Positions 1 through 64,000 of a stretch of 64,000 nt of DNA are shown here, piece by piece (the first letter of the stretch is position 1; every line of letters starts with the position of its first letter). A program made the translations under genes and the position numbers. The notes beneath the pieces are model-generated. The model worked only from the letters and a program-made list of their open reading frames with translations, searched no databases and was not told the origin of the DNA. Location of the stretch: positions 248,001-312,000 of IMG/VR virus record IMGVR_UViG_3300033997_000478. The stretch is one strand, 5' to 3'.

Positions 1-1
1 G

Positions 2-88
2 ACGGCAGACCTGATGAAGACAATCCCGATGCTGATCACCTCTGGTATCGCCCTAGTAGTTGCAATTCAGAAACTCCGCTCCGCTTAA
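2..88 (+). CDS. 3' end of an upstream gene (partial; ...MKTIPMLITSGIALVVAIQKLRSA*)
   Basis: Open frame from base 2 to TAA at 86-88, ending just before the RBS of the next gene. Only 28 codons are visible. Confidence 0.35.
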   Translation, partial: TADLMKTIPMLITSGIALVVAIQKLRSA

Positions 89-107
89 AAGAAGGCACAC
101 GTCCATC

Positions 108-1730
108 ATGGATAAATACGCGTTTGGCATCATCGATCGCGAAGGCCCCAAGCACAACCGAAAGATCGTCGATGGACTGGCGACAGAAGAGTTCAAACAG
201 ATCGAGGCCTACATCGATCGAATCTGGCGCACGGCTACCGCCGAGCTGTCGCCGGAGATCACTTATCACGGACTGCGTGCTTGCAGTGTCCGTGAAGAGT
301 ATCAGGAACTGACCCGACGCACCGGTGGTCGCAACACGATCGAACTGGCTCGCTCCAATGCCCGGATGATCGAGATCGACCTGCGTCACAATGGCGATCC
401 GCTTCCTAAGCGGTACATGTACATCCCCTTCGTTCGTCGTGGTGGGCTGATCACCCTGCGTGGCAGTGACTTTGCGATCTCTCCGGTGATGGCTGACAAG
501 GCTATCTCAGTGGGTCCGAATCTGATCTTCATTCCGATGGCATGGGATCGGATCAACTTCCTGCGCGTGACGCACTACTTCTACGCCAATGGCGTACAGG
601 AGTCGGTGCCGGTGGTCTGGTCCAAGATTCACCACTACGTCCTGAAGCAGCGTCGGACGAACTCCAAGATGGACGTTCGTGCCAACACTACTCTTCCGCA
701 TTACCTCTTCGCCAAGTACGGCGTGACTCGCGCCTTTGCTGAGATGCTCAACACGCACGTCGTGGTGGGACCTTCTGGCGAAGTGAACAAGGAAACCTAC
801 CCGCCGGATAAGTGGGTGGTGTGCGAATCCAACCGAGAGAAGCCGCGTTCGGTTCGTGACAAGGCCTACATGCCGCCGGATGTCCGCATTGCGGTTCCGC
901 TGGAGAAGTGGGGCCCGGCTGTGGCGCATCTGGTGGCAGGCTTCTACTACGTGGCCGATCACTTCCCTGATCGTGTCGTGGCCGATGAAGTTGACGAGCC
1001 GCGTCTGTGGCGCGTGCTGTTGGGTTACATGATCTTTGGCCCCGGCCAGAGTGAGGGTAAGCTGTACGACAACATCTCCGAGCACTTTGGCTCGCTGGAC
1101 AACTACATCGAAGTCCAGACCCGCCAGCGCTTGGAAAGTGTCGGTGTGTACGTGGAAGACATCTATCAGCTGTTCATGCACCTGATCGAGAACTTCGACT
1201 ACTACCTGGCCCAGTCCACCACCAACCTGTCCAGTACGTACGGCAAGCGCCTGATGGCGATGAGCTATGCGACCTCGGACATCACGTGGGCAATCCACCG
1301 CTTCATGTTCATGGTCCAGACCCAGCGCAAGCGCAAGACGCTTACGAAGGACGATGTGCTCAAGATCATGAACAAGACGCTCAAGACCCAGACCATGTTC
1401 AGGATGAACAAGAACCATGGTGAGGTCAATCCGGTCTCTGTGTCCGGCGACAACATCTACTTCAAGATCACCTCCCACGTGGTCCCGCAGGAATCCTCCA
1501 GCGGCGCCCGTACCAAGCAGCGCTCCACCGCAGACGATCCGTCCAAGATCCTGCACATCTCGCTGGCAGAGAACGGTAGCTACAGCACGATGAAGAAAGC
1601 TGAGCCTACGGGCAACGGCGCTCTGAATCCGATGGCCATTCTCAGCCCGCATGACAACGAGCTGCTGCGGAACCCGAAACTGCTGGACATCACCGAGAAG
1701 ACTCAGGCGATGATTCAGCGTACCGCCTAA
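108..1730 (+). CDS. rpoB: Phage multisubunit RNA polymerase beta subunit, N-terminal half (phiKZ gp123-like, non-virion RNAP), about 540 aa
   Basis: YIPFVRRGGLITLRGSDFAISPV matches the beta motif iPlMT..GtFiinG.ERv.vsQ, and EPTGNGALNP resembles ETPEG.niGL. Size and position beside the portal block fit gp123. Start moved to ATG 108 (GAAGG upstream). Confidence 0.75.
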   Translation: MDKYAFGIIDREGPKHNRKIVDGLATEEFKQIEAYIDRIWRTATAELSPEITYHGLRACSVREEYQELTRRTGGRNTIELARSNARMIEIDLRHNGDPLPKRYMYIPFVRRGGLITLRGSDFAISPVMADKAISVGPNLIFIPMAWDRINFLRVTHYFYANGVQESVPVVWSKIHHYVLKQRRTNSKMDVRANTTLPHYLFAKYGVTRAFAEMLNTHVVVGPSGEVNKETYPPDKWVVCESNREKPRSVRDKAYMPPDVRIAVPLEKWGPAVAHLVAGFYYVADHFPDRVVADEVDEPRLWRVLLGYMIFGPGQSEGKLYDNISEHFGSLDNYIEVQTRQRLESVGVYVEDIYQLFMHLIENFDYYLAQSTTNLSSTYGKRLMAMSYATSDITWAIHRFMFMVQTQRKRKTLTKDDVLKIMNKTLKTQTMFRMNKNHGEVNPVSVSGDNIYFKITSHVVPQESSSGARTKQRSTADDPSKILHISLAENGSYSTMKKAEPTGNGALNPMAILSPHDNELLRNPKLLDITEKTQAMIQRTA

Positions 1731-1779
1731 AGCGTCTTAGAACGCTGGCACCACCCGCCTACGGAGATATTGAAACCCA

Positions 1780-3750
1780 ATGTCCAACAACATCATCTAC
1801 AATCCACCAGTTGTGGTCAACGTCAATGTTGAACCGGAACTGCGTCCTGCAATTCCGTTGTTCAGCGGCTACGCCATTGCAGCACTGACGGACATCCCTA
1901 ACGACCATCGTGGTCCGGGCCGTGCGCTGTACCGGGACATCATGGAGAAAGACCAGAACCTGTTCCAGGAGATGGTCCAGATCCTGGCCTCGGCCACCGA
2001 GTACGTGCTGATCACCAACAGCGGCGATCCGCACAACCAGCGTCATGTCGAACAGGCCATCACCACGGTACTGGGCACGATCATCGACGGCTTCTACGGC
2101 GTGGTCATCGACCGCTACACCCGTGACTTCGAGCAGAGCGGGGCAATCAGTCAACAGCAGTACGATGACCGCATCAAGGTTCAGCGTGCCCTGCAAGAGC
2201 TGGTGGCCGAGATGGATCAGTTCGCTCGGGGCGGTCAGGCCCAGCCGCGCGGTCGCGGTGGTTGGGGCGGTGGCGGCACTGCCACCGGCGGCGGTGGCTG
2301 GGGAACCAACACTGGCGGTAACTGGGGTGCAGGCAACCGCAGTGCCGTCAGCAACGACGTACGCAAGGCTGCCGATCAGGTGTTCACCGCAGCTGATGGT
2401 CGTCGTGGTACTGCCACCCGTGATACCGACAACTTCTCCAGCGGCGGCCGTGTCGCCCGGCAGGTCATCAAGGAACCGGATCAGGTCATCCACAAGCCGA
2501 ACTTCTGGGAAGGTCGTCAGTTCCTGCCGATGATGACCGGCAGCACCGGCTATCCGCTGACGCTCAATCCGAAGCGTCCGTGGGACTGGGTGGTGGCGCG
2601 TCCGGATGGTCTGATGATCCAGCCGGCCAGCTCCAGCAGCTGGAAGCTGACTGACAAGGCCGGCTTCACCGTACGCTGGTACGACCCGCAGAAGGCGATC
2701 CTGATGTACCTGAAGGATCCGGAAGGAAAGGTGACGGCAACTGCCCTTGAACGCGAGATCGACATGAACTACCTGGACCATGAGCAAGACCCGGAACTGC
2801 GCCTGATGGCCAAGGAAGAAGCAATGGCCCGTGACGGCAAGATCCAGCCGGCGTTTGCACTGGTTGATCAGATCCGTCCGCAGCCGGGCCGCCCGCTGGC
2901 GGAGCTGGGCCCGATCGGTAGCGATGATTCCATCGAAACCGAAGTGCTCAGCGTGCCGGATACCTTCGAGCTGATCAACAACGTGCGGGCGATGTACGAC
3001 CGCAACATGCTGCGCCTGAAGGTGGGTGAAGATCCCTCGCAGAAGAAGGCCTACGAGTTCTACGCCGATGTGGCCGAACTGATCGCCGTGGTCAATCCGA
3101 ACCTGAAGCTGCTGGGCGAGATGGCCGATCAGACCGACTTCGGTCGACTGGCGGCACTGCTCACCGCTGCCCTGGGTCGTGATGAAGATCGGGAAATGGC
3201 AGAAAGCGCCAATGCCCGCATGACCGAAGCGATCAACCACGCACTACTCGTGAACATGGGCCTGAAGGGTTGGTCGATCGACAGCTTCCACGAGGACATC
3301 GTGGATTGCATCGATAAGCTGGGCAAGCATGCTGGCGAGCAGTCGGCGTTCGTGCTCAACGACAGCGCGGTGGAACTGATCAGCGCAACGCTGGCACACT
3401 TCACGGCCGAGGAAGGCCACGACGGTGTCTACGAGGCGCTGGGCATGGCCGATGCCGTGAAGGAAGATGAGAGCCTGCTGATCTGGCGCAACCGCACCTC
3501 GATCACCCGCATCCCGTTGACCTCCCACGAGCTGGGCCTGCCGGCCGAAGCACGCCTGATCGACCAGGGCAACTTCCCGGCGTTCTACAACGCCTGTGAG
3601 TCGATCTTCGGTCGTACCCCGGATCATCCGGTGGCGTTCAAGAACCGCTACCTGGCCCTGACCGATGGTAAGGTCTACGAGCTGGTGGCTGGCTACTACA
3701 ACCGCGGTGCACTGATCATCAAGCGTGCCGACTTCGTGGTAGCCAAGTAA
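1780..3750 (+). CDS. Jumbo-phage hypothetical protein (656 aa) with an internal RGG/WG-rich low-complexity segment
   Basis: Long ORF with phage-typical codon bias and GGAG upstream. Contains RGGQAQPRGRGGWGGGG...GGGGWG..GGNWGAGNR. Confidence 0.85.
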   Translation: MSNNIIYNPPVVVNVNVEPELRPAIPLFSGYAIAALTDIPNDHRGPGRALYRDIMEKDQNLFQEMVQILASATEYVLITNSGDPHNQRHVEQAITTVLGTIIDGFYGVVIDRYTRDFEQSGAISQQQYDDRIKVQRALQELVAEMDQFARGGQAQPRGRGGWGGGGTATGGGGWGTNTGGNWGAGNRSAVSNDVRKAADQVFTAADGRRGTATRDTDNFSSGGRVARQVIKEPDQVIHKPNFWEGRQFLPMMTGSTGYPLTLNPKRPWDWVVARPDGLMIQPASSSSWKLTDKAGFTVRWYDPQKAILMYLKDPEGKVTATALEREIDMNYLDHEQDPELRLMAKEEAMARDGKIQPAFALVDQIRPQPGRPLAELGPIGSDDSIETEVLSVPDTFELINNVRAMYDRNMLRLKVGEDPSQKKAYEFYADVAELIAVVNPNLKLLGEMADQTDFGRLAALLTAALGRDEDREMAESANARMTEAINHALLVNMGLKGWSIDSFHEDIVDCIDKLGKHAGEQSAFVLNDSAVELISATLAHFTAEEGHDGVYEALGMADAVKEDESLLIWRNRTSITRIPLTSHELGLPAEARLIDQGNFPAFYNACESIFGRTPDHPVAFKNRYLALTDGKVYELVAGYYNRGALIIKRADFVVAK

Positions 3751-3753
3751 CGG

Positions 3754-3787
3754 CATAACGCCCCCGCCTTCGGGCGGGGGTTCTATG
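3754..3787. terminator. CATAA-flanked GC hairpin (UUCG loop), terminator-like repeat element
   Basis: CATAA-C-GCCCCCGCC-TTCG-GGCGGGGGT-T-CTATG, starting 4 nt after the stop at 3750. Confidence 0.75.
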
Positions 3788-3795
3788 GAGGTCGC

Positions 3796-4077
3796 TTGAA
3801 CAACGATCAAATTTCCCAAGCCATTACCGAACTCAATGGCCGCATCGAACAGCTGCGCCATGAACTCCACACCAATGGGAAGCTGAGCAATGATTCGGTG
3901 GTGGTTCTGACGGCTATGCGTGAGCAGGTCGGCGAGCTGCGCAAGATCCACATTTATCAGTCGGTAAATGAGGGTAACCTCATGAAACTCGTTGCCCAAG
4001 CCAATGGTGTCACTGTTGGTCGGGTCAGTCAAATCTGCAAAGAGATGAGGGAAAAGCATGCTCGGCAAAACAACTAA
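3796..4077 (+). CDS. Small protein with a C-terminal helix-turn-helix-like motif
   Basis: TTG start with GGAGG RBS. N-terminal coiled-coil-like stretch, then MKLVAQANGVTVGRVSQICK, which follows an HTH pattern. Confidence 0.55.
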   Translation: MNNDQISQAITELNGRIEQLRHELHTNGKLSNDSVVVLTAMREQVGELRKIHIYQSVNEGNLMKLVAQANGVTVGRVSQICKEMREKHARQNN

Positions 4078-4291
4078 GCCCATTTTCACCCTCCCACCGA
4101 TCATCAACACTGGTTTGAAGCGGGGTGAATTTGCATTGCAGATGGTCATGCCCCACGCAGGCACACCCATCAAGTCAGATTTCGTCGGCGGCCTAGTCCG
4201 GCAGATGCATACCGACGGCAAGATCACCGACCAGCAGCTGGAAGATTTCTACAAGAAGCGCCTCGAGAAGATGGCGCCTTTCGGTCTGTAA
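4058..4291 (+). CDS. Hypothetical protein (77 aa)
   Basis: ATG with GAGG/GGA upstream, overlapping the previous stop region. Fills the gap in a same-strand run. Confidence 0.55.
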   Translation: MLGKTTKPIFTLPPIINTGLKRGEFALQMVMPHAGTPIKSDFVGGLVRQMHTDGKITDQQLEDFYKKRLEKMAPFGL

Positions 4292-4318
4292 CTCATTCAT
4301 TCAAGGAGAGCAGTACAG

Positions 4319-4672
4319 ATGTCTGAAGCATACCACGCCCCCAATACCCTGATTCCCATCAACACCATCATCGAAGATTACAGCGGCACGCCTTACCTGG
4401 CATCGCTGGCATTCTTCTGGGAAGTCGAGTTGGCGGCGATCTATCAGCAGCACCCGCATCTCAACCCCACTGCATTCTTCAACTTCGACTACGACGAAGA
4501 AGAGATCCAAGAAGAGCTGTTCAAGGTCTTGGTTCAGAAGAACCTGCTGAAGAAAGTCGAGCCCAATTTCACTGCAATGACCTACCTCAATCACAAGAAC
4601 AACACCGCCGACACCATGCTGTTGTCAGTGACTACGGAACTGCGTGGACCGGTCGACAAGGTCAGTGCATAA
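4319..4672 (+). CDS. Hypothetical acidic protein (117 aa)
   Basis: AAGGAG RBS and typical codon bias. Ends at the convergent hairpin pair. Confidence 0.7.
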   Translation: MSEAYHAPNTLIPINTIIEDYSGTPYLASLAFFWEVELAAIYQQHPHLNPTAFFNFDYDEEEIQEELFKVLVQKNLLKKVEPNFTAMTYLNHKNNTADTMLLSVTTELRGPVDKVSA

Positions 4673-4701
4673 CCCATTCCATCCGTTGATGGCGTAGGCG
4701 G

Positions 4702-4789
4702 CATAGACGCCTCTCCCAAAGGAGAGGCGCTTGCCTTTTGGTAAGGGGCCTCCATCTGGAGGCCCCTCTTTTTATGCCCTTTTTTTTTG
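4702..4789. terminator. Tandem hairpins at a convergent junction (bidirectional terminator)
   Basis: CATAGA-CGCCTCTCC-CAAA-GGAGAGGCG, then AGGGGCCTCC-ATCT-GGAGGCCCCT-CTTTTTATGCCC and a T9 run, between the stops at 4672 (+) and 4792 (-). Confidence 0.75.
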
Positions 4790-4791
4790 GC

Positions 4792-7680
4792 TTACAGAGG
4801 GGGCAGGGACATGTCGCCACCGCCGCCTTCCTCGCCAGTACCGGTTTCATCCGCCGGCGGTTCACCGCCAGTTTCATCGCCCGGAGGCACGTCCAACGCA
4901 TCACCACCGCCGACGTCCATGCCGGGGTCCAGGAGATCATCGCTCGGATTGGCCGGAGCGCTCTGGTAGTCATAGCTACCACCGCCACCGAAGTCGTCAT
5001 TGGGACCGACGATCTTCTTCAGGCGTTCCACGGCCGGGCCAGTGCGACGCTGGGTCGTTGCCAGTGCGTACATCACATGCAGCAGCGACTTGGACATCGA
5101 CTTGACATGGTCCTCGATACCGCGGATCAGGTCAGGCTGTTCGTCCGGGTCCGGATTGGTCAGCAGGGTGAAGATTTCCGGCATGACGTTGTTGTCAGCC
5201 ATCCAGTCACGCATGATCTTGGCCTTGGCCGCCTCCTTGACCATCGGCACCAGATCCTTCAGATCGCCCAGACCCTGTTCGGTCAGGTAAGCTTCATTGA
5301 TCCAGTTACCCAGGCACTTGTCCACGAATTCTTCGCGAGAATTGTAGGCGCTGGCCTGTGCTTCGGCCGTAGCCATATCCGGCTTGGGCAGTCGCAGACG
5401 CAGAGCTTGCAAGAACTCCATGATGACCGCATCGCGACCCATGGCTTGCAGATCTTCCAGACGCTCGCTCATGCTCTCCATCGAGGCCGAGGTCTTACCC
5501 TTGGTCAGCGCATCACGCTGATCCTTGGCGTCCTTGGAGATCTCGTTGGCGCGCTGCTGTTCACGGGTGAGCTTGTTGCGGTTCTCATCCACCAGCTTGC
5601 GCAGCTCGGCCATCAAGGCGCCGTCGGCCAGTACGTACTTGATGACGAAGTCGTTGAGGAAGCCCTCAAACTCGGTCTGGTAGGTCAGCACGCGCTTGGC
5701 CAGCAGCAGGTTGTTGGCCAGGACCGAAGTAGCGAAGTCCGCACCTTGACCGGCATCGACCATGTCCGGGCTCAGACCCATCGCCTGCAAGTGCGCATCG
5801 CGCAGCTTGTCGGTGAAATCGGTATCAGGCTTGACACGGTTGGACTGGCGCTCGGTGACATCCATCTTGATTTCGGGGTAGCGGGTGTTACCCGTCACTA
5901 CCACGTCAATCGATGCGCGCTGCAGGTAGCTGTTGATGTCCACCGGATTGGTGGCGCCCAGCGGGAAGATGCCCTGACGGGTCTTGGCGAACTCGTGCAG
6001 CAAGAACTCCACCGTCTGCGACGGATTGGGATCGGTCGGCTCCAGCTGGATAGCCAGCTGCGTGCGGTTGATCGAGTTCTTGATACCGGCCATGGCATCA
6101 GCCAGCAGGCTGACCACGCGGATACCGCCGAGCACCTTGGACTGCTGCAGCAAGGACTGGCCGATGCCGTACTTGTTGTAGTCGAAGGCAATGTAGACCA
6201 TCATCTGCGCCGGCACGTAGAGCACCTTGGTGCGCTGGTGGGCCATACGACGGGCAAACATCACGCGGTAGATTTCTTCCGGCACCGTCACTTCCAGCTG
6301 ACGGCCGTACGGACCTGCTTCCAGACGCTGGGTCAGCTCGCGGTCGATCATGCGACCATACACGCGGGCCATTTCTTCGATCTCGGTCTGACGGCTGGTT
6401 TCCTGTCCCATCAGAGCGCGCTTGGCCTGAGCCAAGATCTGCGAGCCCATGGACGAATTCGTGTTGAGCGAATTGGCCATGTCGGTGAAGTAGTCGCGCT
6501 GGTCGACCGAGTTGATCGGGTTGCCCAGTTCATCCAGCAGGATGAAGTAACCCAGATGCTTGCGCGGCGCGCCTGGCTGGTGGACCGGAATGACCGATTC
6601 CGACGGCAGCTTCATCACCGTAGGGTGGCCGATCGTATCGCGGGCGATCTCGTGGTTGGTCTTGATGATCTCCAGCGGCACGTGCGCTTGGCTGAGCTTA
6701 CGGCGGGTGCCGAGGTTGTATTCGGTGTACGCACCGAAGCTTTCCTGGGAGACCGCAAACTGCACGCCGTTGACCTGCAACATGCCCTGCTTTTGCATGA
6801 TGGCATCGATGCGATCTTGAGCCATGCGTTCACGCAGGGCAGGCATCTTCAAGATGCTGGGGTTGTCCACCACTTCCATGAGGGTGTCAACTTCCATCTT
6901 GTCGCCGGCCTTGATGCCGTTCTCTTCATCATCGACTACCGCGTTCATGCCGATGACCATCTTCGGCACGTAGGTATGGGTGCCGTAGCTGCCATTGCCC
7001 GACAATGCTTCCAGGCCCAGGTTCATCGCAGCGCCGTTCTTGGGTGCGACGGGATTGCCCAGATAACCCAGATGGCGCAGGTTGTCGTCCTTGACCTGGT
7101 CGTTGATGCTTTCCATCGTAACCCGGCCCACCGAGTTGATCGCAACGTCGATGGAGTTCTCCGGCAGGATCAGCAACGGGTAGGAGCCGGTCATGAAAAG
7201 CGCGTCTTCCAGCGAAGGTGTCAACAAGTCGCTAATCTTGTAGACCTTCTCAAAATGCTCTTCGATAACGCCTTGCATGGCGCTGGCCAGGTCGCTGCTG
7301 AAGCGATTCTGTTCCAGACCGAAGTTGATGCTGGTGGTCACCATGTCCTTCGGGGACAGGATCGAGCTGGTGAGGATCTGCATGGCCAACTGCGTCTCCG
7401 GCAGCAGCTGGAAGATGCTGCGGGCGTCGTTGACGTCATTGGCCGTCATGTCGCTGATCTTGGTCAGCAACGACAGATCCAGATGCTCGATGGACTTGTT
7501 CTTACCAGCCTTGGCATCGGTGGACAGACCACCAACACCGACACGCTGTGACGGTACTTCCGGGACCAGTTTTGACATGATCGCAGCCATGCCCGTTTCC
7601 CGCGCGTCGGGAAGCATTCGGGCATATTGGGCTCGCGTGTCGACGGGGAAGACCGACGAAGTAGGCGGACGGTTATACAT
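4792..7680 (-). CDS. Probable portal protein (phiKZ gp129-like), about 962 aa
   Basis: Large ORF with an acidic G/P/D tail, divergent from the baseplate gene and near the RNAP beta-N gene as recalled for phiKZ-like phages. Start moved to ATG 7680 (GAGGT, 7 nt spacer). Assignment rests on synteny and size. Confidence 0.65.
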   Translation of the reverse strand: MYNRPPTSSVFPVDTRAQYARMLPDARETGMAAIMSKLVPEVPSQRVGVGGLSTDAKAGKNKSIEHLDLSLLTKISDMTANDVNDARSIFQLLPETQLAMQILTSSILSPKDMVTTSINFGLEQNRFSSDLASAMQGVIEEHFEKVYKISDLLTPSLEDALFMTGSYPLLILPENSIDVAINSVGRVTMESINDQVKDDNLRHLGYLGNPVAPKNGAAMNLGLEALSGNGSYGTHTYVPKMVIGMNAVVDDEENGIKAGDKMEVDTLMEVVDNPSILKMPALRERMAQDRIDAIMQKQGMLQVNGVQFAVSQESFGAYTEYNLGTRRKLSQAHVPLEIIKTNHEIARDTIGHPTVMKLPSESVIPVHQPGAPRKHLGYFILLDELGNPINSVDQRDYFTDMANSLNTNSSMGSQILAQAKRALMGQETSRQTEIEEMARVYGRMIDRELTQRLEAGPYGRQLEVTVPEEIYRVMFARRMAHQRTKVLYVPAQMMVYIAFDYNKYGIGQSLLQQSKVLGGIRVVSLLADAMAGIKNSINRTQLAIQLEPTDPNPSQTVEFLLHEFAKTRQGIFPLGATNPVDINSYLQRASIDVVVTGNTRYPEIKMDVTERQSNRVKPDTDFTDKLRDAHLQAMGLSPDMVDAGQGADFATSVLANNLLLAKRVLTYQTEFEGFLNDFVIKYVLADGALMAELRKLVDENRNKLTREQQRANEISKDAKDQRDALTKGKTSASMESMSERLEDLQAMGRDAVIMEFLQALRLRLPKPDMATAEAQASAYNSREEFVDKCLGNWINEAYLTEQGLGDLKDLVPMVKEAAKAKIMRDWMADNNVMPEIFTLLTNPDPDEQPDLIRGIEDHVKSMSKSLLHVMYALATTQRRTGPAVERLKKIVGPNDDFGGGGSYDYQSAPANPSDDLLDPGMDVGGGDALDVPPGDETGGEPPADETGTGEEGGGGDMSLPPL

Positions 7681-7729
7681 GCATGCTACCTCAAAGAGCT
7701 TTCTTTTTTCGTAAGTTGGGAGACGCCCA

Positions 7730-10480
7730 GTGTCACAGGCGCAATACAAAATCTACCTCAGCAAGGTGTTTAGCCTCGCCAAGACTCTGGTGGTCAAAAG
7801 TTCCGCTGCGGCACGGGCTATCAATACCGAGCTGGTGCGGTTGGGACACACCATCAATGAGAACGATCCGGCGAGCTGGAAGTACTATCTCCACCTGAAC
7901 GGTGAGTACCATTACACTGACCGGGTGATGAAGATCACGTCACTGGATACGCAATCAGAAATAACTTTTAACAAGAATGCCCTTACGGTACATTTGGCCA
8001 CTGCGCGTGAGTACGCCAGTGGCGGACAGTACTACAAGACCCTGGTCAGTCAGTTCCCCGACCAAGAGGATCTGATTCGCGGCATTCTCAATCCAGTGGA
8101 CATCTCCACGGCCATTGCGGCCGAGGACGGACAGATCCTGTACTACAATCCGGCTCTGGTGGAAGAGAATGAGGAAAACCTCATCCCCAAGCTGGAGCAA
8201 TGGTGCAAAGACTTCTCCCGGCGTTGGTTCGTTCGAGCCTACACGCTGGTGGATGATCTGTACGTGGCTGCACACCTGAGTACGATGTACACGCTCATCC
8301 CCATGGTGGTGACGAGCATTCGGGCGGCCAATTGTCATACCAATTACGCGCACTCCTTCCATATCCGCGAGTATCTGAACAGTCATCAGTACTTGGGTGA
8401 TGAGGTTGACTACCTCACCACCAAGCAACGGCTGTGGCTGTATCGGCAGATTCGCTTCCTCGAGCGCAATGCCGGTAAGCAGTCCACGTTCAAGGAGCTG
8501 GTCAAGAACCTGCTCACCGAACGCAACCTGCCGCTGTCGGAATGGAACATGCGACATGACCTGAGCAAGATGCCTGATGAAGAGCTGGGGCCCCGAGCCT
8601 CGTTCTATCGGGAATCGCTCAACATGGACCTGAGCATTGCCGGTGTGGAAACCCGCAACATCACCGAGATGCTCGAGGCGGAGATTCCGGTAGCGCGTAA
8701 CAACGAACGGGCCATCCAGGACAACGTCACTGACATCCGCAAGAAGATCGAACACAGCCAGGGTGATTTCCTCAAGACCAAGGTCTTGGAATCCTCGGTG
8801 CTGGATCTGTCTGATGCTGGTTACTTCTCACTGGCTGACACCATGCTCAACCATTGGCTGTACCTGTCCCAAGTGGGGCGGTACACGGCAGTGATCAGTG
8901 TGGAGAATCCGGCCAACGGTGGCAACTTGGTGCTCTCGGCCAAGGAAGCGTTCATTGTCTTCCTGTACGTGTTCAACAAGTCGATGGGCATTGAGCTGGT
9001 GGACGTACCGGTGTTGCAAGCCAACAACGTGCGTAAGCTATCCACGCCGCTGCGCCCTGAGATTGAGGGCATGATCGACAAGAAGCTGTTGAACCCGTAC
9101 GTGGTGGATGGTCTGTACAAGGCGATCGATCTGATCCCGCCGATCATCTCTACCGAAGCGTTCAACCGCACGGTGGCCAAGATCCACGAGGGCTTGCAGA
9201 TTCATCGCTGGATCTGGACGACCCGTGAACATAAGGACGAGCGCGGTCAGGTGGAAGCGGCAGCCATGCACTTCTATCACGACTGGACCTGCCGACTGGA
9301 CGCTCCAGAGCTCTACCCGAAATGGCTTTCCGATCGTGGCCTGGACCTGTTGAACCTGACGCGCCTGGAATGCTCGATTCTGGCAGAGCAGCTGATCTCC
9401 CGTGCAACCGGTGCAGATCTGTTCGCTACCTACAGCGTACGTGACATCCAGACTGCCATGCTGCGCCTGATGACGCAGCTGTCCTCGTACTCGATCCAGT
9501 TCCTGCAATCGATCAACCCCTCGCCGATCATCTTCATCGATTGGCAGCCGCCGCGCATCGGCAACATCGAAGCTGACGGTGGTGATGACTTCAACGTGGA
9601 CATGGCAACGGTATACGTGGAGGACATCCACGCCCAAGGCCTGGCCAAGTTTGACATCCAGCAAGTGGGTTGGTTGGATGACATGGACCTGAAGGCGCGC
9701 GGTTACGATCGCATGCGCATCGAGTCGGACATCAACGCCACCATTACCAGCAACACCGGGTACTTCTTCAAGGTTGAGATCCCGCAGATTGACGTGGTGG
9801 GCGATGAGTTCCCTGAGTCGCTGATCACCGACATCACCAAGTACACCGAGCATTACCTGCCACAGGATCGTCAGGATCTGAGTGAAGCCTTTGATCACCT
9901 CAACAGTCCGCATTACGCGCTGACGCAGGCCGATAAGGACGAACTGACCGAACGCTGGAATGAGCGTCCGGCCGATCCGCCGATCACCCTGATCGCAGAG
10001 GGCCTGCAGCTGCCGAACCTGTACGATGAAATCAGTGGCGTCGATGTGATGCGCACGCCCACCCTGACCGGGTCGGTCTCGCTACCCACGATTGACTACC
10101 CGCTGGTTGATGGCAAGATGGAACTGGATACCTTGCTGTATCCGGGCCTGGTCATGGACATCGTGCTGGACGTCTACGGTTATCCGGTACTGCGTGATGT
10201 GGCCGAACTTGATGGCCTGCGTTATCCGATGACCCAGCAGACGCTGGTGCTGGACACGCTGACTTACCCGCATCTGAATATGGCAGGTGAGTTGGACGGG
10301 CTGGATTATCCGGAGTATGTCGACAGCGGCAAGATCTCTGAGTTCACCTATCCGTTCGTGCTGGCCTTCAACGCACTGGATGGTCTGTCCTTCGGTCTGA
10401 ACGGCTCCATGTCGTTCAACACGCTGGACTACCCGCCGGTTCCGCCGTTGGATCTGGACACGTTGGATTACCCGCAATAA
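7730..10480 (+). CDS. Baseplate/virion structural protein (phiKZ gp128-like, wedge-type) with C-terminal LDxLxYP repeats
   Basis: GTG start with GGGAG RBS, 916 aa. N-terminus ENDPASWKYYLHLNGEYH fits this family from recall, and it heads the tail block. Confidence 0.65.
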   Translation: MSQAQYKIYLSKVFSLAKTLVVKSSAAARAINTELVRLGHTINENDPASWKYYLHLNGEYHYTDRVMKITSLDTQSEITFNKNALTVHLATAREYASGGQYYKTLVSQFPDQEDLIRGILNPVDISTAIAAEDGQILYYNPALVEENEENLIPKLEQWCKDFSRRWFVRAYTLVDDLYVAAHLSTMYTLIPMVVTSIRAANCHTNYAHSFHIREYLNSHQYLGDEVDYLTTKQRLWLYRQIRFLERNAGKQSTFKELVKNLLTERNLPLSEWNMRHDLSKMPDEELGPRASFYRESLNMDLSIAGVETRNITEMLEAEIPVARNNERAIQDNVTDIRKKIEHSQGDFLKTKVLESSVLDLSDAGYFSLADTMLNHWLYLSQVGRYTAVISVENPANGGNLVLSAKEAFIVFLYVFNKSMGIELVDVPVLQANNVRKLSTPLRPEIEGMIDKKLLNPYVVDGLYKAIDLIPPIISTEAFNRTVAKIHEGLQIHRWIWTTREHKDERGQVEAAAMHFYHDWTCRLDAPELYPKWLSDRGLDLLNLTRLECSILAEQLISRATGADLFATYSVRDIQTAMLRLMTQLSSYSIQFLQSINPSPIIFIDWQPPRIGNIEADGGDDFNVDMATVYVEDIHAQGLAKFDIQQVGWLDDMDLKARGYDRMRIESDINATITSNTGYFFKVEIPQIDVVGDEFPESLITDITKYTEHYLPQDRQDLSEAFDHLNSPHYALTQADKDELTERWNERPADPPITLIAEGLQLPNLYDEISGVDVMRTPTLTGSVSLPTIDYPLVDGKMELDTLLYPGLVMDIVLDVYGYPVLRDVAELDGLRYPMTQQTLVLDTLTYPHLNMAGELDGLDYPEYVDSGKISEFTYPFVLAFNALDGLSFGLNGSMSFNTLDYPPVPPLDLDTLDYPQ
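10075..10480 (+). repeat. About 10 tandem (L/I)D/x-x-L-x-YP peptide repeats, period about 12-15 aa
   Basis: LPTIDYP, LDTLLYP, LDVYGYP, LDGLRYP, LDTLTYP, LDGLDYP, ISEFTYP, LDGLSFG, FNTLDYP, LDTLDYP in the translation. Confidence 0.85.
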
Positions 10481-10484
10481 GGAC

Positions 10485-10513
10485 AGGCGGGGGTTGAAAG
10501 ACCCCCGCCTTTT
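10485..10513 (+). terminator. Intrinsic terminator-like hairpin (GAAA loop)
   Basis: AGGCGGGGGTT-GAAA-GACCCCCGCCT followed by TTT. Confidence 0.65.
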
Positions 10514-10532
10514 CCCCAGCCAAGAGACTCCC

Positions 10533-10988
10533 ATGCCTACTTCCCTTGATCTGCTGGCCCTGCCGCATGCGCAGGCTGCCAAGCAAATTCTCGCCGAGGC
10601 CCTCAAGCCTGGCGTGGATCCGAACAAGCTTCTTCTGGGCGAAGAGGTTGTCGGTACTGGCAACAAGATGATCCTCCCGGTCTATGTCGATGGCTCTGCC
10701 TTCGTGGACCCGAACTGGAAATTCTACGGAACTGTTGACATGACCTATCAACGTTTGGACCTGCAAGAAAGTCTGGGTCACCTGAATCTGGAGCTGGCTG
10801 TTGGTGCGATGTATACCTCGCGCGAACTGGCCACCCGTATCGGGCAGATCCTCAAGATCGACTTTGAGGATGTGGACTATGTCCACGAAACCCGAGTCAT
10901 GAACGGTCTGAGTGAGAACTACGTACTCAGGGCCGAAGAGAATTCGCCACGCTGGATGGGTCAGGTTTCCATCCGCGTCTTCCGCTAA
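10533..10988 (+). CDS. Baseplate/tail-associated protein (gp130/gp131-like domain), 151 aa
   Basis: Start moved to ATG 10533. The tyrosine/RLDL motif (TYQRLDL) recurs as FNRLDV and FYRRLDI in the ORFs at 10997 and 26915. Confidence 0.6.
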   Translation: MPTSLDLLALPHAQAAKQILAEALKPGVDPNKLLLGEEVVGTGNKMILPVYVDGSAFVDPNWKFYGTVDMTYQRLDLQESLGHLNLELAVGAMYTSRELATRIGQILKIDFEDVDYVHETRVMNGLSENYVLRAEENSPRWMGQVSIRVFR

Positions 10989-10996
10989 GGACGCCC

Positions 10997-12760
10997 ATGC
11001 AAGTCACCACCGAAGACCTGCTCAAGTACAGTGTACGCGGGGCCATCGTCACGATGGTCAACGCAGAGAACGGCACCTTCTTCGATGGAGGTGAGGCGGG
11101 CCAACTGGTCATCTCCGAACCGATCTCTGTGGGTGGTCGCCGCACCGAGGTGGAGCTGTCGATCCGTCGGCGCGTCAGCAAGATCGACGCGCTGCCCTAT
11201 GCGGGCAAGATCGCCTTCCGCTTCAATCGACTGGACGTGAGCGGCACGCTCTCTGGCACGCTGGCTGGTTTCTACCCGCCCCTGCCGACGTCAACGCGCA
11301 TCCTGCTTGATGAGATGACCAAGCGCTCAGGCATTGTCTTTGAAGACGATGACTTTGTGCTGGAAGACATCATCCGCAGCAATGCGGCACCTTATGTCCT
11401 GAAGGCCAAGCGCGAGTCGCTGCGCTGGATTGGTCAGATGGAGATTCCGCTGCTGAACCTGATTGACCTGCAGCAACTGGTTCGCCAGGGCATGGGGTCG
11501 CAGGTGCCACAGTTGGATCAATCCCGTCAACTGGTCGCTGCTGAAGACAACCAACCTTACCTCAATGCCACCCCGCTGCTGGAACGGCTTGATGCGATCC
11601 TGCTCAACTCCCCCGTGGTAGACACCACCCATCCCTTGGTGGATGTGGTCAGGGGCGTCGTGCCGGAGTTGGGTCAATACCTGCAAAGCTCACCCACGCC
11701 GTGGGACGTGCGTTCGGGTAACAGCGGTTACAACCTGCGCGGCGCCATGTTGGTCTCGCGTGATGTGGCGGCAGATAACGCCAACACCATCAACCCTGCG
11801 CTGAACCTGACGGCTACTGTCCGTTTGGCTGCGGCCGATACGATGTACCTGAGTAAGGACATCGTCATTCCCTATGCGCGTCTGAGCTTTGGTAGTAGCG
11901 ACTTTGATGACGCTCCGCGCCTGACTACCTCGGCGGTTATCAACGCCAGTGACGCCACAGCTTGGAATGCGTGGGTCAACAGCCTGCAAGTGGGCACGTT
12001 GATCACCTCACTGCCGGCAGGAATGGATCTGCGCTGGAGTGGTCCGGAGCAGTGGGTTGCCAATGCCGCCGCGCCCAGTCGCACCAACCTGTATGGCTGC
12101 GGTATCCTGTACAACGGTCCGCGTCGTGGTTACGATCCGTCTCCGTACTACAACCGCTGCAACCGCGTCTTGGCCTTGGCCATGTCGTTGAACAACACCG
12201 CCTACCGCGGTACGTACATCATCCACTACCGGGCACCGATCATCCTCAATGAGGTGATTCCCAATATCGTGGCTGGCGTACCCTTCGACTTTGACTTCAA
12301 TCCCACCGAAGGTCAAGCACCTTACACGGTGCGTCATGTGTCCGGCTCACTTCCTCCGGGTTTGAGCATCGGCAGTGACAACCATCTCACCGGCACGGTG
12401 CAGGTGGAGGGCAACTACAGCTTTGGTGTGGAAGTCACCGATGGTCGCGGCGTCAAGGTGGGCTACACCTACAGTACGATCTCCCGCATTGCGCCGTTGG
12501 TGATCAGTGGTCTGCCCACGGCCGCGCGTATCGGTCAACCCTACAGCTTCAGCTTCACTGTCAGCGGCGGCGTGCCGCCGTACGACTTCAACATCGCCAG
12601 CGGTTCGCTGGGTCCGGGTCTGTCTTTGCCGGATCTTCGCCAACCCACCATCTCCGGTACGCCGCAGGCACCTGCGGGCACACGTACCTTCATCATCGAG
12701 GTCAACGACGCACGCAGTGTCTCGGCGACCACGAACGCATCCCTTACGGTCAACTCATGA
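10997..12760 (+). CDS. Tail-associated protein with a gp131-like N-terminus and two C-terminal Ig-like (He_PIG-type) domains
   Basis: G.APY....SGSLPPGLSI....LTGT and GGVPPYDF.IASGSLGPGLSL.....ISGTP motifs. Confidence 0.7.
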   Translation: MQVTTEDLLKYSVRGAIVTMVNAENGTFFDGGEAGQLVISEPISVGGRRTEVELSIRRRVSKIDALPYAGKIAFRFNRLDVSGTLSGTLAGFYPPLPTSTRILLDEMTKRSGIVFEDDDFVLEDIIRSNAAPYVLKAKRESLRWIGQMEIPLLNLIDLQQLVRQGMGSQVPQLDQSRQLVAAEDNQPYLNATPLLERLDAILLNSPVVDTTHPLVDVVRGVVPELGQYLQSSPTPWDVRSGNSGYNLRGAMLVSRDVAADNANTINPALNLTATVRLAAADTMYLSKDIVIPYARLSFGSSDFDDAPRLTTSAVINASDATAWNAWVNSLQVGTLITSLPAGMDLRWSGPEQWVANAAAPSRTNLYGCGILYNGPRRGYDPSPYYNRCNRVLALAMSLNNTAYRGTYIIHYRAPIILNEVIPNIVAGVPFDFDFNPTEGQAPYTVRHVSGSLPPGLSIGSDNHLTGTVQVEGNYSFGVEVTDGRGVKVGYTYSTISRIAPLVISGLPTAARIGQPYSFSFTVSGGVPPYDFNIASGSLGPGLSLPDLRQPTISGTPQAPAGTRTFIIEVNDARSVSATTNASLTVNS

Positions 12761-13320
12761 GTAAGCTCAATCAACTCAGTGCGCTGGGGAAAACCGCACT
12801 GGAAGCAGTGGTGGAGATGTTCTTCTCCGTGTTCACTCGTGAACTGGATCGCAACCATGTTCGCTTCGAACTGGATGTGGCCAATTCCGAACTGATCATC
12901 ACCTCACTGGATCAAACCGCCAGTGGCGCTACGGGCATCTACCGGGGTACGGCGCGAGTGCCGTACCTGAAGGCTGACCTCTCGCAGGTCTGCCCCTACC
13001 CCTTGGCTGTGCAAACCACCTATCCGGTTACGTTCCGGGAATTGCGTGCGCAGCTGCGCAGTCGTTACGACATCATCTTGGAACAAGGTGAGATGGCTGC
13101 CAAACTCAATGGTACGCCGCTCACTGACGAGATGACCATCAGCGAACCCCTCATGGCCGAATACGGTCAGTTCAAGCTCTACGCCACCCAGTTCTCTGGG
13201 CGCTATCGGGCAGGCACCAGCATGACGCTGATCTTCATCCAGCCCAACAAACGCGTACCGCTGAGCGCCCTACTCGACTTGGAGAATGCCCTGTCGATGA
13301 AACCGCTCATGGTCCGTTGA
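12757..13320 (+). CDS. Virion/tail hypothetical protein (187 aa)
   Basis: ATGA overlap with the previous gene. Lies within the tail operon. Confidence 0.7.
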   Translation: MSKLNQLSALGKTALEAVVEMFFSVFTRELDRNHVRFELDVANSELIITSLDQTASGATGIYRGTARVPYLKADLSQVCPYPLAVQTTYPVTFRELRAQLRSRYDIILEQGEMAAKLNGTPLTDEMTISEPLMAEYGQFKLYATQFSGRYRAGTSMTLIFIQPNKRVPLSALLDLENALSMKPLMVR

Positions 13321-13329
13321 GGAGACTCC

Positions 13330-15321
13330 ATGGCAGGTAACAAGACCATCTACAACAGCACCTTCCAGGAGGTGCTGCTGGAGACGCTCTACCGTACCAC
13401 GGCATGGAATGCACGCCAGTTGGCCGACAACGTCAACATCGCCTTCCAAGCCTTCCCGAACTACACCCAGTGGACACTCACCCCCACCCCTGCCGGTACG
13501 GTAGCAGGTCTGGTGAACTCCACCACGGGTCGGTTCAACAAGCAGAACCTGAGTAACCGCTTCCCGCAGGACATGTGTTACAGCGCCCTGTATCCAGCCA
13601 ACTTTGAAACGATTGCCAGTTTCTTCCTGACCTCCTACGACCTGCTGGTTGAACCTGGCTGCTGGCGTCTGGTCAAGGGCAATCGTTCGATCGTGCTGGA
13701 TGAGTTGGCGTGGGTCGACTTTGATCTGTCTGACACCCGTTCGATTCGGATGGAAGTCACCGACAGTCACCCGCTGTTTGCACCGGGCACGGGCTTCCCC
13801 CTGCTGGTGACCGGTTCGACCAATTCGATCTCCCCGCTGACGGCGCGCCTGAACGGACCCACCCAAGGCGCAGTCGGACAGAACCTGGTCAAGGAGCTGT
13901 ACATCCTGGGCGGGCGTTCGCCGTACACGGTAACCCTCAAGTCAGGCACCCCACCGGTGCCGCTGCGTACCAATCCCTTCCGACTGGAAGGTGTCCCCAC
14001 TACCGATGGTCTTTACACCTTCGTGTTGCATGTGGAAGATGCCGACGGACGTTGGGTTGATGTGGAGGGTAGCTGCGACATCGCCCTGAATGCTTTCACA
14101 GTCAGTGGCACGCTCCCCAACGGTACGGTCGGTCAATCCTACACAGGCCAGCTGACTTTCAGTGGCGGTGTGATGCCCTACACTCTAGTCTCCCAGTCCG
14201 GTGTTCCACTGGGCTTGGAAGTGGGTGTGGATGGATTCATCTCTGGTATTCCCGACGCAGGTACTTACGCACCCAAGATCGTGTTCAAGGACGCGATGAA
14301 TCGTCAAGCCACGTTCAATGGTTCGATGACCATCGCCGGTCGCTCTGATCGCGCCGTTGCTCAGCTGACGCTGGACGGTCTGACTGAGTGGGTGGACTTT
14401 GAAGGCGGTGTGGTCTCCGGCGTTAAGCCGGTGTCTTACATCAGCGCATCGCCATGGGCCAACAAGGTTACCAATGGTGCCGACGTGCGTGGCCCTCGAG
14501 TGGCTGCGTACAAGATCAACGATGGTTACTTCCAGCAGACCGCGCAGGTGCGTAAGGATGGTGCCATCGCCATCGGTCTGTGGTTGGAAGCTGACGACTA
14601 TCCGGTCGGTTCGTGTATTGCCAGTTGCCGTGACGGTAACGGCGGTTGGGAGTTGTCGGTGGGCGACTCTGACAGCAAGCAGCTGCGCTTTACCTTGAAC
14701 ATCAATGGTAACTGGCGGGCCATCACGATTTCCGATCCCGCGCCTCCGTCCAACGGAGAGTGGTCGTACTACGTGCTGCAGTTTGCAGACAACTACGTGG
14801 CGGCTTTCCGCAACGGTCGTCTGCTGACCTCGGCCAAAGAAGTGGGTCAGTATTTCGATGCTGATACGGCGTTGCTCACCATCGGGCGGCGCTCCAACAA
14901 TCTCACCGGTTGGCAATGGGTGGGTAAGATCGGCAAACTGACGCTCAGCGATGAACGTCTGTGGGCTGATCAACAAAAGCAGCTGTACAACGCGGGTAAG
15001 GGGGTTACGATTCGTGACCTCAAGAACGCGGCCAATGTCTCGACTCCCGCTCAAGTACGCGTCACCGGTTCCCTTAGCAATGGAGTTGTCGGTGCGTTGT
15101 ATCGTGAAGAGTTGCAGATCACAGGCGGAGCAGCACGGCAGACGACGCGACGTTTGCTGGGCACGGTTCCACCTGGACTGTCGGTAGTGACCACCGATCC
15201 CGATCGACTGGTAATCACCGGCACGCCCACGATGGCGGGGAACTTCTCCTCCTTCTGGGTGATCGTCAGTCAAGAAGACGTCGTTGGTTTTGACCTCAAC
15301 ATCAACGTGGTTTCCGGATAA
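13330..15321 (+). CDS. Tail-associated protein with Ig-like repeats and a LamG/concanavalin-like lectin domain
   Basis: GGAG RBS. He_PIG-like GGRSPY and GGVMPY repeats. LamG-type pattern AIGLWL...WSYYVLQF...FRNGRL...LTIG...WVGKIGKLTLSD. Confidence 0.7.
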   Translation: MAGNKTIYNSTFQEVLLETLYRTTAWNARQLADNVNIAFQAFPNYTQWTLTPTPAGTVAGLVNSTTGRFNKQNLSNRFPQDMCYSALYPANFETIASFFLTSYDLLVEPGCWRLVKGNRSIVLDELAWVDFDLSDTRSIRMEVTDSHPLFAPGTGFPLLVTGSTNSISPLTARLNGPTQGAVGQNLVKELYILGGRSPYTVTLKSGTPPVPLRTNPFRLEGVPTTDGLYTFVLHVEDADGRWVDVEGSCDIALNAFTVSGTLPNGTVGQSYTGQLTFSGGVMPYTLVSQSGVPLGLEVGVDGFISGIPDAGTYAPKIVFKDAMNRQATFNGSMTIAGRSDRAVAQLTLDGLTEWVDFEGGVVSGVKPVSYISASPWANKVTNGADVRGPRVAAYKINDGYFQQTAQVRKDGAIAIGLWLEADDYPVGSCIASCRDGNGGWELSVGDSDSKQLRFTLNINGNWRAITISDPAPPSNGEWSYYVLQFADNYVAAFRNGRLLTSAKEVGQYFDADTALLTIGRRSNNLTGWQWVGKIGKLTLSDERLWADQQKQLYNAGKGVTIRDLKNAANVSTPAQVRVTGSLSNGVVGALYREELQITGGAARQTTRRLLGTVPPGLSVVTTDPDRLVITGTPTMAGNFSSFWVIVSQEDVVGFDLNINVVSG

Positions 15322-15326
15322 GACGA

Positions 15327-15359
15327 CATAACGCCCCCTCCTTCGGGAGGGGGTTTATG
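15327..15359. terminator. CATAA..TTATG-flanked hairpin element
   Basis: CATAA-C-GCCCCCTCC-TTCG-GGAGGGGGT-TTATG. Confidence 0.75.
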
Positions 15360-15439
15360 CTGCCCTTTTTTCTTAGTCCTATCTTGTGTGCGCCGCTGTT
15401 GCGGCTAAGAATTTCTTCGCCCTCTTTGAGGAATGTTGC

Positions 15440-16609
15440 ATGTCCAACCATAATCCGATTGCCGCGCTGATGCATGCCCTGAGCAGCCTGCCTGTGCACC
15501 CCAACATCCAGGGTTTGAAGTATGTCATCGTCGATACCGTCAACGGTCCGCGTCGGTTGGACTTCAACGAACTGGTCACCCCGCCCAACCTGAACTTCTC
15601 GCCTGAGTTGATCGGCAAGAAGGTGCTGGAACTGGAAGGTCGTATCGATCAGTTGCAGGCCACGCAGGTCGAACTGGAACCGCTCTACGAAGACGTCAAG
15701 CCGTTTGAGCCGGAAGAGTCGGTGGCCATCGGCGACTGCGCCCTTGCCAATGGCTCCAAGGACCGCCACAACGTCGCTGTAGGCGCTTTCGCTGGCTACG
15801 CGCTGGAAGGTAGCGGCAACGTGGTCATCGGCCCGTATGCGGCCACTGGTGTGAACTACGAGCTGGATAACAGCGTGGTCATCGGCAGTGCAGCGCTGCC
15901 TGACGCAGAGCTGGACCTGACCAACGTCATCGTGGTGGGTGCGCATGCGCGTGCCACTGGTTCCAACCAGTTCGTACTTGGCCATAGCGGTACTGACGCA
16001 TACAACCTCAGCGGCCTGCATCGTCGTGCCGACGTGCGCGATTTCACCAGCATCGAAGATCTGGACTTGGGTCTGGACTTCATCTTGCAGGTCCCGGTGA
16101 TCCAGTATCAGGTCGATCCGCGTGAAGCGTACATCGACTGGTCCACCAAACCCGAAGAGCCGCAGTCGCCAGGCCCGGAACCGGAGCCTGTCACGCTGGC
16201 TGACTCCCAAGAAGCGATCATCGCCTACAACTGCCGCAAGGCACAGTGGGACCGCGATCAGAAGCAGTACACGCTGGACATGGCCAATTATGTCAGCGAA
16301 CTGAACGAGTGGTCGCGCGTTAACAACCTGGCCAACATCGAACGTACTGGCGAGTTCGCCGGTAAGCGTACGCATTACGGCTACAACGGTCGTGCCTTGC
16401 TGGACCTGTGTGAGCGCTTCGGCGTCAACCCGGCTCTGGTGCAAGATCATGCCGTGGCAGAAGGCGATGCACAGATCACGGTCAACGACGCCCACTTGGT
16501 GCCGGTGTTGATCCGCGCTGTGCAGCAACTGCACAAAACCATGCACAGCCCCGAGTACATCGACACGCTGATCAGCGCCATCGAAACCAAGAAGAACGCG
16601 TCGTCCTAA
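15440..16609 (+). CDS. Short fibre/adhesin with YadA-like head repeats and a degenerate S74-like chaperone domain, 389 aa
   Basis: Start ATG 15440 (GAGGA RBS). SVAIG, NVAVG, NVVIG, SVVIG and VIVVG repeats, then ADVRD...VIQY...HYG...LVPVLIRAVQQL. Confidence 0.6.
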   Translation: MSNHNPIAALMHALSSLPVHPNIQGLKYVIVDTVNGPRRLDFNELVTPPNLNFSPELIGKKVLELEGRIDQLQATQVELEPLYEDVKPFEPEESVAIGDCALANGSKDRHNVAVGAFAGYALEGSGNVVIGPYAATGVNYELDNSVVIGSAALPDAELDLTNVIVVGAHARATGSNQFVLGHSGTDAYNLSGLHRRADVRDFTSIEDLDLGLDFILQVPVIQYQVDPREAYIDWSTKPEEPQSPGPEPEPVTLADSQEAIIAYNCRKAQWDRDQKQYTLDMANYVSELNEWSRVNNLANIERTGEFAGKRTHYGYNGRALLDLCERFGVNPALVQDHAVAEGDAQITVNDAHLVPVLIRAVQQLHKTMHSPEYIDTLISAIETKKNASS

Positions 16610-16672
16610 GGGGCGACCGTTTTTCCCGGCTCGGATTTGAGTAATTTTCTACACCAAAAAGGTACGTGACAC

Positions 16673-19600
16673 ATGAGCCTGCTTTTGCAAAGCCTGGCTG
16701 CTCTGGAAACGGCTGGGTCCGTCCAGAACAATCAGCGCTTGACGCTTATCACTGCCGGTGGTCTGGTCAATGTCAATTGGGGAACGCTTTCCAATGCGGT
16801 GAGTGCGCCGCTGGATGCACGCCTGACGGCTTTGGAAGGCGGCGCTGGTGCGGCCAAGCCTTCGATCTGGCCAACGGCACGTACGATCTCTCTGACGGGC
16901 ATCGTCACCGGTTCGGTGGCACTGGATGGTAGCGGTGATGTATCGCTGGCCACCTCGATCGCCAATGGCGCACTGACCACGGCCAAGACTGCCGGTCTTC
17001 AATCTACGCTGGACAACCTGACCACTGGTCTGGGTAATCGTTGGGGCACGGGCGTCACCGAAGGTCCCAACCCTAGCATCTACACCGGCGATCTGAATCT
17101 GCTGGCGGGTGCGACGTTTGTACGCGCCACCAACCCAGCTACCAACTTGCCGACGGTGGGTGGTCCGAACTTCACGGTACTGACCAACGGTCTGATCAAC
17201 TACGGCAACCAGCTGGCTTTCGGTGCCGACACGCTCAGCTTCCGTACGCAGAACGCAGGTACTTGGGGTAGCTGGCGTAATCTCTGGCACTCGGGCAATC
17301 TGGACCCGTCCAACCTGCTGCTCAAGACCGACACTGCAACGGCCGCTTCCAAGTTGGCTACGGCTCGTTCGTTCTCGTTGACCGGTGCTGTGACTGCTTC
17401 GGCAGTGCAGTTTGATGGTTCGCAGAACGTCACGCTCAATACGTCGATCACCGATGGCTCGATTGCTATCGCCTCGGTATCGGGGCTGACCTCGGCATTG
17501 GCGTTGAAGGCTGAGCAGTACGGGCTGATTCCAGCTGGTCGTCCGTTGAACTCCAACGGCAACACTGGCTTCTACGGTCAGACGGTTGCAGCCCAAGCTA
17601 CGCTGGCTAACAACTACCCGGTGGCCGGTGCTTTGGGTGTACTCAACGTCACCCAGCAGACCGGTTACATCGAGCAGGAATACATCACCACCTCCAATGC
17701 GCATTACCGTCGCTTCTTCAACGGTAGTTCGTGGTCAGGCTGGGCGCGTCTGTGGAGTTCGGATGATTTCGATCCCACCTCCAAGTACGACAAGACCGGC
17801 GGTGTGATCAACGGTAACGTGACTGTCACCGGTACGGTGGCGTCCAACAACACGATTACCGGCACGACGTTCATCTCCACGGTCGCACCGACGGTCACGC
17901 CTCTGTGGCTGCTCTCCGGCGCCGGCTATACCGGTCGCACGCGCGGCATCCAGATGAACGAAGACTACGTGATGCTGGTCAACAACGAGACCAGTGGCAC
18001 GGCCAACTACAACCTGCGTCTGAGCAATGCTGGTCTGCTGGAACTGCGCACACCCACCAACACGCTCAGCGTGTGGCATGCGGGTAACTTCACCCCGGAC
18101 AGCCCGGTGGACAGCAGCGGTCAGATCCGTATCGGCCCCTCTGACGCAGACTCGGTTCGTTTCCGTAAGGACGGCTACTTCTCCGTTGCAGGCGGCGCCT
18201 GGAAGGCTCTGGGTGCAGGTGACTCCACCGCAGATCCGATTTTCAACACGATCTCCTTCGGCACTGCTTCCGGCGCGATGCTGGGTACCAGTGAATCGAA
18301 CACGGGTATCGGCGTTGCTGTCGGCGCGCCGGGAGCGCGCAAGTCCTTCTCCTTCGGCTCCAATGGTGACTTCACTGTTGGCAGCGGTCGTTTGATCGTT
18401 GGCAGCAACGTTGTCTGGCACGCTGGTAACTTTGACCCGTCCACCAAGTTGGGCACCACGGCTACTGCCGCGGCAGCGACCAAGCTCGCCACCGCTCGCA
18501 CGATCAACGGTGTGGCCTTTGACGGTACGGCAAATATCACCGTCCCCAGTAACGTCAATCCGGATGACTTCGTTAAGGTCATTCAGACTGCGGCCACGTA
18601 CACCAATGCCGATAGCCTGAACGGTAAGCTGGCGTATGCGGTTTCCGGCGGCACGGCCTTGGGTGTGCCTGAAGCCTACATGACCACGTGGAACTTCGGT
18701 GACAACGGTTCGCGTGATGGTCAGTTTGCTTGGACCTACAGCGCCACCAATCGCCTGTACTTCCGCAGTCGTCTGGACACGGGCAGCTCGTGGAAGCCGT
18801 GGTATCAGGTTTGGACCGCAGCTTCGTTCAATCCCAATACCAAGGCCGACATCCAAGACCCGGTGTTCAAGGGCACCGCCTACTTCGACGTCGACAACGG
18901 CTCAACGGCCAAGGGTCGCTTCATCGCTGGTGCCAGCAACGGTATCAACCTTGATGCGGTCAATGACGATGCCTCACAGTTCGCTCCGCTGAACCTGCGA
19001 GGTACAGCGGTAACGATTAACGGCAACACGCCGTGGACCAACGCCAACTTCGACCCGAACTCCAAGTTGAATGCCCGCGACGAACTGGGCGCAGTGGCTC
19101 GCACGCACAGCGACTGGAACACTGCTACGACCAACGGGTGGTGGATGGCTGCCAATGCAACCAACGCCCCGGTGGGTAACTGGCTGCTCGGTATTGTCAC
19201 TCAACACAACAACGATTGGATTCAGCAGGAGGTCTACGACTTCACCGGCGGCATCAGTGGTCCGAAGTGGTACCGTTGGAAGCTGGGCGGCACCTGGAGC
19301 GCGTGGACGCAGGACTTCAATGTCGGCGGCGCGCTGTACGCAGGTCGTATCTGGACCGGTTGGGACTCCGGCATCGGTGGTTCGATCTCCTGCTCCAACT
19401 GGTTCCGTTCTCAAGGCCAGACTGGCATCTACTTCGCCGACTACGGCGGCGGTTGGAACATGACCGACACCACGTATGTGCGCGCCTACAACGGCAAGCA
19501 GTGTGCGGCCGGTGACTTTGTCATCTCCTCCGACGTACGCCTGAAGACTGCGATCAATCCGCTGGAGTTCCGTGGCCGCTTGCGTCCTGTGCATTTCACG

Positions 19601-19855
19601 ATGCGTAAGGACGGTCGTCGCGACATGGGCTTCATCGCTGACGAAGTTGAGAAGCTCTATCCCGAAGCGGTTGGTGAAATCGAATGCGTCGAAGACGGTC
19701 CGCTCAAGGGCAAGATGATCAAGCAGCTGTCCCAGCAGAAGCTGGTGGCTGTGGTGTCCCATCAGGTCAACGCCGTTGAAGATGATGTCATTGCACTGCG
19801 TGCCGAATTGGCCGCGCTCCGGCAAGAGATTGCCGAGTTGAAGAACAACCGGTAA
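16673..19855 (+). CDS. Long tail fibre protein A (1060 aa) with a C-terminal peptidase S74 intramolecular chaperone
   Basis: WHxGNF and W..W fibre motifs, KLATARTINGVAFDG modules, SDVRLK autocleavage motif, and GFIADEV. Confidence 0.85.
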   Translation: MSLLLQSLAALETAGSVQNNQRLTLITAGGLVNVNWGTLSNAVSAPLDARLTALEGGAGAAKPSIWPTARTISLTGIVTGSVALDGSGDVSLATSIANGALTTAKTAGLQSTLDNLTTGLGNRWGTGVTEGPNPSIYTGDLNLLAGATFVRATNPATNLPTVGGPNFTVLTNGLINYGNQLAFGADTLSFRTQNAGTWGSWRNLWHSGNLDPSNLLLKTDTATAASKLATARSFSLTGAVTASAVQFDGSQNVTLNTSITDGSIAIASVSGLTSALALKAEQYGLIPAGRPLNSNGNTGFYGQTVAAQATLANNYPVAGALGVLNVTQQTGYIEQEYITTSNAHYRRFFNGSSWSGWARLWSSDDFDPTSKYDKTGGVINGNVTVTGTVASNNTITGTTFISTVAPTVTPLWLLSGAGYTGRTRGIQMNEDYVMLVNNETSGTANYNLRLSNAGLLELRTPTNTLSVWHAGNFTPDSPVDSSGQIRIGPSDADSVRFRKDGYFSVAGGAWKALGAGDSTADPIFNTISFGTASGAMLGTSESNTGIGVAVGAPGARKSFSFGSNGDFTVGSGRLIVGSNVVWHAGNFDPSTKLGTTATAAAATKLATARTINGVAFDGTANITVPSNVNPDDFVKVIQTAATYTNADSLNGKLAYAVSGGTALGVPEAYMTTWNFGDNGSRDGQFAWTYSATNRLYFRSRLDTGSSWKPWYQVWTAASFNPNTKADIQDPVFKGTAYFDVDNGSTAKGRFIAGASNGINLDAVNDDASQFAPLNLRGTAVTINGNTPWTNANFDPNSKLNARDELGAVARTHSDWNTATTNGWWMAANATNAPVGNWLLGIVTQHNNDWIQQEVYDFTGGISGPKWYRWKLGGTWSAWTQDFNVGGALYAGRIWTGWDSGIGGSISCSNWFRSQGQTGIYFADYGGGWNMTDTTYVRAYNGKQCAAGDFVISSDVRLKTAINPLEFRGRLRPVHFTMRKDGRRDMGFIADEVEKLYPEAVGEIECVEDGPLKGKMIKQLSQQKLVAVVSHQVNAVEDDVIALRAELAALRQEIAELKNNR
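18482..18547 (+). repeat. Fibre module KLATARTINGVAFDGTANITVP, repeated at 24048-24113
   Basis: Identical 22-aa module in both long fibres. Related ART(I/F)xLxGxVTGS modules recur in both genes. Confidence 0.8.
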
Positions 19856-19864
19856 TCACAACCT

Positions 19865-19886
19865 CCCCCTAGGGCGACCTAGGGGG
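19865..19886 (+). terminator. Hairpin (GCGA tetraloop) between the fibre genes
   Basis: CCCCCTAGG-GCGA-CCTAGGGGG followed by CTTGCCTTT. Confidence 0.55.
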
Positions 19887-19907
19887 CTTGCCTTTCAAGG
19901 ATCCAAC

Positions 19908-22900
19908 ATGTCTCTCAATACGCTCAGCTTCAAGGGTTTTGCTTTCACTGAAAACCCGCAAAGCGCGCAGTACGTCTCCGTACGTACCGGGCCAGGGGAT
20001 GAGGACTTTGCCAACGTACTGCTGAGCGATCTGCGTACCTTCATCACCGCAGAGGTGGAGGTTCGTCTTGCTGCTCTGGAGGCCGGCGAGTCTGGGGGCG
20101 CCAAGCCCTCCATCTGGCCTGTGGCCCGCACGATGACGCTGTCCGGTCCGGTGACCGGTTCGGCTTCGTTTGACGGTTCGCAGAACTTCTCACTGAGCAC
20201 GTCCATTGCCGACGGTGCTCTGACGATTGCCAAGACCAATGGTCTGCAAGGACAACTGACCACGCTGCAAACCAACATCGACGGCAAGGCGCCGTTGGTG
20301 CACAGCCACATCGGCACCCAGCCGAACCTGAACTCGATTCCCGGCGGCGTCCTGCCGGTCGGCGCCGTTGTAGGTAGTGGCTCCACCGCTCTGGACGGAT
20401 TCACCAACCCGTTGTACCTGTCCGCCTATGATGGACAAACGCGTGCCTCGCAGTTGATCTTCGACAATGCTACCGATGAAGTAGGCTTCCGCCGCTTCAC
20501 CGCGGGCAACTGGCGATCGGTTCGCAAGATCTGGACTGAAGCTAACTTCGATCCGAGTGTCAAGGCCAGCACCGGCGGTAACACCTTCACCGGTCTGAAC
20601 ACCTTCGCCAATGGTCGGGTGGTGATCCGTGCTGACGTGGCTGCCACGCAGTCGGCGTTGCAGTTCCAGGATGAGTCGGCTGTGCTGCAAGGCATGGTCT
20701 ACTACAACCGCACCGACAAGGCCATGACGATCTATACGGCCGCAGGTGATGGCACCTCCAAGGTGATGTCACTCAAGCCCGACGGTCTGTACTGGGATGC
20801 CAAGAAGGTTTGGCATGCGGGGAACTTCGATCCGGCTACCTACAACTACATGACGGTCACGCCGACGTTGTACAACGCCAGCGCAGGTATCAACTGCGAC
20901 AATCTGGTTGTCGGCTCCAAGGCCTTCGTGCACAACGCCAACACCAACACGCCGGGTACGGCCGCCACCTATTGGCACATTGAAACTGTGCAGCTGGGTG
21001 ATGTGGCTGGTTCGCTGATCCAACGCGCCTACGCCGCTGACAGCAGCGAAATGTGGACGCGTGTGTATAACGCTGGTTGGAAAGCCTGGCGGCGGGTGTG
21101 GACCTCGGAGAACTTCAACCCGGTCAACAAGCTTGACGCCAACGCAGCGGCAGCCAGCGCACAGAAGCTCACCATTGCGCGTACGATCGCCCTGACGGGC
21201 GTCGTGACCGGTAGCGTGTCCTTTGATGGTAGCGCCAACGCAAGCATCACCACGGCCTTCTCAGGCGATGTCACCAACAGCGCCGGTGGCTTCATTGTTG
21301 CTGGCGGTGGTGCGGTGCAGGTTAACAACCCCAACGCCAGTTCGGCTTCGATCAAGATGGACTGGAACGGCGATATGCCGCGCTTGCGCATCGGTGGATC
21401 TGGCACCGGCTCGAACGCAACGTTCTTGATTGTGGGTCAAAGTGAAAAGACCCGCATGTCGTTGGACCTCAACGGCAACGCCATGTTCGCCGGCAATATC
21501 CTGGCCAACGGTGACAAGACGGTCTATCACTCTGGCAATCTGGACTTGACTGATTTCACCCGCGTGGGCACCACCAACCTGGGTAAGGTCGGTTCCACTA
21601 CGGTTGGTCCGGGTACGCTGAATTCACCTGCGGCATGGTCCAACCTGCCCACTGGCTTCTCCAGCTTCGTGCTTAACACCGTGGGCACGGCCAACGGCGC
21701 ACCGGGTGACGGCTACGGCTACTTCCACAAGATCGCCCAGCGTGATACGCAAGGCGGTTGGGCCGGTATCTGGCTGCCGCATCTGTTCAATGGCGCACAA
21801 GTCATCCAGGCGTACCTGGGTGGTGCCAACGACAGCACCTCATATGCTCGCTGGGCTAAGATCTGGAATGACACCAACCATGGTGCAGGTTCCGGTCTGG
21901 ATGCTGACTTGCTCGATGGTAAGGATGGCGGCTACTACCTGAGTAAGGACACCCTGCTCGGCGGTGCCAACATGGCCCGCAATGGTAGCTTTGAAAGTCA
22001 GTACAACAGCGGTCGTCCGTACTTCTGGAACTTGGGTGGCAATGCCACCGGTCGCAGTGGTTCGTTCGTGGTCAGCGCTGCTGGTCCGGCGGGTGTCGGT
22101 TTCCGCATTGATGCTACTTCGGCTACGGCCGGTCAGTACATCGACATGATGCAACCGCTGCTGGAAGACGGTACAGACCCGCGTCCGACTTGTGTACCCA
22201 ATCGCCCCTATACGGCCAGCTGCGACTTCCGCGGCACCGAAGGTGCGATGGTGCGCATGTACATCCAGTTCTACGACAGCAGCGATACGGTGATCGCCAC
22301 GGCCACCTCGCAGGACTTCACCGCTTCGGCCACGAACTACCAGCGCGCTTTCGTGACTGGTCGCGCACCGGCCAACGCTGTCAAGCTGCGCATGTACTGT
22401 CCGCGACTGCACAACAACGGTCTGGGTGGCGCCACGGTACCGCTGTTTGTGGAATACGCAGGTGCCTCGCTTCAAGAAGGTGACAGCTACAGCACCTTCC
22501 ATTATCCGGGCTCCTCGTTCCTGCGCAATGACATTGCCAATCTCCAGGACGTGCGCCTGGCAACGGGCAATGGTCGCGGTCTGCGCTTCTTCGACAACGA
22601 GCAGTACAAGATCTTCATGTCGGTGGCCACCGACGCAACCTACGGCGGCCGAATCGCAGGTGAAACCACCTCCGATTACAACATGTACTTCCGCATGGCC
22701 AGCGGCACCAACCGCGGTTTCGTGTTTGAGAAGGACAACGGCAACAAGCTGCTGTCGATCAATCCCAACGGTGTGCGTTCGGCGGTGGACATCACCGCAC
22801 CGATCATCACTGCAACCACGCAGTTCCAGGTGTCCAACCCGAACAACACCGCAGCTCGCGTGTGGATGGACTGGTTGAATGACAACCCGCGCATTCGTGT

Positions 22901-25049
22901 GGGTGGCAGTGGTGCCGGTGCAGCCGGTACGCTGCAGTTCACCTGGCCCAGTGAGACGGTCAACTTCAGCATCACCAATGCCGGTAACGCCGACCTGCGC
23001 GGTCAGCTGTCGGTACTGAAGCTGATCACCAAGAACGACCAAACCTCGTTGTTCGGTGACGGTGGTGCATCGATCCGTGGTACGGGCACCGGTAGCGTTG
23101 TGCTCTCCTCGGGCACTCAGGCCGGCGGTTACATCTACCTGCGACCCAACGGTGACACCGTCACCACCGGTCAGGCGGTGCTCTACGCCAACGGTCAGTT
23201 CGAGATGACCAGTGCCAAGGTGGGCATGGGTGTGGGTGCGGGCGGTGTCATGCTGGAGCTGGCAGGCGATCGTGCTTGGCAGTTCCGTCAGTCCGGCACG
23301 GGCGCTACTTCGGCGCTGGAGCTGTTTGACACCACTGGCGGTAAGCGGGTGGATTTCACCACCACTTCCAGTTCGAACAAGGTCAGTATCGATCCCAATA
23401 GTAGCACGGTCTCAGCTTCGACCTTCGCAGGTACGGCGACCAACGCAGCCAAGTGGACCACTGCTCGCAACCTCTACCTCCAGAACGATCTGGTGGGTAA
23501 TGTGGCGATCGATGGTAGCGCTGACATCTCGTTGAACGCCTACTCGCGTGCTTACACCACGGGCAACACGGGCAACACCTATCCCGGTCAATACGTCCGG
23601 GTGGCGTCCATCACGCTGGGCGCGCTGTACGAGGATTCCTCGGTAGCGCTTCAGTTCATGGGCTACGGCGATAGCGCCGGTACCGGCCGTTACGGTCGTG
23701 TGCGTTTCCGCGCCAAGCAACAAGTAGCTCTGCCGGGTCTGCCGTATGTGGACGTCTCCTTGGAGGCAGCCAACTACCTGAACCCGGATGACTTCGTTGC
23801 GGTGATCGGCGATACCTCCGCCTATCCGGTGAAGGTGGACCTGTTCATCAAGATGTCGGGTACGTACTCGGGTCTGAAGTGCACGGTCATGGGTCGCGGC
23901 GGTAGCCGTACGACTCAGGTGCTGGAGAACGACGGCTACGCTACGGCGCTGCCGGCGGGCACGCAAGTGGTGGGTGTGGCTGACGCCAGTCGCGTGTACG
24001 CAGGCACCTTCAACGGTGCTCTGTCGGGCAACGCAGCTACGGCGACGAAACTGGCCACGGCTCGCACGATCAACGGTGTGGCTTTCGATGGTACGGCCAA
24101 CATCACCGTACCGGCGACGTGGAACGGCGGCACGGTCAACGGCGCCATCAACATCTTCAACGGCACGTTGAACGCTCAGGCCTCGCACATCACCTTGGCG
24201 TGGAGCGGCGGCAGCACCCGTTGGGCACACGTGATGGAAAGCTCCGGTGATTACGCCATCTACGGCTACAATGCCAGCGGCGGCGCGCCGTACCAACAGC
24301 TGATCCTGCGCAACACCTCGTTGGCAGCAGCGGCAGACAAGTACCGTGCTTTGGAAGTTCAAGGCGGCATCAAGTCGGGTGGTGCTAATTCTGCGCTGAT
24401 CGTGGTCGACCGTGGTAACAATGCGGCCGAATATCACGCTTACGTGCAGGACAATGGTGGTTCGTGGGCCATCTGGCGACAGGGCTACGATGACATCTTC
24501 AAGGTTGCGGCGAGTGGCAAGATCGCGCAAGCAGGTGTCTTCTCCGCCGCACTGAGCACAGCTAACAGCCCGAACGTGTCGGCTGATCAGGCTTCCTTCC
24601 GCGCCTACGGCAACTACGGTGGCGGTTACGGTCTGATCGATGGCTCCTACCAGATCTGCATGTACTCGATCAGTGGCAACCTGAACTTCGGTTTTGGTTC
24701 CTCGGGTAATGCACCGTCGAAGGCCTCGTTGCGCAATGACGGTACGTTCTTCGCTACTGACTATGCTATCAACTCCGACGCCAGCCTGAAGGAGAACGTG
24801 GTCGAGTTGTTCTACAACGGGCGCCTGCGTCCGGTGGAGTTCGACTGGATCGACGGGAAGAAGCATGACCTGGGCTTCATCGCGCAGGAAGTGCAGAAGC
24901 TGTACCCCGATGCCGTTCAGCCCGATGAGGTTACCGGTAAGCTGCGTCTGTCGCCGATGAAGCTGATTGCGGTGTTGTCCTCGCAGGTCAACTCGCTGGA
25001 AGATCGTCTGGCCCAGCTCGAGGCTCTCGTGGCCTCGAAGATCCAATAG
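19908..25049 (+). CDS. Long tail fibre protein B (1713 aa) with an internal CBM-like domain and a C-terminal S74 chaperone
   Basis: AAGGA RBS. N-terminal GGAKPSIWP module shared with fibre A. NMARNGSFE...YTASCDFRG pattern, SDASLK and GFIAQEV. Confidence 0.85.
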   Translation: MSLNTLSFKGFAFTENPQSAQYVSVRTGPGDEDFANVLLSDLRTFITAEVEVRLAALEAGESGGAKPSIWPVARTMTLSGPVTGSASFDGSQNFSLSTSIADGALTIAKTNGLQGQLTTLQTNIDGKAPLVHSHIGTQPNLNSIPGGVLPVGAVVGSGSTALDGFTNPLYLSAYDGQTRASQLIFDNATDEVGFRRFTAGNWRSVRKIWTEANFDPSVKASTGGNTFTGLNTFANGRVVIRADVAATQSALQFQDESAVLQGMVYYNRTDKAMTIYTAAGDGTSKVMSLKPDGLYWDAKKVWHAGNFDPATYNYMTVTPTLYNASAGINCDNLVVGSKAFVHNANTNTPGTAATYWHIETVQLGDVAGSLIQRAYAADSSEMWTRVYNAGWKAWRRVWTSENFNPVNKLDANAAAASAQKLTIARTIALTGVVTGSVSFDGSANASITTAFSGDVTNSAGGFIVAGGGAVQVNNPNASSASIKMDWNGDMPRLRIGGSGTGSNATFLIVGQSEKTRMSLDLNGNAMFAGNILANGDKTVYHSGNLDLTDFTRVGTTNLGKVGSTTVGPGTLNSPAAWSNLPTGFSSFVLNTVGTANGAPGDGYGYFHKIAQRDTQGGWAGIWLPHLFNGAQVIQAYLGGANDSTSYARWAKIWNDTNHGAGSGLDADLLDGKDGGYYLSKDTLLGGANMARNGSFESQYNSGRPYFWNLGGNATGRSGSFVVSAAGPAGVGFRIDATSATAGQYIDMMQPLLEDGTDPRPTCVPNRPYTASCDFRGTEGAMVRMYIQFYDSSDTVIATATSQDFTASATNYQRAFVTGRAPANAVKLRMYCPRLHNNGLGGATVPLFVEYAGASLQEGDSYSTFHYPGSSFLRNDIANLQDVRLATGNGRGLRFFDNEQYKIFMSVATDATYGGRIAGETTSDYNMYFRMASGTNRGFVFEKDNGNKLLSINPNGVRSAVDITAPIITATTQFQVSNPNNTAARVWMDWLNDNPRIRVGGSGAGAAGTLQFTWPSETVNFSITNAGNADLRGQLSVLKLITKNDQTSLFGDGGASIRGTGTGSVVLSSGTQAGGYIYLRPNGDTVTTGQAVLYANGQFEMTSAKVGMGVGAGGVMLELAGDRAWQFRQSGTGATSALELFDTTGGKRVDFTTTSSSNKVSIDPNSSTVSASTFAGTATNAAKWTTARNLYLQNDLVGNVAIDGSADISLNAYSRAYTTGNTGNTYPGQYVRVASITLGALYEDSSVALQFMGYGDSAGTGRYGRVRFRAKQQVALPGLPYVDVSLEAANYLNPDDFVAVIGDTSAYPVKVDLFIKMSGTYSGLKCTVMGRGGSRTTQVLENDGYATALPAGTQVVGVADASRVYAGTFNGALSGNAATATKLATARTINGVAFDGTANITVPATWNGGTVNGAINIFNGTLNAQASHITLAWSGGSTRWAHVMESSGDYAIYGYNASGGAPYQQLILRNTSLAAAADKYRALEVQGGIKSGGANSALIVVDRGNNAAEYHAYVQDNGGSWAIWRQGYDDIFKVAASGKIAQAGVFSAALSTANSPNVSADQASFRAYGNYGGGYGLIDGSYQICMYSISGNLNFGFGSSGNAPSKASLRNDGTFFATDYAINSDASLKENVVELFYNGRLRPVEFDWIDGKKHDLGFIAQEVQKLYPDAVQPDEVTGKLRLSPMKLIAVLSSQVNSLEDRLAQLEALVASKIQ

Positions 25050-25052
25050 GCA

Positions 25053-25086
25053 CCATAGAGCCCGGCCTTTCGGCCGGGCTCTTCTT
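25053..25086. terminator. Hairpin after fibre B
   Basis: CATAG overlapping AGAGCCCGGCC-TTTC-GGCCGGGCTCT, followed by TCTTT. Confidence 0.6.
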
Positions 25087-25097
25087 TCGAGGTTCAC

Positions 25098-25502
25098 ATG
25101 AGCAATCCCAACAACGCACGTTTCGTGGATATGGGTGGCGGCAACATTGCCGAGTACATCTCCTTCCAGATCCAAATGAACTACAATCCCACCACCCAGC
25201 ATGTACGCGTGGTTTTTAACGGCGCGCCGTATATCCTCATGGGTACTGCTTACCAGAAGATCGGTGAAAAGCAGGACATCCTTGAGGCCGACCTGACGGG
25301 CTTGGAAGGGATGCGGTTGATTCCGCAGGGCGTGAAAGATCCGGTCACCGGGATGGACCTATCGGGTCTGTCGATCGGTGGTTTGATCCTGGCCCACAAG
25401 ATGGCCTATGACTACTTCTTCAACATCCGCGCCGGCACGTCCGGCTACACGGGGAAGAATACGATCATCGGTCCAGATCCGCAGTTCCCGCCCACGATCT
25501 AA
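25098..25502 (+). CDS. Tail-fibre accessory protein (134 aa)
   Basis: GAGG RBS. The DPVTGMDLSGLS motif resembles small proteins recalled downstream of fibres in Xanthomonas/Stenotrophomonas phages. Confidence 0.6.
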   Translation: MSNPNNARFVDMGGGNIAEYISFQIQMNYNPTTQHVRVVFNGAPYILMGTAYQKIGEKQDILEADLTGLEGMRLIPQGVKDPVTGMDLSGLSIGGLILAHKMAYDYFFNIRAGTSGYTGKNTIIGPDPQFPPTI

Positions 25503-25514
25503 AGGACTAGAGCC

Positions 25515-25988
25515 ATGCCATTGGGCACCAATCCAACACTGCTTCAAATCCAGGCGTTCTTTGGTGGCCCAGGCAATCTCAGGGCCTATTATCGTGGCGG
25601 TCCGTATGTACCGGACATTTCCGCCAATGCGGCGATCTCAACAGATCCCAACAGCTTGACCTTGCGCCAGTTCTCTGGCGCTGACAAGGTGCAGGACTGG
25701 TCTGTGAGTATGACGCCGACTTTCGTGGCAATTGCCAACAGCACCAACAACACTAGCGTGCAAATGACCATCACCGTCAACAACGCGCCTGGGCCGGCCA
25801 GCTATAACACCGTGGCCTTGCCTGGTGAAGGTATGCTCTGTTCTGTTGACAACGCAAACACCGCCGCCCCGATTGTTCGTGGTAGGCGCAGTACACAACA
25901 GCCCTCCTTCGAGGAAGGTTCGGTGCGAGCTGACGTCACGATCAATGGTGTTACCAAGTCGGCGGTTTCCCGCATGAACTTCGGCTAA
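25515..25988 (+). CDS. Putative fibre-tip adhesin 1 (157 aa; conserved N-terminal anchor, variable C-terminus)
   Basis: First about 58 aa closely match the 26060 gene (FGGPGNLRAYYRGGPYVPDISANA). Confidence 0.65.
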   Translation: MPLGTNPTLLQIQAFFGGPGNLRAYYRGGPYVPDISANAAISTDPNSLTLRQFSGADKVQDWSVSMTPTFVAIANSTNNTSVQMTITVNNAPGPASYNTVALPGEGMLCSVDNANTAAPIVRGRRSTQQPSFEEGSVRADVTINGVTKSAVSRMNFG

Positions 25989-26000
25989 GGTCGGGCATGG

Positions 26001-26030
26001 CTAAGGAGGTTTCGGCCTCCTTAGTTTATG
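26001..26030 (+). terminator. Hairpin plus TTTATG between the two tip genes
   Basis: CTAAGGAGGT-TTCG-GCCTCCTTAG-TTTATG. Confidence 0.7.
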
Positions 26031-26059
26031 TCCCTTCCTTTTTTCCTAGCAGTAGAAGT

Positions 26060-26632
26060 ATGCCTTTAGGTCTCAACCCCACCCTCATTCAAATTCGCGA
26101 CTTCTTCGGAGGTCCGGGTAATCTTCGTGCGTACTACCGCGGTGGTCCGTACGTGCCGGATATTTCGGCGAACGCCAACATCTCCACCGATCCCAATCAA
26201 TTGCGTTTGACGCAGTTCTCTTACGCTGACAAGATCACCTCACCACCTCTACCCAACTTCGGCAATGCCAGCGTTTCGGCTGACATCTTTGTTAGCGGTA
26301 ACGGTGGCGGCTGTAACAGCTACTTGGAAATCCGTCCCAACGGTATGGTCTACTCCTATTCGTCCAGTAACGGCGAAGGTAACCTATACCAGTGGTTGCC
26401 AGCCGGGCGTTCCCCTGGGGAATACATGGCCCGTCGTTCTACCAATGGCGGACCGTGGGAGGCATGGCAATCGCTTGCGTCGGTCTTCGGTGCAGCTTCT
26501 TCCTCGGCGTATTCCGACGGCTTCTACAGCGAATCCGATTCGCAGGAGTCGGTCGTACAGATCGGTTACGGCGGCAACGTACAAGCACAGGCCACCTTTA
26601 GTGCCTACTCCTCGGCCAACGGCCGCGGTTAA
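26060..26632 (+). CDS. Putative fibre-tip adhesin 2 (190 aa)
   Basis: Start moved to ATG 26060 by homology with the 25515 gene. Ser/Gly/Tyr-rich C-terminus unrelated to that of tip 1. Confidence 0.65.
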   Translation: MPLGLNPTLIQIRDFFGGPGNLRAYYRGGPYVPDISANANISTDPNQLRLTQFSYADKITSPPLPNFGNASVSADIFVSGNGGGCNSYLEIRPNGMVYSYSSSNGEGNLYQWLPAGRSPGEYMARRSTNGGPWEAWQSLASVFGAASSSAYSDGFYSESDSQESVVQIGYGGNVQAQATFSAYSSANGRG

Positions 26633-26644
26633 CAAGGACCACCT

Positions 26645-26896
26645 ATGGACATTCGCACCCTCGCCAAACAGGCGCGCCTGAAGCGCAACTGTTTACTTGA
26701 TGCGGCGGTGGGAGTTCTGAACCGACATCGCAATCAAGTGGACTTCGGTGTGAATCCGTCCCTTGGTCCTGATGAGGTTATCGAAGTGGCACACTTTGCG
26801 CAGTCACTGCGCGATGTGCCGCAGCAGATGGACTTCCCGAGCCTGATCATATGGCCAAACGTTCCACGATGCCTGCAAAAGCAAATCGTGGCCTAA
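26645..26896 (+). CDS. Phage tail-fibre assembly chaperone-like protein (83 aa)
   Basis: R.KRN.LL...LRDVPQQMDFP..I.WP..P matches the tail assembly chaperone C-terminal motif. Confidence 0.7.
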   Translation: MDIRTLAKQARLKRNCLLDAAVGVLNRHRNQVDFGVNPSLGPDEVIEVAHFAQSLRDVPQQMDFPSLIIWPNVPRCLQKQIVA

Positions 26897-26914
26897 CAAC
26901 AACAAGGCAACTTC

Positions 26915-27517
26915 ATGAGCGACTTTCATATCGACCGACGTTTCGATAAGCCGGGACATGAATCCCTCGTTGACTTGATCAACGACAGCAACAAGACGTA
27001 CATCAAGCCGGGGGAGATCGAAGGCGATCAGATCACTGCGGTCGAAGGTCTTCCATTGGGCTTGAATACGAGTGTGCGTATTCGCCTGAAAGGAGCAAAG
27101 GAAGGCGCCCCCTCATCCACGCTGTTTTACCGTCGACTGGACATCGGTAAGTATCTGGCCGATCGCGGTCCGTTCCCTTACGACCTCGAGCGTGAGGACA
27201 AGGACCAGCAAGAAATCCTTGATGCCATCAAGGCCCAGTACGGCGTGGAGCTGTCCCTCGAAGATGTTGGAATCATCTACAACTGGACCGATACGGCCCA
27301 GTACGTCATCTTGGTGATGTACTCGCGAAACCCGGTGTTCTACGGTGAGGTGCGTTTGCAAGGCAAGCCACCTTCGGACCTCAGTTGGGTGGTCGATGAG
27401 ATCATGCGTGACCTGACGCTGGCAGATGTCATGACCGGTACGGAAATCATTCCGGCCATTCAGGACGTCATCCCCAAGCAGATGCGCAAGCTCCGCATTA
27501 CTGACGTCAAGCTTTAA
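26915..27517 (+). CDS. gp131-family baseplate/tail protein (200 aa)
   Basis: LVDLINDSN...NTSVRI...TLFYRRLDI motif shared with the ORFs at 10533 and 10997. Confidence 0.6.
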   Translation: MSDFHIDRRFDKPGHESLVDLINDSNKTYIKPGEIEGDQITAVEGLPLGLNTSVRIRLKGAKEGAPSSTLFYRRLDIGKYLADRGPFPYDLEREDKDQQEILDAIKAQYGVELSLEDVGIIYNWTDTAQYVILVMYSRNPVFYGEVRLQGKPPSDLSWVVDEIMRDLTLADVMTGTEIIPAIQDVIPKQMRKLRITDVKL

Positions 27518-27518
27518 A

Positions 27519-27549
27519 CATAGCGGAGGTCTTCGGACCTCCGTTTATG
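27519..27549. terminator. CATAG..TTATG-flanked hairpin element
   Basis: CATAG-CGGAGGTC-TTCG-GACCTCCG-T-TTATG. Confidence 0.75.
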
Positions 27550-27617
27550 TCGCTTATACTGTGACTAGCCTGGCCTGACGGGCTTTGCTTAACCTCTTTA
27601 TCCACGGAGCACTCTCG

Positions 27618-28493
27618 ATGGCGACCACCACGCCGCGCGTTATCACCCGTACCATCAACGGCACGCGCATCCTCACCGCCCTGCAGCGCGGTAAGCCGTA
27701 CACCCACGTCCCGTACACCACGCTCAACGAGCTGCACGGCATCCAAGCCGGCGTGATGCCGGACAACGCCGAGACCCCGCGCGTGCAGTATTTCTGCATT
27801 GGCACGAATGGTCATGTGAACCGCACCGGCGCTGACGGTGGTCACTACACCTCTGCCCGCAAGCATGGGCCGGACGATTTCGGCCTGTACACCCAGATCC
27901 CGTTCCTGCTGCGCCGTCCCGGTGAAGACCTGACCCAGGACCAGCGTCAGAAGTACGCCCTGCGCAAGATCATCGAGATCAATGGCGAGAACTGGATCGC
28001 CTACTATCTGATGAAGATCCCGACTGACACCGAGCCGGTGCGCATGCTGCTCAACACGGTCAAGGACGGCGTCACCACCACCGAGCCGTTCATCCCGAAG
28101 GCTTCCAACCTGCAGCCGCAGCCGAAGGAACCGCCGGCCAATGGCGCCATCAGCACCAACGGCTCGTACTTGTCGGTGACCTCGATGACCGACATCGTGC
28201 TCAGCGCCCTGGACGTCACCGAACAGATCGAAGTTGCCAAGATCATCCACGGCAACCCCGAGCGCGCTCTGATCTCCGAGATCGGCCTGGTGGCCGCTTC
28301 GCCGAAGATCGTCACCTTCACCGATCCGGGCGGCGGCAACGTCCAGATGGAAGAAGCGGTCATGGCGCAGATCACCACCCACATCACCGGCCTGTGGCCT
28401 GTGGCCTTCGCCACCGAAGGTTTCCGTTTCGGTCTGGATCTGGGCGGCACCGAGCCGCTGATCGGTCTGGACACCACCAACACCACCCCCTAA
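27618..28493 (+). CDS. Virion structural/baseplate protein (phiKZ gp139-like), 291 aa
   Basis: GGAG RBS. TTLNE...YFCIG.NGH...PFLLR...YYL..I motifs recalled for this family. Confidence 0.6.
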   Translation: MATTTPRVITRTINGTRILTALQRGKPYTHVPYTTLNELHGIQAGVMPDNAETPRVQYFCIGTNGHVNRTGADGGHYTSARKHGPDDFGLYTQIPFLLRRPGEDLTQDQRQKYALRKIIEINGENWIAYYLMKIPTDTEPVRMLLNTVKDGVTTTEPFIPKASNLQPQPKEPPANGAISTNGSYLSVTSMTDIVLSALDVTEQIEVAKIIHGNPERALISEIGLVAASPKIVTFTDPGGGNVQMEEAVMAQITTHITGLWPVAFATEGFRFGLDLGGTEPLIGLDTTNTTP

Positions 28494-28505
28494 GCGAACA
28501 CCCCC

Positions 28506-29120
28506 ATGAACACACGTCAAGAACAAGATGTAACCTTGCGTGTGGCAGGCATCGATCCAGGTACGACGACTCTCGGGTTGTCGTTTCTGGACCTGAACCT
28601 TTCCAACGGCCGCTGCGTCATCGCCTATTCCAAGACGGCAGACGGCGGCAAGTTGGGTAAGGACTATCGTCTGGAAGCTGAAACACATGGCGACCGTTTC
28701 GCACGCTTGACCGCCATTGAGGATTTCCTGTTCGTCGTCTTTGAGATGATGCAGCCTCATGCGTTCTGCACTGAATCTCCCTTCCTGCGCAAGTTCCCAG
28801 CGACCTTCGCAGCACTGACCGAGTGTGTCAGCCATTGCCGCCGCGCGGTGCATCGTTACGATCGCCACGCACGCATGGATACGGTGGACCCGCCCACAGC
28901 CAAGCTCGGTGTGGGCATGACCATCAAGAAGGGTGCAACGAAAGACGATGTAAAGGCTGCAATCTTGCGCCTTGTGGACTCCAAGCTTCCCAACGGCCTT
29001 CCGGCCTTGGAAGTGGCCCCAGATGTGAATCTCGCCGAGTTGGACGAACATGAGATCGACTCGATCGCAGTGGCCTACCACCTAGTGCAACAGCTCCGCA
29101 AACAAATCCCCGGCCTTTAA
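28506..29120 (+). CDS. ruvC: RuvC-like Holliday junction resolvase
   Basis: VAGIDPG (catalytic D), CTESPF (catalytic E), P.TAK..VG...TKDDV, and HEIDSIAVA. Confidence 0.85.
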   Translation: MNTRQEQDVTLRVAGIDPGTTTLGLSFLDLNLSNGRCVIAYSKTADGGKLGKDYRLEAETHGDRFARLTAIEDFLFVVFEMMQPHAFCTESPFLRKFPATFAALTECVSHCRRAVHRYDRHARMDTVDPPTAKLGVGMTIKKGATKDDVKAAILRLVDSKLPNGLPALEVAPDVNLAELDEHEIDSIAVAYHLVQQLRKQIPGL

Positions 29121-29129
29121 GGTAACGTC

Positions 29130-29630
29130 ATGAACCTCAGTGAGATTCTGAAGATGGCTGGGAGCCAACCGTTCTCCACGTTCAAGTGGGGGCCGGCGGC
29201 AGTGTTGATGATCAATGACTATCTAGCTGCCGGCTCCAAGCTGTCAGTGGATAGCACCGGTCAAGACGCTGAGGTTGCATTGAGCGCGCTGCCCACTGGC
29301 ATGGGTTTGAACTTGTTGACTCGTGAAGTACAAGTCATGAACGACAATGTCATGCTCAAGCCGGTGGGGCCTGAGGTAACTGGCGTACCACCCACCGTGG
29401 CCCCTGCTCCGCGCAGGACCAATCCGCTGGTCATGATGATCTTTGTTGTGTTGGCCCTGATCAGTCTGGGTCTGACCTTCAGCATCATGTCCACGGCCAA
29501 TCGTACTGGGCAGATGCCCGACTCGACCGCACTGGTTGAGATTACCAAGACGATGGTGGGGTTGATCAAGGACGATAGCAGCCGACCCGACAAGGAACAG
29601 CCTGCGGATCCTCCTCCCCAGAATCCGTAA
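29130..29630 (+). CDS. Membrane protein (166 aa, one TM helix)
   Basis: Hydrophobic segment PLVMMIFVVLALISLGLTFSIM. Confidence 0.7.
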   Translation: MNLSEILKMAGSQPFSTFKWGPAAVLMINDYLAAGSKLSVDSTGQDAEVALSALPTGMGLNLLTREVQVMNDNVMLKPVGPEVTGVPPTVAPAPRRTNPLVMMIFVVLALISLGLTFSIMSTANRTGQMPDSTALVEITKTMVGLIKDDSSRPDKEQPADPPPQNP

Positions 29631-29635
29631 AACCC

Positions 29636-29668
29636 CATAACGCCCCCGCCCGTAGGCGGGGGCTTATG
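29636..29668. terminator. CATAA..TTATG-flanked hairpin at a convergent junction
   Basis: CATAA-C-GCCCCCGCC-CGTA-GGCGGGGGC-TTATG. Confidence 0.8.
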
Positions 29669-29671
29669 CCG

Positions 29672-30292
29672 TCAGTTCGCTGCCAGTGCGGCGGCAGCAT
29701 CAGCACGCTTGCGCTTGTCCAGTGCCACGGTGACCTGCCGCAAGATCGCGGTGGGTTCCCGGTAGGTGCCGGCTTGACGCATGTACTCCGTCTCGATCTG
29801 ACGCTTCTGGATCAGACGAGCCATGTTGGTCTTGCCGCCAAAGATCGACCAGGCACGCACTGCACCGTACATCAGCGAGCGAGTGAACCAGTTCACGCCT
29901 GCAGCTTTCATGGCCTCCAGGAAGATGGCATCGGCCTCTTTACGAGTGATGGTCACCGGGATTTCATTGTGGAACAGGGTCTTGGTTTCGCACAGGATGT
30001 CATGCAGCGTTGCAGCCTGTCCGTAGGCGCCCCACGGCGGCACCAGCCACCACAGCGGACGCGGTACGGAGGCACCATCGGTGAGGAAGCCGGCGGGCAC
30101 GTAGCCCCACGTGGAGCGATCCTCAGCACTGCGGTAGAAGCGGAAGGACGTGATGACACGGTAGTAGTCCTTACGCAGTACCTTCGATGCGTACTCGTCG
30201 TATTCGATGGCCAGCTTGGCATCGAAGTTGGTAAAGGGAATGGCCTCCGCGATCTGGGTGGCCGTGGGAACATAGGGATTGTTGATGTCCAT
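29672..30292 (-). CDS. DUF1353-family protein
   Basis: VPAGFLTDGASVPRPLW...AATLHD...RKEADAIFLEAM...MYGAVR signature. Confidence 0.8.
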   Translation of the reverse strand: MDINNPYVPTATQIAEAIPFTNFDAKLAIEYDEYASKVLRKDYYRVITSFRFYRSAEDRSTWGYVPAGFLTDGASVPRPLWWLVPPWGAYGQAATLHDILCETKTLFHNEIPVTITRKEADAIFLEAMKAAGVNWFTRSLMYGAVRAWSIFGGKTNMARLIQKRQIETEYMRQAGTYREPTAILRQVTVALDKRKRADAAAALAAN

Positions 30293-30318
30293 TAGTCACC
30301 GCAGGGGCTAAATAAGAA

Positions 30319-30340
30319 CCGGGGAGGTTTCCCTCCCCGG
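30319..30340 (-). terminator. Intrinsic terminator after the Hint-domain gene
   Basis: On the minus strand CCGGGGAGG-GAAA-CCTCCCCGG followed by TTCTTATTT. Confidence 0.7.
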
Positions 30341-30347
30341 CACGGTC

Positions 30348-31679
30348 TTACATGATCTGCTTGACTTCAGAGGCGTTGTGCGTAGCGATACGACGATCGC
30401 CTTGCTCGCCTGCGAAGTAGGACTGGTCGTTCACATTGAAGAGCACCACATCCTTAACACCGACGTATTGCACTTCACGCACGCGTTCCCAGCGCAGCTC
30501 ACCGCGGTCGTTGACGAAGACTTCCTCACCATACATCTGCGGGCCGAACATGCTACACGAACCATCGCGCATGGTCATCGGCGTCGAGTTGGAAGCAACG
30601 ATGCTGATGCCCGATTCGGTGACGATACGGAAGCACGGTTGCGGCATGACCTTGTTGGCACGGACCTGACGCAGCGTCATGATGTCCGGATTGTAGGCCG
30701 AGCCATCAATCCAGTCGCCGATGGCGATCTCATGAGCCTGACGCTCAGTATCCATCCACATGTCAGTGGCCACACAACCACCACCGCCACCACCGCCTCC
30801 GCCACCACCCGAACCGCCGCCGGTGTTACCACCTTCGGGGACGATGATGTCCAGGTCGTTGAAGCTGTTGGTGAGGTTGTAGTAGAAGCGGAACTGGTTA
30901 ACGACGTTACCGTTGCGCTTGATCGTGACCAAGAACCAGCCGCGATTGAAAACTCGCAGCACCGAGTTGGGATCTCGGTAAGCGTAGTTGTTGGCCTGCG
31001 TGGTCATGTCCAACAGCAGCAGCAGCTCACGGTTCTGGTTCAACGGCATGTCCACACCTTCACCGGTGATGACAACGGTGGAGTTGTTGAACGCACCGGG
31101 CACGCCCGGCTGCCATTGCCACGTGTTGGGATTGGCCGGCATCGGAATCCACCAACGACCACGGTCCAGACTTTGCAGCTGGTAGGAGATCGTGTAGGTG
31201 TCGCCGAAATCAGGGCGCGGACTCTGCGCCCAGTTGCCATTGCTGATCACACGACCATCCGGATACAAGTAGCCGATCTGACCTTGGCCAGCTCGAACCA
31301 CCAGTGCTCGGTAGTTGCGCGTCATCTGCCAGATGTCCCACGTCCCGTCACGACGGAACGTCAGCCTCAGCTGGTTGGTGTTGTGCGCCACGTGCCAGAT
31401 CACCGAAGGGCAATCGGACATGGGCATGTCCATGTAGCCGATGTCACCCATCGGATTGGTGTAGCCCACCGAACCACGTGCTGCCCAGTAGTTGGACACG
31501 TCCGGACCATCGGGGTGGTAGAACCCGGCGTCCTGGGCTCGAGAGCCCAGGCTGATCGGTGCATAGCGCAGCGGGTTACCGGCCACGTCGTAGTAACCGG
31601 GAATCACTACACCGCCGGAGTCAGGTTCGAACAGGTCATTGAAGCTGGGACCGTTGGGAGCGAAGAATTGGTCACCCAT
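30348..31679 (-). CDS. Fibre-tip adhesin-like protein (443 aa) with a Gly linker and a C-terminal Hint (intein-like) domain
   Basis: Start moved to ATG 31679 (GAGGAG RBS overlapping the fibre stop). N-terminal FNDLFEP...RYAP...G.....DVSNYWAARG anchor, a poly-Gly linker, then C-V-A-T-D ... T-H-N spanning 134 aa. Confidence 0.75.
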   Translation of the reverse strand: MGDQFFAPNGPSFNDLFEPDSGGVVIPGYYDVAGNPLRYAPISLGSRAQDAGFYHPDGPDVSNYWAARGSVGYTNPMGDIGYMDMPMSDCPSVIWHVAHNTNQLRLTFRRDGTWDIWQMTRNYRALVVRAGQGQIGYLYPDGRVISNGNWAQSPRPDFGDTYTISYQLQSLDRGRWWIPMPANPNTWQWQPGVPGAFNNSTVVITGEGVDMPLNQNRELLLLLDMTTQANNYAYRDPNSVLRVFNRGWFLVTIKRNGNVVNQFRFYYNLTNSFNDLDIIVPEGGNTGGGSGGGGGGGGGGGCVATDMWMDTERQAHEIAIGDWIDGSAYNPDIMTLRQVRANKVMPQPCFRIVTESGISIVASNSTPMTMRDGSCSMFGPQMYGEEVFVNDRGELRWERVREVQYVGVKDVVLFNVNDQSYFAGEQGDRRIATHNASEVKQIM

Positions 31680-31689
31680 GGTGTTCTCC

Positions 31690-33789
31690 TCACTTACCCA
31701 GGCGGGCCAGAACCTGCGCGAGCTGCGACTCCAGATTGGCGATACGCAGTTCCTGCGACTGCACGACAGTGCGCAGCAGGGCGACCTCTTCCAGTGCTTG
31801 GTCAGCCGCTTCACCGGCAGCGAATGCCGATTCCATGGCCAGACCAGCGGTGTTGATCGCCAGACGCTTGGTCTTCTTGCCCGGCTCGGTGAACTCGCTG
31901 ACGTAATCGGCAGCCACCTCGTTGAGCTCCTGCGCAATCACGCCGCGCTGATGCTCATCGTTGCGCTTGAGGTTCCACTGCTTCCACTTCAGCAGGCGCC
32001 ACAGGGCACGCGCTTGAGCCGACTTGATGTTCTTCTTCAGTCGACGATCGGATGGCTGGAAACCACCGCCGGCGTAGATACGACCGTTGGAGGCAGTGAA
32101 GTTACCGTCGTTGCCGAAGGTGAACCACTTGTAGTTGTTGGACGGACCGGTACGCAGGCCCAGACCATTGCCACCGTCGTACAGGTAGTAAGCCCAGCCG
32201 CCGAGGGTGATCGAGTTCACGCGCGCATCGGAGTTGATCACGATGCGGTTGTTGATCTGGTTCTGCAGCGGGTTGATGGCAATCACCTGCACCAGCTGCC
32301 GACCGCGCATCGGAGTCAGATAACGGTCGTTGGCGTTACCACCTTCCGCTTCACCTTGAGTGGCGATCGGATAGTTCTCCACCGAACCCAGACCGACCTG
32401 TGCTTTGGTCGTAGCGTGCGGGTTGCTGCTGTTGTTCATGTGGTTGGTCAGTGCCGCACCAATGCCGTTGGTGATCTGCTGCGCAGTGCGCAGCGGCGTC
32501 ATGAACGTGGCGTTGTCAGTCGCACCCTGCGCCTGAGCCTGGGTGGCGGTCGGGTAATTGTCAACATTACCCAAGCCGACCTGAGCCTTGGTCACCTGGT
32601 GGGGGTTGCTGATGTTGGCGATGTGGGCCTGCAGAGCATTGCCCGCCACTGCATCAATCAGGGACCGACCACCTTGCGGAGTCAGGAACAGGTTGTTGGC
32701 CGTACCGGCCGTGGCTTCAGGAACCGTAGCGGTCTTGAAGTTGTCCACGTTACCCAAACCGACTTGCGCCTTGGTGGTGGCGTGCGGGTTGTTGGTATTG
32801 CCGATGTGCGCGTTGAGCGGATTGACCGCTTGGGCGGTGATTGCCGCTGCGGTCAGCACGGCCGACATGTAACCATCGCCCGTGCCCTGCTGGGCTTGGG
32901 TGGTGGTGGCCATCGGGTTGTTCACCACGCTACCCAGACCCACCTGTGCCTTGGTGACACCGTGGGGGTTGTTGGTGTTGTTGATGTGCGCAGTCAGGGC
33001 GTTGCCCACCAATACCTGGATCTGCTGACGACCGCGCAGCGGGGTCATGTACAGGTTGTTGGCGTTGCCGTCTTCGGCTTCGGCCTGCGTGGCAATGCGG
33101 TAGTTCTCGACCAGACCCAAACCGACCTGGGCCTTGGTGACCGCATGCGGGTTGTTCTTGTCGTTGATGTGCTCTTGGAAGTTGGCCTGCAGCTGATTGA
33201 TCAGCGCACGCAGCACGGCATCTTGAAGATCCACGTACTGACGCATCTCATCAAACGCTGCCTGGTCACCCAGCAGAATCGCACGACGCACCTGCTCGAC
33301 AGCGGCCACGAGGTATTCGAAACCGAACACGTCGCCGATGTCGTGCAAGTGGGCGGCCGGCGGGAAGTACTCCGGCACATCGATCAGGTCACCCCAGTGA
33401 ACCTTGCGGTTGTCCAGGTCCAGACCGTCCAGCAGCTGCTGGATGACGGTAGCCGACAGGCTGTAGACGTCACCCACCGCGTGGTAGGAGAACTTCAGGT
33501 CCAGACCACCACGGTAGGTATCGGGAATGAAGATGACCGAGCAGACTTCCTGGCCAGATTGCAGCGAGGGCTTGGGCACCATGTGCACCGGCTTGTAGTC
33601 CACGTCCGGAACCAGTTCACGGCCAGACGTAGCATCCACCAGTACCATGTTGCGGGTGTAGAAGGCACCGCGCGAGGGGACGAACGCGCGGTTGCCGGCG
33701 GCTGCGATACGTACCGGTTCGTCCCCGACGAAATTCGTCGGGGCTTCACCAGTCAGATCGAGCGGGAGTTGAAGAACGGGGGGATTCAT
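31690..33789 (-). CDS. Tail fibre protein C (699 aa): 5 His-repeats and a C-terminal S74 chaperone
   Basis: H.....NPH..TKAQVGLG.V.N repeats, SDRRLKK motif, and GVIAQEL. Confidence 0.85.
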   Translation of the reverse strand: MNPPVLQLPLDLTGEAPTNFVGDEPVRIAAAGNRAFVPSRGAFYTRNMVLVDATSGRELVPDVDYKPVHMVPKPSLQSGQEVCSVIFIPDTYRGGLDLKFSYHAVGDVYSLSATVIQQLLDGLDLDNRKVHWGDLIDVPEYFPPAAHLHDIGDVFGFEYLVAAVEQVRRAILLGDQAAFDEMRQYVDLQDAVLRALINQLQANFQEHINDKNNPHAVTKAQVGLGLVENYRIATQAEAEDGNANNLYMTPLRGRQQIQVLVGNALTAHINNTNNPHGVTKAQVGLGSVVNNPMATTTQAQQGTGDGYMSAVLTAAAITAQAVNPLNAHIGNTNNPHATTKAQVGLGNVDNFKTATVPEATAGTANNLFLTPQGGRSLIDAVAGNALQAHIANISNPHQVTKAQVGLGNVDNYPTATQAQAQGATDNATFMTPLRTAQQITNGIGAALTNHMNNSSNPHATTKAQVGLGSVENYPIATQGEAEGGNANDRYLTPMRGRQLVQVIAINPLQNQINNRIVINSDARVNSITLGGWAYYLYDGGNGLGLRTGPSNNYKWFTFGNDGNFTASNGRIYAGGGFQPSDRRLKKNIKSAQARALWRLLKWKQWNLKRNDEHQRGVIAQELNEVAADYVSEFTEPGKKTKRLAINTAGLAMESAFAAGEAADQALEEVALLRTVVQSQELRIANLESQLAQVLARLGK

Positions 33790-33822
33790 GGCCCGTAGTG
33801 CTCCTGTTGCTGTCTGAATTGA

Positions 33823-36800
33823 TTACGGAGTCATGAACGTCGTATTGCTGCGAGTGTAGGCTTCCACCAACACCGGACGCAGACGCGCGTTGCGCTGCGA
33901 CTGATAGAGGATGCCGTTGTAATCGCTGAAATACAGCCGTCCCGGACGTGCCGCGGGATGGTTGATACCCAGATAGGCGTATTCCCACGCCGTGCCGTTG
34001 TAGGTGTAGTAGCGCTGCTTGTCCTTGTCGCCGGTGGCGCCGATACGGATGTAATCCTTGTACTGGCGCGGACGGGAGACGACCTTGAACGAGACGTTGG
34101 GCTGACGCAGGGAGATCAGACCCCACTGCGACGGCGCGTCCACGAACATCGACAGCGTCGGCGTGTCGGCCAGATCGATCACGATCTGTTCGGAAGCCAC
34201 GTAGGCGGTGGCGCCGTACTGACTGGTATCGATCGTCAGGATGTTGCCTGCGCGCTTGACGCGGATTCGGGTTGCGCCATTGGTGGACCAACCCTTACCG
34301 GCCTCGATGAAGTCAGCCGGCGGACGGGTGTCTTGCACCTGACCGTCGCCCCACTTGAGCAGGCCGTTCTTACCAGCGATCTTACGACCGTCGTTCTGCA
34401 GCGGGTTGAGAACCACCGAGAGCAGGGTGTAGACTTCGCCACCGGGCTGATCGCTGATCTTGTTCATGCCGCCGGGCGTGCGGATCACCGCCAGCGTGTA
34501 CTGACGACCACCGGAGACGACCGAGGCTGCAATGACACCTGCGCCCTTGGCCGCATCGAAGTTGGAGGAAACATCCACTTCGAAGGTGTAGTTCAGCGAA
34601 GCTTCCGGGGACAGCAGTGCGCCAGTGTTGGGCACCGTGGTGGTCTCCAACTGAATGGCACCTGCGGTGTCGTCCCACACCCAGTCATCGAGGATCTGCT
34701 GATCGGCGTAGTAGTTCTGGTTACCCGCGGCCGAAGACGGCAGCCACTGCGGGTAATCGTCCTTGACCGAATTGGACAGACCACGAATGGTGAGTTCGTC
34801 AGCATCGGTGGTTGCCACCGGCACCTGCTCTACGAGCGAACCGACGATCTGGTTGCGGTTGGCCGAACCGGGGAAGTCACCGAAGTTGACATCGCCGAAG
34901 GTTGCACGCGGATTGGCGTACGGCGGCAGCACACGCGACAGGTAGACAATACCAGCCGGCTCAGCGTTGGTGACCGAATTGGTGTTGACGTAGAACTGAT
35001 TGGACGCGTTCTGCGACAGGACCGTAGCGGTTGCCGCTTGGCGCGGGCCGTTGGTGCGCATGTACAGCGTCAGTTCCTTGCCATTGGTCACGTCGGTGTA
35101 GACGTAACCGAACACCACGTTGGCGTTGGACTCTTCCTCCATCAGCGTCACCGAGGAGCGGCCCATGGCGCGCGGACTCAGACGAATCAGGTAGGTGCTC
35201 GAAGCCAGGCGGGCGTAATCGTCGCCGCCGGTCACGTAAGCCACGATGTCCGGAACCGGATTGGCCAGCAGGTTGGACGGAATGACCGTCGAGCCCAACT
35301 TGGTCCAGCTGTTGCCAACCGAACTGGTGTTGGCCGGGTAGGTCACCATCGGAGCGAGGGCTTCCATCACCTGGGCGTAGGTCTGACCTGCGAACTTGGT
35401 CGAGTCAGCCGCCACACCGGTCTTGTCCAACTTCGCGTTCAGCTTGTTGTCGGTGGTGGCCTTGTCGTAGGCACCCACCTGCTCAGCGGTCACTTGGTGC
35501 GGGTTGTTGCGCGCGCCGGTGTGCTGGGTCAGGGAGACGCCGATCGTTGCATCGATCAGGGCCTTGCCGGTCAGCGGAGTCAGCCACACGTTGTTGAGCG
35601 TTCCGCCCTGCGCCTCGATCGAGGTGGCCGTCTTGAAGTTGTCGACGTTACCCAGACCCACCTGTTCCTTGTTGACCTGGTGGGGATTGTTCAGATCGGC
35701 CAAGTGAGCAGCCAGCTCCGGTCCGGAGCTGCCACCACCGTTGTTGGCGACATACAGCGCCACACCACGCGGGGTCATCAGCAGGTTGTTGGCCGTACCG
35801 GCCAGAGCCTGCATGTCATCGGCCGCCGCAAAGTTCGGGACGTTAGCCAGACCTACTTGGGCCTTGGTCGTACCATGCGGGTTGGACGAATCGTTGATGT
35901 GGTTGGTGATCGTCGGCTGGAACAGGGCAGCCACCATCTGGCGACCACGCAGCACAGTCAGCAGCTTGTTGTTGACGTTGCCTTCCTCGGCTTCAGCCTG
36001 CGTGGCCGGACCGAAGTTGGGCACCTGATCCAAACCCACCTGGGCCTTGGTGGTGTTGTGCGGGTTGTTGGTGTCGTTGACGTGACTGGTGATCGGCGCC
36101 AAGGCGATCGCATCGATTGCGGCCTTGGTGGTCAGCGGGGTCATCACTACGTCGTCGGCAACACCCAACTGAGCAGCCACCGTATCGGCCTTGCCGAAGT
36201 TCTGCACATTGCCCAGGCCCACTTGGGCCTTGGTCACGGCATGGGGGTTGTTCTTGTTGTTGATGTGGGTGTTCAGCGGCGCCACAGCGAAGATGTCAAC
36301 CAACTGCTTACCACGCAACACCGTCAGGAAACGGTTGGTGGCCGTGCCGGCTTCAGCTTCGGCCTGCGTCGCGGTGGGGTTGTTCTCAACGTTGCTCAGC
36401 CCCACCTGCGCCTTGGTGGTGTTGTGGGGATTGTTGCTATCGTTGATGTGCTGATCCATCCGATTGCCGTACAGCGCCTGCATCATCTGAGCGCCACGCA
36501 GGACGGTCAGGTAATGGGAGTTGCTGACGCCGGCTTGCGCGGTGGCAATATCGGCGACCGGGTAGTTCTGCACGTTGCCCAAGCCGACCTGGCTCTTGGT
36601 GACTTGGTGCGGGTTGTTCTTGTCGTTGATGTGATTGGTCAGGCCTTCCGAGCCCGAAGCCAAGATCGCATCACGAATGCCGTTCAGCGCCGCTTCCAGT
36701 TCCTTGGCACCGACCATGTCATCCAGATGCCACTCGTGGTCGATGACCGGGAAGGCGATCGGCAGATTGACGATCTGTTCCCAGTTGACGCGACGCGGGT

Positions 36801-37182
36801 TGAGCAGCTTGTTGGACAGGATCTCCAGGATCTTCTCGGCACTGATCGTCCACACACCGCCCAGGGTCTGGTAGTTGTACTCGATCGCACCTTGCAGGGT
36901 CTGATCGTAGAACACGAACGAACCGTAGATGCGATCTGCACACGCCAGCGAGGCGTCGTGGAAGTAGTGGCCCGGCGCCCAGTCCTGACCTTGGATCAGT
37001 TCTCGACGGGAGGGCAGCAGGTACATCTTCACCGAGTCAGCGAAGTACGGGGCCGCCGCCGGAAGAACGAAGTGGTACTGACCCAACTCAGGCGGTGCGA
37101 TCGGCTGACGCTCGGCCGTGATCTTGTTGGTAGCGGCCTTACCCGTCGGGTCAAACGGGTAGGCAACTTGAGGGTTGCTCAT
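33823..37182 (-). CDS. Tail fibre protein D (1119 aa): 7 His-repeats plus C-terminal globular domains
   Basis: GGAG RBS. N-terminal YPFDPTG..ATNKI..E motif related to the N-terminus of fibre C, and NPH.TK.QVGL repeats. Confidence 0.85.
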   Translation of the reverse strand: MSNPQVAYPFDPTGKAATNKITAERQPIAPPELGQYHFVLPAAAPYFADSVKMYLLPSRRELIQGQDWAPGHYFHDASLACADRIYGSFVFYDQTLQGAIEYNYQTLGGVWTISAEKILEILSNKLLNPRRVNWEQIVNLPIAFPVIDHEWHLDDMVGAKELEAALNGIRDAILASGSEGLTNHINDKNNPHQVTKSQVGLGNVQNYPVADIATAQAGVSNSHYLTVLRGAQMMQALYGNRMDQHINDSNNPHNTTKAQVGLSNVENNPTATQAEAEAGTATNRFLTVLRGKQLVDIFAVAPLNTHINNKNNPHAVTKAQVGLGNVQNFGKADTVAAQLGVADDVVMTPLTTKAAIDAIALAPITSHVNDTNNPHNTTKAQVGLDQVPNFGPATQAEAEEGNVNNKLLTVLRGRQMVAALFQPTITNHINDSSNPHGTTKAQVGLANVPNFAAADDMQALAGTANNLLMTPRGVALYVANNGGGSSGPELAAHLADLNNPHQVNKEQVGLGNVDNFKTATSIEAQGGTLNNVWLTPLTGKALIDATIGVSLTQHTGARNNPHQVTAEQVGAYDKATTDNKLNAKLDKTGVAADSTKFAGQTYAQVMEALAPMVTYPANTSSVGNSWTKLGSTVIPSNLLANPVPDIVAYVTGGDDYARLASSTYLIRLSPRAMGRSSVTLMEEESNANVVFGYVYTDVTNGKELTLYMRTNGPRQAATATVLSQNASNQFYVNTNSVTNAEPAGIVYLSRVLPPYANPRATFGDVNFGDFPGSANRNQIVGSLVEQVPVATTDADELTIRGLSNSVKDDYPQWLPSSAAGNQNYYADQQILDDWVWDDTAGAIQLETTTVPNTGALLSPEASLNYTFEVDVSSNFDAAKGAGVIAASVVSGGRQYTLAVIRTPGGMNKISDQPGGEVYTLLSVVLNPLQNDGRKIAGKNGLLKWGDGQVQDTRPPADFIEAGKGWSTNGATRIRVKRAGNILTIDTSQYGATAYVASEQIVIDLADTPTLSMFVDAPSQWGLISLRQPNVSFKVVSRPRQYKDYIRIGATGDKDKQRYYTYNGTAWEYAYLGINHPAARPGRLYFSDYNGILYQSQRNARLRPVLVEAYTRSNTTFMTP

Positions 37183-37211
37183 TGTTGAAATTCTCCAGCG
37201 AGGACGCCATC

Positions 37212-37251
37212 GTATGGCACGATGTTAAAATATACGTGTACCATAACATAG
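37212..37251. promoter_or_regulatory. Divergent late-promoter candidates (TATG on both strands)
   Basis: AT-rich intergenic region with GTATGG (+, 37212) and TACCATAACATAG (two minus-strand TATG). TATG is the described phiKZ late-promoter core. Only a 4-mer. Confidence 0.4.
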
Positions 37252-37310
37252 CTATTTGGCCCCCACTGGTACGCGTTTAAAGACCCACATTTCTCAGGAG
37301 TTTCCATCCC

Positions 37311-38555
37311 ATGTCTTACACGCTTGTAGCGGCCAAAGCCCGCTCTCGTGGGCTCGATGCTGAGTGGGCCGAGGTCGACATTTCCGCAGTGACGATCAAG
37401 GTTCTGTTTGAGCGCTACGCCCGCATCTGGGTCACGCTCACGCACCCGACGCTGGTCAAGCCCGAGTACCTCGAGCTGAGCACCATGCGCGATGAGCTCT
37501 CCAGTCAGCACTACATGAACACCGTCCAGCAGTGGCTGGACACGCTGGGCAACCGAGCACTGCCCACCGAACCGGTGCTGCCCGAACTGAAGCTGCGACG
37601 CGTCCATTATCAGGATGCATGGCGCAGTGGCTACGACATCAAGCCGATCGATCGTTTCCGTGCTTCTGATGCCGAGCTTCCGGAAGGGGCCAAGAACGAT
37701 CTACTGCTGTCCAAGGAAGGCATCGACTTCCGCAGTCAGTGGCGCTACTGCATGGTCACCGTCAACGGCTTCTTCCATCGCGTCGGTGGTCAGATCGAAG
37801 GTCTGGAAGTGATCGACGGTGCACGCTCGGGCCGCATCGCCAATGACAACGCCGTGGGTATCCATTCCTTCAAGGAAGTCGGCGCGTTGGAGTACATCCC
37901 GATCACCCCGCAGATGATCTACCGACTGGACAGTCGTCAGAAGTACGCTGACGCCATGCACATCCAACTGCCGGCCGGTTCGGAAGGCAAGACGGTTCTG
38001 CTGGTGATGGGCGGCTACCTGCATGTGCTCGATGACATGTACTCCCGTCCGAGTCCGAACAGCATCCGCATCAACACCAAGCTGCTGGCACTGCCCGAGC
38101 GCATCTTCGAGAGTCGCAAGTTCATCGATCTGTCCAGCCTGCCGATGCAGTTGCTGGAAGGTGACAAGAACGTGTTGGGCGTGCAGGATCTGTACTCCGA
38201 CGAAAACCTGGTGGCGTACATGTGCTTGCCGCAGTCCTATCTGGTCATGCTCAAGACCGAGGACTTCTTCTTGCGTCGTCATCCGGTGACCTCCTGCGGT
38301 CTGCCGGGTCGCTTCCTGGTGCCGGGTGAGAACAAGCGCTTCCCGCTGTTCGGCGGACTGGGTCGTTGCTACGATCACCGCGTGTTCAACGACTGGGGCA
38401 CGCAGGTTCTGGCGACCAACGACAACTGGCGCTTCAACTACCTGTTCCGCACCACGCACTGGCGCGAGAACCAAACCATCGACGATTCGCTGGAAGGTAA
38501 CAACCACAAACAGTTTGTGGACGCCTTCTATCTGGAAATGGGTCGTTTCCAATAA
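37311..38555 (+). CDS. Virion structural protein candidate (414 aa)
   Basis: AGGAG RBS, long ORF with typical codon bias, located among virion genes. Confidence 0.7.
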   Translation: MSYTLVAAKARSRGLDAEWAEVDISAVTIKVLFERYARIWVTLTHPTLVKPEYLELSTMRDELSSQHYMNTVQQWLDTLGNRALPTEPVLPELKLRRVHYQDAWRSGYDIKPIDRFRASDAELPEGAKNDLLLSKEGIDFRSQWRYCMVTVNGFFHRVGGQIEGLEVIDGARSGRIANDNAVGIHSFKEVGALEYIPITPQMIYRLDSRQKYADAMHIQLPAGSEGKTVLLVMGGYLHVLDDMYSRPSPNSIRINTKLLALPERIFESRKFIDLSSLPMQLLEGDKNVLGVQDLYSDENLVAYMCLPQSYLVMLKTEDFFLRRHPVTSCGLPGRFLVPGENKRFPLFGGLGRCYDHRVFNDWGTQVLATNDNWRFNYLFRTTHWRENQTIDDSLEGNNHKQFVDAFYLEMGRFQ

Positions 38556-38559
38556 GCGG

Positions 38560-38596
38560 CATAAAGCAGGGGCCCTTCGGGGCCCCTGCACTTATG
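38560..38596. terminator. CATAA..TTATG-flanked hairpin at a convergent junction
   Basis: CATAA-A-GCAGGGGCCC-TTCG-GGGCCCCTGC-AC-TTATG. Confidence 0.8.
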
Positions 38597-39074
38597 CCGG
38601 CATGACGGCGAACGGTACGCGACTCATGAACAGACGGGTGGTGAGCTCGCCCACCACCTTGAACCCCAGCGACGTGTAGAGCTTGATGGCAGCGGCGTTG
38701 CCCGGCATGACGTAAAGCGTCTGCAAATTGTGGTGCTGGATGTATTGCGTTGCCAGACCCAGGCCGCGGTAAGTCGGGGCGATGAAGATCTGCCCCAAAT
38801 GCAGTCGGTTGGCATCATAGCGAGCATACCCCACCAACTCGTCGAACAGATAGATGCCCTCTACCTTCAGGTTGTACACCATGGAGCGATGCAGACGCAG
38901 TACATCCTTGTCGACATCGGTGTTGTCAACCAGATTCCGGCAAAGGAACGGACTCAGATCCTCCCAACTGATCGGTCGATACTCGGGAGCCTTCTGAAGC
39001 TGTAGCTTGCGAGTGAGGTACTTAGCATCCGGCTTCGGTGGGTCGATTTTACCAAAACGATAGTAGTGGTCCAT
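38592..39074 (-). CDS. GNAT-family acetyltransferase (160 aa)
   Basis: IFIAPTYRGLGLA (acetyl-CoA motif A, R/QxxGxG/A) and N.AAIKLY.SLGF (motif B). Confidence 0.85.
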   Translation of the reverse strand: MDHYYRFGKIDPPKPDAKYLTRKLQLQKAPEYRPISWEDLSPFLCRNLVDNTDVDKDVLRLHRSMVYNLKVEGIYLFDELVGYARYDANRLHLGQIFIAPTYRGLGLATQYIQHHNLQTLYVMPGNAAAIKLYTSLGFKVVGELTTRLFMSRVPFAVMPA

Positions 39075-40123
39075 TAAATTGATCCGGTAGGGCCCTTGAT
39101 CGTGGCCGACGACTCGATGCCGTTGGCAGTGATCTTCTGTTGGAAAGTGACCGGACCAGCCCAGGTGGCTTGGTTGCCGGAGGTGTTGGACATGTTGCCG
39201 TTCAGACCGAAGTTGCCCTTCAGGTTGAAGTTGCCTTCCCAGTTGGTCGTGCCGACCTTGACGTTGGCCACAGCTGCTTCCAGATTCAACGTGGCCAGCT
39301 GCATCGTCAGTGTTTCAGTGGCCAGATTGATGGTGTCATCAGCAGCCAGATCGATCTTCTGTGCCTTCAGGTAAAGCTGAAGGGTTTCAAAGGTCATGGT
39401 CTTGCCCGCTTCCATCGAGATGGTTTCCGGGGCATAGACGTAGAAGCTCTTCTGTGCTGCTTGGAACAGCGTGCCGTCGCCGTTCTGCATCGAGATGGCC
39501 TTCAGAACCGACTCGAGCTGGATGAAGTTGCCGTGGCTGTCCTTGATCAGGAACACGCCGTCCTTGGTGTTGAGCTGGAAGCGATACCGGGACAGTTCCT
39601 TGTTGGCATCGGTGGTGTTGATCTCGATCATACCCAAGTGGGTGCTGACGTAGATCGTGTACCAGTTGTTGGGGTCGTCCATGTCCGCATTCTCATCAAC
39701 CGTAGCCGAGAAGCGGAAGCGCACGGTTTCACCCCGGCGCAGGTGGTCATCCCAGCCCAGCTCCTTCCAGTAGAACTGGTCGGTGTCGGCGTAGCGGAAG
39801 ATCAGCACGCGCTCACCACGACGTACGTCCGGGGCAGTATCGCGATTGCTACCGTAGGGTAGCCACATGCAATTCAGGGCGGTGTCGAGCACGACCTTGG
39901 TGCTGTACTCGGTGCCATTGGCACGCACACCCGTGACCGTGGAGTCAAACGGCAGGGAGATCACCTCACCGTCGAGCAGGTTCAGTACCTCAGTGGGTAC
40001 CACCTGAAGCTCCATGGACTCCAGTTCCTTGTTGGATGCAGCTACGCCCATGGAGTACAGGCGCAGCTTGGAAATCTCCGGATCGTCCGGAATCTCCAGC
40101 GGGGCAGATTGATGATCAGACAT
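39074..40123 (-). CDS. Baseplate central spike/puncturing protein (phiKZ gp164-like), 349 aa
   Basis: OB-fold-like N-half (APDVRRGERV), Gp5-like beta-helix repeats, and tapering Asn/Gly repeats at the C-terminus. TAATG overlap with the GNAT gene. Confidence 0.65.
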   Translation of the reverse strand: MSDHQSAPLEIPDDPEISKLRLYSMGVAASNKELESMELQVVPTEVLNLLDGEVISLPFDSTVTGVRANGTEYSTKVVLDTALNCMWLPYGSNRDTAPDVRRGERVLIFRYADTDQFYWKELGWDDHLRRGETVRFRFSATVDENADMDDPNNWYTIYVSTHLGMIEINTTDANKELSRYRFQLNTKDGVFLIKDSHGNFIQLESVLKAISMQNGDGTLFQAAQKSFYVYAPETISMEAGKTMTFETLQLYLKAQKIDLAADDTINLATETLTMQLATLNLEAAVANVKVGTTNWEGNFNLKGNFGLNGNMSNTSGNQATWAGPVTFQQKITANGIESSATIKGPTGSI

Positions 40124-40215
40124 ATTTCAGGCCGTTGATAAGCTCATAACAAGTAACCCGTTATTTCTTTACGCCCACCCTCGAAAGGTATGTACGCTCC
40201 CGATAAGTTCAGGCC

Positions 40216-42678
40216 ATGCGAATTGAGAAATTGGAACTGTTTGGGTTCACGCGACTGACGTTGAAGAACATCCGTCATTTCGTCTACACCCCGCAGTCCC
40301 CCTACCAGTTGATCCTGGGTACCAACGGCTCGGGTAAGAGCTCTGTACTGAGCGAGCTCTCCCCGCTGCCGGCCCACAAGGACAACTTCGAGAAAGACGG
40401 TTACAAGCGCATCACCATTTCCCATCGGGGCAAGACCTACCAGCTGAACTCTGACTTCAAGACCGGCAAGCACAGCTTTGACGTGGACGGTCAGGTTCTC
40501 AACCCCGGTGGTACGGCTGAGGTCCAGAAGACCTTGGTCCAGCAGCACTTCAGCTACACCAAGGAAATCCATGAGTTGGCCACCGGTGAGATTCGCTTCA
40601 CCGAGATGTCGCCCAACGAGCGTCGGCATTGGATCATGATGTTCTCCAAGACCGACTATACCTTTGCCATGAACGCCTTCAAGCGACTGGCGTCTATGCT
40701 GCGCGATCAGACCGGTGCAGCCAAGCACCTGCGGGCACGCCTGCTCAGTGAAACCAACACGCTGGCTTCCTTGCAAGAGGAGCATGGGTTGGAAGAGCGC
40801 GCTGCCAAGTTGCGAGAGGAAATGAATCAGCTGATGCTCGAGCGCATTCCCAACATGCCCTCGCTGACACAGCAACAGCAGCGCCTGTCGCAGCTGTACG
40901 ATCAGGTCCAGCAGTGGTGCAAGGACTACTGGCGCAACCTGACCTACGTGCCTAGCGATAAGAAGTACAGCTCGCTCGATGACGTGCGTATGGACATCCA
41001 ACGCATTGAAACGGGCATCCAGACCTCACAGGCCGTTTTGGATCGCATGGGTTCGGAGTACAATGAGGTCGAGGCACTGATCAACTCGGTGCAGGTTGAT
41101 GCCGGTGAATCGTTGGAAGAACTACCCAACCTGATCGCCGATGCACAACGGGCCATTGGTGAGTTGCAAGATCGCCAGTTCACCTTCCCGCATCTGCTGG
41201 ACCCCGAGCAAGTCCAGCGCGATTGGCTGACCATTCGCACCGAAGTCATCCCGGTCTTCCGTAGTCTACCGGACAACACCGATCGCAAGTTCACGCGCGA
41301 GACGATGCAGCAGGCGCGAGACAAGATCGCCCATTACCAAGGACATGTGGATGTTGGCACCAACAAGATCGAGGCGATGCGTCGTCGCCAAGAGATCATG
41401 TCAGAGGCCAAGGAAACCAAATGTCCCAGCTGTAACTACATCTGGCGTGAAGGGTATTCCGAACTGGAGTACGGTGATCTGAGTCGATGGATCACAGAAC
41501 ACGCTGAGAAGGTCTCTGAGGCCCGCGAACAGATCAAGCAGGCTCAGCTCTTCTTGGAGGAGTGTGAGGTTCACAACGCCAATTATCAGCGTTTCCGTGG
41601 CTTTGTCGGGGGCTACCCTCGCTTGCAGCCGTTGTGGGACTTTATCCTGTCCAATTCACTGCTGTTCAACAACCCGGCCCAGCAGCTGGGTGTGTTTGTG
41701 ACCTGGGAAAACGATCTGGACACCCACGTCAAGCTGGAAGCGGCCCGTCGCCGCCTCAGCCGCTACGAGGAGGTCCAGCAGCGCCATAACGCCATGGGCG
41801 ATGCCGCCCGCTTTGCCAAGCGCATGCGTACCTTGCAAGACGAAATCCAGTTGATGACGGCCCACGTGCTCCGACAGCGTGACGAGCATCGCCGCATCAC
41901 TCGCTTCATGTCCCGCATGACTCAGATCCATGGGATCGTGGCGGATCTGGAACGGACGCAGCTGGAGATCGGACGGATCGAAGGTCAGCTGGTTGATGCA
42001 CTGCGCAACCAAGTGATCGATGAGACGGTCGATACCCATCAGTCTGAGATGGTGGCCATCAATCGCAAGATCTCCGAGAAGGAAGGTCAGGCGGGTCTGG
42101 TGCGTGACATTCAGAACGACTTGAAGAACGTCGAACTGGAAACCTCTGCTCTGCAACTGGTGGTACAGACCTTCTCGCCGAAGGAGGGCTTGATTGCCGA
42201 ACAGCTGGCTGGTGACATTGGCTGTCTGGTTGCTCAGTTGAACTCGATCATCGCCAGCGTCTGGACCTACGAAATGAAGGTGCTGTCCTGCGGCATCGAG
42301 CAGGCCGAACTGGATTACCGCTTCCCGGTGGAATTCAGCCTTGCAGCTGGTTGGCGCTCCAAGGATGTCTCCAAGACCTCCAAGGGCCAGAAGCAGATGT
42401 TTGACATCGCCTTCCACCTGACGGTGATGATGTATCTGGGGTTGGAGAACTACCCGCTGTTCTTGGATGAACCGGGTGAGGGCTTTGACGAACAGCACCG
42501 CATCAACCTGATGTCCTTTGTCAAGCAGCTGATGGACATGAACCAGTTTAGCCAACTGTTCATGGTCTCGCACTACGCTTCCAGCCATGGGTCGTTCACC
42601 AACGCTGAAGTGCTGGTGCTGGATGAAACCAACATCGCTGTCCCCGGCAACTACAACCAACACGTCGTGCTCAATTGA
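40216..42678 (+). CDS. sbcC: SbcC/Rad50-like SMC ATPase (820 aa)
   Basis: Walker A GTNGSGKS, coiled coils, central CPSC zinc hook, signature TSKGQ, Walker B LFLDEP, and H-loop SH. Confidence 0.9.
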   Translation: MRIEKLELFGFTRLTLKNIRHFVYTPQSPYQLILGTNGSGKSSVLSELSPLPAHKDNFEKDGYKRITISHRGKTYQLNSDFKTGKHSFDVDGQVLNPGGTAEVQKTLVQQHFSYTKEIHELATGEIRFTEMSPNERRHWIMMFSKTDYTFAMNAFKRLASMLRDQTGAAKHLRARLLSETNTLASLQEEHGLEERAAKLREEMNQLMLERIPNMPSLTQQQQRLSQLYDQVQQWCKDYWRNLTYVPSDKKYSSLDDVRMDIQRIETGIQTSQAVLDRMGSEYNEVEALINSVQVDAGESLEELPNLIADAQRAIGELQDRQFTFPHLLDPEQVQRDWLTIRTEVIPVFRSLPDNTDRKFTRETMQQARDKIAHYQGHVDVGTNKIEAMRRRQEIMSEAKETKCPSCNYIWREGYSELEYGDLSRWITEHAEKVSEAREQIKQAQLFLEECEVHNANYQRFRGFVGGYPRLQPLWDFILSNSLLFNNPAQQLGVFVTWENDLDTHVKLEAARRRLSRYEEVQQRHNAMGDAARFAKRMRTLQDEIQLMTAHVLRQRDEHRRITRFMSRMTQIHGIVADLERTQLEIGRIEGQLVDALRNQVIDETVDTHQSEMVAINRKISEKEGQAGLVRDIQNDLKNVELETSALQLVVQTFSPKEGLIAEQLAGDIGCLVAQLNSIIASVWTYEMKVLSCGIEQAELDYRFPVEFSLAAGWRSKDVSKTSKGQKQMFDIAFHLTVMMYLGLENYPLFLDEPGEGFDEQHRINLMSFVKQLMDMNQFSQLFMVSHYASSHGSFTNAEVLVLDETNIAVPGNYNQHVVLN

Positions 42679-42747
42679 GCACGACTTTCAAGTGCTGCTT
42701 TCCCGGCAGTCTTACATGAAGTACCAACCCACAGAAGAAAACGCCCA

Positions 42748-43797
42748 ATGAAGCCCTTCACCAACCCTCTCTCCGCCAATCAGCAAGTACTCTCGGGCAG
42801 CGTGGCCATCGTGGCCCATTCCCAGCGTGCGCTGCTGCAACTGCTGACCGAAACCACCCCGCTGCTCAAACCGCAACTGGAGCAACTGCGACAGCAGCTC
42901 GAAGCCGGCCTGAGTCAGGTCGAAGCCAGCGCCCAGCGCGCCGTTCTGGAAGGTCGCGGCGTCAAGGGCAACCTGCGCACGATCTTCTCGATCACCTACG
43001 ACAAGGTCAGCTCGGCCGAAAGCGTCCTGCCGGCCGTCTCCGCCAACCCGGCCACCGCCGAGGGCGTGCTGAAGGCCTTCTACCGTGCGATCGGCATGTA
43101 CACCGAACAGGGTACGATTGCCTGGGCGGCGCCGTTCAAGGAAAGCTTCCCGCGCGGCGTCACCAAGGCGGTCAGCCTCGAAGAAGCTGACAAGTTCGAT
43201 CCGGTCGCGTACTCCTCGGGCATCTACCCGGTACAGGACGGCGAGGACATCCGCGGCTTCATCGTCGTGGTGCGTGTGGACGACAACTCCTTCGTGGTGA
43301 TGTCCAGCCAGAGCGCACCGCAGCTGTACACCTTCGTCGAGATCGAAGGCGAGTGGCTGTCGCACGGTGAGTGGGACTACCTGGACATGGAAGCCTTCCA
43401 GGCCGCCCTGGCCAAGCTGACCGCCGGCAACCTGGGTTCGTTCACCTTCGATGAGAAGAAGTGGGCTGCACTGTTCAAGGCACTGCCGGCCAAGGCATAC
43501 GAAAGCGTTGGCGCCACCTCGCGCGGCGGCACGGGTGCCGAGATCAAGATCGACGAAAACCTCATCCTGAACTTCGATGGCGAGAAGGCCTTCCTGACCG
43601 TGGACAAGGCGCCGTACGGCGAAGTCGGTCCGGAAGAAGAACGCTACATCCCGTTCGTGGCTGGCGAGCAGTTCGACTACTCTTTCCCGTTCCTGAACAA
43701 CAAGTTCAAGTCGCTGGAAGAGCGCTTCAACGACCACATCACCGGCAAGCCGGCCGAGAAGGTCACCAAGGCCGCCACCAAGAAGGCCCGCCGCTAA
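42748..43797 (+). CDS. Hypothetical protein (349 aa), strongly biased codon usage
   Basis: Long ORF with near-exclusive C/G third positions. No motif recognised. Confidence 0.8.
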   Translation: MKPFTNPLSANQQVLSGSVAIVAHSQRALLQLLTETTPLLKPQLEQLRQQLEAGLSQVEASAQRAVLEGRGVKGNLRTIFSITYDKVSSAESVLPAVSANPATAEGVLKAFYRAIGMYTEQGTIAWAAPFKESFPRGVTKAVSLEEADKFDPVAYSSGIYPVQDGEDIRGFIVVVRVDDNSFVVMSSQSAPQLYTFVEIEGEWLSHGEWDYLDMEAFQAALAKLTAGNLGSFTFDEKKWAALFKALPAKAYESVGATSRGGTGAEIKIDENLILNFDGEKAFLTVDKAPYGEVGPEEERYIPFVAGEQFDYSFPFLNNKFKSLEERFNDHITGKPAEKVTKAATKKARR

Positions 43798-43802
43798 GGC
43801 GA

Positions 43803-43837
43803 CATAAGCCCCCTCCCGGACGGGAGGGGGCGTTATG
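43803..43837. terminator. CATAA..TTATG-flanked hairpin at a convergent junction (reverse orientation)
   Basis: CATAA-GCCCCCTCCCG-GA-CGGGAGGGGGC-G-TTATG. Confidence 0.8.
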
Positions 43838-43841
43838 CTGC

Positions 43842-44462
43842 TTACGGGGTGGGCGTACCACCGTGGTCGATGATCCACTGCGTCAGCGCATTGTTCTTGG
43901 CAGTGAGTGCATCCACCAACGCGTTCAGTCGAATGACCTCAGCGTAGGGCGTGGTGCGATTGGTGATCTCCGCCTGACGACGGGTCTCCATGATCTCATG
44001 CTGCTCCTGACTGATCAGGCCGCTGAACGGAGCGATGTGTTCTTGCACCGCCGACTCCACACCGATCGTGTCACTCACCACTTCGGCCACGTTGGCCTTC
44101 AGGTCAGTCAGATCGGTGGTATCCGGCAACGGTCCAAGCAGTACCGAGAGCACCACCCGCTTGTAGGCCACACCGGTGACATCAGGGAAGGCCTCGATGT
44201 AGGTATCCGGCACGTGGATGACCGGCAGGGTCTCCGACTCCAGGGTGATGATGTTTGCACCCAGTGCCAGATCGGCCTCGTACTTGTCCCTGGTTTCGTC
44301 CTTGGGCAAGTAGAAACGCTTGAAGACGTCGTCGCCGCGTTCGATGAAGTCACGGAAGCTACGAATAGCGATGACTTCAAAGACGTGATCAGCCGGCGCA
44401 TTCCACGGCGTCTTGAGCTTGAAGACACCCCTGGCGTGCAGGGGTGGGGTCATGATGGCCAT
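43842..44462 (-). CDS. Virion structural protein candidate (206 aa)
   Basis: GAGGT RBS. The TPP....G.F.L..P.. N-terminus is recalled from phiKZ-like virion proteins. C-terminal coiled coil. Confidence 0.65.
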   Translation of the reverse strand: MAIMTPPLHARGVFKLKTPWNAPADHVFEVIAIRSFRDFIERGDDVFKRFYLPKDETRDKYEADLALGANIITLESETLPVIHVPDTYIEAFPDVTGVAYKRVVLSVLLGPLPDTTDLTDLKANVAEVVSDTIGVESAVQEHIAPFSGLISQEQHEIMETRRQAEITNRTTPYAEVIRLNALVDALTAKNNALTQWIIDHGGTPTP

Positions 44463-44472
44463 GGGCTACCTC

Positions 44473-46215
44473 TTACGGAGCCTGCGAGGTGAAGATGTGC
44501 ATGGTGAACACCTTACTCGCGCGGGTGGTGGAGTCGTCGGTGACAGCCACCTCGACCTGGATGTCGCCAGCGATCAGCGGGGTGCCGGTGAACTCGCCCG
44601 AGTTCGGATCGATCATGGCATTGGCGAACTTGCTGGTATCGGACACGCTGACCAGTTCGTACTCGAACGGCGCCTTACCACCGACCGCTTCGAAGGTCGT
44701 GCGGTAGTTGCCCAGACGGATGTCGGCATGCGGCATTGCCACCACGCCCACGGCGCCTTCGCTAGTGATCTGCAGTGCGTCGACGTTGGTCGGCGGGAAG
44801 TATTGCTGCACGGTGCGGCGGCTGGCCACCAGGTACTGCACGTTGAGGTGATTGGCCACCACGTACTGGAACACTTCGCCGGCATCGTTGGTGCGCTTGA
44901 CGCGGGTCATGTCTTGCGGCAGGTCCGAGAAGTCGGTCAGCTCTTCGGCCACCACCAACATGCGGTTGATCAGCACGATCCAGTCACGGGTCGGCTTGGA
45001 CATGCGCGAGAAGTCGGTGGAGCTGGTCGGTACGTTCAGGTAGTCGGGGAACTGCTCTTCAAAGCGGTTCACGCCTTCGCGGTTTTCCGGACCACCCACG
45101 ATCAACAGGCTCATCGACTTGTACGGGATGCCCGTGATGGCCAGGACCTTGTCGATATGGGCTTGGGTGTAAGCCGTGCCGATACTGGTGCGACGGGCCA
45201 TCTGCATACCGGCCACTGCGTTGACCACCGGCGAATGCATGCCGGCCAGCTGGGTCTTGTTGGGGATGGCGAAGAAGGACCAGCCAGGGGTGATCACGAA
45301 CTCGGTGCTGGTGAAGATGTCCGGGAAGATCACCGCCCATTCTTGACGGGTGTGGGTGGAGTTGGCCAGGATCCATTCGGCCAGACCGGCCTTGAGGGAG
45401 TCGACGTTGTCGCCAGCTGCACCCCAGATGATGAAGTTCCAGTTGGTGTCCAGCCGGTACGTACGATCGTTGGGATCGTGGTACTGGAAGGTCATCGCGG
45501 TGATCTTGGTCTCCGGATTCCCTTCCTTGGCCAGATGGATCTCGGTCTGCATCTGCGGGATGGTGCGCTCAGCGACCATGTCTGCCACCAACTCAGCGCG
45601 CTGGAAGAAGTCATCCAGACGACTGGTTGCCACCGGCGCCACGAACTCCAGCTCAAACTCGTCGTACTGGGTGCGGAAGGCCGAGTCGGCAAACCACAGC
45701 TTGATGCGCGAACGCTCCAGGTCTGCCAGCTCTTCCGGCGTCCATGCACTGCCCAGGGCCGCAGGCAGCAGGTAGAAGGACACGTTGGAGGGCAACCACA
45801 GACCGTTGTGGGTAACCATCTCGGCCACTTGTGCGTCGAGCACATAACCGTCGAATTCGGCCATGAAGCGCTGGCGGAAGGATTCGGTGGTGGGACCGAA
45901 AGCGCCGGCCGAAGCCTGCTCTTGGCTCCAGCGGATCACGCGCAGCAGGAAGTCGGAGTATTCGGTCGGAACGTCGTAGTAACGCTCACTGACGGTCTTG
46001 CTGGAAAACACCGACAGAGCCATCGGCACCGGGCTGCCGGAACTGCCGGCCGTGGTCGCATAGACCGCACGGTCAGTGGCGTAGGTGGCGCTCAGCAGGG
46101 ACAGCTCACCCAGGGGAGCAGTCTGGTGGCGCCCGTTGTCAGCGAACGAGCCGATAATTACAAAGCCCTTCAGGCTGTAAGTATCGGTTTGGGAATCATT
46201 GATGGGGTCACTCAC
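44473..46215 (-). CDS. Virion structural protein (580 aa) with a C-terminal Ig-like domain
   Basis: GTG start with GGAG RBS. C-terminal GGKAPF.Y...IDPNSGEFTGTP...VEVAVTD is He_PIG-like. Confidence 0.7.
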   Translation of the reverse strand: MSDPINDSQTDTYSLKGFVIIGSFADNGRHQTAPLGELSLLSATYATDRAVYATTAGSSGSPVPMALSVFSSKTVSERYYDVPTEYSDFLLRVIRWSQEQASAGAFGPTTESFRQRFMAEFDGYVLDAQVAEMVTHNGLWLPSNVSFYLLPAALGSAWTPEELADLERSRIKLWFADSAFRTQYDEFELEFVAPVATSRLDDFFQRAELVADMVAERTIPQMQTEIHLAKEGNPETKITAMTFQYHDPNDRTYRLDTNWNFIIWGAAGDNVDSLKAGLAEWILANSTHTRQEWAVIFPDIFTSTEFVITPGWSFFAIPNKTQLAGMHSPVVNAVAGMQMARRTSIGTAYTQAHIDKVLAITGIPYKSMSLLIVGGPENREGVNRFEEQFPDYLNVPTSSTDFSRMSKPTRDWIVLINRMLVVAEELTDFSDLPQDMTRVKRTNDAGEVFQYVVANHLNVQYLVASRRTVQQYFPPTNVDALQITSEGAVGVVAMPHADIRLGNYRTTFEAVGGKAPFEYELVSVSDTSKFANAMIDPNSGEFTGTPLIAGDIQVEVAVTDDSTTRASKVFTMHIFTSQAP

Positions 46216-46247
46216 GTGGGTCGCTCCAATGGTTGGGATCGAGTTAA

Positions 46248-46272
46248 TCTATGACGGAACTCTATACCATAA
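46248..46272. promoter_or_regulatory. Divergent late-promoter candidates (CTATGA on +, TACCATAA = TTATGGTA on -)
   Basis: Same TACCATAA 8-mer as at 37239, again in a divergent intergenic gap. Confidence 0.4.
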
Positions 46273-46288
46273 ACCCACGGGCACACCA

Positions 46289-46876
46289 ATGACTTTCCTT
46301 AGTGTACTTATCGCCCTGTTCCGGGAGGTGATGCCTTTCATCAAGGAGGCCCTGCTTGAGGGGCAAACTTTCGGGGCGTGGCTTCGCAACAATTGGATGA
46401 CCTTCACCGCCTTGGTGGTGGTGACGGTCTTGACCTTCAATACGGCCTATCTGGTGGATTCCTTTCACCGCGAGCGCAAGGAGCGCCAGGTCACTGAAAC
46501 GGTGGTGCGTGAACTCAAAGCACCGCTGAGTTTTGTCCAGGTGCGTCTGCAACGCCTGATGGACCAGAATGCGTATTTGCGTGGTGAGAACAAGCGACTG
46601 TCTGAACAGATCGTAACCCTCACCGCCAACAGCAGTGAACAAGCGACCAAGCTTCAGCAGTACGAAAAGTGGATGAAAGCTTGCGGTGTGGATCCCAATC
46701 GCGGCGGGCAGTGTCGGGCGCAAGTCTCGGCAACGCCCAAGCGTCGGGCACCGACCCCCAAGCCCAAGCCTGACTTGAATGTCATCCCGCCTCCCGATCC
46801 TCCGCCCAAAGAGGGAAAGCGTGGTTTCTGGAAGAGCCTGCGCGATGCCTTGAGCGGAAAGAAGAACGACGAATGA
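46289..46876 (+). CDS. Probable inner-membrane spanin subunit (i-spanin), 195 aa
   Basis: TM helix (WMTFTALVVVTVLTFNTAYLV), then a coiled coil, a Cys pair and a Pro-rich tail. ATGA overlap with a lipoprotein gene. Confidence 0.6.
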   Translation: MTFLSVLIALFREVMPFIKEALLEGQTFGAWLRNNWMTFTALVVVTVLTFNTAYLVDSFHRERKERQVTETVVRELKAPLSFVQVRLQRLMDQNAYLRGENKRLSEQIVTLTANSSEQATKLQQYEKWMKACGVDPNRGGQCRAQVSATPKRRAPTPKPKPDLNVIPPPDPPPKEGKRGFWKSLRDALSGKKNDE

Positions 46877-47178
46877 AAACCTCGCTGCTGATTCTGCCGC
46901 TGTTGCTCACGGGTTGTGTGACCATCACCATGCCGCCCGTGCAGCAACAAGCAGTCCAAAACGACAAACCGGTCAGCACCTGTCCGGTCTATCAACGTCC
47001 CAGTCGCGAAGCCCTACCCACCAGCCCAGATCTGGATCCGTCAGAGATGGCGGATCTGGAAGCTGTGGGTTTGAAACTGGCCAAGCACATCCGCAGGCTC
47101 TACGACTACATCGACGCTGGCGAACGGGAAGAGGCCAAGTCCTACAGTCGCTATCTGGAAAACTGCAAGACGGAGTAA
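46873..47178 (+). CDS. Probable outer-membrane spanin lipoprotein (o-spanin), 101 aa
   Basis: Signal peptide II MKTSLLILPLLLTG-C lipobox, Pro-rich region, and extra Cys residues. Confidence 0.7.
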   Translation: MKTSLLILPLLLTGCVTITMPPVQQQAVQNDKPVSTCPVYQRPSREALPTSPDLDPSEMADLEAVGLKLAKHIRRLYDYIDAGEREEAKSYSRYLENCKTE

Positions 47179-47230
47179 ATCTGAACTCAGGGCCGCAATC
47201 CTACGATAGTTTGACCGCAACGGATCTTTC

Positions 47231-48730
47231 ATGAGCAACGAATCAATCAAGCCGACCCATGGCGTGTTCTACGGTGACGGCGGGTGCGACAACCCCACCA
47301 TCGCAGGCTACGGCATCCATGCCTACCTGTTCACCAATGAGCCGGCCAAGCAGGGTACCGGTAACCCGAAAGCGTTGCCCACCTCTAAGTGTTACGAGAT
47401 GGGGGGTTCGGGTAAGCCGGAGATCACCCTGACCCACTACATCGATGGGTTCTCTTCGATTACCCAGAATGCCACCAACAACGTGGCAGAGCTGGGCGCC
47501 GGCATCAAGGTGCTGGAGATGACCAAGGAATGGGGCTTGAAGCACACCACCATGGTCTTTGACAGCAAGTACGTGCTCGACGGCTTTGACAAGTGGATGC
47601 ATGACTGGAGCAAGAACAATTGGGTCAAGCCCGACGGTTCGCCGCGCTCCAATGCTGACCTGTGGAAGCGCATGCTCGAACTGAAGCAGGAACTGAAGGA
47701 CGCTGGTGTGGAAGTCAAGACCCATTGGGTCAAGGGCCACAGCGGTGAACTCGGCAACGAGCGTGCTGACTCCCTGGCTGGTTGGGGTAAGATGGCTGCA
47801 CGCAATGGTGCGCCCACCACCCGCTTCAACGTCAAAGAAGCCAAGGGCTACTGGTCGCCCAAGAGTGAGCGCAACCGCATGCTCTCACTGCCCAACTGGT
47901 ATTTCGCTGCCTTCACCGATAAGGATGTAGAGAAGTCCAAGTGTGGGCGCCACGTCTACAGCTGCGGCACGATCCGCGAAAAGTCCGAACTGATCGGCAA
48001 GGCGATCTCCGATGCCTCCTTCTCTGTGTCCTACCTGCGCGAACGCGATGAGGTGTTGGACATCGTGATGGCTGGTGCTGAGGATCTCTACGTCGGTCGC
48101 CCGCAGGGTGTGTTCATCGCTTACCTCGATCTGATCTTCAAGCCTGCGATGTACGAACAGCTGGCCGACTACGGTCGCATCCTGCTGATCCAAGACCGTC
48201 GTGGTCGTCACCTGTCCACCAAGGTGAAGGTCAACCGCAACAACGAGGTCAAGGAAGAAGTACTGCCGGTGTTGGAAGAGGTGGACCCACCGGGTCTGTC
48301 CTTCCGTTTGATCGATCACCTCGGTCAGCTGCGCGATCGTCTGGACTCCTACTTGGAGCCGAAGGAAGGTGGTGAGATGCGAATCAATGACATCACACAC
48401 CTAATCTATGAGATTGGCGAGTCCAAGGGTAAAACCACCGTCAAGCTCAATCCGAAAACGATCACCACAGCAACGCGGTCGATCGAGGTCGATGGCTCCT
48501 ATGCCAAGGATGCAGGTGAAGACGGGATGATGAAGTTCCTGTTGACGCTCGCTCAAGACCTCCCCGATCGCAACACTCTCAATGCGCTTGGCGTGGAGGG
48601 GGTGAAGGTGTCCCTGCTGACCTGGCCGGAATCAGGTATGGCGGTGCGCTTTGCTACCGTGATCGAGGCCAACGGCGACGTGGGCATCTGGGCCGGTCCG
48701 TACTCCAACCTCCAGATTGTCCCGATCTAA
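47231..48730 (+). CDS. rnhA: Ribonuclease HI with a long C-terminal extension (phiKZ gp155-like), 499 aa
   Basis: YGDGG, NNVAEL, DSKYV and WVKGHSG..GNERAD catalytic motifs. Confidence 0.9.
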   Translation: MSNESIKPTHGVFYGDGGCDNPTIAGYGIHAYLFTNEPAKQGTGNPKALPTSKCYEMGGSGKPEITLTHYIDGFSSITQNATNNVAELGAGIKVLEMTKEWGLKHTTMVFDSKYVLDGFDKWMHDWSKNNWVKPDGSPRSNADLWKRMLELKQELKDAGVEVKTHWVKGHSGELGNERADSLAGWGKMAARNGAPTTRFNVKEAKGYWSPKSERNRMLSLPNWYFAAFTDKDVEKSKCGRHVYSCGTIREKSELIGKAISDASFSVSYLRERDEVLDIVMAGAEDLYVGRPQGVFIAYLDLIFKPAMYEQLADYGRILLIQDRRGRHLSTKVKVNRNNEVKEEVLPVLEEVDPPGLSFRLIDHLGQLRDRLDSYLEPKEGGEMRINDITHLIYEIGESKGKTTVKLNPKTITTATRSIEVDGSYAKDAGEDGMMKFLLTLAQDLPDRNTLNALGVEGVKVSLLTWPESGMAVRFATVIEANGDVGIWAGPYSNLQIVPI

Positions 48731-48752
48731 ACTTCGATCTCAGGGGTCAACG

Positions 48753-49214
48753 ATGAACAGTACAACGAGTCTACACCGAGGAAACACCCACTCGGTTGGG
48801 ACAGTGCTGAAGTACATGCTGTCCAAGCTCGTTTCACAACACGTCAAGCGCATCGTCGCCATGAGCTCCTTGGCTGCCAAGTGCAACCGCCTGGGGCGAC
48901 TGGAACGCGAAGGTATCGATCGCCTCAACGCCCTGCTGGTGCTGACCATCCAAGGGCGGCAGGATGCGCTCGTGGCTCCTTCGAAGTTGAAAGACTTCGT
49001 CTGGGGCAAGACCAAGCTTGATGAAGTTCTTACTCCTGAAGTGCTCAGCCGGCCGATGTCTGAAGAGCAGGCTCGTGAGATCTCTCTGCGTATCGTGGAT
49101 CTCACTCCGATGTGGTTGCGCTACGGCAAACCGCTCATGCTCGAAGACATCTACAAGCTGGTGCGCGAAATCTGTCAGGAGAACTCCCGCAATCACGTGG
49201 CGTGCGCCGCCTGA
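48753..49214 (+). CDS. Hypothetical protein (153 aa)
   Basis: AGGGG RBS. Fills the gap to the convergent hairpin. Start uncertain. Confidence 0.65.
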   Translation: MNSTTSLHRGNTHSVGTVLKYMLSKLVSQHVKRIVAMSSLAAKCNRLGRLEREGIDRLNALLVLTIQGRQDALVAPSKLKDFVWGKTKLDEVLTPEVLSRPMSEEQAREISLRIVDLTPMWLRYGKPLMLEDIYKLVREICQENSRNHVACAA

Positions 49215-49227
49215 TATGGGAAAGCAG

Positions 49228-49263
49228 CATAAGCCCCCGCCCGTGATGGGCGGGGGCGCTATG
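49228..49263. terminator. CATAA..CTATG-flanked hairpin at a convergent junction (reverse orientation)
   Basis: CATAA-GCCCCCGCCC-GTGAT-GGGCGGGGGC-G-CTATG. Confidence 0.8.
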
Positions 49264-49274
49264 CCGTCGATTAC

Positions 49275-50918
49275 TTAGTGGACGATCGAGTCGTTCATCC
49301 ACAGCACCAGCGTATCTTCGATACGACGCAGGTAGCTGTACAGTTCACCGAGGTACTCTTCCGGACGACCGGCGTCGGCGCCGCGGTAGGTCAGCTCTTC
49401 GAACTGCCATGCCACGAACTGGCCCGGTTCTTCATCGCGCTCTTGCAGACGGGCGAGGACACGACTGGCGTCGTCATCGTCCATGTCCGGAGCTTCCATG
49501 TAGGGCTCCTCCAGACTCACCCCATCGGCGAGCTCGTCCAGCTCCGAGCGCAGCTTGAGGATAACCTCCAGCTCTTCAGCATTGGCGATCGCCGGGAACT
49601 TGCCGCCCAAGCGGGCCGGATGGATCACGCGGTACCAGGGCTTCTCTTGCCCATCCTTGAGGCAGAACACTGCATCACCGACCAGACCCAGCGGACCGTC
49701 CTTGAAGTAGACGTTGGGGGTGTTGATCGCCTTGAACAGCGGCAGCAGCTTCTGGTCGCACGCCTTGTAGAAGGCTTGCTCATCCTGGATGCGATCCACT
49801 TCTTGGATGGCACGCTTCAACTTGGCCACGTGCTGCTTGCCGGCCAGGGTCAGGCTGTTCTTCAGCTTGTTGACCTTGGCGACGGTATCGGCCATCACCT
49901 TCTCACGCGTGGCCGGATTCTCCAAGCCAACCAGATACGCAGTGCCTTCCGGCGCCAGCTGGATCGGGCCGCTCTTGAACTTCAGATTGGCTCGCGACTC
50001 CTTGCTCATCTTCAGGATGGAGACCGTCTTGGTGGTCTGGTTGCTCGACGGCTTGGAACGGAAGATGTCGAACAGACCTTCCATCGATACGCGCTGACCC
50101 TTCAGGTAGTGACTCATCACCATCTGGTTGTCGGAGATCGAACGCAGGTATTGGTCCACGCGGCTGCGCAGCACGCCGTAGAACTCGATCTGTTCGGCCA
50201 CGCCGATGACGACCTTGCTCAGCTGTTCGGTGGTGACCGAGGACAGCTTGTACTCTTCCGGCGCTTCACCGATGCGCTTGGCCAGCAGGCGCAGCGAATA
50301 GGTCAGTTCAGCCTGCTTCTTGCAGACCTTCTCGTAGTTGCCGTTGGCGTAGACGGTGTTGATCTTGCGCACGGTATCGGCAATGCCCTTCCAGTCGGAC
50401 TGGCGAGCGATCACTTCGCCGTAGATCGGCACGCGGGTGTCGGCCTTGTCCGGGAAGAAACGATCCAGGCGCTTGTTGAGCGCATCGATCGGCATGTCGT
50501 GCAGACCCGGCACCTTCAGGGTGTTGGTCAGGGACTTCAGCGAGTTGGGGTCACCCAGGCGGCCGTTGACCCAGCTGTCCAGCGGGACCAGCACCTTGTC
50601 GTGCAGGGCGTCCATGTCTTCGGACGCAGCCAGCAGTGCGGTGCCGTAGTCGAGCAGGTTGCCCTTGAAGTTCTCCGGAGCGGAGATCTTGATGGCGCGC
50701 ATTTCGCTGTAGTTCTTGCGCTGCAACTCGTTGGCGACCCAGTTCAGGTCCTTGGTTGCAAACGCATTGGAGAGGGGCTGGAACACATTGCGGTTGAGAT
50801 ATTCGGCGGCCGACTCCAGGAAAGTCGGGATGCGCTCAGCTGCCTTGTCGGCAGCCTCGAGTCCAGACGCCGCCTCCATGGAGATGGACATCGCATTTTC
50901 GCGCAGGTCGTGAAGCAT
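49275..50918 (-). CDS. Internal head protein candidate (547 aa) with S-x-E prohead protease sites
   Basis: Start ATG 50918 (GGAG RBS). Motifs ISME/AA, VSME/GL and VSLE. phiKZ-type head protease cuts after S/A/G-x-E. Confidence 0.6.
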   Translation of the reverse strand: MLHDLRENAMSISMEAASGLEAADKAAERIPTFLESAAEYLNRNVFQPLSNAFATKDLNWVANELQRKNYSEMRAIKISAPENFKGNLLDYGTALLAASEDMDALHDKVLVPLDSWVNGRLGDPNSLKSLTNTLKVPGLHDMPIDALNKRLDRFFPDKADTRVPIYGEVIARQSDWKGIADTVRKINTVYANGNYEKVCKKQAELTYSLRLLAKRIGEAPEEYKLSSVTTEQLSKVVIGVAEQIEFYGVLRSRVDQYLRSISDNQMVMSHYLKGQRVSMEGLFDIFRSKPSSNQTTKTVSILKMSKESRANLKFKSGPIQLAPEGTAYLVGLENPATREKVMADTVAKVNKLKNSLTLAGKQHVAKLKRAIQEVDRIQDEQAFYKACDQKLLPLFKAINTPNVYFKDGPLGLVGDAVFCLKDGQEKPWYRVIHPARLGGKFPAIANAEELEVILKLRSELDELADGVSLEEPYMEAPDMDDDDASRVLARLQERDEEPGQFVAWQFEELTYRGADAGRPEEYLGELYSYLRRIEDTLVLWMNDSIVH

Positions 50919-51095
50919 AAAAGACTCCAAAGAAAGAATGGGGCGCTGACACTTTAGTCATAGACTAAGGTACAGCCTCTATGTGTTTTTTACGTAAGGG
51001 TGGGATTGTTTGACTGAATGCCGCTAAGCGTTTAAATACATCTACCCGGCTGATAGTTTGACCCCAACCACCCGTCTTACAGGGACTACAAGAAA

Positions 51096-52055
51096 ATGTT
51101 CGAACCCACCAGTTTTGCCGACCGCCGCGCCAACCTCAACGAGACCATGATGCACCGCATGCTGGCCGTCCAGCTGCGTCTGGGCCAGAAGCTGCAGAAC
51201 CCGGTGCTGCGCCGCGACGCACAGGGCAACCCGCAGACCGAACTGCAGTGCCATCAGGAAGCCAACAGCCAGCTCCAGTACCACTTCCAGGACTACAGCC
51301 GCCGCATGCAGCAGCTGCGCGACCAGTACGCCGCAGAAGTGCTCGGCCCGGTCGTCGAAGCCGAAGGCCAGACCCTGGTCAACGTGCCGATCATGCTGGA
51401 CCTGATCAAGAACAACCTGGGCAAGGCGTGGTTCCTCGGCACCGAGAACGCCTCGCAGGCCGCTGACGGCACCGTCGGCACCGCCGGCTTCGGCATCAAG
51501 TACAAGGACTGGGTCGAGAGCCTGCCGGACCTGGACGACTCGCTGACCGATGACATCCAGAGCGGCTTCTACAAGGACGGCCTGAGCGGCATTGGCATCC
51601 CGGTGGCATCGCTGGTCATCCGCCACGGCGATGAAGTGCTGTCCATCGTGTTCACCGGCCAGTTCGGCGCCTCCGTGGTCAACCTGGCCCACACCAAGCT
51701 GCGCCAGGGTGCACTGCGCAGTGAGCAGTACAGCTACCGCCAGAACGTCCCGCTGGACGTGTTCGTCGCTGAATTCGACAAGGCCCTGCGCGCTGCCGGC
51801 GTGGCCGATACCTACCGCTTCGTCACCGCCGAGCCGGCCGTGGAAGAAGCTCCGGCCGTGACCAACGGTTTCGTGGCTACCGAAGAAGCGCTGGCCGCTG
51901 CCGCTGAAGCCGCGCCGGCCACCGTGACCACCACTGCCGGCGATGAACAGCCGGTCTACGTGGCCACCGAAGGCGGCCGTAGCGGCGATGCGCCGATCGT
52001 CCAGGTCGATGAAGCCGGTCACACCGTGGCTGCTGAAGAGCAGTCGCAGCAGTAA
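51096..52055 (+). CDS. Hypothetical protein (319 aa) with a Gln-rich N-terminus and an acidic Ala-rich tail
   Basis: Strong codon bias, AGGGA upstream, followed by a UUCG hairpin. Confidence 0.8.
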   Translation: MFEPTSFADRRANLNETMMHRMLAVQLRLGQKLQNPVLRRDAQGNPQTELQCHQEANSQLQYHFQDYSRRMQQLRDQYAAEVLGPVVEAEGQTLVNVPIMLDLIKNNLGKAWFLGTENASQAADGTVGTAGFGIKYKDWVESLPDLDDSLTDDIQSGFYKDGLSGIGIPVASLVIRHGDEVLSIVFTGQFGASVVNLAHTKLRQGALRSEQYSYRQNVPLDVFVAEFDKALRAAGVADTYRFVTAEPAVEEAPAVTNGFVATEEALAAAAEAAPATVTTTAGDEQPVYVATEGGRSGDAPIVQVDEAGHTVAAEEQSQQ

Positions 52056-52064
52056 TCACTCGTT

Positions 52065-52084
52065 CCCCCGCCTTCGGGCGGGGG
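52065..52084 (+). terminator. GC hairpin with a core identical to the 3761-3780 element
   Basis: CCCCCGCC-TTCG-GGCGGGGG followed by TCTT. Confidence 0.6.
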
Positions 52085-52110
52085 TCTTCCCCAACTTCTT
52101 CGAGTGAGTC

Positions 52111-53598
52111 ATGAGTCTTAAGAACTTCTTCAAGAAGGCCCCCTCGCTGCGCCCGCAGTTGAACGTGGGCAGCCTGATCGATCAGCCCAACGGTCGCTAC
52201 TACATCGGCGAACGTGGTGAATCGATCCTCAACGGTGGTCTGGCCTTCTTCACCGGCGTGGCCGGTAAGGGCAACACCTTCAAATCCACCATGATGCATT
52301 ACTTCATGCTGGTCGTTCTCAACCGCTATTCCAGCGCGGTTGCCAACGTGTACGACACCGAGATGTCGCTGACCAACGAGCGCCTGTACCAGCTGGCCCA
52401 GCACATGGACTACATCAACGGCGTCGATCTGGAGAAGGAAGATCGTCTGCTGATCACCGACTCCACCGCCATGATGGGCGATGACTGGTTCGAGGCGCTC
52501 AAGGCCTTCGCTGACGAACGTCAGAAGAAGGAGAACGTCAAGCAGTTCGTGCGCACCACGCCATTCATCAACCGCGAGAATGGCAAGTTGTTCACGATGC
52601 TCTCGCCGGTGCTGGGTGAAATCGACTCGCTGTCGATGTTCGTCACCAAGACCACGGCCGATGTGTTCGACAAGGTCGAGATCGGCAACAGCGCCACCAA
52701 CATGAGCGCCATGTCCGACGCCCGTGTCAAGTCGCAGATGCTCCAGCAGCTGCCGACCTTCACTGCGGCCAACAGCTTCTTCGTGATGGCTTCGGCCCAC
52801 GTGGGCAAGCAGCACGTACTGGACAAATACGCCCCGCCGAACAAGCAGCTTCAGGGCCTGAAGGGCGACAACGCCTTCAAGAACGTGCCGGAGAAGTTCT
52901 CCTTCCTGACCAACAACCTGTTCTTCGTTCATTCGGCCGAAATCCTGATGACCGCCGACAAGTCCGGTTGTGAGTTCCCGAAGGACAAGGACGACAAGCT
53001 CAAGGGCGATACCGACCTTCAGCTGCTGACCGTCCAGAACCTGCGTGCGAAGAACGGCCCCACCGGCATGCCCTTCCAGCTGATCGTCTCGCAGAGCGAA
53101 GGCGTGCTGATGAGCCTGTCTGAGTTCCACCTGATCAAGTCGCTGGACCGCTACGGCCTGCAAGGCAACTTGCAGAACTATGCGCTGGTCCTGCTGCCCG
53201 ACGTGGCCCTCTCGCGCACCACCGTGCGCGGTAAGCTCGACGCCAACCCGAAGCTGCGCCGTGCCATGGAGATCACCGCCGAGCTGGCGATGATGTACCA
53301 CATCGGCTACCGCGACGAGAACACCGTCGAGAAGGCCTCGGACATGGACGAAGAGCTTGACCGCGATCTGGCCTGCACCGCCGAAGAACTGTACGCAGAT
53401 CTGAAGGCGAAAGGTTATGACTGGGACGAACTCCTTGCCACGCGCGGTTACTGGGTGTTCAAGGAAGACGAGAAGGACCTTCCGCCCTTCCTGTCCACCA
53501 TGGACCTGCTGCGCATGCGCGCCGGTCTGTACCATCCGTACTGGATGGAAAAGCCCAAGAAGGCGAAGGCTACCGAGAAGGTTGCTGAGGCCGCTTAA
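52111..53598 (+). CDS. uvsX: UvsX/RecA-like recombinase (phiKZ gp152-like), 495 aa
   Basis: Walker A GKGNTFKS, YDTE motif, Walker B GEIDSLS, and KNGPTG. Confidence 0.8.
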   Translation: MSLKNFFKKAPSLRPQLNVGSLIDQPNGRYYIGERGESILNGGLAFFTGVAGKGNTFKSTMMHYFMLVVLNRYSSAVANVYDTEMSLTNERLYQLAQHMDYINGVDLEKEDRLLITDSTAMMGDDWFEALKAFADERQKKENVKQFVRTTPFINRENGKLFTMLSPVLGEIDSLSMFVTKTTADVFDKVEIGNSATNMSAMSDARVKSQMLQQLPTFTAANSFFVMASAHVGKQHVLDKYAPPNKQLQGLKGDNAFKNVPEKFSFLTNNLFFVHSAEILMTADKSGCEFPKDKDDKLKGDTDLQLLTVQNLRAKNGPTGMPFQLIVSQSEGVLMSLSEFHLIKSLDRYGLQGNLQNYALVLLPDVALSRTTVRGKLDANPKLRRAMEITAELAMMYHIGYRDENTVEKASDMDEELDRDLACTAEELYADLKAKGYDWDELLATRGYWVFKEDEKDLPPFLSTMDLLRMRAGLYHPYWMEKPKKAKATEKVAEAA

Positions 53599-53602
53599 TT
53601 AG

Positions 53603-53658
53603 GGTCATCGGGGTTTCCTGATGGCCGTCTGAATGCGCCCCACCTTCGGGTGGGGCAA
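53603..53658 (+). other. Tandem stem-loops 3' of the recombinase gene
   Basis: GGTCATCGGG-GTTT-CCTGATGGCC (G.U pairs on +) and GCCCCACC-TTCG-GGTGGGGC. No U-tract. Confidence 0.55.
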
Positions 53659-53672
53659 CGAGAGAACCCATC

Positions 53673-54065
53673 ATGAAATCCCTTAGCAAGAGCACCAACC
53701 CGGTGACTCTGGGCATCTACACTGCACTGGTAGGGCGCGATCTCAATTGCGCCAACCGGTTCATCAGTCTGTACGAAGAGCCCAAGAGTTCGGACATCCA
53801 CGATCACATTGCCGCAGCCAATCGGTTCTGGCGTGATCAACTGGGTAGCTGCCCGTTCGATACGATGAAAGAGCGCCTGTGTCTGGTCGACAAGATCGAA
53901 CTGCGCACTTGGCTGAACTACTTCGCCGTCGACGTGGTGCCCACCATCATCTCCGCCAGTCTGCCTTCCTCCGGTCACGAGCCGCGCACCTTCTTTGAGA
54001 AGGCTGCCAGCCCGCGCTGGGGTGTGGAAGTGTTCACTGGCGAAGACCGCGAGCATTCCCTGTAA
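53673..54065 (+). CDS. Hypothetical protein (130 aa)
   Basis: GAGA/AGAG upstream, in a same-strand run, followed by a hairpin at 54072-54105. Confidence 0.65.
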   Translation: MKSLSKSTNPVTLGIYTALVGRDLNCANRFISLYEEPKSSDIHDHIAAANRFWRDQLGSCPFDTMKERLCLVDKIELRTWLNYFAVDVVPTIISASLPSSGHEPRTFFEKAASPRWGVEVFTGEDREHSL

Positions 54066-54132
54066 GCACTCGGTCCTCCTCCTGACTCCGGTTGGGAGGA
54101 GGATCTTGTGTATCGCATTTTGGACAAACGCC

Positions 54133-54810
54133 ATGAATGACCGCAAAGCAGCTACTGAAGAAATTCTAAAGTGGCTCAACGAAATGATTCCCGGCGGCAA
54201 GATCGTTGAAGATCAGCGCCGCCTGTTGGAAGCTCTTGATGATGAATCCTTCGAACAGATGATCGAAGGGTTTGAGAACGGAGAAGAAACCGTTCGCATC
54301 GCTGTGCCGAATCTGGGCGAAGACAAGCTGGAGATTCCCCGACTGCTGGCCGCCTGCGAAAAGATCGGTCTGGAACCGTTCCAGCATCTGTGGTTGACCG
54401 ATGCCAAAAGTGGCGTGGTCTCCCGCACCAACGAGAAGTACTTGGTCGTCCACTTGCCCCTGCGTCGTCAGCAGCAGGCGCTGGTGAAGAAGATCAGTAT
54501 CCCTGACTCCAGCCGTCACATCGACGAAATGACCGGCCAGGTGACTGGCGACTCCAAGGGCGCCTCGCTGTCGGCGCCGGAAATCCAGATTCTGCGTTCG
54601 CAGGAATTGGATGCCATGATCTTGGAGTTCATCAAGGTCCGCGGTGGTGACGAAAAGGCCCTGCGCGCTGCCAAGCGCCAGATCATCGAAACCGGTACGG
54701 CCAACTTGGCCAACCTGCTCGGCGCAGGCACCAACGTGAAGTCAACCACCACGTTGTCCATCCTGCTCACCGGCATGCACCTGCAGAACAATCTGCGTAA
54801 CGGAACCTGA
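54133..54810 (+). CDS. rpoB: Phage RNA polymerase beta subunit, C-terminal fragment (phiKZ gp149-like, virion RNAP), 225 aa
   Basis: TGQVTGDSKGASLSAPEIQIL...ILEFIKVRGGD parallels the beta C-terminus TqQPl.Gk...GG.r.GEME..al...L.E.lt.KSDD. Start moved to ATG 54133. Confidence 0.75.
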   Translation: MNDRKAATEEILKWLNEMIPGGKIVEDQRRLLEALDDESFEQMIEGFENGEETVRIAVPNLGEDKLEIPRLLAACEKIGLEPFQHLWLTDAKSGVVSRTNEKYLVVHLPLRRQQQALVKKISIPDSSRHIDEMTGQVTGDSKGASLSAPEIQILRSQELDAMILEFIKVRGGDEKALRAAKRQIIETGTANLANLLGAGTNVKSTTTLSILLTGMHLQNNLRNGT

Positions 54811-54811
54811 T

Positions 54812-55342
54812 ATGTCCGAAACCACCGTGTACAATCCGCTGGACGAACACCTGCAACAGGTCGACACGCTCTCTGAAGAGTTCGAAGTCCAGGCCATGCT
54901 GGCCAGCGCCGATCCCGATCAATTCAAGGCGTTCGTGCAGTTCTTCTACCACGACCTGCCGGCTTACCGGTTCAGCATGCTCAACGAGGACTTTGTCATC
55001 GATCGCATGTGGGACGCCATGCGCGGCCGACAAGTCGCCTTTGACGTCGTCCTGGATCTGACTTCCTTGCTGGCTGCAACGGCCGCGGTGCAGCGCGGTG
55101 GTTGGGAAGCAGTGGCGCGGTTTGTCGCCAAGGGCATGAGCATCCACGGCGATCAGCGCATGGTCAAGTTCATGGACGCTGAAGAACTGTCCGAGTTCTG
55201 CAGCGATTCGCAGGCACAGCAGATCGTCCAAGACAACCCCTGGCTCTGCACGCTGTTCTTGCTGCGCCTGACCCCAGCCTATCGTGCCGGCCTGCGCGCT
55301 CTGCTGGACCCGCCGAAGCCGAGCACCGGCCATGCCCAGTGA
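54812..55342 (+). CDS. Hypothetical protein (176 aa)
   Basis: Starts 1 nt after the RNAP fragment stop. Typical codon bias. Confidence 0.75.
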   Translation: MSETTVYNPLDEHLQQVDTLSEEFEVQAMLASADPDQFKAFVQFFYHDLPAYRFSMLNEDFVIDRMWDAMRGRQVAFDVVLDLTSLLAATAAVQRGGWEAVARFVAKGMSIHGDQRMVKFMDAEELSEFCSDSQAQQIVQDNPWLCTLFLLRLTPAYRAGLRALLDPPKPSTGHAQ

Positions 55343-56144
55343 GATCGTATCGATCGTCTATGTGGAGCTTGATGCTCTACTGGACACCCGGTTGCCCACC
55401 TTGGGTAAGATCTCACCGCTGGCTGCGGTACAGTGTTCACAGGACGCTCGCTACTACGGTCGGGTCTGTGATGATTTCGAAGAGATCTGCGGTGTCACCC
55501 ACGAGGCGTTTAAGAGCGCCTATGCCAAGCGGGATGCCGAAACGCTGGAAGCTTCGATCATCACCGAGATCCCGTTCATCTTGAATGAACTGGTGAGCAA
55601 GCTTGAGCGCGACACCATCGATCAGCCTTTTGCCGACCGGGTGGAAGTGGAGGTCAACATCTGGCCTTACCGGCTGGAGGTGGAAACCTGCGAAGCCTTG
55701 GAACTGGCAGTGATGGCCCGTGCCGGATATATGTCCAAGGTGACTTGCGTCAATATCCCCTATCCGAAGTTGACTCCGCAAGTAGTGCATCATCGCTACT
55801 CGGGGATGATCATGTACAACTTCCGCGATTGGATGGCTTTGCACATGGAAGCCTTCCGTCACTTTCGCATGCCCAAGGTTACGATCTTGGCCCCGGCGCT
55901 GTTCCATGACCCCAAGTTGATCCCCGGTGAGAATGCCTTCGTTGAAGACGGCATGCATGCTGAGGTCAGCCCGTTCCAGCTTTCGGAACTGGCCATGGTT
56001 GAGTGGTTCTCGCTGAGCCTGTTGCCGGCAGTGAACTTCTCAATGGCTGTTCTGCCAGAAGATCACGATACCTCCGATCCTCAGGCCACACCGTCCAACG
56101 TCCAGGTACCCGTGTTTGACGACATGGAACCAAAAGAAATCTGA
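55332..56144 (+). CDS. Hypothetical protein (270 aa), weak HAD-like N-terminal motif
   Basis: Start moved to ATG 55332, overlapping the previous stop. IVYVELDALLDT resembles hhhDhDGT. Confidence 0.65.
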   Translation: MPSEIVSIVYVELDALLDTRLPTLGKISPLAAVQCSQDARYYGRVCDDFEEICGVTHEAFKSAYAKRDAETLEASIITEIPFILNELVSKLERDTIDQPFADRVEVEVNIWPYRLEVETCEALELAVMARAGYMSKVTCVNIPYPKLTPQVVHHRYSGMIMYNFRDWMALHMEAFRHFRMPKVTILAPALFHDPKLIPGENAFVEDGMHAEVSPFQLSELAMVEWFSLSLLPAVNFSMAVLPEDHDTSDPQATPSNVQVPVFDDMEPKEI

Positions 56145-56147
56145 CGG

Positions 56148-56182
56148 CATAACGCCCCCTCCCGGATGGGAGGGGGCTTATG
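56148..56182. terminator. CATAA..TTATG-flanked hairpin at a convergent junction
   Basis: CATAA-C-GCCCCCTCCC-GGAT-GGGAGGGGGC-TTATG. Confidence 0.8.
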
Positions 56183-56183
56183 G

Positions 56184-56684
56184 TCATTCTTCAGCAGCGT
56201 CTTCTTCCAGACGCCCGGAGAGCACATCATCGATGTTGATGTTGCTGATCTCCACGGCATCTTCGCCAGGCACCTTTTCCAGCTTAGGTAGGCCTGCCAC
56301 GTCCTTGACATTCGGACGCGAACGCGTCTCGCCTTCGGAGACATCACCCGGTTCGCGACGGCGCTGATTCTTACCGCCCAGTTGGAGGGCGCGCAGAACA
56401 GCGGCAGCAGCCAGGGCTTCAGCGGCGTTGCTCGATTGCTTGGCGCCGATCTGCTGGCGCTTGAGGATCTGGCTTTCCAGGTCCTTCATGTTGGCAAGAA
56501 CGATGCGCGCCTCTTCCGGGTCCGGGGGGAGAGCGCCGCCGTTCTTCTCGAAGTCGTACAGCACCTGCCGCATACGGATCTTTTGCATCTGATCCAGCAG
56601 CTCGTCCTTGTCCAGCAGGGCGATAGCTTCCAGCGGCGGCGTGCGCGGTACGTCGATGTTGCAAGGATCGTCTTTGACGGACAT
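56184..56684 (-). CDS. Hypothetical helical protein (166 aa)
   Basis: Start moved to ATG 56684 because the longer ORF overlaps the HNH gene. Helical and charged. Confidence 0.65.
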   Translation of the reverse strand: MSVKDDPCNIDVPRTPPLEAIALLDKDELLDQMQKIRMRQVLYDFEKNGGALPPDPEEARIVLANMKDLESQILKRQQIGAKQSSNAAEALAAAAVLRALQLGGKNQRRREPGDVSEGETRSRPNVKDVAGLPKLEKVPGEDAVEISNINIDDVLSGRLEEDAAEE

Positions 56685-56751
56685 AACACACCATGTAAAA
56701 AATTCTTGATCACATAATATCAGAATGACAGCCTGTACAAAGCTTTTAACA

Positions 56752-57333
56752 ATGAACAAGACCGCATCCCCCAATTACAGCCGTTGGGCAGAAATGCACC
56801 GACGCTGCACCAATCCAGCTCATCCCGCCTACGCACAATATGGTGGGCGTGGCATTCGCGTTTGTGCTCGCTGGGATGAGCTGGCCAACTTCGACGCCGA
56901 CATGGGCTATCCTCCAACTCCCAATCACAGCATCGAACGCATCGACGTCAACGGGCATTACGAGCCCGGTAACTGTACGTGGGCCACGCCAAGGGAGCAG
57001 GCACGAAACCGCACCAATAACGTCCTCCATCAGTTCGAAGGTAAGCATTACTTTCTTCAAGATCTTGCGGAGGAAAAGGGCGTATCTTTCCGCACACTAG
57101 ACGATCGAATTCGTCGACAAGGAATGACGCTGGAGGAAGCTCTCAGCAAGCCGACCACACGCCAAGGTAGTTCGTTTGTGGAAGTGGACGGCGTGAAGAT
57201 GTCCAAGGCGCAGGCGGCTCGCAAGTTCGGCATTAGTCCCACCCTTCTCAGTCAGCGACTGAATAAGGGCATGTCGGTCAAAGAGGCTCTCACCAAACCA
57301 CGTGTGATCACTGGACGGCCGCGAAACACTTGA
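56752..57333 (+). mobile_element. Free-standing HNH homing endonuclease-like gene (193 aa)
   Basis: M..RC.NP....Y..YGGRGI.VC.RW...NF..DMG...SIERIDVNGHYEPGNC.WAT..EQ.RN motif plus repeated C-terminal DNA-binding units. AT-richer than its flanks. Confidence 0.85.
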
Positions 57334-57407
57334 TTATTTTTTACTGAGTCGCCCTACTTAGTGTGGTTCAAAAGTCATTACTTACATACGCCACAAGGAA
57401 CAGAAGT

Positions 57408-57974
57408 ATGCGTCAAGGAATCAAAACAGCCGTGACGGGCTGGGTCCAAAGAATAGGGCAGCTTTTCAGGGGAGAACGCACCCCTTGGCAAGTTGCACGT
57501 GGACTGGTGACCCGGCAGCACGGCTCTGTGTACTCGCTACAGGGGCTCGAGATGGCATGTGAGTACCTTACTCGCAACAACCGTCCGCAGGCCCTTACAG
57601 CGCTTCCCATGAGCATTCGTAGGGAGCTGGTGGTGATCAGCTGCTTTGCGAATATCGACCTACACATCCAGTCGTTGGTGGCCGTTGTCAGGCACATCCA
57701 AGGGCGCGATGATATGCCTCCTGAATTACCCACCGTCGCACCGAATATCCCAGTTACCTTGGATGGGTATCTGACCGACATTCACGACCATCGGGTTCAG
57801 TTGGCAACCGTTGTGGAGTACCTGACTCGCTGGTCCACAGCGTTGCGAGAAGAGATGCAGAAGTTCGAGGCCAACGAGCCTGAGCGCTTTGCGTATCTGG
57901 ATCGCAAACTCCATCATCTCTACAGTGCCACCTTCAACGTGATGGAAGCGTTGATCGTTGCCTCGGAGCGATAA
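57408..57974 (+). CDS. Hypothetical protein (188 aa)
   Basis: AAGGA RBS before ATG 57408. Confidence 0.65.
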   Translation: MRQGIKTAVTGWVQRIGQLFRGERTPWQVARGLVTRQHGSVYSLQGLEMACEYLTRNNRPQALTALPMSIRRELVVISCFANIDLHIQSLVAVVRHIQGRDDMPPELPTVAPNIPVTLDGYLTDIHDHRVQLATVVEYLTRWSTALREEMQKFEANEPERFAYLDRKLHHLYSATFNVMEALIVASER

Positions 57975-58022
57975 TCACAACGCTGGGTTCCGCCACCTAG
58001 CGAACTATCGAAGAGGAAACCG

Positions 58023-58460
58023 ATGTCATACAACAACAATGACGAAGACATTCTGTCAGATACCGACAAAGGCGTCAAAGAAGCGCGCGGTGTTTTGGCA
58101 GTGATCTTCCGTCAGTTCTTGAAGATCCGCGGCATTACCGGCTATGTGTGGGAGCGGTTGATGACCACTTGGCTGGATGATCCGGGTAACGGGGTGGAAG
58201 ACAACTCCCGTGCTCGCTCAACGGCTCGTGGTAATCTCAACAGCGCCCTGCGTCGGCCGGACATGACGTGGCGTGTGTTCATGCGTGCACTGGAGTTTCT
58301 GCGTGCAGCGCGTGTGGACTTCATCGTCAAGGTGACGTGGTTTGACGGAAGTACTGATACCGTCACCGCGCGTCTGAAGGACCTCAGCGGACCGATGCGC
58401 CGAGAGTCTGACGATGATGAAGACAACCCTCCGGCCAACCGCAACCGGCCGATCAAGTAA
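58023..58460 (+). CDS. Hypothetical protein (145 aa)
   Basis: GAGGA RBS. RGNL..AL....MTW..F motif recalled from phiKZ-like hypotheticals. Confidence 0.75.
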   Translation: MSYNNNDEDILSDTDKGVKEARGVLAVIFRQFLKIRGITGYVWERLMTTWLDDPGNGVEDNSRARSTARGNLNSALRRPDMTWRVFMRALEFLRAARVDFIVKVTWFDGSTDTVTARLKDLSGPMRRESDDDEDNPPANRNRPIK

Positions 58461-58468
58461 ACCATTTT

Positions 58469-58498
58469 GACGAGGGGTTACGGCCCCTCGTTTTTATG
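58469..58498 (+). terminator. Hairpin plus TTTATG
   Basis: GACGAGGGGT-TACG-GCCCCTCGTT-TTTATG. Confidence 0.65.
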
Positions 58499-58511
58499 CC
58501 AACCTACAGGA

Positions 58512-59645
58512 ATGGAAAAGATGAAACAACTGCTTCCCGAATACGACCGCCAGAGCGACGGCGTTGACTACATCGCCATCAACGTACGCGCTGCCACTCC
58601 GCTGGGTCGTGCTCTGAGCCTGGGCACTGCATGGCGTGTGGAAACCAACTACCACGGCAACTTCTCCTCGCTCGGTGGTGTGGTGCGTTACTTCGCCCGT
58701 CCCAATGATCCGTTCTGCCGTGAAGCCACTGGCGCTGAACAGGACATGGAGATCTCCACCACGTTCGATGACGTCTACAGTGATGTCTACACCCAGCTGA
58801 TGTGGGAAACACTCTCCAAGATCGACTGGGTGATGGCGGCGATGGTGGCGAACAGGCTGCCGTTCGTCTACTACGTCAACTACGGTGACGGCGATGGCCT
58901 TCAGCCCGTACGTATGCCGCAGTGGTTTGCCGAAGCAGTTGAGAAGTGCGTCAGCAACGCACGTGCTGGCAAGTTCGTCAAGCAGGCTGAAAAGTCGGCC
59001 GTACCCGGCCCGCTGCAACCGTGGAGCTTCCCTTCAACGCCTGTCCGGGGTGAAGAGTCGTCGCCGCTGGAGCAGTGCGTGGAGAAGGAAGTCAAGCCAC
59101 GTCGTGCGCGCAAGACTGTGGTGACCACCACTGATCCGACGATCGATCTCAAGCCCGCCGCGGCGGAAGTCGGATCGGATTTGCCACCGTGGGCGCTGGG
59201 AGGGGACAAACCGCAAGCGGCAGGTCCGGTGAATGATGAACCAACCAAACAGCCTTTCGAAAACACCAAGTTCGAGAAGAAGGCTGCCAAGAAGCGTGTG
59301 GTCAAGAAGGTGCCGGAGTTCAAGGATTCGATTTCCTTCCTCGACAAAGGCAAAGCCGAGATCCAGTTGTGGTTCAAGCGTCTGCAGGCTCTGAGTGTCG
59401 AGCAGAAGGCGCTGGTGGATCAGATCATCGAACCGTTCGACGACCTCGTCGGCAAGCCGGTACCGGACGAAGAGATCCGTGACACGCACCTGCCGTTGAT
59501 GCTCAAGATGTTGGAGAACATCAAGGACAAGCAGGTTGCTGACTCCATTGCCCGTGGCGTCTGGACCTACGTCTTCGATGCGCCCTACGGTACGCCCGAT
59601 GTGATCGCCAAGTTGCAAAGTTACTACGTGCCGGAAGAGGAATGA
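58512..59645 (+). CDS. Protein with a degenerate NADAR-like N-terminal domain, a low-complexity linker and a helical C-terminal domain
   Basis: DGVDYIAINVRAATPLGRALS aligns with DGIDHINVYSKGATQLGQDLS of the next gene. Confidence 0.6.
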   Translation: MEKMKQLLPEYDRQSDGVDYIAINVRAATPLGRALSLGTAWRVETNYHGNFSSLGGVVRYFARPNDPFCREATGAEQDMEISTTFDDVYSDVYTQLMWETLSKIDWVMAAMVANRLPFVYYVNYGDGDGLQPVRMPQWFAEAVEKCVSNARAGKFVKQAEKSAVPGPLQPWSFPSTPVRGEESSPLEQCVEKEVKPRRARKTVVTTTDPTIDLKPAAAEVGSDLPPWALGGDKPQAAGPVNDEPTKQPFENTKFEKKAAKKRVVKKVPEFKDSISFLDKGKAEIQLWFKRLQALSVEQKALVDQIIEPFDDLVGKPVPDEEIRDTHLPLMLKMLENIKDKQVADSIARGVWTYVFDAPYGTPDVIAKLQSYYVPEEE

Positions 59646-59737
59646 TGTGAGCCGTAAAGGCTAACGATCAACCCGACGGCGATCCCTAAAAAGAAGCGCC
59701 CTCTCCAACATGGCGCTCCCGCCAATCGTGATTTCCT

Positions 59738-60346
59738 ATGTCCAACGAAACCTCCAACCCGGAAGCTCTCGAAGTCCTGCCGGCGGATGCATTGCCCGAT
59801 CCCAAGCGTGACGGGATTGACCATATCAACGTCTACTCCAAAGGAGCGACGCAGCTGGGTCAAGACCTGAGCAACTTCGCCCATGTCCCCTTCGAGCATC
59901 CCGACCACGGGTTCTTCGCTTCGATGGAGGCCTACTGGTACTGGCTCAGCACCGGCAAGCAGCATGACAACCTGCGTCGTCTGTACAAGGCCACAGCCAA
60001 GGCTGCCGGTATCCGCCTGCCGAAGGTGGAGATGGATCCGGAGTTGTTCCGCAGCCTGATCTGCGATGGCCTGAAGCTGAAGATCATGCAGAACCGCAAA
60101 CTGCGTGATGAGCTGAAGAAGTCGCACCTGCCGTTCCGTCACTACTTCTTCTACGGTAGTGCGCCGAACTGGGTGATCAAGGAAAAGGCCGACCATCGCT
60201 ACCAGATGGAATGTCTGGAATCGATCCGCAAGGCGCTGCAGCAGAATCAGCCGGTCCTGCTCAGTGACGGGCGCTCGGCCCTGGGCATGGAAATCCAGGC
60301 CGTGGTCGAAGATCCGATCCCCTTCGAGCTGCGACTGGATCCGTAA
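59738..60346 (+). CDS. NADAR-like (YbiA/T4 gp30.3-related) protein, 202 aa
   Basis: LSNF...PF......F.SMEAYW...KIMQNRKLRDEL follows the NADAR pattern LSNF / F.s.E.y / Kf.qn..lr..L. Confidence 0.6.
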   Translation: MSNETSNPEALEVLPADALPDPKRDGIDHINVYSKGATQLGQDLSNFAHVPFEHPDHGFFASMEAYWYWLSTGKQHDNLRRLYKATAKAAGIRLPKVEMDPELFRSLICDGLKLKIMQNRKLRDELKKSHLPFRHYFFYGSAPNWVIKEKADHRYQMECLESIRKALQQNQPVLLSDGRSALGMEIQAVVEDPIPFELRLDP

Positions 60347-60352
60347 CTGAAT

Positions 60353-60380
60353 GCCGGGAGCCTTCGGGCTCCCGGCTATG
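60353..60380 (+). terminator. Hairpin plus TATG, then a T-rich run
   Basis: GCCGGGAGCC-TTCG-GGCTCCCGGC-TATG; the last TATG base sits at 60380 and a T-rich run follows. Confidence 0.7.
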
Positions 60381-60444
60381 CCGTCCTTTCTTTTTTGTCT
60401 GTCCCCTCCGGCTAAGGGTATGATAAGACCTTAGAGACAATTCC

Positions 60445-62040
60445 ATGTCCAATCCGAATTACAAGCCGATGACGGCTGCCAATGCTCCGAAGATCAATAC
60501 CCCCGGTGGTGGGTATAAGACCGAGAGCTTGCTGACCAACATCATCAAAACCCAAGGTGCCGCTTTCGTCCAGAAGAAGGGCGCGGAGCTGGCCAGCAAG
60601 CAGTTGTCCAAGCAGACTGACAAGCTGATGGGTAAGCTTGGCGGTAAGCTGGGTGGCAAGCTCGGTAGTAAGTTCTCCTCCTCTGGCGGCCTGATGGGTT
60701 CGGCGGAGAATCTGGCGGCCAATGCTGCGCGTTCGGTCACTGACAAGCTGCAATCGGCCATTGGTGGTAAGGCCACCGCTCTGCTGGGTAACAAGTTCGG
60801 TGGTGTGGCGGGTCAGCTCGGTGGTAAGGTGGCTGGCGCCATCGCTAACGCGGCTACCAAGACGGTCACCAATCTGGCTACCGGTGCGATCAACAAAGTC
60901 TCCTCGGCTGTCTCTGATGCTACTGCTGGCGTCAAGGGTAAAGCGCAGAGCATGCTCACCTCAGCGCTGGGCGCGGCTGGTGGCGGTATGTTGGGTAACG
61001 TACTAGGTAAGGTCGGTGACACCGCTGCCAAGAATCTGGCAGGTGCCTCGTTTGCACCGGGCTTCTTGGAAACCGGCCCGCGTGCTGAGACCAAGGCAAT
61101 CGACCCCTACGGCGTGTCGGACAACAACATCGTCTCCACGATTACCGATACCGTCAAGGATGCCGCAGCTACCGCTCTGGAAGACGTGCGCGCCACGGGC
61201 ACCGGGTTGATGGGCGATCTGATGCCGCTCAAGCTGAAGGACCTGAAGAACTTCAAGCAGACCAAGGAGCGTCTGGCTGCACGTGTCACGGACATGTTCG
61301 GTGGTCGCGAGTCTGCGGTCAAGTCGATGCCCGGTAGCATGCAGTCCACGATCGGCAACGGTCTGGGTCTTCCCGATGACGCCTACGACAAGCTCGTGGT
61401 GACCATTGGTGATGCGGTCAAGACCTACGATGCCGAAGACGTGGAAAATGCCCGTCAGGTTTACAAGGTCATCGAACAGGTCTCCTCCTCGCCGGCAGGT
61501 GTTCAGTTCGTTGACGTGGCGGCTAAGTCCTCGCTGCTGGCTGGCTGCATGCGTGAAGCAATCATGCTGGGCGATTTCAGTGCAGTGGAAGTGCTGCTGG
61601 AGAACCAGGATGACGAGTCCAGCTACAACGCCTTGTACGCCAACGTGCTGGTCGCTCTGGAATACTCCGAGCTGGACACCGTGCTGCTGATGATCAACCG
61701 ACTGGGTACTGAGCGTATCCTTTCGCTGGTTCCCAACGCAGCACAGACCCTGATGGCCAATTACAAGCTGCCCAAGGATGTGACCTCCGAAGGCTACAGC
61801 GCCGAACTGATTGCGCTGGTGGCTGCCCTGGATCTGCTCAAGCCGAACTGGGACAAGATCGTGCGCAACGGCGTGTGGACCAGTGACCTGCGTGTCTTTG
61901 CAGAACTGAGTGAGGATGCGAAGTCGCTGTTCCTGCGCAATGACAATTACGTGGTACAGACACTGATCGCACCTGACTTCATTGACGCTCCGGACATGGC
62001 CGAAGAGTTCAAGAAGATCTACGACCTGACACCCATCTGA
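60445..62040 (+). CDS. Virion structural protein candidate (531 aa) with a Gly/Ala/Lys-rich N-terminal third
   Basis: Long ORF. GKLGGKLGGKLGSK and AGQLGGKVAG repeats. Convergent with a baseplate-hub-like gene. Confidence 0.7.
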   Translation: MSNPNYKPMTAANAPKINTPGGGYKTESLLTNIIKTQGAAFVQKKGAELASKQLSKQTDKLMGKLGGKLGGKLGSKFSSSGGLMGSAENLAANAARSVTDKLQSAIGGKATALLGNKFGGVAGQLGGKVAGAIANAATKTVTNLATGAINKVSSAVSDATAGVKGKAQSMLTSALGAAGGGMLGNVLGKVGDTAAKNLAGASFAPGFLETGPRAETKAIDPYGVSDNNIVSTITDTVKDAAATALEDVRATGTGLMGDLMPLKLKDLKNFKQTKERLAARVTDMFGGRESAVKSMPGSMQSTIGNGLGLPDDAYDKLVVTIGDAVKTYDAEDVENARQVYKVIEQVSSSPAGVQFVDVAAKSSLLAGCMREAIMLGDFSAVEVLLENQDDESSYNALYANVLVALEYSELDTVLLMINRLGTERILSLVPNAAQTLMANYKLPKDVTSEGYSAELIALVAALDLLKPNWDKIVRNGVWTSDLRVFAELSEDAKSLFLRNDNYVVQTLIAPDFIDAPDMAEEFKKIYDLTPI

Positions 62041-62043
62041 CAG

Positions 62044-62084
62044 CATAGACCCCCTCTCCTCCTTGCGGGGGAGAGGGGGCTATG
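62044..62084. terminator. CATAG..CTATG-flanked hairpin at a convergent junction
   Basis: CATAG-A-CCCCCTCTCCTCC-TTGC-GGGGGAGAGGGGG-CTATG. Confidence 0.8.
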
Positions 62085-62213
62085 TCGGAGGTGTTTTTTA
62101 TCTTCCCCAGGGGTGTGACTTAGCCGACCTAGCGCGGTCGTTTCAGTTAGGTGGGAAGAAAGGAGAGCCAACGGCTGGTTTCCAAAGGATTAGACCGTGC
62201 GTAATTTCTTACG

Positions 62214-64000
62214 TCAGTCGGGTCGATCGGTTTCCAGCGACACCGCGTTGATCAGTCGACCCAACGTGGTTTGACCTGCCCACATCGAAACTCGGGCCGG
62301 TGACTTCCAGGTGTTCCAGTTTTGCATCTGACGATAGCGGGCCAGTCGCCAGCGACGGTTGGCGTAGACCATGTCCTGCCAGCTCAGACTACCCAGTACC
62401 GCAAGGTAGTCGGTGAAGCTGTTGTCATCGTCGTACGTACCGCGCTGGATGTAGGTTGCCGCTTCCTGCAGGCCCGCACCGCCGAGCAAGTCCGCCGTAC
62501 CTTGAGCGAGTCGATCGCCCATGGAGAAGTTGGCTTGGATCGGCATGTGCATGATCGTGGACATGTCCACAATCGAGAAGGTCACATCGATGCCCAGGGC
62601 TTCGCCGTCTTGGTTCCAACCCATGTTACCCACACCGCGGGTGATCGACATCGAATCGATCATACCCAGTCGGATGGCATGGCGACCGCGACAGAACGCC
62701 TCACAGATGAACGGTGAGGTGAACGAGCGCTTACCCGTAGACAGCGGCAGGGCCGCAGCCAACAACATCGACAGCGGGATGTACAGGTTCATCAGACGCG
62801 ACATACGCGACCCGTAGGGGCTGCGCAGCTTGATCGTGTAATCTGCCCGCGGCAGGTTGGCCGTAGAGCCTGACCAGGTCTTGGGGATGTCCACGAAGGC
62901 GTTACCGGCCAGTGCGACCAGACCACCCATCTGAATACCTTCCAGCGCACCCGACAAGAAAGCCTTACCGGCACTGATCACGCCACCAATCATCGAACCG
63001 AGCGGACCATCACTGATGTTACCATCAGCAAAGTCGAAACGGGCCGAACGTGCTTGGGAGGAGGTCGAGTTGAACTTGCTGGAGATGCCCGGCTCTTCCA
63101 CCGAGTTACTGAAGGACTCACCCGTCGAGCCGGTATAGTTCACACGGAAGGTGACAAACTGCGAACCGTCGCGACGTTCAGCCTCGAACATCTCGCCCAG
63201 CTTGCTGAAGTAACCACCCGAGGACTTCTGTCCGCCGTCGGTGTAATTGCCCAAGTTGTACTGGCTACGATCGCCGACGAACTCAGAGTCCATCGAGATC
63301 TTGGCGCCCGAACCGGTAGAGCTGTCATTACCGTTGGTGCCTTGGTCGGCATTACCGGTGATGATGTTGCCATCGATACCCATGCGGGTTTCGCCACCAG
63401 CTTGGTTGCGTTCGCTGCCCAGGTAGATCTTGCGATACGTATCGATACCGCTTGACGGAACCGGTTGCAGGCCACCGTTGAGGAACATGTCCTGACGGAA
63501 CTGCTTCATCGTCTTGGCAAGATCAGCGCTGTTGTTGATCGAGTCCAGACGCACCTGCAGTTCGGTGTTGAACTTGTTGGCGATACGCTGCGCGCGCGTG
63601 GCGATGGCATAGACGTCCAGACCCACCGGACCCTTGTCAGCCGTACCGGTGGCGCCCTTGGGACGGTCACCAACGGCGAAGATGTCCGGCAGGTACTTGG
63701 CGTACTCATCGAGCATCTGCTTCTGGTCACCGCCAAAGCGGCCGTCGTTGATACCCATGACCGACTGCTGCGCCTCAGTCAGGGTATTGGGCATGATGCC
63801 CATGTTCACCGCAATACCATTGGCGATCGTGTTGACCGCCTGCCAGTACGGGTACATGGCCGGCTTGAGGTAGTAGTACTTACTGGCCGGAACGTTGGCC
63901 AAGAAGCGGATGATCTGACCGCCCAGGATCAACGGCTGCAAGGGCAGAGCGAGCAAGAAGCCCACTGCCTTGCCGGCAGTTGAGAAGAAGTCAGAGGTAC
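62214..64000 (-). CDS. Baseplate hub-like virion protein (phiKZ gp27-like), 5'-truncated by the window edge
   Basis: Frame stays open to base 64000. Motifs RDGSQFVTFRV, PKTW..S, IKLRSPYG, SPF and GMIDS.SITRG recalled for the hub family. Confidence 0.65.
   Translation of the reverse strand, partial: TSDFFSTAGKAVGFLLALPLQPLILGGQIIRFLANVPASKYYYLKPAMYPYWQAVNTIANGIAVNMGIMPNTLTEAQQSVMGINDGRFGGDQKQMLDEYAKYLPDIFAVGDRPKGATGTADKGPVGLDVYAIATRAQRIANKFNTELQVRLDSINNSADLAKTMKQFRQDMFLNGGLQPVPSSGIDTYRKIYLGSERNQAGGETRMGIDGNIITGNADQGTNGNDSSTGSGAKISMDSEFVGDRSQYNLGNYTDGGQKSSGGYFSKLGEMFEAERRDGSQFVTFRVNYTGSTGESFSNSVEEPGISSKFNSTSSQARSARFDFADGNISDGPLGSMIGGVISAGKAFLSGALEGIQMGGLVALAGNAFVDIPKTWSGSTANLPRADYTIKLRSPYGSRMSRLMNLYIPLSMLLAAALPLSTGKRSFTSPFICEAFCRGRHAIRLGMIDSMSITRGVGNMGWNQDGEALGIDVTFSIVDMSTIMHMPIQANFSMGDRLAQGTADLLGGAGLQEAATYIQRGTYDDDNSFTDYLAVLGSLSWQDMVYANRRWRLARYRQMQNWNTWKSPARVSMWAGQTTLGRLINAVSLETDRPD

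What the first reader, a model, noticed from the sequence alone, without database searches (positions are those of the whole stretch)
3754..62084. Candidate non-canonical terminator class: GC hairpin followed by (T/C)TATG, two-sided at every convergent junction
Seen: all 7 convergent junctions carry a GC hairpin bracketed by CATA on the left and TATG on the right, so each strand reads hairpin-then-TATG. They lie at 4702-4776 (composite pair), 29636, 38560, 43803, 49228, 56148 and 62044. Three co-directional junctions (26001, 58469, 60353) have the TATG only on the transcribed side, three have both (3754, 15327, 27519), and one has only the opposite side (25053). Most lack a classical U-tract. 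Inference: hairpin+TATG is a strand-specific stop or 3'-processing signal for the phage RNAPs. Known: TATG is also the phiKZ late-promoter core, so one motif may serve both initiation and termination.
Basis: partly seen in the sequence, partly recalled or inferred. Interest (0 to 1): 0.8.

Follow-up and report, generated by a model that had tools for sequence, protein, structure and literature searches.

The report
phiKZ-type hairpin–TATG transcription terminators
The GC hairpins followed by TATG at gene ends are real and far from chance, but they match the terminator motif already mapped in the giant phages phiKZ and 201phi2-1, here found in an uncultivated high-GC relative.

Summary
All 15 coordinates are exact. 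All 7 convergent junctions carry CATA-hairpin-TATG. TATG lies beside strong hairpins 21 times against 0.8 expected.

The class is not new. The window is a phiKZ-like (Chimalliviridae) jumbo phage. ONT-cappable-seq of phiKZ already defined a terminator consensus, C-rich hairpin + TTATKYYGT (PMC10914365), and 201phi2-1 has the same motif (PMC11512511). The window's sites read ...GGGGGCTTATGCCGT.

The eight 201phi2-1 termination sites printed in that paper all fall at TATGYY|G, about 8 nt past the stem. So the RNA ends ...UUAUGYY. The same eight also terminate in uninfected host cells.

I found the motif in 12 phiKZ-clade phages (38-59% GC). It is absent in SPN3US/SEGD1, EL-like phages, AR9 and XacN1.

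The shared promoter/terminator idea holds only for the 4-nt core. Terminator TATGs are followed by YYG (76/124). Hairpin-less, promoter-positioned TATGs are not (12/89).

One result is unexplained. At co-directional junctions the tail is as common on the antisense side as on the sense side (31 v 31 of 76), although hairpin loops are sense-optimised.

No transcript data exist for this phage.

The parts
3754..3787 (.). Two-sided element at a co-directional (+,+) junction: CATA 3754, hairpin 3761-3780 (UUCG loop on + RNA), TATG 3784
   Evidence: minus-strand tail GTTATGCCGT matches the phiKZ consensus
4702..4776 (.). Composite bidirectional terminator at a convergent junction: CATA 4702, hairpin 4708-4729, hairpin 4744-4767, TATG 4773. 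The tails are on the outer sides, so each transcript crosses both hairpins
   Evidence: The same two-hairpin arrangement lies at the orthologous junction in RTH11 (L001 22938-22996) and LucasX (L002 22993-23052). A similar pair lies at a different convergent junction in phiKZ (L003 14215-14297)
15327..15359 (.). Two-sided element at a co-directional (+,+) junction: CATA 15327, hairpin 15334-15353 (UUCG loop), TATG 15356
25054..25082 (.). Hairpin 25057-25082 at a co-directional (+,+) junction, with the TATG tail only on the antisense side (CATA 25054). The sense tail is UCUUUCGAGG
26001..26030 (+). One-sided element: hairpin 26001-26024 (9 bp), TATG 26027
27519..27549 (.). Two-sided element at a co-directional (+,+) junction: CATA 27519, hairpin 27524-27543 (UUCG loop), TATG 27546
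29636..29668 (.). Bidirectional terminator at a convergent junction: CATA 29636, hairpin 29642-29663, TATG 29665. By the 201phi2-1 rule the + strand RNA would end near 29670
   Evidence: (1 mismatch to the phiKZ consensus)
38560..38596 (.). Bidirectional terminator at a convergent junction: CATA 38560, hairpin 38566-38589, TATG 38593, which overlaps the stop codon of the minus-strand gene
43803..43837 (.). Bidirectional terminator at a convergent junction: CATA 43803, hairpin 43808-43831, TATG 43834
49228..49263 (.). Bidirectional terminator at a convergent junction: CATA 49228, hairpin 49233-49257, TATG 49260. In related strains only the loop differs, including an inverted loop (GTGAT v ATCAC)
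56148..56182 (.). Bidirectional terminator at a convergent junction: CATA 56148, hairpin 56154-56177, TATG 56179
58470..58498 (+). One-sided element at a co-directional junction: hairpin 58470-58491, UUUUAUG tail, TATG 58495
60353..60380 (+). One-sided element at a co-directional junction: hairpin 60353-60376 (UUCG loop), TATG 60377 (CTATGCCGT). A separate promoter-type TATG lies at 60419
62044..62084 (.). Bidirectional terminator at a convergent junction: CATA 62044, hairpin 62050-62079, TATG 62081
108..1730 (+). Ortholog of phiKZ GP123, the beta-like subunit of the non-virion RNA polymerase. In phiKZ this subunit binds the non-template TATG of late promoters
   Evidence: BLASTP 30% identity over 507 aa, E = 1e-86. 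Stacking residues F151, H185 and H331 are identical, and Y399W and Y406F are conservative
37213..37250 (.). Example of hairpin-less TATGs in promoter orientation in a divergent region: + TATG 37213, minus TATGs at 37242 and 37247. Similar ones lie at 7623(-), 40145(-), 40189(+), 46250(+), 46268(-), 50959(-), 50980(+), 56713(-) and 60419(+). These are candidate late promoters, not part of the terminators

Best explanation
These are the intrinsic transcription terminators of a phiKZ-like (Chimalliviridae) jumbo phage. They have the same conserved design already mapped in phiKZ and 201phi2-1: a stable GC-rich RNA hairpin, usually with the C-rich arm first and often a UUCG or GNRA loop. A short AU-rich tail embedded in the sequence YTATGYYGY follows 0-3 nt after the stem. 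By analogy with the printed 201phi2-1 termination sites, the transcript ends ...UUAUGYY-3', about 7-9 nt past the stem, with the conserved G as the next, unincorporated base. The hairpin and the weak UUAU part of the RNA:DNA hybrid would drive release. The pyrimidine/G step looks like the elemental pause signal of multisubunit RNA polymerases (recalled from general knowledge, not tested here). A perfect hairpin reads the same on both strands, so placing the tail on both flanks (CRRCATAR ... YTATGYYG) gives a bidirectional terminator, and this is what sits at all seven convergent junctions. On a single transcript the upstream CAUAA can also pair with UUAUG and lengthen the stem, which in 201phi2-1 goes with stronger termination. 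Shown: the sequence pattern, its enrichment, its identity to the published motif, its spread through the phiKZ clade, and the position of published 3' ends relative to it. Inferred: that the same 3' ends form in this phage, and the pause/hybrid mechanism.
For: Phage identity: PHROG families typical of phiKZ-like phages; nearest relatives are Xanthomonas phages RTH11 and LucasX at about 53% aa identity; a GP123 ortholog is present. Published motif: phiKZ consensus BCCYCCCCHWWDGGGRRGGBYTTATKYYGT from 61 mapped terminators, with 6 bidirectional regions. In 201phi2-1, motif A (n = 59) resembles it, 15 termination sites are bidirectional, and A/B co-occurrence gives an elongated hairpin. Match in the window: the 3' half of the consensus matches 7 sites at up to 2 mismatches against 0.16 expected. 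YTATGYYGY matches 15 sites against 4.4 expected, and 14 of the 15 lie beside hairpins. Enrichment of TATG tails beside strong hairpins (observed v expected): window 21 v 0.8, RTH11 16 v 0.59, LucasX 20 v 1.15, phiKZ 16 v 1.63, Xoo-sp14 11 v 0.4, RP12 14 v 0.82, Eowyn 15 v 0.82, FLC9 7 v 0.3, 201phi2-1 9 v 0.46, Moabite 9 v 0.6, Ea277G 6 v 0.28. RNA-level structure: at co-directional junctions the sense-strand loops read TTCG 25 v CGAA 3, and GAAA 7 v TTTC 3. Stop position: all eight 201phi2-1 termination coordinates printed in PMC11512511 lie beside a hairpin plus TATG (TATA at one site). Seven of the eight fall on the second base after the tetramer, that is TATGYY|G, 8 nt after the stem. All 7 convergent junctions are two-sided.
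Against: There are no transcript data for this phage. The only candidate 'RNA' runs turned out to be DNA-like contigs of related strains. 3' ends mapped by ONT-cappable-seq do not separate termination from processing. At co-directional junctions the tail shows no preference for the transcribed side (31 sense v 31 antisense of 76; 12 antisense-only), which a plain 'terminator of the upstream gene' model does not predict. Six strong intergenic hairpins in the window lack a TATG tail on the transcribed side and have pyrimidine-rich tails instead, so TATG is not required at every gene-end hairpin. Nothing I tested explains why the G of TATG is invariant.
Confidence: 0.8

Rival explanations
1. The TATG after each hairpin is a late promoter (G = +1) for the non-virion RNA polymerase. 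The hairpin is just the preceding terminator, so the pair is a terminator-promoter cassette rather than a single termination signal.
For: TATG with G as the start site is the phiKZ late-promoter core and is necessary for nvRNAP transcription. The window encodes the TATG-binding subunit ortholog. Hairpin-less TATGs sit in promoter orientation in all six divergent regions. At co-directional junctions a sense-side TATG lies 12-84 nt upstream of the next start codon.
Against: At all 7 convergent junctions such promoters would fire only antisense into the facing gene. At co-directional junctions the tail is as frequent pointing backwards as forwards. Hairpin-adjacent TATGs carry a conserved YYGY extension that promoter-positioned TATGs lack (14/21 v 0/14 here; 76/124 v 12/89 overall). 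The phiKZ P119L promoter reads TATGTAG. Published 201phi2-1 coordinates at these sites are 3' ends, not starts. At 60353 a second, promoter-type TATG lies at 60419, 26 nt before the start codon.
Confidence: 0.1
2. The elements are RNA processing or stability sites. An endonuclease cuts at or after UAUG(YY) next to the hairpin, or 3' exonucleases trim back to it. The 3' ends would then reflect RNA maturation, with RNA polymerase reading through.
For: 3'-end mapping cannot tell processing from termination. The loops are the very stable UUCG and GNRA types on the sense RNA, as expected for protective 3' hairpins. Many gene-end hairpins lack the TATG tail on the transcribed side.
Against: The end lies a fixed ~8 nt beyond the stem, the classical intrinsic-termination distance, whereas exonuclease trimming would stop closer to the stem. 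Cloned 201phi2-1 elements reduce downstream reporter expression in uninfected cells as well as or better than lambda T0. The motif is absent from chimalliviruses of other clades that infect similar hosts (SPN3US and SEGD1 on Salmonella, EL-like phages on Pseudomonas). That ties it to the phage machinery rather than to a host RNase.
Confidence: 0.07
3. The symmetric CATA-palindrome-TATG units are DNA-level elements: REP-like mobile palindromes, or binding or cleavage sites for a phage protein. They would only secondarily act on transcription.
For: Several stems are near-identical (GCCCCC[G/T]CC). The tail is orientation-symmetric at co-directional junctions, and sense and antisense tails co-occur more than expected (Fisher p = 0.004). 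Loops invert between strains, as expected for recombination across inverted repeats.
Against: The elements sit only at gene ends. Individual elements are positionally conserved between phages with about 50% protein identity, for example the composite after the virion-protein gene and the CCCCCTAGG hairpin between tail-fibre genes. Loops are strand-biased for the sense RNA. The spacing between half-sites varies from 20 to 71 nt, which does not fit a dimeric DNA binder. The same tail is kept across genera while the stems differ. I did not search for a REP-type transposase.
Confidence: 0.03

Closest known systems
phiKZ conserved intrinsic-terminator motif (Putzeys et al. 2024, microLife, PMC10914365)
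   Same: A C-rich-first GC hairpin followed by TTAT and K-YY-GT, located at gene ends, with bidirectional versions between convergent genes. Window tails such as GGCGGGGGCTTATGCCGT fit the consensus with 1-2 mismatches.
   Different: Stems here are longer and richer in GC (8-13 bp, in a 58% GC genome against 37%). The fifth tail base is always G here, where phiKZ allows G or T. No 3'-end mapping exists for this phage.
201phi2-1 terminator motifs A and A/B (PMC11512511)
   Same: The same hairpin+TTATG tail. Two-motif elements form an elongated stem, equivalent to the two-sided CATAA...TTATG units here. The printed termination sites fall at TATGYY|G.
   Different: Those elements were tested in vivo, and in uninfected host cells. 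Nothing has been tested for the window's phage.
Canonical bacterial rho-independent terminators, including bidirectional ones
   Same: A GC hairpin, an RNA end about 7-9 nt after the stem, a weak AU-rich hybrid next to the stem, an upstream A-rich segment pairing with the tail, and two-sided use at convergent genes.
   Different: The U-tract is reduced to UUAU or YUAU and is followed by a conserved G-Y-Y-G. Only 5 of 13 plus-strand tails pass a lenient 5-T-in-8 rule. The tail is a sequence motif rather than a composition bias.
[quoted passage not shown]
   Same: The identical tetranucleotide. The window encodes a GP123 ortholog with the stacking residues of the TATG pocket conserved. Hairpin-less TATGs occupy promoter positions in the window.
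   Different: Promoter TATGs have no upstream hairpin and no YYG extension. In promoters the G is the first transcribed base, whereas at terminators the RNA ends 2 nt after it.
Elemental and sigma-dependent pausing of multisubunit RNA polymerases (recalled from general knowledge, not tested here)
   Same: The stop is at a pyrimidine with G as the incoming base, and G-rich sequence lies about 10 nt upstream. A promoter-like non-template element lies just upstream of the stop.
   Different: No pausing data exist for phiKZ-type polymerases. The resemblance is a lead only.

Membership tests
phiKZ-type terminator motif (hairpin + TTATKYYGT) | GC-rich stem-loop with a C-rich 5' arm and G-rich 3' arm | tested here: met
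   Perfect stems of 8-13 bp at all 14 sites. Most have the C-rich arm first (GCCCCCGCC, GCCCCCTCCC, CCCCCTCTCC); a few are mixed (27524, 58470, 60353)
phiKZ-type terminator motif (hairpin + TTATKYYGT) | TTAT (YTAT) beginning 0-3 nt after the stem, followed by K, YY, G, T/Y | tested here: met
   In 21 tails: Y before TATG in 21/21, YYG after TATG in 14/21, G at the third base after TATG in 17/21. Consensus matches 7 v 0.16 expected; YTATGYYGY 15 v 4.4
phiKZ-type terminator motif (hairpin + TTATKYYGT) | Located at 3' ends of genes, with two-sided versions between convergent genes | tested here: met
   All are intergenic. None of the 22 in-gene hairpins carries the tail. 7/7 convergent junctions are two-sided
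phiKZ-type terminator motif (hairpin + TTATKYYGT) | Genome encodes phiKZ-type split multisubunit RNA polymerases | tested here: met
   window:108-1730 is the GP123 (nvRNAP beta-like) ortholog, E = 1e-86. The other subunits lie outside the window and were not examined
phiKZ-type terminator motif (hairpin + TTATKYYGT) | Transcript 3' ends accumulate at the motif during infection | not testable with these tools
   The only runs holding this sequence are DNA-like contigs of related strains. This feature is inferred from 201phi2-1 coordinates
Canonical rho-independent terminator | U-tract of about 7-8 nt (at least 5 T in 8) directly after the hairpin | tested here: not met
   By my count, only 5 of 13 plus-strand tails reach 5 T in 8. 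The consensus scan of 1-20000 flagged 4744, 4708, 15337, 19865 and 10485(-), and the total was not above shuffles (19 v 14.6)
Canonical rho-independent terminator | RNA released about 7-9 nt after a GC-rich hairpin, independent of factors, by bacterial RNAP | tested here: inconclusive
   The geometry fits: published 201phi2-1 ends lie 8 nt after the stem, and the cloned elements work in uninfected P. chlororaphis. Nothing was measured for the window's own elements
phiKZ late promoter (TATG, G = +1) | TATG placed upstream of, and pointing into, the gene it drives | tested here: not met
   For hairpin-adjacent TATGs: all 14 tails at convergent junctions point into the antisense of the facing gene, and co-directional tails point backwards as often as forwards
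phiKZ late promoter (TATG, G = +1) | No conserved sequence immediately downstream of TATG | tested here: not met
   Hairpin-adjacent TATGs have a conserved YYGYY. Hairpin-less upstream TATGs do not
REP/BIME-like mobile palindromes | Associated RAYT-type transposase and strain-variable copy number or position | not tested
   I made no transposase search. Seven related strains have the elements at the same junctions

The most novel reading that the evidence does not exclude
The terminator tail re-uses the polymerase's own promoter-recognition pocket. In phiKZ the core beta-like subunit GP123, not a dissociable sigma, binds non-template TATG at -3..+1. An elongating enzyme that exposes TATG in its bubble just after a hairpin could therefore re-bind it. 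It would then scrunch through the next bases and stall at the fixed YY|G two bases later. This would be a core-subunit analogue of sigma-dependent pausing that converts a 4-nt AU tract into an efficient terminator. It would explain the invariant G, the fixed TATG-YY-G spacing, and why only the phiKZ clade has this tail. The equal frequency of antisense-facing tails would then mean these genomes are insulated against pervasive antisense transcription arising from a 4-bp promoter core.
Probability: 0.15. Interest if true: 0.7.

Novelty: new member of a known kind. Interest (0 to 1): 0.3.

Why it matters
As a finding it is ordinary: it re-discovers, from raw sequence, the conserved phiKZ/201phi2-1 terminator. 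It has three uses.

1. It extends that motif to an uncultivated 58% GC phage, and by my survey to 12 phages of six or more host genera. The motif is missing from SPN3US-, EL- and AR9-type relatives. So it marks a clade and is a reliable aid for annotating operon ends in metagenomic jumbo phages.

2. Combining the printed 201phi2-1 coordinates with the sequences fixes the stop at TATGYY|G. The papers do not state this.

3. Two points are open and testable with existing phiKZ reagents and datasets. Why does a terminator tail contain the promoter core that the polymerase core subunit binds? And why do co-directional junctions carry the tail facing backwards as often as forwards?

Tried and rejected
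1. RNA evidence. The runs holding this sequence were laid on 56050-62049. They are DNA-like contigs of strains 90-99% identical, so they give no transcript ends. The loose ends at 56147 and 56182 are other copies of the same hairpin.

2. Supplementary termination-site tables of both ONT-cappable-seq papers are not held.

3. Covariation at orthologous junctions. Scans of viral contigs found only identical copies. Metagenome and genome scans found nothing. Seven syntenic relatives reached through a hypervariable neighbouring gene have almost identical intergenic regions and differ mainly in the loops, so they carry no statistical power.

4. Selection against TATG inside genes. TATG is depleted relative to synonymous-codon shuffles (60 v 120, z = -6.8), but so are most TA-containing 4-mers. 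The test is not specific.

5. GP123 pocket conservation against presence of the tail. Phages with the tail keep S/T144, K/R158, H/Y185, S334, an aromatic at 406 and Q466. Phages without the tail each have two or more non-conservative changes at these positions. This is confounded by overall divergence (16-21% v 24-33% identity), so I treat it as suggestive only.

6. Rfam: no family matches in the window.

7. Stop-codon overlap as the reason for the upstream CATAA: rejected. At 3754 and 15327 the real stop codons lie upstream and the CATAA is out of frame.

8. Literature search for antisense transcription in phiKZ gave nothing usable.

Full report
WHAT THE WINDOW IS

The window has 58% GC. Its large ORFs hit PHROG families typical of phiKZ-like jumbo phages: virion proteins phrog_3004, 3222, 3293 and 3181, an RNase H-like phrog_3265, SbcC, and a UvsX-like recombinase. 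The closest annotated relatives by tblastn are Xanthomonas phages RTH11 and LucasX at about 53% aa identity. Next come Xoo-sp14, Ralstonia RP12/RP31, Burkholderia FLC9, Klebsiella Eowyn and the Pseudomonas phiKZ group. An identical stretch lies on a 324-kb IMG/VR contig. The gene at 108-1730 is the ortholog of phiKZ GP123, the beta-like subunit of the non-virion RNA polymerase (30% identity, E = 1e-86).

CHECK OF THE OBSERVATION

A codon-usage gene map was later validated on three annotated relatives, where 126 of 134 annotated 3' ends were recovered. It gives seven convergent junctions, and every one carries CATA-hairpin-TATG. The junction at 4702-4776 is a two-hairpin composite with the tails on the outer sides.

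The split of co-directional sites is also as described. Three have the tail on the transcribed side only, three on both sides, and one on the opposite side only.

Among hairpins with at least 8 pairs, 21 of 82 tails carry TATG within about 9 nt of the stem end, against 0.8 expected. None of the 22 hairpins inside genes does. TATG is 7.8-fold denser in intergenic DNA than in genes, against about 2-fold for 4-mers of the same composition.

Their tails are pyrimidine-rich.

WHAT IT IS

The motif is already in the literature. ONT-cappable-seq of phiKZ located 133 termination regions. [quoted passage not shown] Six bidirectional regions lie between convergent genes (PMC10914365).

The 201phi2-1 study found 132 termination sites, 15 of them bidirectional. 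Its motif A (n = 59) 'strongly resembles' the phiKZ motif. A frequent A/B combination elongates the hairpin (PMC11512511).

The window's tails read GGCGGGGGCTTATGCCGT, GGAGGGGGCTTATGTCGC and the like. The 3' half of the phiKZ consensus matches seven sites at up to 2 mismatches, against 0.16 expected. YTATGYYGY matches 15 sites against 4.4 expected, and 14 of the 15 lie beside hairpins.

Anchoring all hairpin-adjacent TATGs gives the extended consensus Y-TATG-Y-Y-G-Y-Y, both in the window (n = 21) and across nine phages (n = 124).

WHERE THE RNA ENDS

The 201phi2-1 paper prints eight termination-site coordinates in its main text. I fetched those positions. All eight lie beside a hairpin followed by TATG, or TATA in one case. 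Seven fall exactly on the second base after the tetramer, for example GGCTGGGCTTTATGC[C]G and GGACTGGCTTTATGT[T]G. The eighth is one base earlier.

The RNA therefore ends ...UUUAUGYY-3', 8 nt past the stem, and the conserved G is the next base. That is the classical hairpin-to-end distance. The pyrimidine/G step resembles the elemental pause signature of multisubunit polymerases (from memory, not tested).

All eight elements also terminated in a two-reporter trap in uninfected P. chlororaphis. Four outperformed lambda T0, and the elongated-stem (two-motif) elements were the strongest. So the design works with host RNAP too, and 'non-canonical' overstates it.

PHYLOGENETIC SPREAD

I ran the same hairpin-tail analysis on 40-50 kb from other phages. 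TATG is the first or second most enriched 4-mer in the tails of these phages (observed v expected):
- RTH11: 16 v 0.59
- LucasX: 20 v 1.15
- phiKZ: 16 v 1.63
- Xoo-sp14: 11 v 0.4
- RP12: 14 v 0.82
- Eowyn: 15 v 0.82
- FLC9: 7 v 0.3
- 201phi2-1: 9 v 0.46
- Moabite: 9 v 0.6
- Ea277G: 6 v 0.28

It is also present in Goslar, at 2 v 0.33.

It is not enriched in the following phages, whose tails are T-rich:
- SPN3US: 2 v 0.65
- SEGD1: 0 v 0.74
- EL: 1 v 0.61
- EL-like GXNNA8: 2 v 0.73
- AR9: 0 v 1.15
- XacN1, a jumbo phage outside Chimalliviridae: 2 v 0.58

So the tail is a trait of the phiKZ-RP12-Eowyn-Xanthomonas-phage clade, kept across 38-59% GC.

PROMOTER VERSUS TERMINATOR

In phiKZ, TATG is the late-promoter core, with G as +1. 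[quoted passage not shown] Its non-template strand is bound in a pocket of GP123, a core subunit (PMC12809450).

The window's GP123 ortholog keeps S144, F151, H185, K190, H331, S334 and Q466, and has K158R, Y399W and Y406F.

Hairpin-less TATGs occupy promoter orientation in all six divergent regions and at 60419. These promoter-positioned TATGs lack the YYG extension:
- Window: 0/14, against 14/21 for hairpin-adjacent TATGs.
- Nine phages: 12/89, against 76/124. Fisher p = 7e-13.

The phiKZ promoter P119L reads TATGTAG. So the two signals share a 4-nt core but are distinct.

UNEXPLAINED

Across nine chimalliviruses there are 76 strong hairpins at co-directional junctions. They split as 33 with no tail, 12 sense-only, 12 antisense-only and 19 with both. 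That is 31 sense against 31 antisense. The antisense tails have the full TTATGYYGT context.

Sense and antisense tails co-occur more often than expected by chance (Fisher p = 0.004). This fits the published finding that the upstream CATAA lengthens the stem and strengthens termination (one search shows the pairing).

The antisense-only class is not explained. The hairpins themselves are clearly built for the sense RNA: loops read UUCG 25 v CGAA 3, and GAAA 7 v UUUC 3. The antisense-only elements may be latent terminators against antisense transcription, since 9% of mapped phiKZ termination sites are antisense to genes. I could not test this.

VERDICT

The termination reading is supported by homology to mapped terminators. 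Novelty: a new member of a known kind.

The most novel reading still open is that the polymerase's own TATG pocket takes part in pausing and termination. I give it about 15%.

Noticed in passing
window 7704-7714, 15366-15376, 26039-26049, 50986-50997 (all + strand): A second intergenic motif, T5-6 then 0-6 nt then TA[A/G] (e.g. CCCTTTTTTCTTAG, CTTTTTTCGTAAG). It occurs only upstream of + strand genes and never inside genes. CTAG and TTAG are 18-fold and 10-fold enriched in intergenic DNA. It may be another promoter class (early or middle).
   Followed up: partly
window 7623(-), 37213(+), 37242/37247(-), 40145(-), 40189(+), 46250(+), 46268(-), 50959(-), 50980(+), 56713(-), 60419(+): Hairpin-less TATGs in promoter orientation occur in every divergent intergenic region. 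They are candidate late (nvRNAP) promoters and have no conserved downstream YYG.
   Followed up: partly
window 10485-10510, 19865-19886, 25057-25082, 30319-30340(-), 52065-52084, 53637-53656: A second set of gene-end hairpins, mostly with UUCG or GAAA loops on the sense RNA. They have no TATG tail on the transcribed side; their tails are pyrimidine-rich (CUUGCCUUU, UCUUCCCC) at all but 53637 (AACGAGAG). The CCCCCTAGG stem at 19865 recurs at the orthologous tail-fibre junction of RTH11 and LucasX, although the proteins are only about 50% identical.
   Followed up: partly
window 49243-49247 v L021-L024: Among otherwise identical strains, the loop of the 49228 terminator is inverted (GTGAT v ATCAC and variants). 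The loops at 56148 and 62044 also differ (TTGC v GCAA). Variation is concentrated in the loops, as if the palindromes flip or are rebuilt.
   Followed up: no
window 58512-59645 (+): This gene is hypervariable: homologs in syntenic, otherwise near-identical relatives range from 99% down to 52% identity. In two relatives (L023, L026) the following 202-aa gene is replaced by a 419-aa ORF with a faint NUMOD3 (homing-endonuclease) hit.
   Followed up: no
window 56725-57974: The window has two ORFs of about 200 aa (56725-57333, 57363-57974) where seven relatives have a single 188-aa gene. This is a small indel or cassette difference between strains.
   Followed up: no
whole window: Near-identical sequence (56-100% of sampled 31-mers) is held by runs from very different sources: subsurface, soil, food fermentation, indoor and bear-gut metagenomes, and runs labelled as single organisms. 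This suggests a widespread phage or a common environmental host. The host was not identified.
   Followed up: no
window 108-1730 (+): This is the ortholog of phiKZ GP123 (nvRNAP beta-like N-terminal subunit). The residues that stack on the promoter TATG in the phiKZ structure are conserved. Across 14 phages, F151 and H331 are invariant.
   Followed up: yes

What the first reader, a model, noticed from the sequence alone, without database searches (positions are those of the whole stretch)
25515..26632. Two alternative fibre-tip proteins: constant anchor, unrelated C-termini, separately punctuated
Seen: both ORFs share about 58 N-terminal aa with a long identical run (FFGGPGNLRAYYRGGPYVPDISANA), but their codons differ at many synonymous positions, pointing to an old duplication under purifying selection. 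The C-termini are unrelated. A hairpin+TATG element lies between them. They follow two S74 fibres and precede a tail assembly chaperone. Known analogy: T-even gp38 adhesins cap gp37 after chaperone removal. Inference: interchangeable receptor-binding caps for the same or paralogous fibre ends, giving mixed-specificity virions or regulated host range without DNA inversion.
Basis: partly seen in the sequence, partly recalled or inferred. Interest (0 to 1): 0.6.

Follow-up and report, generated by a model that had tools for sequence, protein, structure and literature searches.

The report
Swappable end-caps for phage tail fibres
Two small neighbouring genes of a giant phage share a conserved 59-residue head joined to unrelated tails. 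They belong to a very large unnamed family encoded right after tail-fibre genes, most likely exchangeable host-binding caps that plug onto fibre ends.

Summary
ORFs 25515-25988 (157 aa) and 26060-26632 (190 aa; the true start is 26060, not 25997) share 49/59 N-terminal residues. Synonymous sites are saturated (pS 0.80, pN 0.15) and the C-termini show no sequence similarity.

The shared head is a new, unnamed N-terminal module. It hits about 2,470 protein clusters, always at residues 1-60 of 150-350 aa proteins, with no Pfam, NCBIfam or PDB match.

- **Gene position.** In 28 of 46 viral loci the gene starts within 150 nt of the end of a fibre gene carrying an S74 self-cleaving chaperone. Most other loci follow chaperone-less fibres that stop where S74 cleavage would occur.
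- **Co-variation.** Fibre-end motif class matches module subclass in 36 of 36 distinct pairs.
- **Cassette exchange.** The C-terminal domains are confident beta-sandwiches. They are swapped precisely at the module boundary between phages that are otherwise 97-99% identical.
- **Link to gp38.** Some family members carry T-even gp38 adhesin or glycine-rich domains.

Best reading: gp38-like detachable fibre-end adhesins, probably one per fibre. The hairpin+TATG is genome-wide punctuation, not special to this pair. This is a new variant of a known kind.

The parts
16673..19855 (+). Tail fibre A (1060 aa) with a C-terminal S74 intramolecular chaperone. The predicted cleavage serine is residue 953, and the mature end reads ...GDFVIS.
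   Evidence: Pfam PF13884 at residues 953-1000; tail-fibre PHROGs; end motif. The last ~65 mature residues are conserved with an unrelated phage (L009) that also encodes a p134 homologue and a module protein.
19908..25049 (+). Tail fibre B (1713 aa) with a C-terminal S74 chaperone. The predicted cleavage serine is residue 1623, and the mature end reads ...TDYAIN.
   Evidence: Pfam PF13884 at residues 1623-1670; end motif. In relative L007/L041 a fibre with a similar end is followed directly by a module protein.
25098..25502 (+). p134, a 134-aa protein of unknown function (phrog_25696) that travels with the tip genes in this jumbo-phage clade.
   Evidence: PHROG hit. Adjacent to tips in RTH11, L005, L006, L007, L009 and LucasX. 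Absent from phiXF1, PhiXhv-16 and a Vibrio phage that do have the module, so it is not the module's general partner.
25515..25691 (+). Tip A N-terminal docking module (residues 1-59).
   Evidence: 49/59 identical to tip B. Profile of the module finds 2,470 clusters, always at residues 1-60. Low pLDDT when folded alone.
25692..25988 (+). Tip A C-terminal domain (type A), an Ig-like beta-sandwich, plus the stop codon.
   Evidence: pLDDT about 90 for residues 60-157. Ig/CBM-like fold matches only. Replaced by a divergent allele in L090: pS 0.75 against 0.03-0.08 in the flanks.
26001..26030 (+). GC-rich hairpin (9-bp stem) followed by TTTATG. It is terminator-like and carries the phiKZ-type late-promoter motif TATG.
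   Evidence: Fold z -4.0. One of 24 hairpin+TATG sites in the window. TATG follows hairpins 24 times, against 0-9 for permuted 4-mers. Conserved in L088, L090, L006 and L033.
26060..26236 (+). Tip B N-terminal docking module (residues 1-59).
   Evidence: Residues specific to this slot are conserved between the window and L006 even though the C-domain differs.
26237..26632 (+). Tip B C-terminal domain (type B), a beta-sandwich ending in GRG, plus the stop codon.
   Evidence: pLDDT about 90 for residues 62-190. Generic sandwich matches and a Y_Y_Y-like fold also seen in uncharacterised phage proteins. Homology with L006 stops at 26232 and resumes at 26645, where L006 carries a type C domain instead.
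26645..26896 (+). Short (83-aa) tail-fibre assembly chaperone-like protein.
   Evidence: PF16778 Phage_tail_APC at 34.3 bits, above the cut-off; tail fibre assembly PHROGs. Present in the window, L006, L007, L088 and L090; absent in L005, L089, L091, RTH11 and LucasX, whatever the tip type.
31690..33789 (-). Third S74-type fibre (698-699 aa) of the same host-recognition cluster. No tip gene is adjacent to it.
   Evidence: PF13884. The mature end ...GGGFQP precedes SDRRLK.

Best explanation
The two ORFs are paralogous members of a very large, unnamed family of small phage proteins. Each has a conserved ~59-residue N-terminal docking module and an exchangeable C-terminal domain.

Proposed mechanism:
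1. The tail fibres trimerise with the help of their C-terminal S74 chaperone, which then cuts itself off.
2. The docking module is disordered on its own. It folds onto the newly exposed, conserved C-terminal end of the mature fibre.
3. The variable beta-sandwich domain then forms the outermost tip that touches the host surface, as T2/S16 gp38 does on processed gp37.

The window's phage has two such tips for its two tandem fibres. A thin two-residue co-variation suggests tip A goes with fibre A and tip B with fibre B. The C-terminal domains are traded between phages as cassettes by recombination at the module/domain junction, which retargets the fibre without changing it.

Shown: the shared module, its family size, its gene position, co-variation with fibre ends, the cassette swaps, the folds, and gp38-type domains in some members. 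Inferred: physical docking, retention in the virion, and receptor binding.
For: 1. Module family: 2,470 cluster representatives at E<=1e-3 and 411 at E<=1e-10. In the 150 best representatives listed, the module lies at the N-terminus (residues 1-60 in nearly all) of mostly 150-350 aa proteins.
2. Position: in 28 of 46 IMG/VR loci with enough upstream sequence, the first module gene starts within 150 nt (mostly within 33 nt) of the end of an ORF ending in an S74 domain. S74 hits lie upstream 36 times and downstream 3 times.
3. Most remaining loci follow fibres without S74 that stop at ...GNVTAYGT, the motif that precedes the cleavage serine elsewhere.
4. The same gene order holds in isolated phages: phiXF1, phiM9 gp131/gp132, JC1 gp57/58 and gp59/60, and a T7-like contig.
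5. Co-variation: fibre ends of the [FY]x[ILV]x type pair with 'STDPN'-type modules in 8/8 pairs. GN[IV]TAY-type ends pair with 'IPTSG'-type modules in 28/28 pairs. Fisher p is 3e-8, uncorrected.
6. Within jumbo genomes that hold both end types, both module types are present.
7. Cassette swaps: L005 and L091 are 96.6-98.7% identical over 17 kb except for the tip C-domain (B versus A) and one internal fibre segment. The fibre's distal 230 residues are identical. Between the window and L006, the break falls exactly at codon 58 and after the stop. Allelic replacement of the C-domains occurs between near-identical relatives.
8. Module subtype follows the gene slot, not the C-domain type.
9. Folds: the C-domains are confident beta-sandwiches and the modules have low confidence alone.
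10. Of 146 members scanned, 5 carry Gly_rich_2, 2 carry Pfam GP38, and 17 carry PKD/SprB-like Ig domains. P0135 is the module plus a GP38 domain: 31.3 bits against a cut-off of 25, and E 4e-4 to S16 gp38 chain 6f45_D. It is encoded straight after a short fibre.
Against: - No direct evidence of binding or of virion presence.
- In JC1 virion mass spectrometry the family member gp60 was not detected, but neither was its fibre gp59 (PMC9144972).
- Stoichiometry is not 1:1 everywhere. The window has three S74 fibres and two tips; LucasX has three and one.
- In KVP40-like Vibrio phages the gene lies far from fibre genes. In PhiXhv-16 it lies beside a gp5-like hub protein.
- Fibre end and module are closely linked on the DNA, and the two classes may each be a single old lineage. 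The 36/36 co-variation could therefore reflect co-inheritance.
- The C-domains have no recognisable ligand site.
- In the window, p134 separates the fibres from the tips.
Confidence: 0.55

Rival explanations
1. The proteins are trans-acting assembly factors or transient caps. They would bind the fibre end during folding or after S74 release but not stay in the infectious virion, like T4 gp38 or the Alteromonas phage A5/V22 fibre chaperones.
For: The gene position right after the fibre gene is also typical of fibre chaperones. About a third of the family follows fibres that lack an S74 chaperone in cis. JC1 virion proteomics did not list gp60. Separately encoded chaperones that act as fibre 'caps' are documented (PMC10579305).
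Against: The proteins have no helical IMC-like core and no Tfa or S74 Pfam match. The C-domain is swapped (A versus B) while the fibre's distal 230 residues stay identical, which does not fit a chaperone whose variable part must match its client. Ig/PKD-like and gp38-type receptor-binding domains are outward-facing modules. The window already encodes S74 domains and a separate Tfa-like protein.
Confidence: 0.2
2. The proteins are accessory decoration proteins that attach elsewhere on the tail, such as the baseplate, fibre shaft or hub. They would add weak Ig-like adhesion, like Hoc or the Ig domains of tail tube proteins, rather than capping fibre ends.
For: Tip A's domain is Ig-like and matches the lambda tail tube Ig domain among many others. 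In PhiXhv-16 and L011 the module genes lie next to a gp5-like hub protein inside the baseplate block. In KVP40-like phages they lie far from fibres.
Against: Immediate adjacency to the 3' end of fibre genes holds in most loci across unrelated phage types. The module subclass co-varies with the fibre's C-terminal motif. Every module-bearing phage genome checked also holds S74 fibres.
Confidence: 0.12
3. One reading: both tips compete for the same fibre end, so one burst contains virions of mixed specificity, or expression of the second tip is separately regulated by the hairpin+TATG element.
For: The two modules are 83% identical. Fibres A and B have the same class of end. A terminator-like hairpin plus a promoter-like TATG separates the genes and is conserved. 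The window has three S74 fibres but two tips.
Against: Slot-specific module residues (positions 5, 10, 13, 14, 40, 47, 55) are kept between the window and L006 although pS between them is 0.56-0.61, which suggests distinct partners. In five genome types of this clade (window, L005/L091, L089, RTH11, L007), tip classes and numbers match the two + strand fibres; LucasX, with two such fibres and one tip, is an exception. JC1 has tandem fibre/tip pairs. The hairpin+TATG occurs 24 times in 64 kb, so it is not a special switch.
Confidence: 0.13

Closest known systems
T2/T6/S16-type gp38 adhesin on long tail fibre gp37 (Pfam PF05268; PDB 6F45)
   Same: Both are small proteins encoded after the distal fibre gene, with an N-terminal attachment part and a C-terminal host-binding part. 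S16 gp37 is predicted to carry an IMC-like C-terminal chaperone complex (PMC10579305). That T2-type gp37 is processed at its C-terminus before gp38 caps it is my recollection, not checked here. The adhesin is modular and is the main host-range determinant (PMC3157838, title and abstract listed). Two members of the present family carry a GP38 domain behind the docking module.
   Different: Tip A and tip B have no GP38 Pfam match and no glycine-rich domain; their C-domains are beta-sandwiches. The docking module has no detectable similarity to gp38 or to any PDB chain. The family spans podo-, T4-like, jumbo and other phages, and often occurs in two to four copies per locus.
Mu/P2/lambda-type tail fibre assembly proteins (Tfa; PF16778, PF02413)
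   Same: Both are encoded just downstream of the fibre gene, have a two-part design with one conserved and one variable half, and are associated with the fibre tip.
   Different: The tips have no Tfa Pfam or PHROG match; the adjacent 83-aa ORF is the Tfa-like gene. The variable half here changes while the fibre's distal end stays identical. It consists of Ig/PKD/gp38-like domains, not a fibre-matching chaperone domain.
Separately encoded IMC-like fibre chaperones acting as transient caps (Alteromonas phages V22 gp27 and A5 gp9; PMC10579305)
   Same: Both are small proteins encoded after a fibre gene and proposed to sit on the distal end of the trimer. Both are relevant to the S74-less fibres that many family members follow.
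   Different: Those chaperones have a helical core with beta-hairpin tentacles and resemble S74 IMC domains. The tips here have a short disordered module plus a beta-sandwich and no S74 similarity.
Invertible tail-fibre segments (Mu Gin/S-U, P1 Cin) and shufflons
   Same: Both offer two alternative host-specificity modules behind a constant part. This comparison rests on recall of the literature, not on a test here.
   Different: There is no invertase and no inverted repeats here. Both genes are complete, co-oriented and separately translated, and the diversity arises by recombination between phages.

Membership tests
Unnamed N-terminal docking-module family (partly covered by phrog_30374) | Conserved ~60-residue module at the extreme N-terminus (FGG ... 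YYRGG.YVP ... F.GA). | tested here: met
   Both ORFs match phrog_30374 (E 1e-6 and 1e-3). The profile built from them and relatives finds 2,470 clusters with the module at the N-terminus (residues 1-60 in nearly all of the 150 best listed). Alignment A4 shows R27, G29, V32, P33 and F53 invariant.
Unnamed N-terminal docking-module family (partly covered by phrog_30374) | Gene lies directly downstream of a tail-fibre gene whose mature C-terminus carries the conserved end motif, with or without S74. | tested here: met
   Family: 28 of 46 loci lie within 150 nt of an S74 ORF, and most others follow S74-less fibres. Window: the tips follow two S74 fibres, with one small gene (p134) in between.
Unnamed N-terminal docking-module family (partly covered by phrog_30374) | Physical docking of the module on the fibre end. 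| not testable with these tools
Only indirect co-variation is available.
T-even gp38 adhesins (PF05268) | Sequence match to the GP38 model. | tested here: not met
   Tip A and tip B have 0 Pfam families at E<=0.1. Only 2 of 146 family members match.
T-even gp38 adhesins (PF05268) | Glycine-rich (polyglycine-II) receptor-binding domain. | tested here: not met
   The models are ordinary beta-sandwiches. Glycine-rich domains occur in other members, not in these two.
T-even gp38 adhesins (PF05268) | Caps the distal fibre tip in the virion and binds the receptor. | not testable with these tools
   This needs proteomics, cryo-EM or binding assays.
Tail fibre assembly chaperones (Tfa; PF16778/PF02413) | Match to Tfa models. 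| tested here: not met
   The tips have no hits in Pfam or in the tail-assembly PHROGs. The neighbouring 83-aa ORF does match (34.3 bits).
IMC-like trans chaperones / Peptidase_S74 | Helical core with beta-hairpin tentacle, or S74 sequence similarity. | tested here: not met
   No PF13884 hit. The predicted secondary structure is two tiny helices plus a beta-sandwich.
Ig-like phage decoration domains (Hoc, tail tube Ig, Big/PKD) | Ig-like beta-sandwich fold. | tested here: inconclusive
   Tip A gives many Ig-like Foldseek matches at E 3.5e-4 to 3e-3, including the lambda tail tube Ig domain. Tip B's best match is Z 5.1. A shared fold alone shows neither membership nor function.

The most novel reading that the evidence does not exclude
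The 59-residue module is a near-universal 'plug' for the mature C-terminal end of IMC/S74-type (and related chaperone-less) tail fibres across jumbo, T4-like, T7-like and other phages. Nature uses it to hang any distal domain (Ig, PKD, Y_Y_Y-like sandwich, gp38-type glycine-rich adhesin) on an unchanged fibre. Module subtypes (STDPN versus IPTSG) would encode which fibre end is plugged. That would be an unrecognised, widespread second layer of receptor-binding modularity and a ready-made handle for retargeting phages.
Probability: 0.45. Interest if true: 0.75.

Novelty: new variant of a known kind. Interest (0 to 1): 0.62.

Why it matters
Host range of tailed phages is usually read from the fibre gene itself. 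If a separate small protein forms the real tip on the very common S74-type fibres, host-range prediction from fibre sequence alone would miss the determinant. It would also show a natural plug-and-socket system: a conserved 59-residue plug with exchangeable heads. Such a system could be used to retarget phages against plant-pathogenic Xanthomonas and other bacteria without rebuilding long trimeric fibres. The family is large (thousands of clusters), has no Pfam or NCBIfam model, and is annotated 'hypothetical' or wrongly ('cell wall mannoprotein'), so naming it would improve many annotations. The near-isogenic pairs found here (L005/L091, window/L006, window/L090) are natural swap experiments.

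Tried and rejected
- **Complex prediction:** I submitted the fibre A mature end x3 (alignment A6) with the tip A module x3 (alignment A4).
- **PDB sequence search:** profiles A1 and A4 of the module gave no credible hit.
- **Fold searches:** Foldseek against PDB for tip B found nothing at E<=1e-3, and the VIA wide search peaked at Z 5.1. Only a generic sandwich can be claimed.
- **NCBIfam:** nothing for the tips, p134, the chaperone-like ORF or four longer family members.
- **Source names:** ten clusters gave none beyond 'hypothetical protein'.
- **p134 as the general partner:** rejected. It is absent from phiXF1, PhiXhv-16 and Vibrio phage 6E35.1a. A weak Atlas lead to DUF7936 gave no alignment.
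- **Chaperone linked to tip type B:** rejected. L005 has type B without the chaperone-like gene, and L006 has type C with it.
- **Simple rule linking tip C-domain type to the fibre's distal domain:** none found.
- **Virion proteomics in the literature:** the LucasX and phiM9 papers contain no mass spectrometry. JC1 data are uninformative because the partner fibre was also undetected.
- **Wide alignment of fibre ends (A5):** too divergent (17% column identity) to serve as an MSA, so it was not used.
- **Not used:** The look-up of sequencing runs and read laying.
Full report
**Setting.** The window is bases 248001-312000 of a complete 324,428-bp phage record with direct terminal repeats. Its nearest cultured relatives are the Xanthomonas jumbo phages RTH11 and LucasX. 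A preprint on nucleus-forming (Chimalliviridae) phages mentions LucasX once (not read, so its membership is unconfirmed), and the LucasX paper reports five putative RNA polymerases. The window's own genome also encodes an RNA polymerase beta-like fragment. The finding lies inside a large host-recognition cluster:

- fibre A (16673-19855) and fibre B (19908-25049), both ending in Peptidase_S74 self-cleaving chaperone domains;
- a 134-aa protein of unknown function, p134;
- the two ORFs in question;
- an 83-aa Phage_tail_APC chaperone-like ORF;
- DUF7941 and DUF7208-type virion proteins;
- on the other strand, a DUF1353 protein, a third S74 fibre and a fourth fibre-like protein.

The first 59 residues of the two ORFs are 49/59 identical (E 7e-34), with a 25-residue identical run. 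The DNA is only 69.5% identical, and 33 conserved residues use different codons. pS is 0.80 (saturated) and pN is 0.147. The two copies are more diverged at silent sites than each is from its orthologue in relative L006 (pS 0.56-0.61), so the duplication predates that split. After residue 59 no sequence similarity remains. The second gene starts at 26060, not 25997, because all homologues start with MPLG and the upstream ATG lies in the hairpin and is not conserved. The genome has only these two copies.

**The shared part is a new, very common module.** A profile of the 60 N-terminal residues was scored against 1.84 billion cluster representatives. It found 2,470 proteins at E<=1e-3 and 411 at E<=1e-10. 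In the 150 best representatives listed, the module is at the N-terminus (residues 1-60 in nearly all) and the proteins are short, mostly 150-350 aa. There is no Pfam, NCBIfam or PDB match. The only library hit is phrog_30374, of unknown function. Sources call these proteins hypothetical or, in Vibrio phages, 'cell wall mannoprotein'.

**It is tied to the 3' end of fibre genes.**
- Of 53 IMG/VR loci, 46 have at least 1.5 kb upstream of the module gene. In 28 of these the first module gene begins within 150 nt, mostly within 33 nt, of the stop of an ORF whose C-terminus is an S74 domain. S74 hits lie upstream 36 times and downstream 3 times.
- Most remaining loci follow fibres without S74 that stop at ...GN(V/I)TAYGT. 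That is the motif which precedes the cleavage serine in S74 fibres. Two more loci had an S74 domain that my seed model missed.
- The same order is seen in cultured phages of different kinds: phiXF1 (S74 fibre, then module protein), phiM9 gp131/gp132, the Burkholderia podophage JC1 (gp57/gp58 and gp59/gp60 in tandem) and a T7-like contig.
- Exceptions exist. In KVP40-like Vibrio phages the gene is far from the fibres, and in PhiXhv-16 it lies beside a gp5-like hub protein. Both genomes do contain S74 fibres.

**Module subtype co-varies with the fibre's mature end.** Among 36 distinct adjacent pairs, fibres ending [FY]x[ILV]x before the cleavage serine all have 'STDPN'-type modules (8/8). Fibres ending GN[IV]TAY all have 'IPTSG'-type modules (28/28). 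Fisher p is 3e-8. This is not corrected for phylogeny, and the two elements are linked on the DNA, so it is suggestive only. Within the jumbo clade it also holds inside genomes. L005, L089, L091 and RTH11 have one fibre of each end type and one tip of each module type. The window, L088, L090 and L007 have two fibres of the first type and two tips of that type. LucasX has one tip for two such fibres, so the rule is not strict. Two module positions (13-14) track whether the fibre end is A-like or B-like across genomes. That hints that tip A goes with fibre A and tip B with fibre B, but this is thin.

**The C-terminal domains are exchangeable cassettes.** In this clade three unrelated C-domain types (A, B, and an Ig-like type C with a SprB/PKD-like motif) occur in the pairs AB, AC, CB, C'B, C'A and C'C.
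- L005 and L091 are 96.6-98.7% identical over about 17 kb, except for the tip C-domain (B versus A) and one internal fibre-1 segment. Homology ends at codon ~53 and resumes after the stop. The last 230 mature residues of that fibre are identical.
- Between the window and L006, homology stops at 26232 (codon 58 of tip B) and resumes at 26645; L006 carries type C there.
- Between the window and L090 the flanking genes have pS 0.03-0.08, but the tip A C-domain has pS 0.75 and 58% identity. Between the window and L088 the tip B C-domain has pS 0.66.
- The module subtype follows the gene slot, not the C-domain.

This is the signature of a host-range determinant. It argues against a chaperone whose variable half must match its fibre.

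**Structure.** AlphaFold2 gives confident beta-sandwiches for both C-domains (pLDDT about 90) and low confidence for the modules alone (38-68). That pattern would fit a segment that folds on a partner. Tip A is Ig/CBM-like. Tip B is a generic sandwich closest to Y_Y_Y-type domains and to uncharacterised phage proteins. No function follows from these folds.

**Link to gp38.** Of 146 family members scanned, 9 have K319L-like PKD, 8 SprB, 5 Gly_rich_2 and 2 Pfam GP38 domains. P0135 is the module followed by a GP38 domain: 31.3 bits against a cut-off of 25, and E 4e-4 to S16 gp38 chain 6f45_D. It is encoded with overlapping stop and start after a 149-aa S74-less fibre ending ...GDITAYGTV, near a Phage_tail_APC gene and an S74 fibre. 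S16 gp37 is itself predicted to carry an IMC-like C-terminal chaperone (PMC10579305). The window's two proteins themselves fail the GP38 sequence and glycine-rich criteria.

**The hairpin+TATG.** The element between the genes folds well (z -4.0) and is conserved with an invariant stem in four relatives. It is one of 24 perfect hairpin+TATG sites in the window, on both strands and often palindromic (CATA-hairpin-TATG). TATG follows hairpins 24 times, against 0-9 for permuted 4-mers. In phiKZ the late promoter consensus is TATG, with the G as the start site (PMC4666361). The element is therefore ordinary genome punctuation: terminator-like, perhaps also a late start. It is not evidence of special regulation of tip B.

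**Verdict.** Most likely (0.55) the two ORFs are detachable fibre-end proteins. Each would have a conserved plug for the processed fibre C-terminus and an exchangeable outward-facing domain, probably one tip per fibre.

Rivals:
- transient assembly cap not kept in the virion (0.2);
- decoration attached elsewhere on the tail (0.12);
- two competing caps for one fibre end, or a regulated switch (0.13).

None of the binding steps is shown. This is a new variant of a known kind (gp38-like adhesins): a previously unnamed docking module of very wide distribution.

Noticed in passing
window 18544-18839 (fibre A, about residues 624-722); also L005 813-1045 versus L091 1747-2045: An internal ~80-100-residue segment of fibre A is a second swap hot spot. 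It is replaced between the window and L088, and between the otherwise 97-99% identical L005 and L091, while the fibre's distal 230 residues stay identical.
   Followed up: partly
window 22813-24006 (fibre B): About 1.2 kb of fibre B has no counterpart in the 94%-identical relative L090, whose fibre is 1313 aa instead of 1713 aa. This is a large in-frame length polymorphism of the shaft.
   Followed up: no
window, 24 sites, e.g. 3757-3787, 15330-15359, 27522-27549, 29639-29668, 43806-43837, 49231-49263, 56151-56182: GC-rich perfect hairpins are flanked by CATA on the left and TATG on the right, so the motif reads TATG after the hairpin on both strands. They look like bidirectional terminator/promoter punctuation of a phiKZ-like transcription system.
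   Followed up: partly
L046 (IMG/VR contig) 5373-7549: Four module genes lie in tandem directly after two S74 fibres. L034 has three. Tandem arrays of these tips recur outside the window's clade.
   Followed up: no
L050-L054, L062, L064, L066-L072, L094 2421-2870: These short fibres have no S74 domain and end exactly at the motif that precedes the S74 cleavage serine in other fibres. Each is followed at once by a module gene. How they fold without the cis chaperone is open.
   Followed up: partly
window 25515-25691 versus 26060-26236: Silent-site difference between the paralogous modules (pS 0.80; 0.86 in L006) is at or above the 0.75 expected at saturation. This may be chance with 43 sites, or selection against recombination between the tandem repeats.
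   Followed up: no
window 10997-12760 and 26915-27517: Two DUF7941 proteins sit in the same cluster. The longer one (587 aa) adds He_PIG Ig domains. A 663-aa Laminin_G_3 lectin-like protein (13330-15321) and a tailspike-like 407-aa ORF (15386-16609) lie just upstream of fibre A.
   Followed up: no
L087 (Burkholderia phage JC1) 4271-4783; L098 (phiM9) 5001-6146: JC1 gp58 and phiM9 gp132 keep the start (LP.SGP.S...) and end (P.S...F.G) of the module but lack the YYRGG core. The superfamily is therefore wider than the profile used here.
   Followed up: no
window 26645-26896: The chaperone-like ORF is only 83 aa and matches just the C-terminal part of Tfa models (Pfam profile positions 30-59 of 60; PHROG positions 78-151 of 152). 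It is present or absent among close relatives independently of tip type.
   Followed up: partly

What the first reader, a model, noticed from the sequence alone, without database searches (positions are those of the whole stretch)
30348..31679. Fibre-tip adhesin ending in an atypical Hint (intein-like) domain
Seen: the gene is translationally adjacent to fibre C. It has a fibre-anchor-like N-terminus, an aromatic-rich beta domain, a poly-Gly linker, a 134-aa domain (30375-30776) starting with Cys and ending His-Asn, and only 8 further residues (ASEVKQIM). The +1 residue is Ala, so there is no splicing nucleophile, and block B reads SNSTP instead of TxxH. Known: Hint domains (inteins, Hedgehog, BILs) self-cleave via Cys1 thioester formation and Asn cyclisation, and Hedgehog transfers its N-domain to an external nucleophile. 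Inference: not a splicing intein, but a self-processing module on a receptor-binding protein. It could be a removable folding chaperone, a maturation timer, or a reactive thioester that covalently links the adhesin to the fibre or a host-surface molecule.
Basis: partly seen in the sequence, partly recalled or inferred. Interest (0 to 1): 0.8.

Follow-up and report, generated by a model that had tools for sequence, protein, structure and literature searches.

The report
Intein-like cap on phage tail-fibre protein
A tail-fibre-associated protein of a 324-kb Xanthomonas-type jumbo phage ends in a genuine but stripped-down intein/Hedgehog-type (Hint) domain, one of a large, unstudied family that caps the C-termini of phage host-recognition proteins and most likely cuts itself off.

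Summary
The gene (30348-31679, minus strand, 443 aa) follows a 699-aa fibre gene by 10 nt. It encodes a conserved N-terminus, an all-beta domain, an 18-residue Gly linker, a 134-aa domain from Cys302 to His434-Asn435, and an 8-residue tail. AlphaFold2 (pLDDT 91) plus structure searches show a Hint fold: Hedgehog Z 17.9, inteins Z 15-18, and all 50 top Foldseek hits are Hint domains. Cys302 aligns with intein residue 1 and Asn435 with the last intein residue. Pfam and NCBIfam have no model for it. An exhaustive search found 650 clusters, almost always at the extreme C-terminus of tail fibre, tail tip or host-specificity proteins. Cys1 and the final His are invariant and Asn is 96-97% conserved. 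The +1 residue is never Cys, and the block-B His is replaced by Thr. Within the neighbouring fibre's own family, the module is an alternative ending to the self-cleaving Peptidase_S74 chaperone and never co-occurs with it. A natural Hint-less orthologue stops exactly at the linker. Best reading: a type-A-BIL-like self-cleaving C-terminal cassette removed during fibre maturation. Cleavage itself is inferred, not shown.

The parts
30348..31679 (-). Whole gene, 443 aa plus stop: a tail-fibre-associated protein ending in a Hint module
   Evidence: Syntenic homologues in Xanthomonas phages RTH11 and LucasX are annotated 'hypothetical'.
31455..31679 (-). Conserved N-terminal region, aa 1-75; putative attachment to the fibre (inferred)
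   Evidence: Most invariant columns of alignment A4 lie here. phrog_11610 matches residues 10-122.
30831..31454 (-). Variable all-beta domain, aa 76-283, rich in aromatic residues; putative receptor-binding part
   Evidence: AF2 all-beta, pLDDT mostly 70-90. Only weak matches to Ig/PapD-like folds and pilus tip adhesins, Z <= 5.8. Residues 1-274 match an AFDB 'Phage tail protein', E 1.5e-8.
30777..30830 (-). Gly-rich linker, aa 284-301 (15 of 18 Gly; 11 consecutive Gly before Cys302), encoded by a GGN repeat
   Evidence: pLDDT is about 28. Gly-rich linkers precede Cys1 in most family members.
30375..30776 (-). Hint (Hedgehog/intein) domain, Cys302-Asn435, 134 aa
   Evidence: AF2 pLDDT 91.3. 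All 50 top Foldseek PDB hits are Hint domains. VIA-align Z 17.9 to Hedgehog 1at0 and 17.8 to the NpuDnaB intein, over model residues 302-435/436.
30774..30776 (-). Cys302 codon (TGT): Hint residue 1, predicted thioester nucleophile; Gly301|Cys302 is the predicted cleavage site
   Evidence: Cys in 162 of 162 and 91 of 91 modules. It aligns with residue 1 of inteins.
30579..30593 (-). Block B equivalent, S363-N-S-T366-P367: SxxTP in place of TxxH
   Evidence: HMMER alignment to the KlbA intein. S363 98%, T366 92%, P367 100%.
30375..30380 (-). His434-Asn435: block G penultimate His and terminal Asn, the predicted succinimide-forming residue
   Evidence: His 100%, Asn 96-97%. Asn435 aligns with the last intein residue.
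30351..30374 (-). Eight-residue C-terminal tail ASEVKQIM; +1 is Ala
   Evidence: Family tails are 4-7 aa in most members, rich in Lys and often ending in Pro; +1 is never Cys.
30318..30341 (-). Terminator-like G+C hairpin with T run immediately after the stop codon
   Evidence: A Rho-independent terminator is annotated at the same place in LucasX.
31690..33789 (-). Upstream 699-aa tail fibre with a C-terminal Peptidase_S74 intramolecular chaperone (context)
   Evidence: PF13884, E 3.2e-11, residues 580-630. phrog_2163/13857.
29672..30292 (-). Downstream DUF1353 / phrog_1158 'tail assembly chaperone', 206 aa (context)
   Evidence: Conserved in synteny in RTH11, LucasX and L006.

Best explanation
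The last 142 residues form a type-A-BIL-like Hint autoprocessing cassette fused through a floppy Gly linker to the C-terminus of a tail-fibre-associated protein.

Proposed chemistry (inferred). Cys302 attacks the Gly301 carbonyl in an N-to-S acyl shift. The resulting thioester is resolved by water or a small thiol. This releases the mature protein (residues 1-301, ending in poly-Gly) from the free Hint domain. His434-Asn435 can cyclise and cut off the 8-residue tail. With no +1 nucleophile and almost no C-extein, the outcome is cleavage rather than splicing.

Proposed biology (inferred). It would be functionally parallel to the Peptidase_S74 intramolecular chaperone on the neighbouring fibre, but with unrelated fold and chemistry. 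It is exchanged as a cassette among unrelated phage host-recognition proteins.

Status of each step. Shown: the fold, the motif conservation, the C-terminal position, the tail-fibre context and the cassette shuffling. Inferred: cleavage, its timing and its purpose.
For: Fold. AF2 pLDDT 91.3, pTM 0.87. All 50 top Foldseek PDB hits are BIL, intein or Hedgehog Hint domains. VIA-align gives Z 17.9 at rmsd 1.8 A, with Cys302 on intein residue 1 and Asn435 on the last residue. A profile search of PDB sequences gives weak hits that are mostly inteins.

Catalytic signature. Among modules averaging 39% identity, Cys1 and the penultimate His are 100% conserved and the terminal Asn 96-97%.

Type-A BIL features. 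His-Asn end and no +1 nucleophile, a class for which cleavage products dominate (review PMC4031507).

Position. The module sits at the extreme C-terminus in nearly all of about 165 modules, with a 4-7-aa tail in most.

Carriers. Every functionally named PHROG hit listed is a tail fibre, tail or virion structural protein. The informative Pfam hits are phage tail and adhesion-type domains.

S74 parallel. Of 120 homologues of the window's 699-aa fibre, 49 end in S74, 3 end in this Hint and none has both. None of 168 Hint carriers has S74.

Dispensability. A natural orthologue, P0005 (282 aa), ends exactly where the Gly linker starts, in an otherwise syntenic locus.

Not the specificity-determining tip. 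The Hint part is more conserved than the N-domain (96 vs 65%, 76 vs 48%, 51 vs 28%), and 59-73%-identical Hints sit on unrelated N-domains.
Against: No experiment or proteomic datum shows cleavage. The XacN1 virion proteomics could not be read for ORF231.

The usual helpers of the N-terminal step are missing family-wide. Block-B His is Thr. Block F position 4 is Lys/Leu/His rather than Asp. Block F position 13 is Gln/Arg/Asn rather than His. The N-S shift may therefore be slow, conditional or absent.

The Hint domain is monomeric in known cases, so a trimerisation-chaperone role like that of S74 is not obvious. A separate chaperone gene (DUF1353) already lies downstream.

Why a perfectly conserved His-Asn would be kept just to release a 4-8-residue peptide is unexplained.
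Confidence: 0.55

Rival explanations
1. Thioester-driven ligation rather than simple cleavage. The Gly301 thioester is resolved by an amine. The amine could be the alpha-amine of the released tail (type-A BIL splicing without a nucleophilic side chain, leaving the adhesin carrying the tail). It could be a Lys of a virion partner such as the fibre. It could be an amine on the host surface, giving a covalent bond.
For: Type-A BILs ligate their flanks by attack of the freed amino group on the N-terminal thioester (PMC4031507). The closest solved folds include the C. thermocellum BIL (2lwy) and the Tetrahymena BUBL BIL2 domain. The fully conserved His-Asn and a short tail of conserved length, rich in Lys, suggest the C-terminal reaction matters. 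The long Gly linker would give reach.
Against: The +1 residue is Pro in 26 of about 160 modules; a secondary amine is a poor ligation partner (my inference). The tail sequence is not conserved apart from Lys/Pro enrichment. A Hint-less orthologue exists in the same locus, so no obligatory covalent link is needed. A thioester precursor would have to survive on free virions for host-surface attack.
Confidence: 0.2
2. Catalytically inert Hint fold kept in the virion as a structural or binding domain at the distal end of the fibre protein.
For: The family lacks block-B His, block-F Asp and block-F His. Its conserved surface motifs (STPMT, W-E, YFAG) could be a binding face.
Against: Invariance of exactly the first residue (Cys) and the penultimate His, with a 96-97% conserved terminal Asn, is not expected for a purely structural role. 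The second common Cys (C349) is Cys in only 70% of members, so a disulfide cannot explain Cys1. The domain is more conserved than the upstream variable domain and is shuffled between unrelated fibres. That is the opposite of what a host-contacting tip would show. A Hint-less orthologue exists.
Confidence: 0.15
3. Remnant of a polymorphic-toxin-type PT-HINT releasing peptidase whose C-terminal payload has been lost.
For: The nearest ESM Atlas fold neighbours are PT-HINT clusters. HINT peptidases and tail-fibre repeats are listed together for several polymorphic toxin families (PMC3482391). A few family members carry 60-160 residues, or a second Hint, after the Asn.
Against: About 155 of 161 modules have tails of only 3-11 residues, with a sharp mode at 4-6. 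That indicates a selected architecture rather than decay. No Pfam PT-HINT hit appears among the 25 families listed for 91 members, even at E <= 1. The carriers sit in phage structural modules.
Confidence: 0.05

Closest known systems
Type-A bacterial intein-like (BIL) domains (e.g. Clostridium thermocellum BIL, PDB 2lwy)
   Same: Hint fold: best Foldseek hit, TM 0.72/0.77, and Z 14.4. Cys1 is present, the domain ends in His-Asn, there is no +1 nucleophile and no homing endonuclease. It sits in variable surface or secreted proteins. For this class cleavage products dominate (PMC4031507).
   Different: Block-B His is replaced by Thr, and block-F Asp and His are absent. The 'C-extein' is only 4-8 residues, so there is nothing substantial to ligate. 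The carriers are phage tail fibres. No Pfam or NCBIfam Hint model detects it.
Hedgehog/Hog C-terminal autoprocessing domain (PDB 1at0)
   Same: Highest structural score: Z 17.9, rmsd 1.8 A over 128 residues. The Hint domain lies C-terminal to the functional domain. A Cys1 thioester releases the N-terminal product by attack of an external nucleophile (my knowledge of the family).
   Different: Hedgehog keeps TxxH, lacks the terminal His-Asn, and has a sterol-recognition extension that brings in cholesterol (my knowledge). None of that is present here.
Peptidase_S74 intramolecular chaperone of phage tail fibres and endosialidases (PF13884)
   Same: Same position (extreme C-terminus) on the same fibre family. 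It is interchangeable with the Hint module and never co-occurs with it. It is present on the adjacent fibre gene in this window. It removes itself after assembly (my knowledge of the family).
   Different: Unrelated fold and chemistry: a Ser-Lys dyad in a trimeric helical domain. This is an analogy of role, not homology.
PT-HINT (PF07591) releasing peptidases of polymorphic toxins
   Same: Closest ESM Atlas fold neighbours, TM 0.73-0.80. A Hint domain near the C-terminus of long filamentous proteins, some with tail-fibre repeats (PMC3482391).
   Different: PT-HINT precedes a toxin domain that it releases. Here only a 4-8-residue tail follows. No sequence-level match was found.
Canonical class 1 mini-inteins (NpuDnaB, gp41-1, Mtu RecA)
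   Same: Fold Z 16-18, with N- and C-terminal residues in register. Cys1 and His-Asn are present. The YFAG motif of block F aligns with the intein block F.
   Different: There is no +1 Cys/Ser/Thr, the domain is not inserted in a host protein, and there is no block-B His. It cannot perform the four-step splicing pathway.

Membership tests
Hint (Hedgehog/intein) superfamily | The Hint beta-fold | tested here: met
   AF2 pLDDT 91.3. All top-50 Foldseek PDB hits are Hint domains. Z up to 17.9.
Hint (Hedgehog/intein) superfamily | N-terminal Cys/Ser nucleophile at residue 1 of the fold | tested here: met
   Cys302 aligns to intein residue 1. Cys is 100% conserved.
Hint (Hedgehog/intein) superfamily | Autoprocessing activity (ester or thioester formation at the N-terminal junction) | not testable with these tools
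   Needs protein expression and mass spectrometry.
Canonical (class 1) intein | Cys, Ser or Thr at +1 of the C-extein | tested here: not met
   +1 is Ala here. In the family it is A/I/P/V/S/T/Q/K, never Cys and not conserved.
Canonical (class 1) intein | Insertion within a host protein, with functional exteins on both sides | tested here: not met
   Only 8 residues follow Asn435. The family mode is 4-6 residues.
Canonical (class 1) intein | Block B Thr-x-x-His | tested here: not met
   The block reads S363-x-x-T366-P367, with His replaced by Thr.
Type-A BIL domain | C-terminal His-Asn, as in intein block G | tested here: met
   His434-Asn435; His 100% and Asn 96-97% in the family. Definition from PMC4031507.
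Type-A BIL domain | No +1 nucleophile | tested here: met
Type-A BIL domain | Sequence membership in the described BIL-A clade | tested here: inconclusive
   No Pfam or NCBIfam Hint model hits. Structural scores do not separate BIL from inteins or Hedgehog. No BIL-A sequence alignment was available for a profile-profile test.
Hedgehog-type autoprocessing domain | Sterol-recognition region after the Hint core, and no terminal His-Asn | tested here: not met
   The domain ends His-Asn plus 8 residues and has no extension.
Peptidase_S74 intramolecular chaperone | Match to PF13884 and a Ser-Lys dyad | tested here: not met
   No Pfam hit for this protein. None of 168 Hint carriers has S74. The similarity is in role only.
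PT-HINT (polymorphic toxin) module | A toxin domain C-terminal to the Hint | tested here: not met
   An 8-residue tail here. Only about 5 of 165 family modules have 23 or more residues after the Asn.
Phage tail fibre / receptor-binding protein | Location in the tail-fibre gene module, with homology to tail proteins | tested here: met
   The gene lies between the S74 fibre and the DUF1353 'tail assembly chaperone'. Synteny holds in RTH11, LucasX and L006. The N-domain matches an AFDB 'Phage tail protein'.
Phage tail fibre / receptor-binding protein | Presence in the virion and binding to the host | not testable with these tools
   No proteomic record was found for this protein or its homologues.

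The most novel reading that the evidence does not exclude
The module is a latent thioester 'warhead'. Loss of the block-B His keeps the precursor stable on the virion. On a trigger such as receptor contact, the Gly301 thioester forms and is captured by an amine of a virion partner or of the host envelope. The phage adhesin is then covalently and irreversibly tied to its target. This would be an intein-chemistry counterpart of the thioester adhesins of Gram-positive pili.
Probability: 0.08. Interest if true: 0.9.

Novelty: new variant of a known kind. Interest (0 to 1): 0.62.

Why it matters
Self-cleaving C-terminal chaperones of the S74 type are a textbook feature of phage fibres and tailspikes. 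This finding points to a second, chemically unrelated self-processing cassette, based on intein/Hedgehog chemistry, that occupies the same position.

The family is large: 650 clusters at 50% identity. It occurs in jumbo, T4-like and Mu-like myoviruses, in a roughly 44-kb podovirus-like contig, and on lambda-J-like tail tip proteins. Pfam and NCBIfam have no model for it, and I found no paper on it.

If the module is active, three things follow:
- It would explain how many 'hypothetical' fibre proteins mature.
- It would change how receptor-binding proteins should be expressed and engineered. The construct boundary would be the Gly linker.
- It would offer a naturally minimal Hint domain that lacks the usual block-B His, for mechanistic study and for C-terminal thioester generation in protein chemistry.

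Tried and rejected
Pfam and NCBIfam. Scans of the whole protein, of the isolated domain at E <= 10, and of 91 and 70 family members found no Hint family among the families listed.

PDB by sequence. A profile search gave only weak intein hits, E 0.2-2. They are suggestive but not sufficient, so I relied on structure prediction.

Literature. Searches on Hint or intein-like domains together with tail fibres found only terminase, RNR and DnaB inteins and polymorphic-toxin HINT. One search was uninformative and one search was a syntax error.

Virion proteomics. The LucasX paper has no mass spectrometry. The XacN1 proteomics are in a figure; the supplement only lists ORF231 as hypothetical.

Bacterial genomes. 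Two pattern scans of 185,579 species genomes found no close relative. This is a weak negative, because pattern search only reaches close relatives.

N-domain fold. The ESM Atlas feature search gave scores of at most 0.63, below the level that means anything. Structure matches are Z <= 5.8. I do not claim a specific adhesin fold.

Active-site geometry. Model coordinates are not exposed to scripts, so I could not measure distances around Cys302.

Rejected readings. A splicing intein is rejected: there is no +1 nucleophile and no real C-extein. The longer TTG-started 529-aa ORF is rejected: the homologues define the ATG at 31679.
Full report
**What is at the coordinates**

The gene runs on the minus strand from the ATG at 31679 to the TAA at 30348-30350 and encodes 443 aa. 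A GAGGAG ribosome-binding site precedes the ATG. The stop codon of the upstream 699-aa fibre gene (31690-33789) lies 10 nt before it. A strong hairpin with a T run follows the stop at 30318-30341. LucasX has an annotated terminator at the same place. The longer TTG-initiated ORF listed mechanically is not the gene, because all homologues begin at the same Met.

The window is bases 248001-312000 of a complete 324,428-bp virus record with direct terminal repeats. Its nearest cultured relatives are the Xanthomonas jumbo myoviruses RTH11 (71.6% nucleotide identity over this gene) and LucasX. In both, the same four genes occur in the same order: a fibre of about 1120 aa, a fibre of about 700 aa, this protein, and a DUF1353 'tail assembly chaperone'. 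Our protein's homologue is annotated 'hypothetical' in both.

**Anatomy of the protein**

- Residues 1-75 are the best-conserved part of the N-terminal half. Residues 10-122 hit phrog_11610, of unknown function.
- Residues 76-283 are variable, aromatic-rich (13.8% W+Y+F across residues 1-283) and predicted all-beta.
- Residues 284-301 are a linker with 15 Gly in 18 positions and 11 Gly in a row. It is encoded by a GGN repeat and modelled as disordered, with pLDDT about 28.
- Eight further residues, ASEVKQIM, follow.

Every sequence statement in the finding is correct.

**Is it a Hint domain?**

Sequence libraries say nothing. Pfam and NCBIfam give no hit for the protein, for the isolated domain at E <= 10, or for 91 relatives scanned one by one. 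A profile of 91 relatives searched against PDB sequences gave only marginal hits (E 0.2-2), but six of the ten were inteins.

Structure prediction settles it. AlphaFold2 on the 91-sequence alignment gave pLDDT 91.3 and pTM 0.87. All 50 best Foldseek matches in the PDB are Hint domains, led by the Clostridium thermocellum bacterial intein-like domain 2lwy (TM 0.72/0.77). They also include mini-inteins, the Tetrahymena BUBL BIL2 domain and Hedgehog. The Swiss-Prot AlphaFold library returned VMA and DnaB inteins, Hedgehog, Warthog and qua-1.

An independent aligner run on the full-length model gave these scores:

| Target | Z |
|---|---|
| Hedgehog 1at0 (rmsd 1.8 A over 128 residues) | 17.9 |
| NpuDnaB intein | 17.8 |
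| gp41-1 intein | 17.6 |
| BUBL BIL2 | 15.1 |
| Cth BIL (2lwy) | 14.4 |

In these alignments the model range starts at residue 302 against intein residue 1 and ends at 435 against the last intein residue. Cys302 and Asn435 therefore occupy the two catalytic end positions of the fold.

**A large, unannotated family**

An exhaustive phmmer search of 1.84 billion cluster representatives with the 142-aa C-terminal piece found 650 proteins at E <= 0.001 and 172 at E <= 1e-10. Their lengths in the listed set run from 102 to 3013 aa.

- In about 165 full-length modules the domain lies at the very C-terminus. The median distance from the end is 0 residues beyond the profile envelope.
- The tail after His-Asn is 4-7 residues in most of 161 cases.
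- Over 160 modules, Cys1 is 100% conserved, Val2 94%, the penultimate His 100% and the terminal Asn 96%. Thr precedes the His in 84%.
- The +1 residue is A, I, P, V, S, T, Q or K, and never Cys.
- The tail is enriched in Lys and often ends in Pro.
- A Gly-rich linker precedes Cys1 in most members. Trp is at -1 in 23%.
- A few proteins carry two modules in tandem (P0029, P0139, P0167) or a 60-160-residue extension.

**The catalytic set is stripped down**

The HMMER alignment to the KlbA intein places S363 and T366 on the Thr and His of block B (TxxH). It also aligns the family's V-x-D-Q-x-Y-F-A-G with intein block F. In the family table:
- S363 is 98% conserved, T366 92% and P367 100%.
- The position matching block F:4 is Lys, Leu or His rather than Asp.
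- The position matching F:13 is Gln, Arg or Asn rather than His.
- No column other than the penultimate one has a conserved His.

The review PMC4031507 names Thr B:7, His B:10, His G:6, F:4 and F:13 as the known assisting residues. This family therefore keeps both end nucleophiles (Cys1, Asn) and the penultimate His. It lacks the usual helpers of the first step. A second Cys (C349) is present in 70% of members and is Ser in 22%. Its role is unknown.

**What carries the module**

- Of ten long carriers scanned, seven belong to the same fibre family as the two fibres of this window (phrog_2163/13857). Some have PKD repeats. One further carrier (P0019) matches tail-protein PHROGs 376 and 20269.
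- Among 70 further carriers, every functionally named PHROG match listed was tail fiber, central tail fiber J, tail protein, tail protein and host specificity, or virion structural protein.
- Pfam added Phage_Tail_Tip, Phage-tail_3, Gp53-like_C, Mtd_N, PB4_spike, fn3, Big_9, cadherin-like and collagen domains.
- Genomic context confirms this. One carrier lies between head and internal-virion genes of a 44.5-kb contig with T7_gp14 and Bbp16 hits, which looks like a podovirus (my inference). Another lies just after a Mu-like baseplate. In Stenotrophomonas phage DLP_6 the carrier is the 1824-aa protein next to the baseplate wedge.
- Among 50,697 cultured phage genomes, tblastn finds the module in only nine: seven Xanthomonas phages, one recorded as an Erwinia phage, and DLP_6. 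All that I translated keep Gly-linker-Cys-Val ... (T/S)-His-Asn plus a 5-8-residue tail.
- This genome has exactly one copy.
- An ESM Atlas cluster of viral GpJ-like proteins is also a fold neighbour, and 20% of its members hit Pfam Hint. Some BFVD entries from uncultured phages are automatically named 'Hint domain containing'. Databases therefore brush against the phenomenon. I found no paper describing it.

**Evidence on function**

1. Positional equivalence with the S74 chaperone. The 699-aa fibre next door ends in Peptidase_S74. I collected 120 homologues of its N-terminal 260 residues. Of these, 49 end in an S74-like domain, 3 end in this Hint module, none has both, and 68 have other ends. 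None of 168 Hint carriers has S74.
2. Dispensability. P0005 is a 282-aa orthologue of our protein's N-domain (42% identical). It stops exactly before the Gly linker. Its locus has the same order, fibre-fibre-P0005-DUF1353, with only 95 bp before the next gene.
3. Conservation pattern. The table gives percent identity to the window protein.

| Homologue | N-domain | Hint |
|---|---|---|
| P0002 | 65 | 96 |
| P0003 | 48 | 76 |
| P0004 | 28 | 51 |
| P0011, P0015 | 33-34 | 27-28 |

Proteins with unrelated N-terminal parts (P0006-P0010, P0027, P0028) carry Hints that are 59-73% identical to this one.

The module thus behaves as a conserved cassette that recombines at the linker. It does not behave as a fast-evolving receptor-contacting tip.

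**Most likely mechanism**

By definition this is closest to a type-A BIL. It has a Hint fold, Cys1, a C-terminal His-Asn and no +1 nucleophile, and for that class cleavage products dominate over splicing (PMC4031507).

I propose the following steps, all inferred:
- An N-S acyl shift at Gly301-Cys302.
- Hydrolysis or thiolysis of the thioester, which frees residues 1-301.
- Asn435 cyclisation, which removes the 8-mer.

The biological role would be a transient C-terminal cap during folding or assembly of the fibre protein, analogous to S74.

The main weaknesses are these:
- The block-B His and block-F Asp are absent.
- There is no obvious reason to conserve His-Asn merely to shed a short peptide.
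- There is no experimental evidence at all.

I put 0.55 on this reading.

**Rivals**

- Amine capture of the thioester (0.2): tail ligation as in BIL-A, or a link to a Lys of a partner or of the host. This would give the His-Asn and the Lys-rich tail a purpose. Against it stand the 16% of modules with Pro at +1 and the Hint-less orthologue.
- An inert, retained domain (0.15). This fits the missing helper residues. It does not fit the invariance of Cys1 and the final His, or the conservation pattern.
- A decayed PT-HINT toxin module (0.05). The sharply conserved tail length contradicts it.

**The N-terminal half**

With only eight sequences the model is moderate (mean pLDDT 75). The N-domain is all-beta. 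It matches an AlphaFold DB 'Phage tail protein' (E 1.5e-8, residues 1-274). Beyond that it matches only Ig/PapD-like sandwiches and pilus tip adhesins at Z <= 5.8, which is within noise. 'Adhesin' therefore rests on gene context and on the pattern of a conserved N-terminus with a variable body. It does not rest on a fold match.

**Verdict**

The fold claim is confirmed. 'Not a splicing intein' is confirmed. 'Self-processing module on a receptor-binding protein' is the best-supported inference but is untested.

This is a new variant of a known kind: a terminal, C-extein-less, block-B-His-less Hint cassette specialised for phage host-recognition proteins. It is widespread and absent from the Pfam and NCBIfam domain libraries.

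Noticed in passing
window 31690-33789 (-) and 33823-37182 (-): Two paralogous fibres share the phrog_2163/13857 N-terminus and 'NNPH..TKAQVGLGNV' repeats. Only the 699-aa one ends in Peptidase_S74. The 1119-aa one has a long C-terminal region with no Pfam match.
   Followed up: partly
P0029 (1263-1407, 1403-1560), P0139, P0167: These proteins carry two Hint modules in tandem. The 5-7-residue tail of the first runs straight into Cys1 of the second (e.g. ...THNAIKGPGG|CVVVD). This implies serial self-cleavage or a module duplication.
   Followed up: partly
P0016 residues 440-653: There is a partial internal duplication of the first ~70 residues of the Hint module (CVASDSF...SIV repeated). It is either a real duplication or an assembly artefact.
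   Followed up: no
P0047, P0094, P0101 and two others: These rare variants lack the terminal Asn (ends ...THT...SHI...HHS...HHD). Some of them have 20-30 extra residues. They may be forms that only cleave at the N-terminal junction.
   Followed up: no
Family column equivalent to window residue C349 (30633-30635): A second Cys, 47 residues after Cys1, is Cys in 70% and Ser in 22% of modules. It could be a redox partner or a relay nucleophile for Cys1.
   Followed up: no
L012 (IMGVR_UViG_3300035670_000434, 43.7 kb): This contig has a 100% identical Hint module and the same ORF layout. It is evidently a fragment of the same phage from another metagenome record.
   Followed up: partly
window 30773-30818: The poly-Gly linker is encoded by an imperfect GGN/CCN trinucleotide array (12 copies). 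Such a site is prone to slippage and is a plausible recombination point for cassette exchange.
   Followed up: no
L006 5105-6988 (metagenome contig JAAIGE0100238546.1, GCA_011800935.1): In the locus with the Hint-less orthologue, the preceding 627-aa fibre has no recorded S74 hit either. That phage may lack both self-cleaving ends.
   Followed up: no
window 27507-29081 (-) and 31639-33798 (+), 33958-37188 (+): Very long antisense ORFs (524-1076 aa) overlap real genes. They are typical high-GC artefacts and not genes.
   Followed up: no
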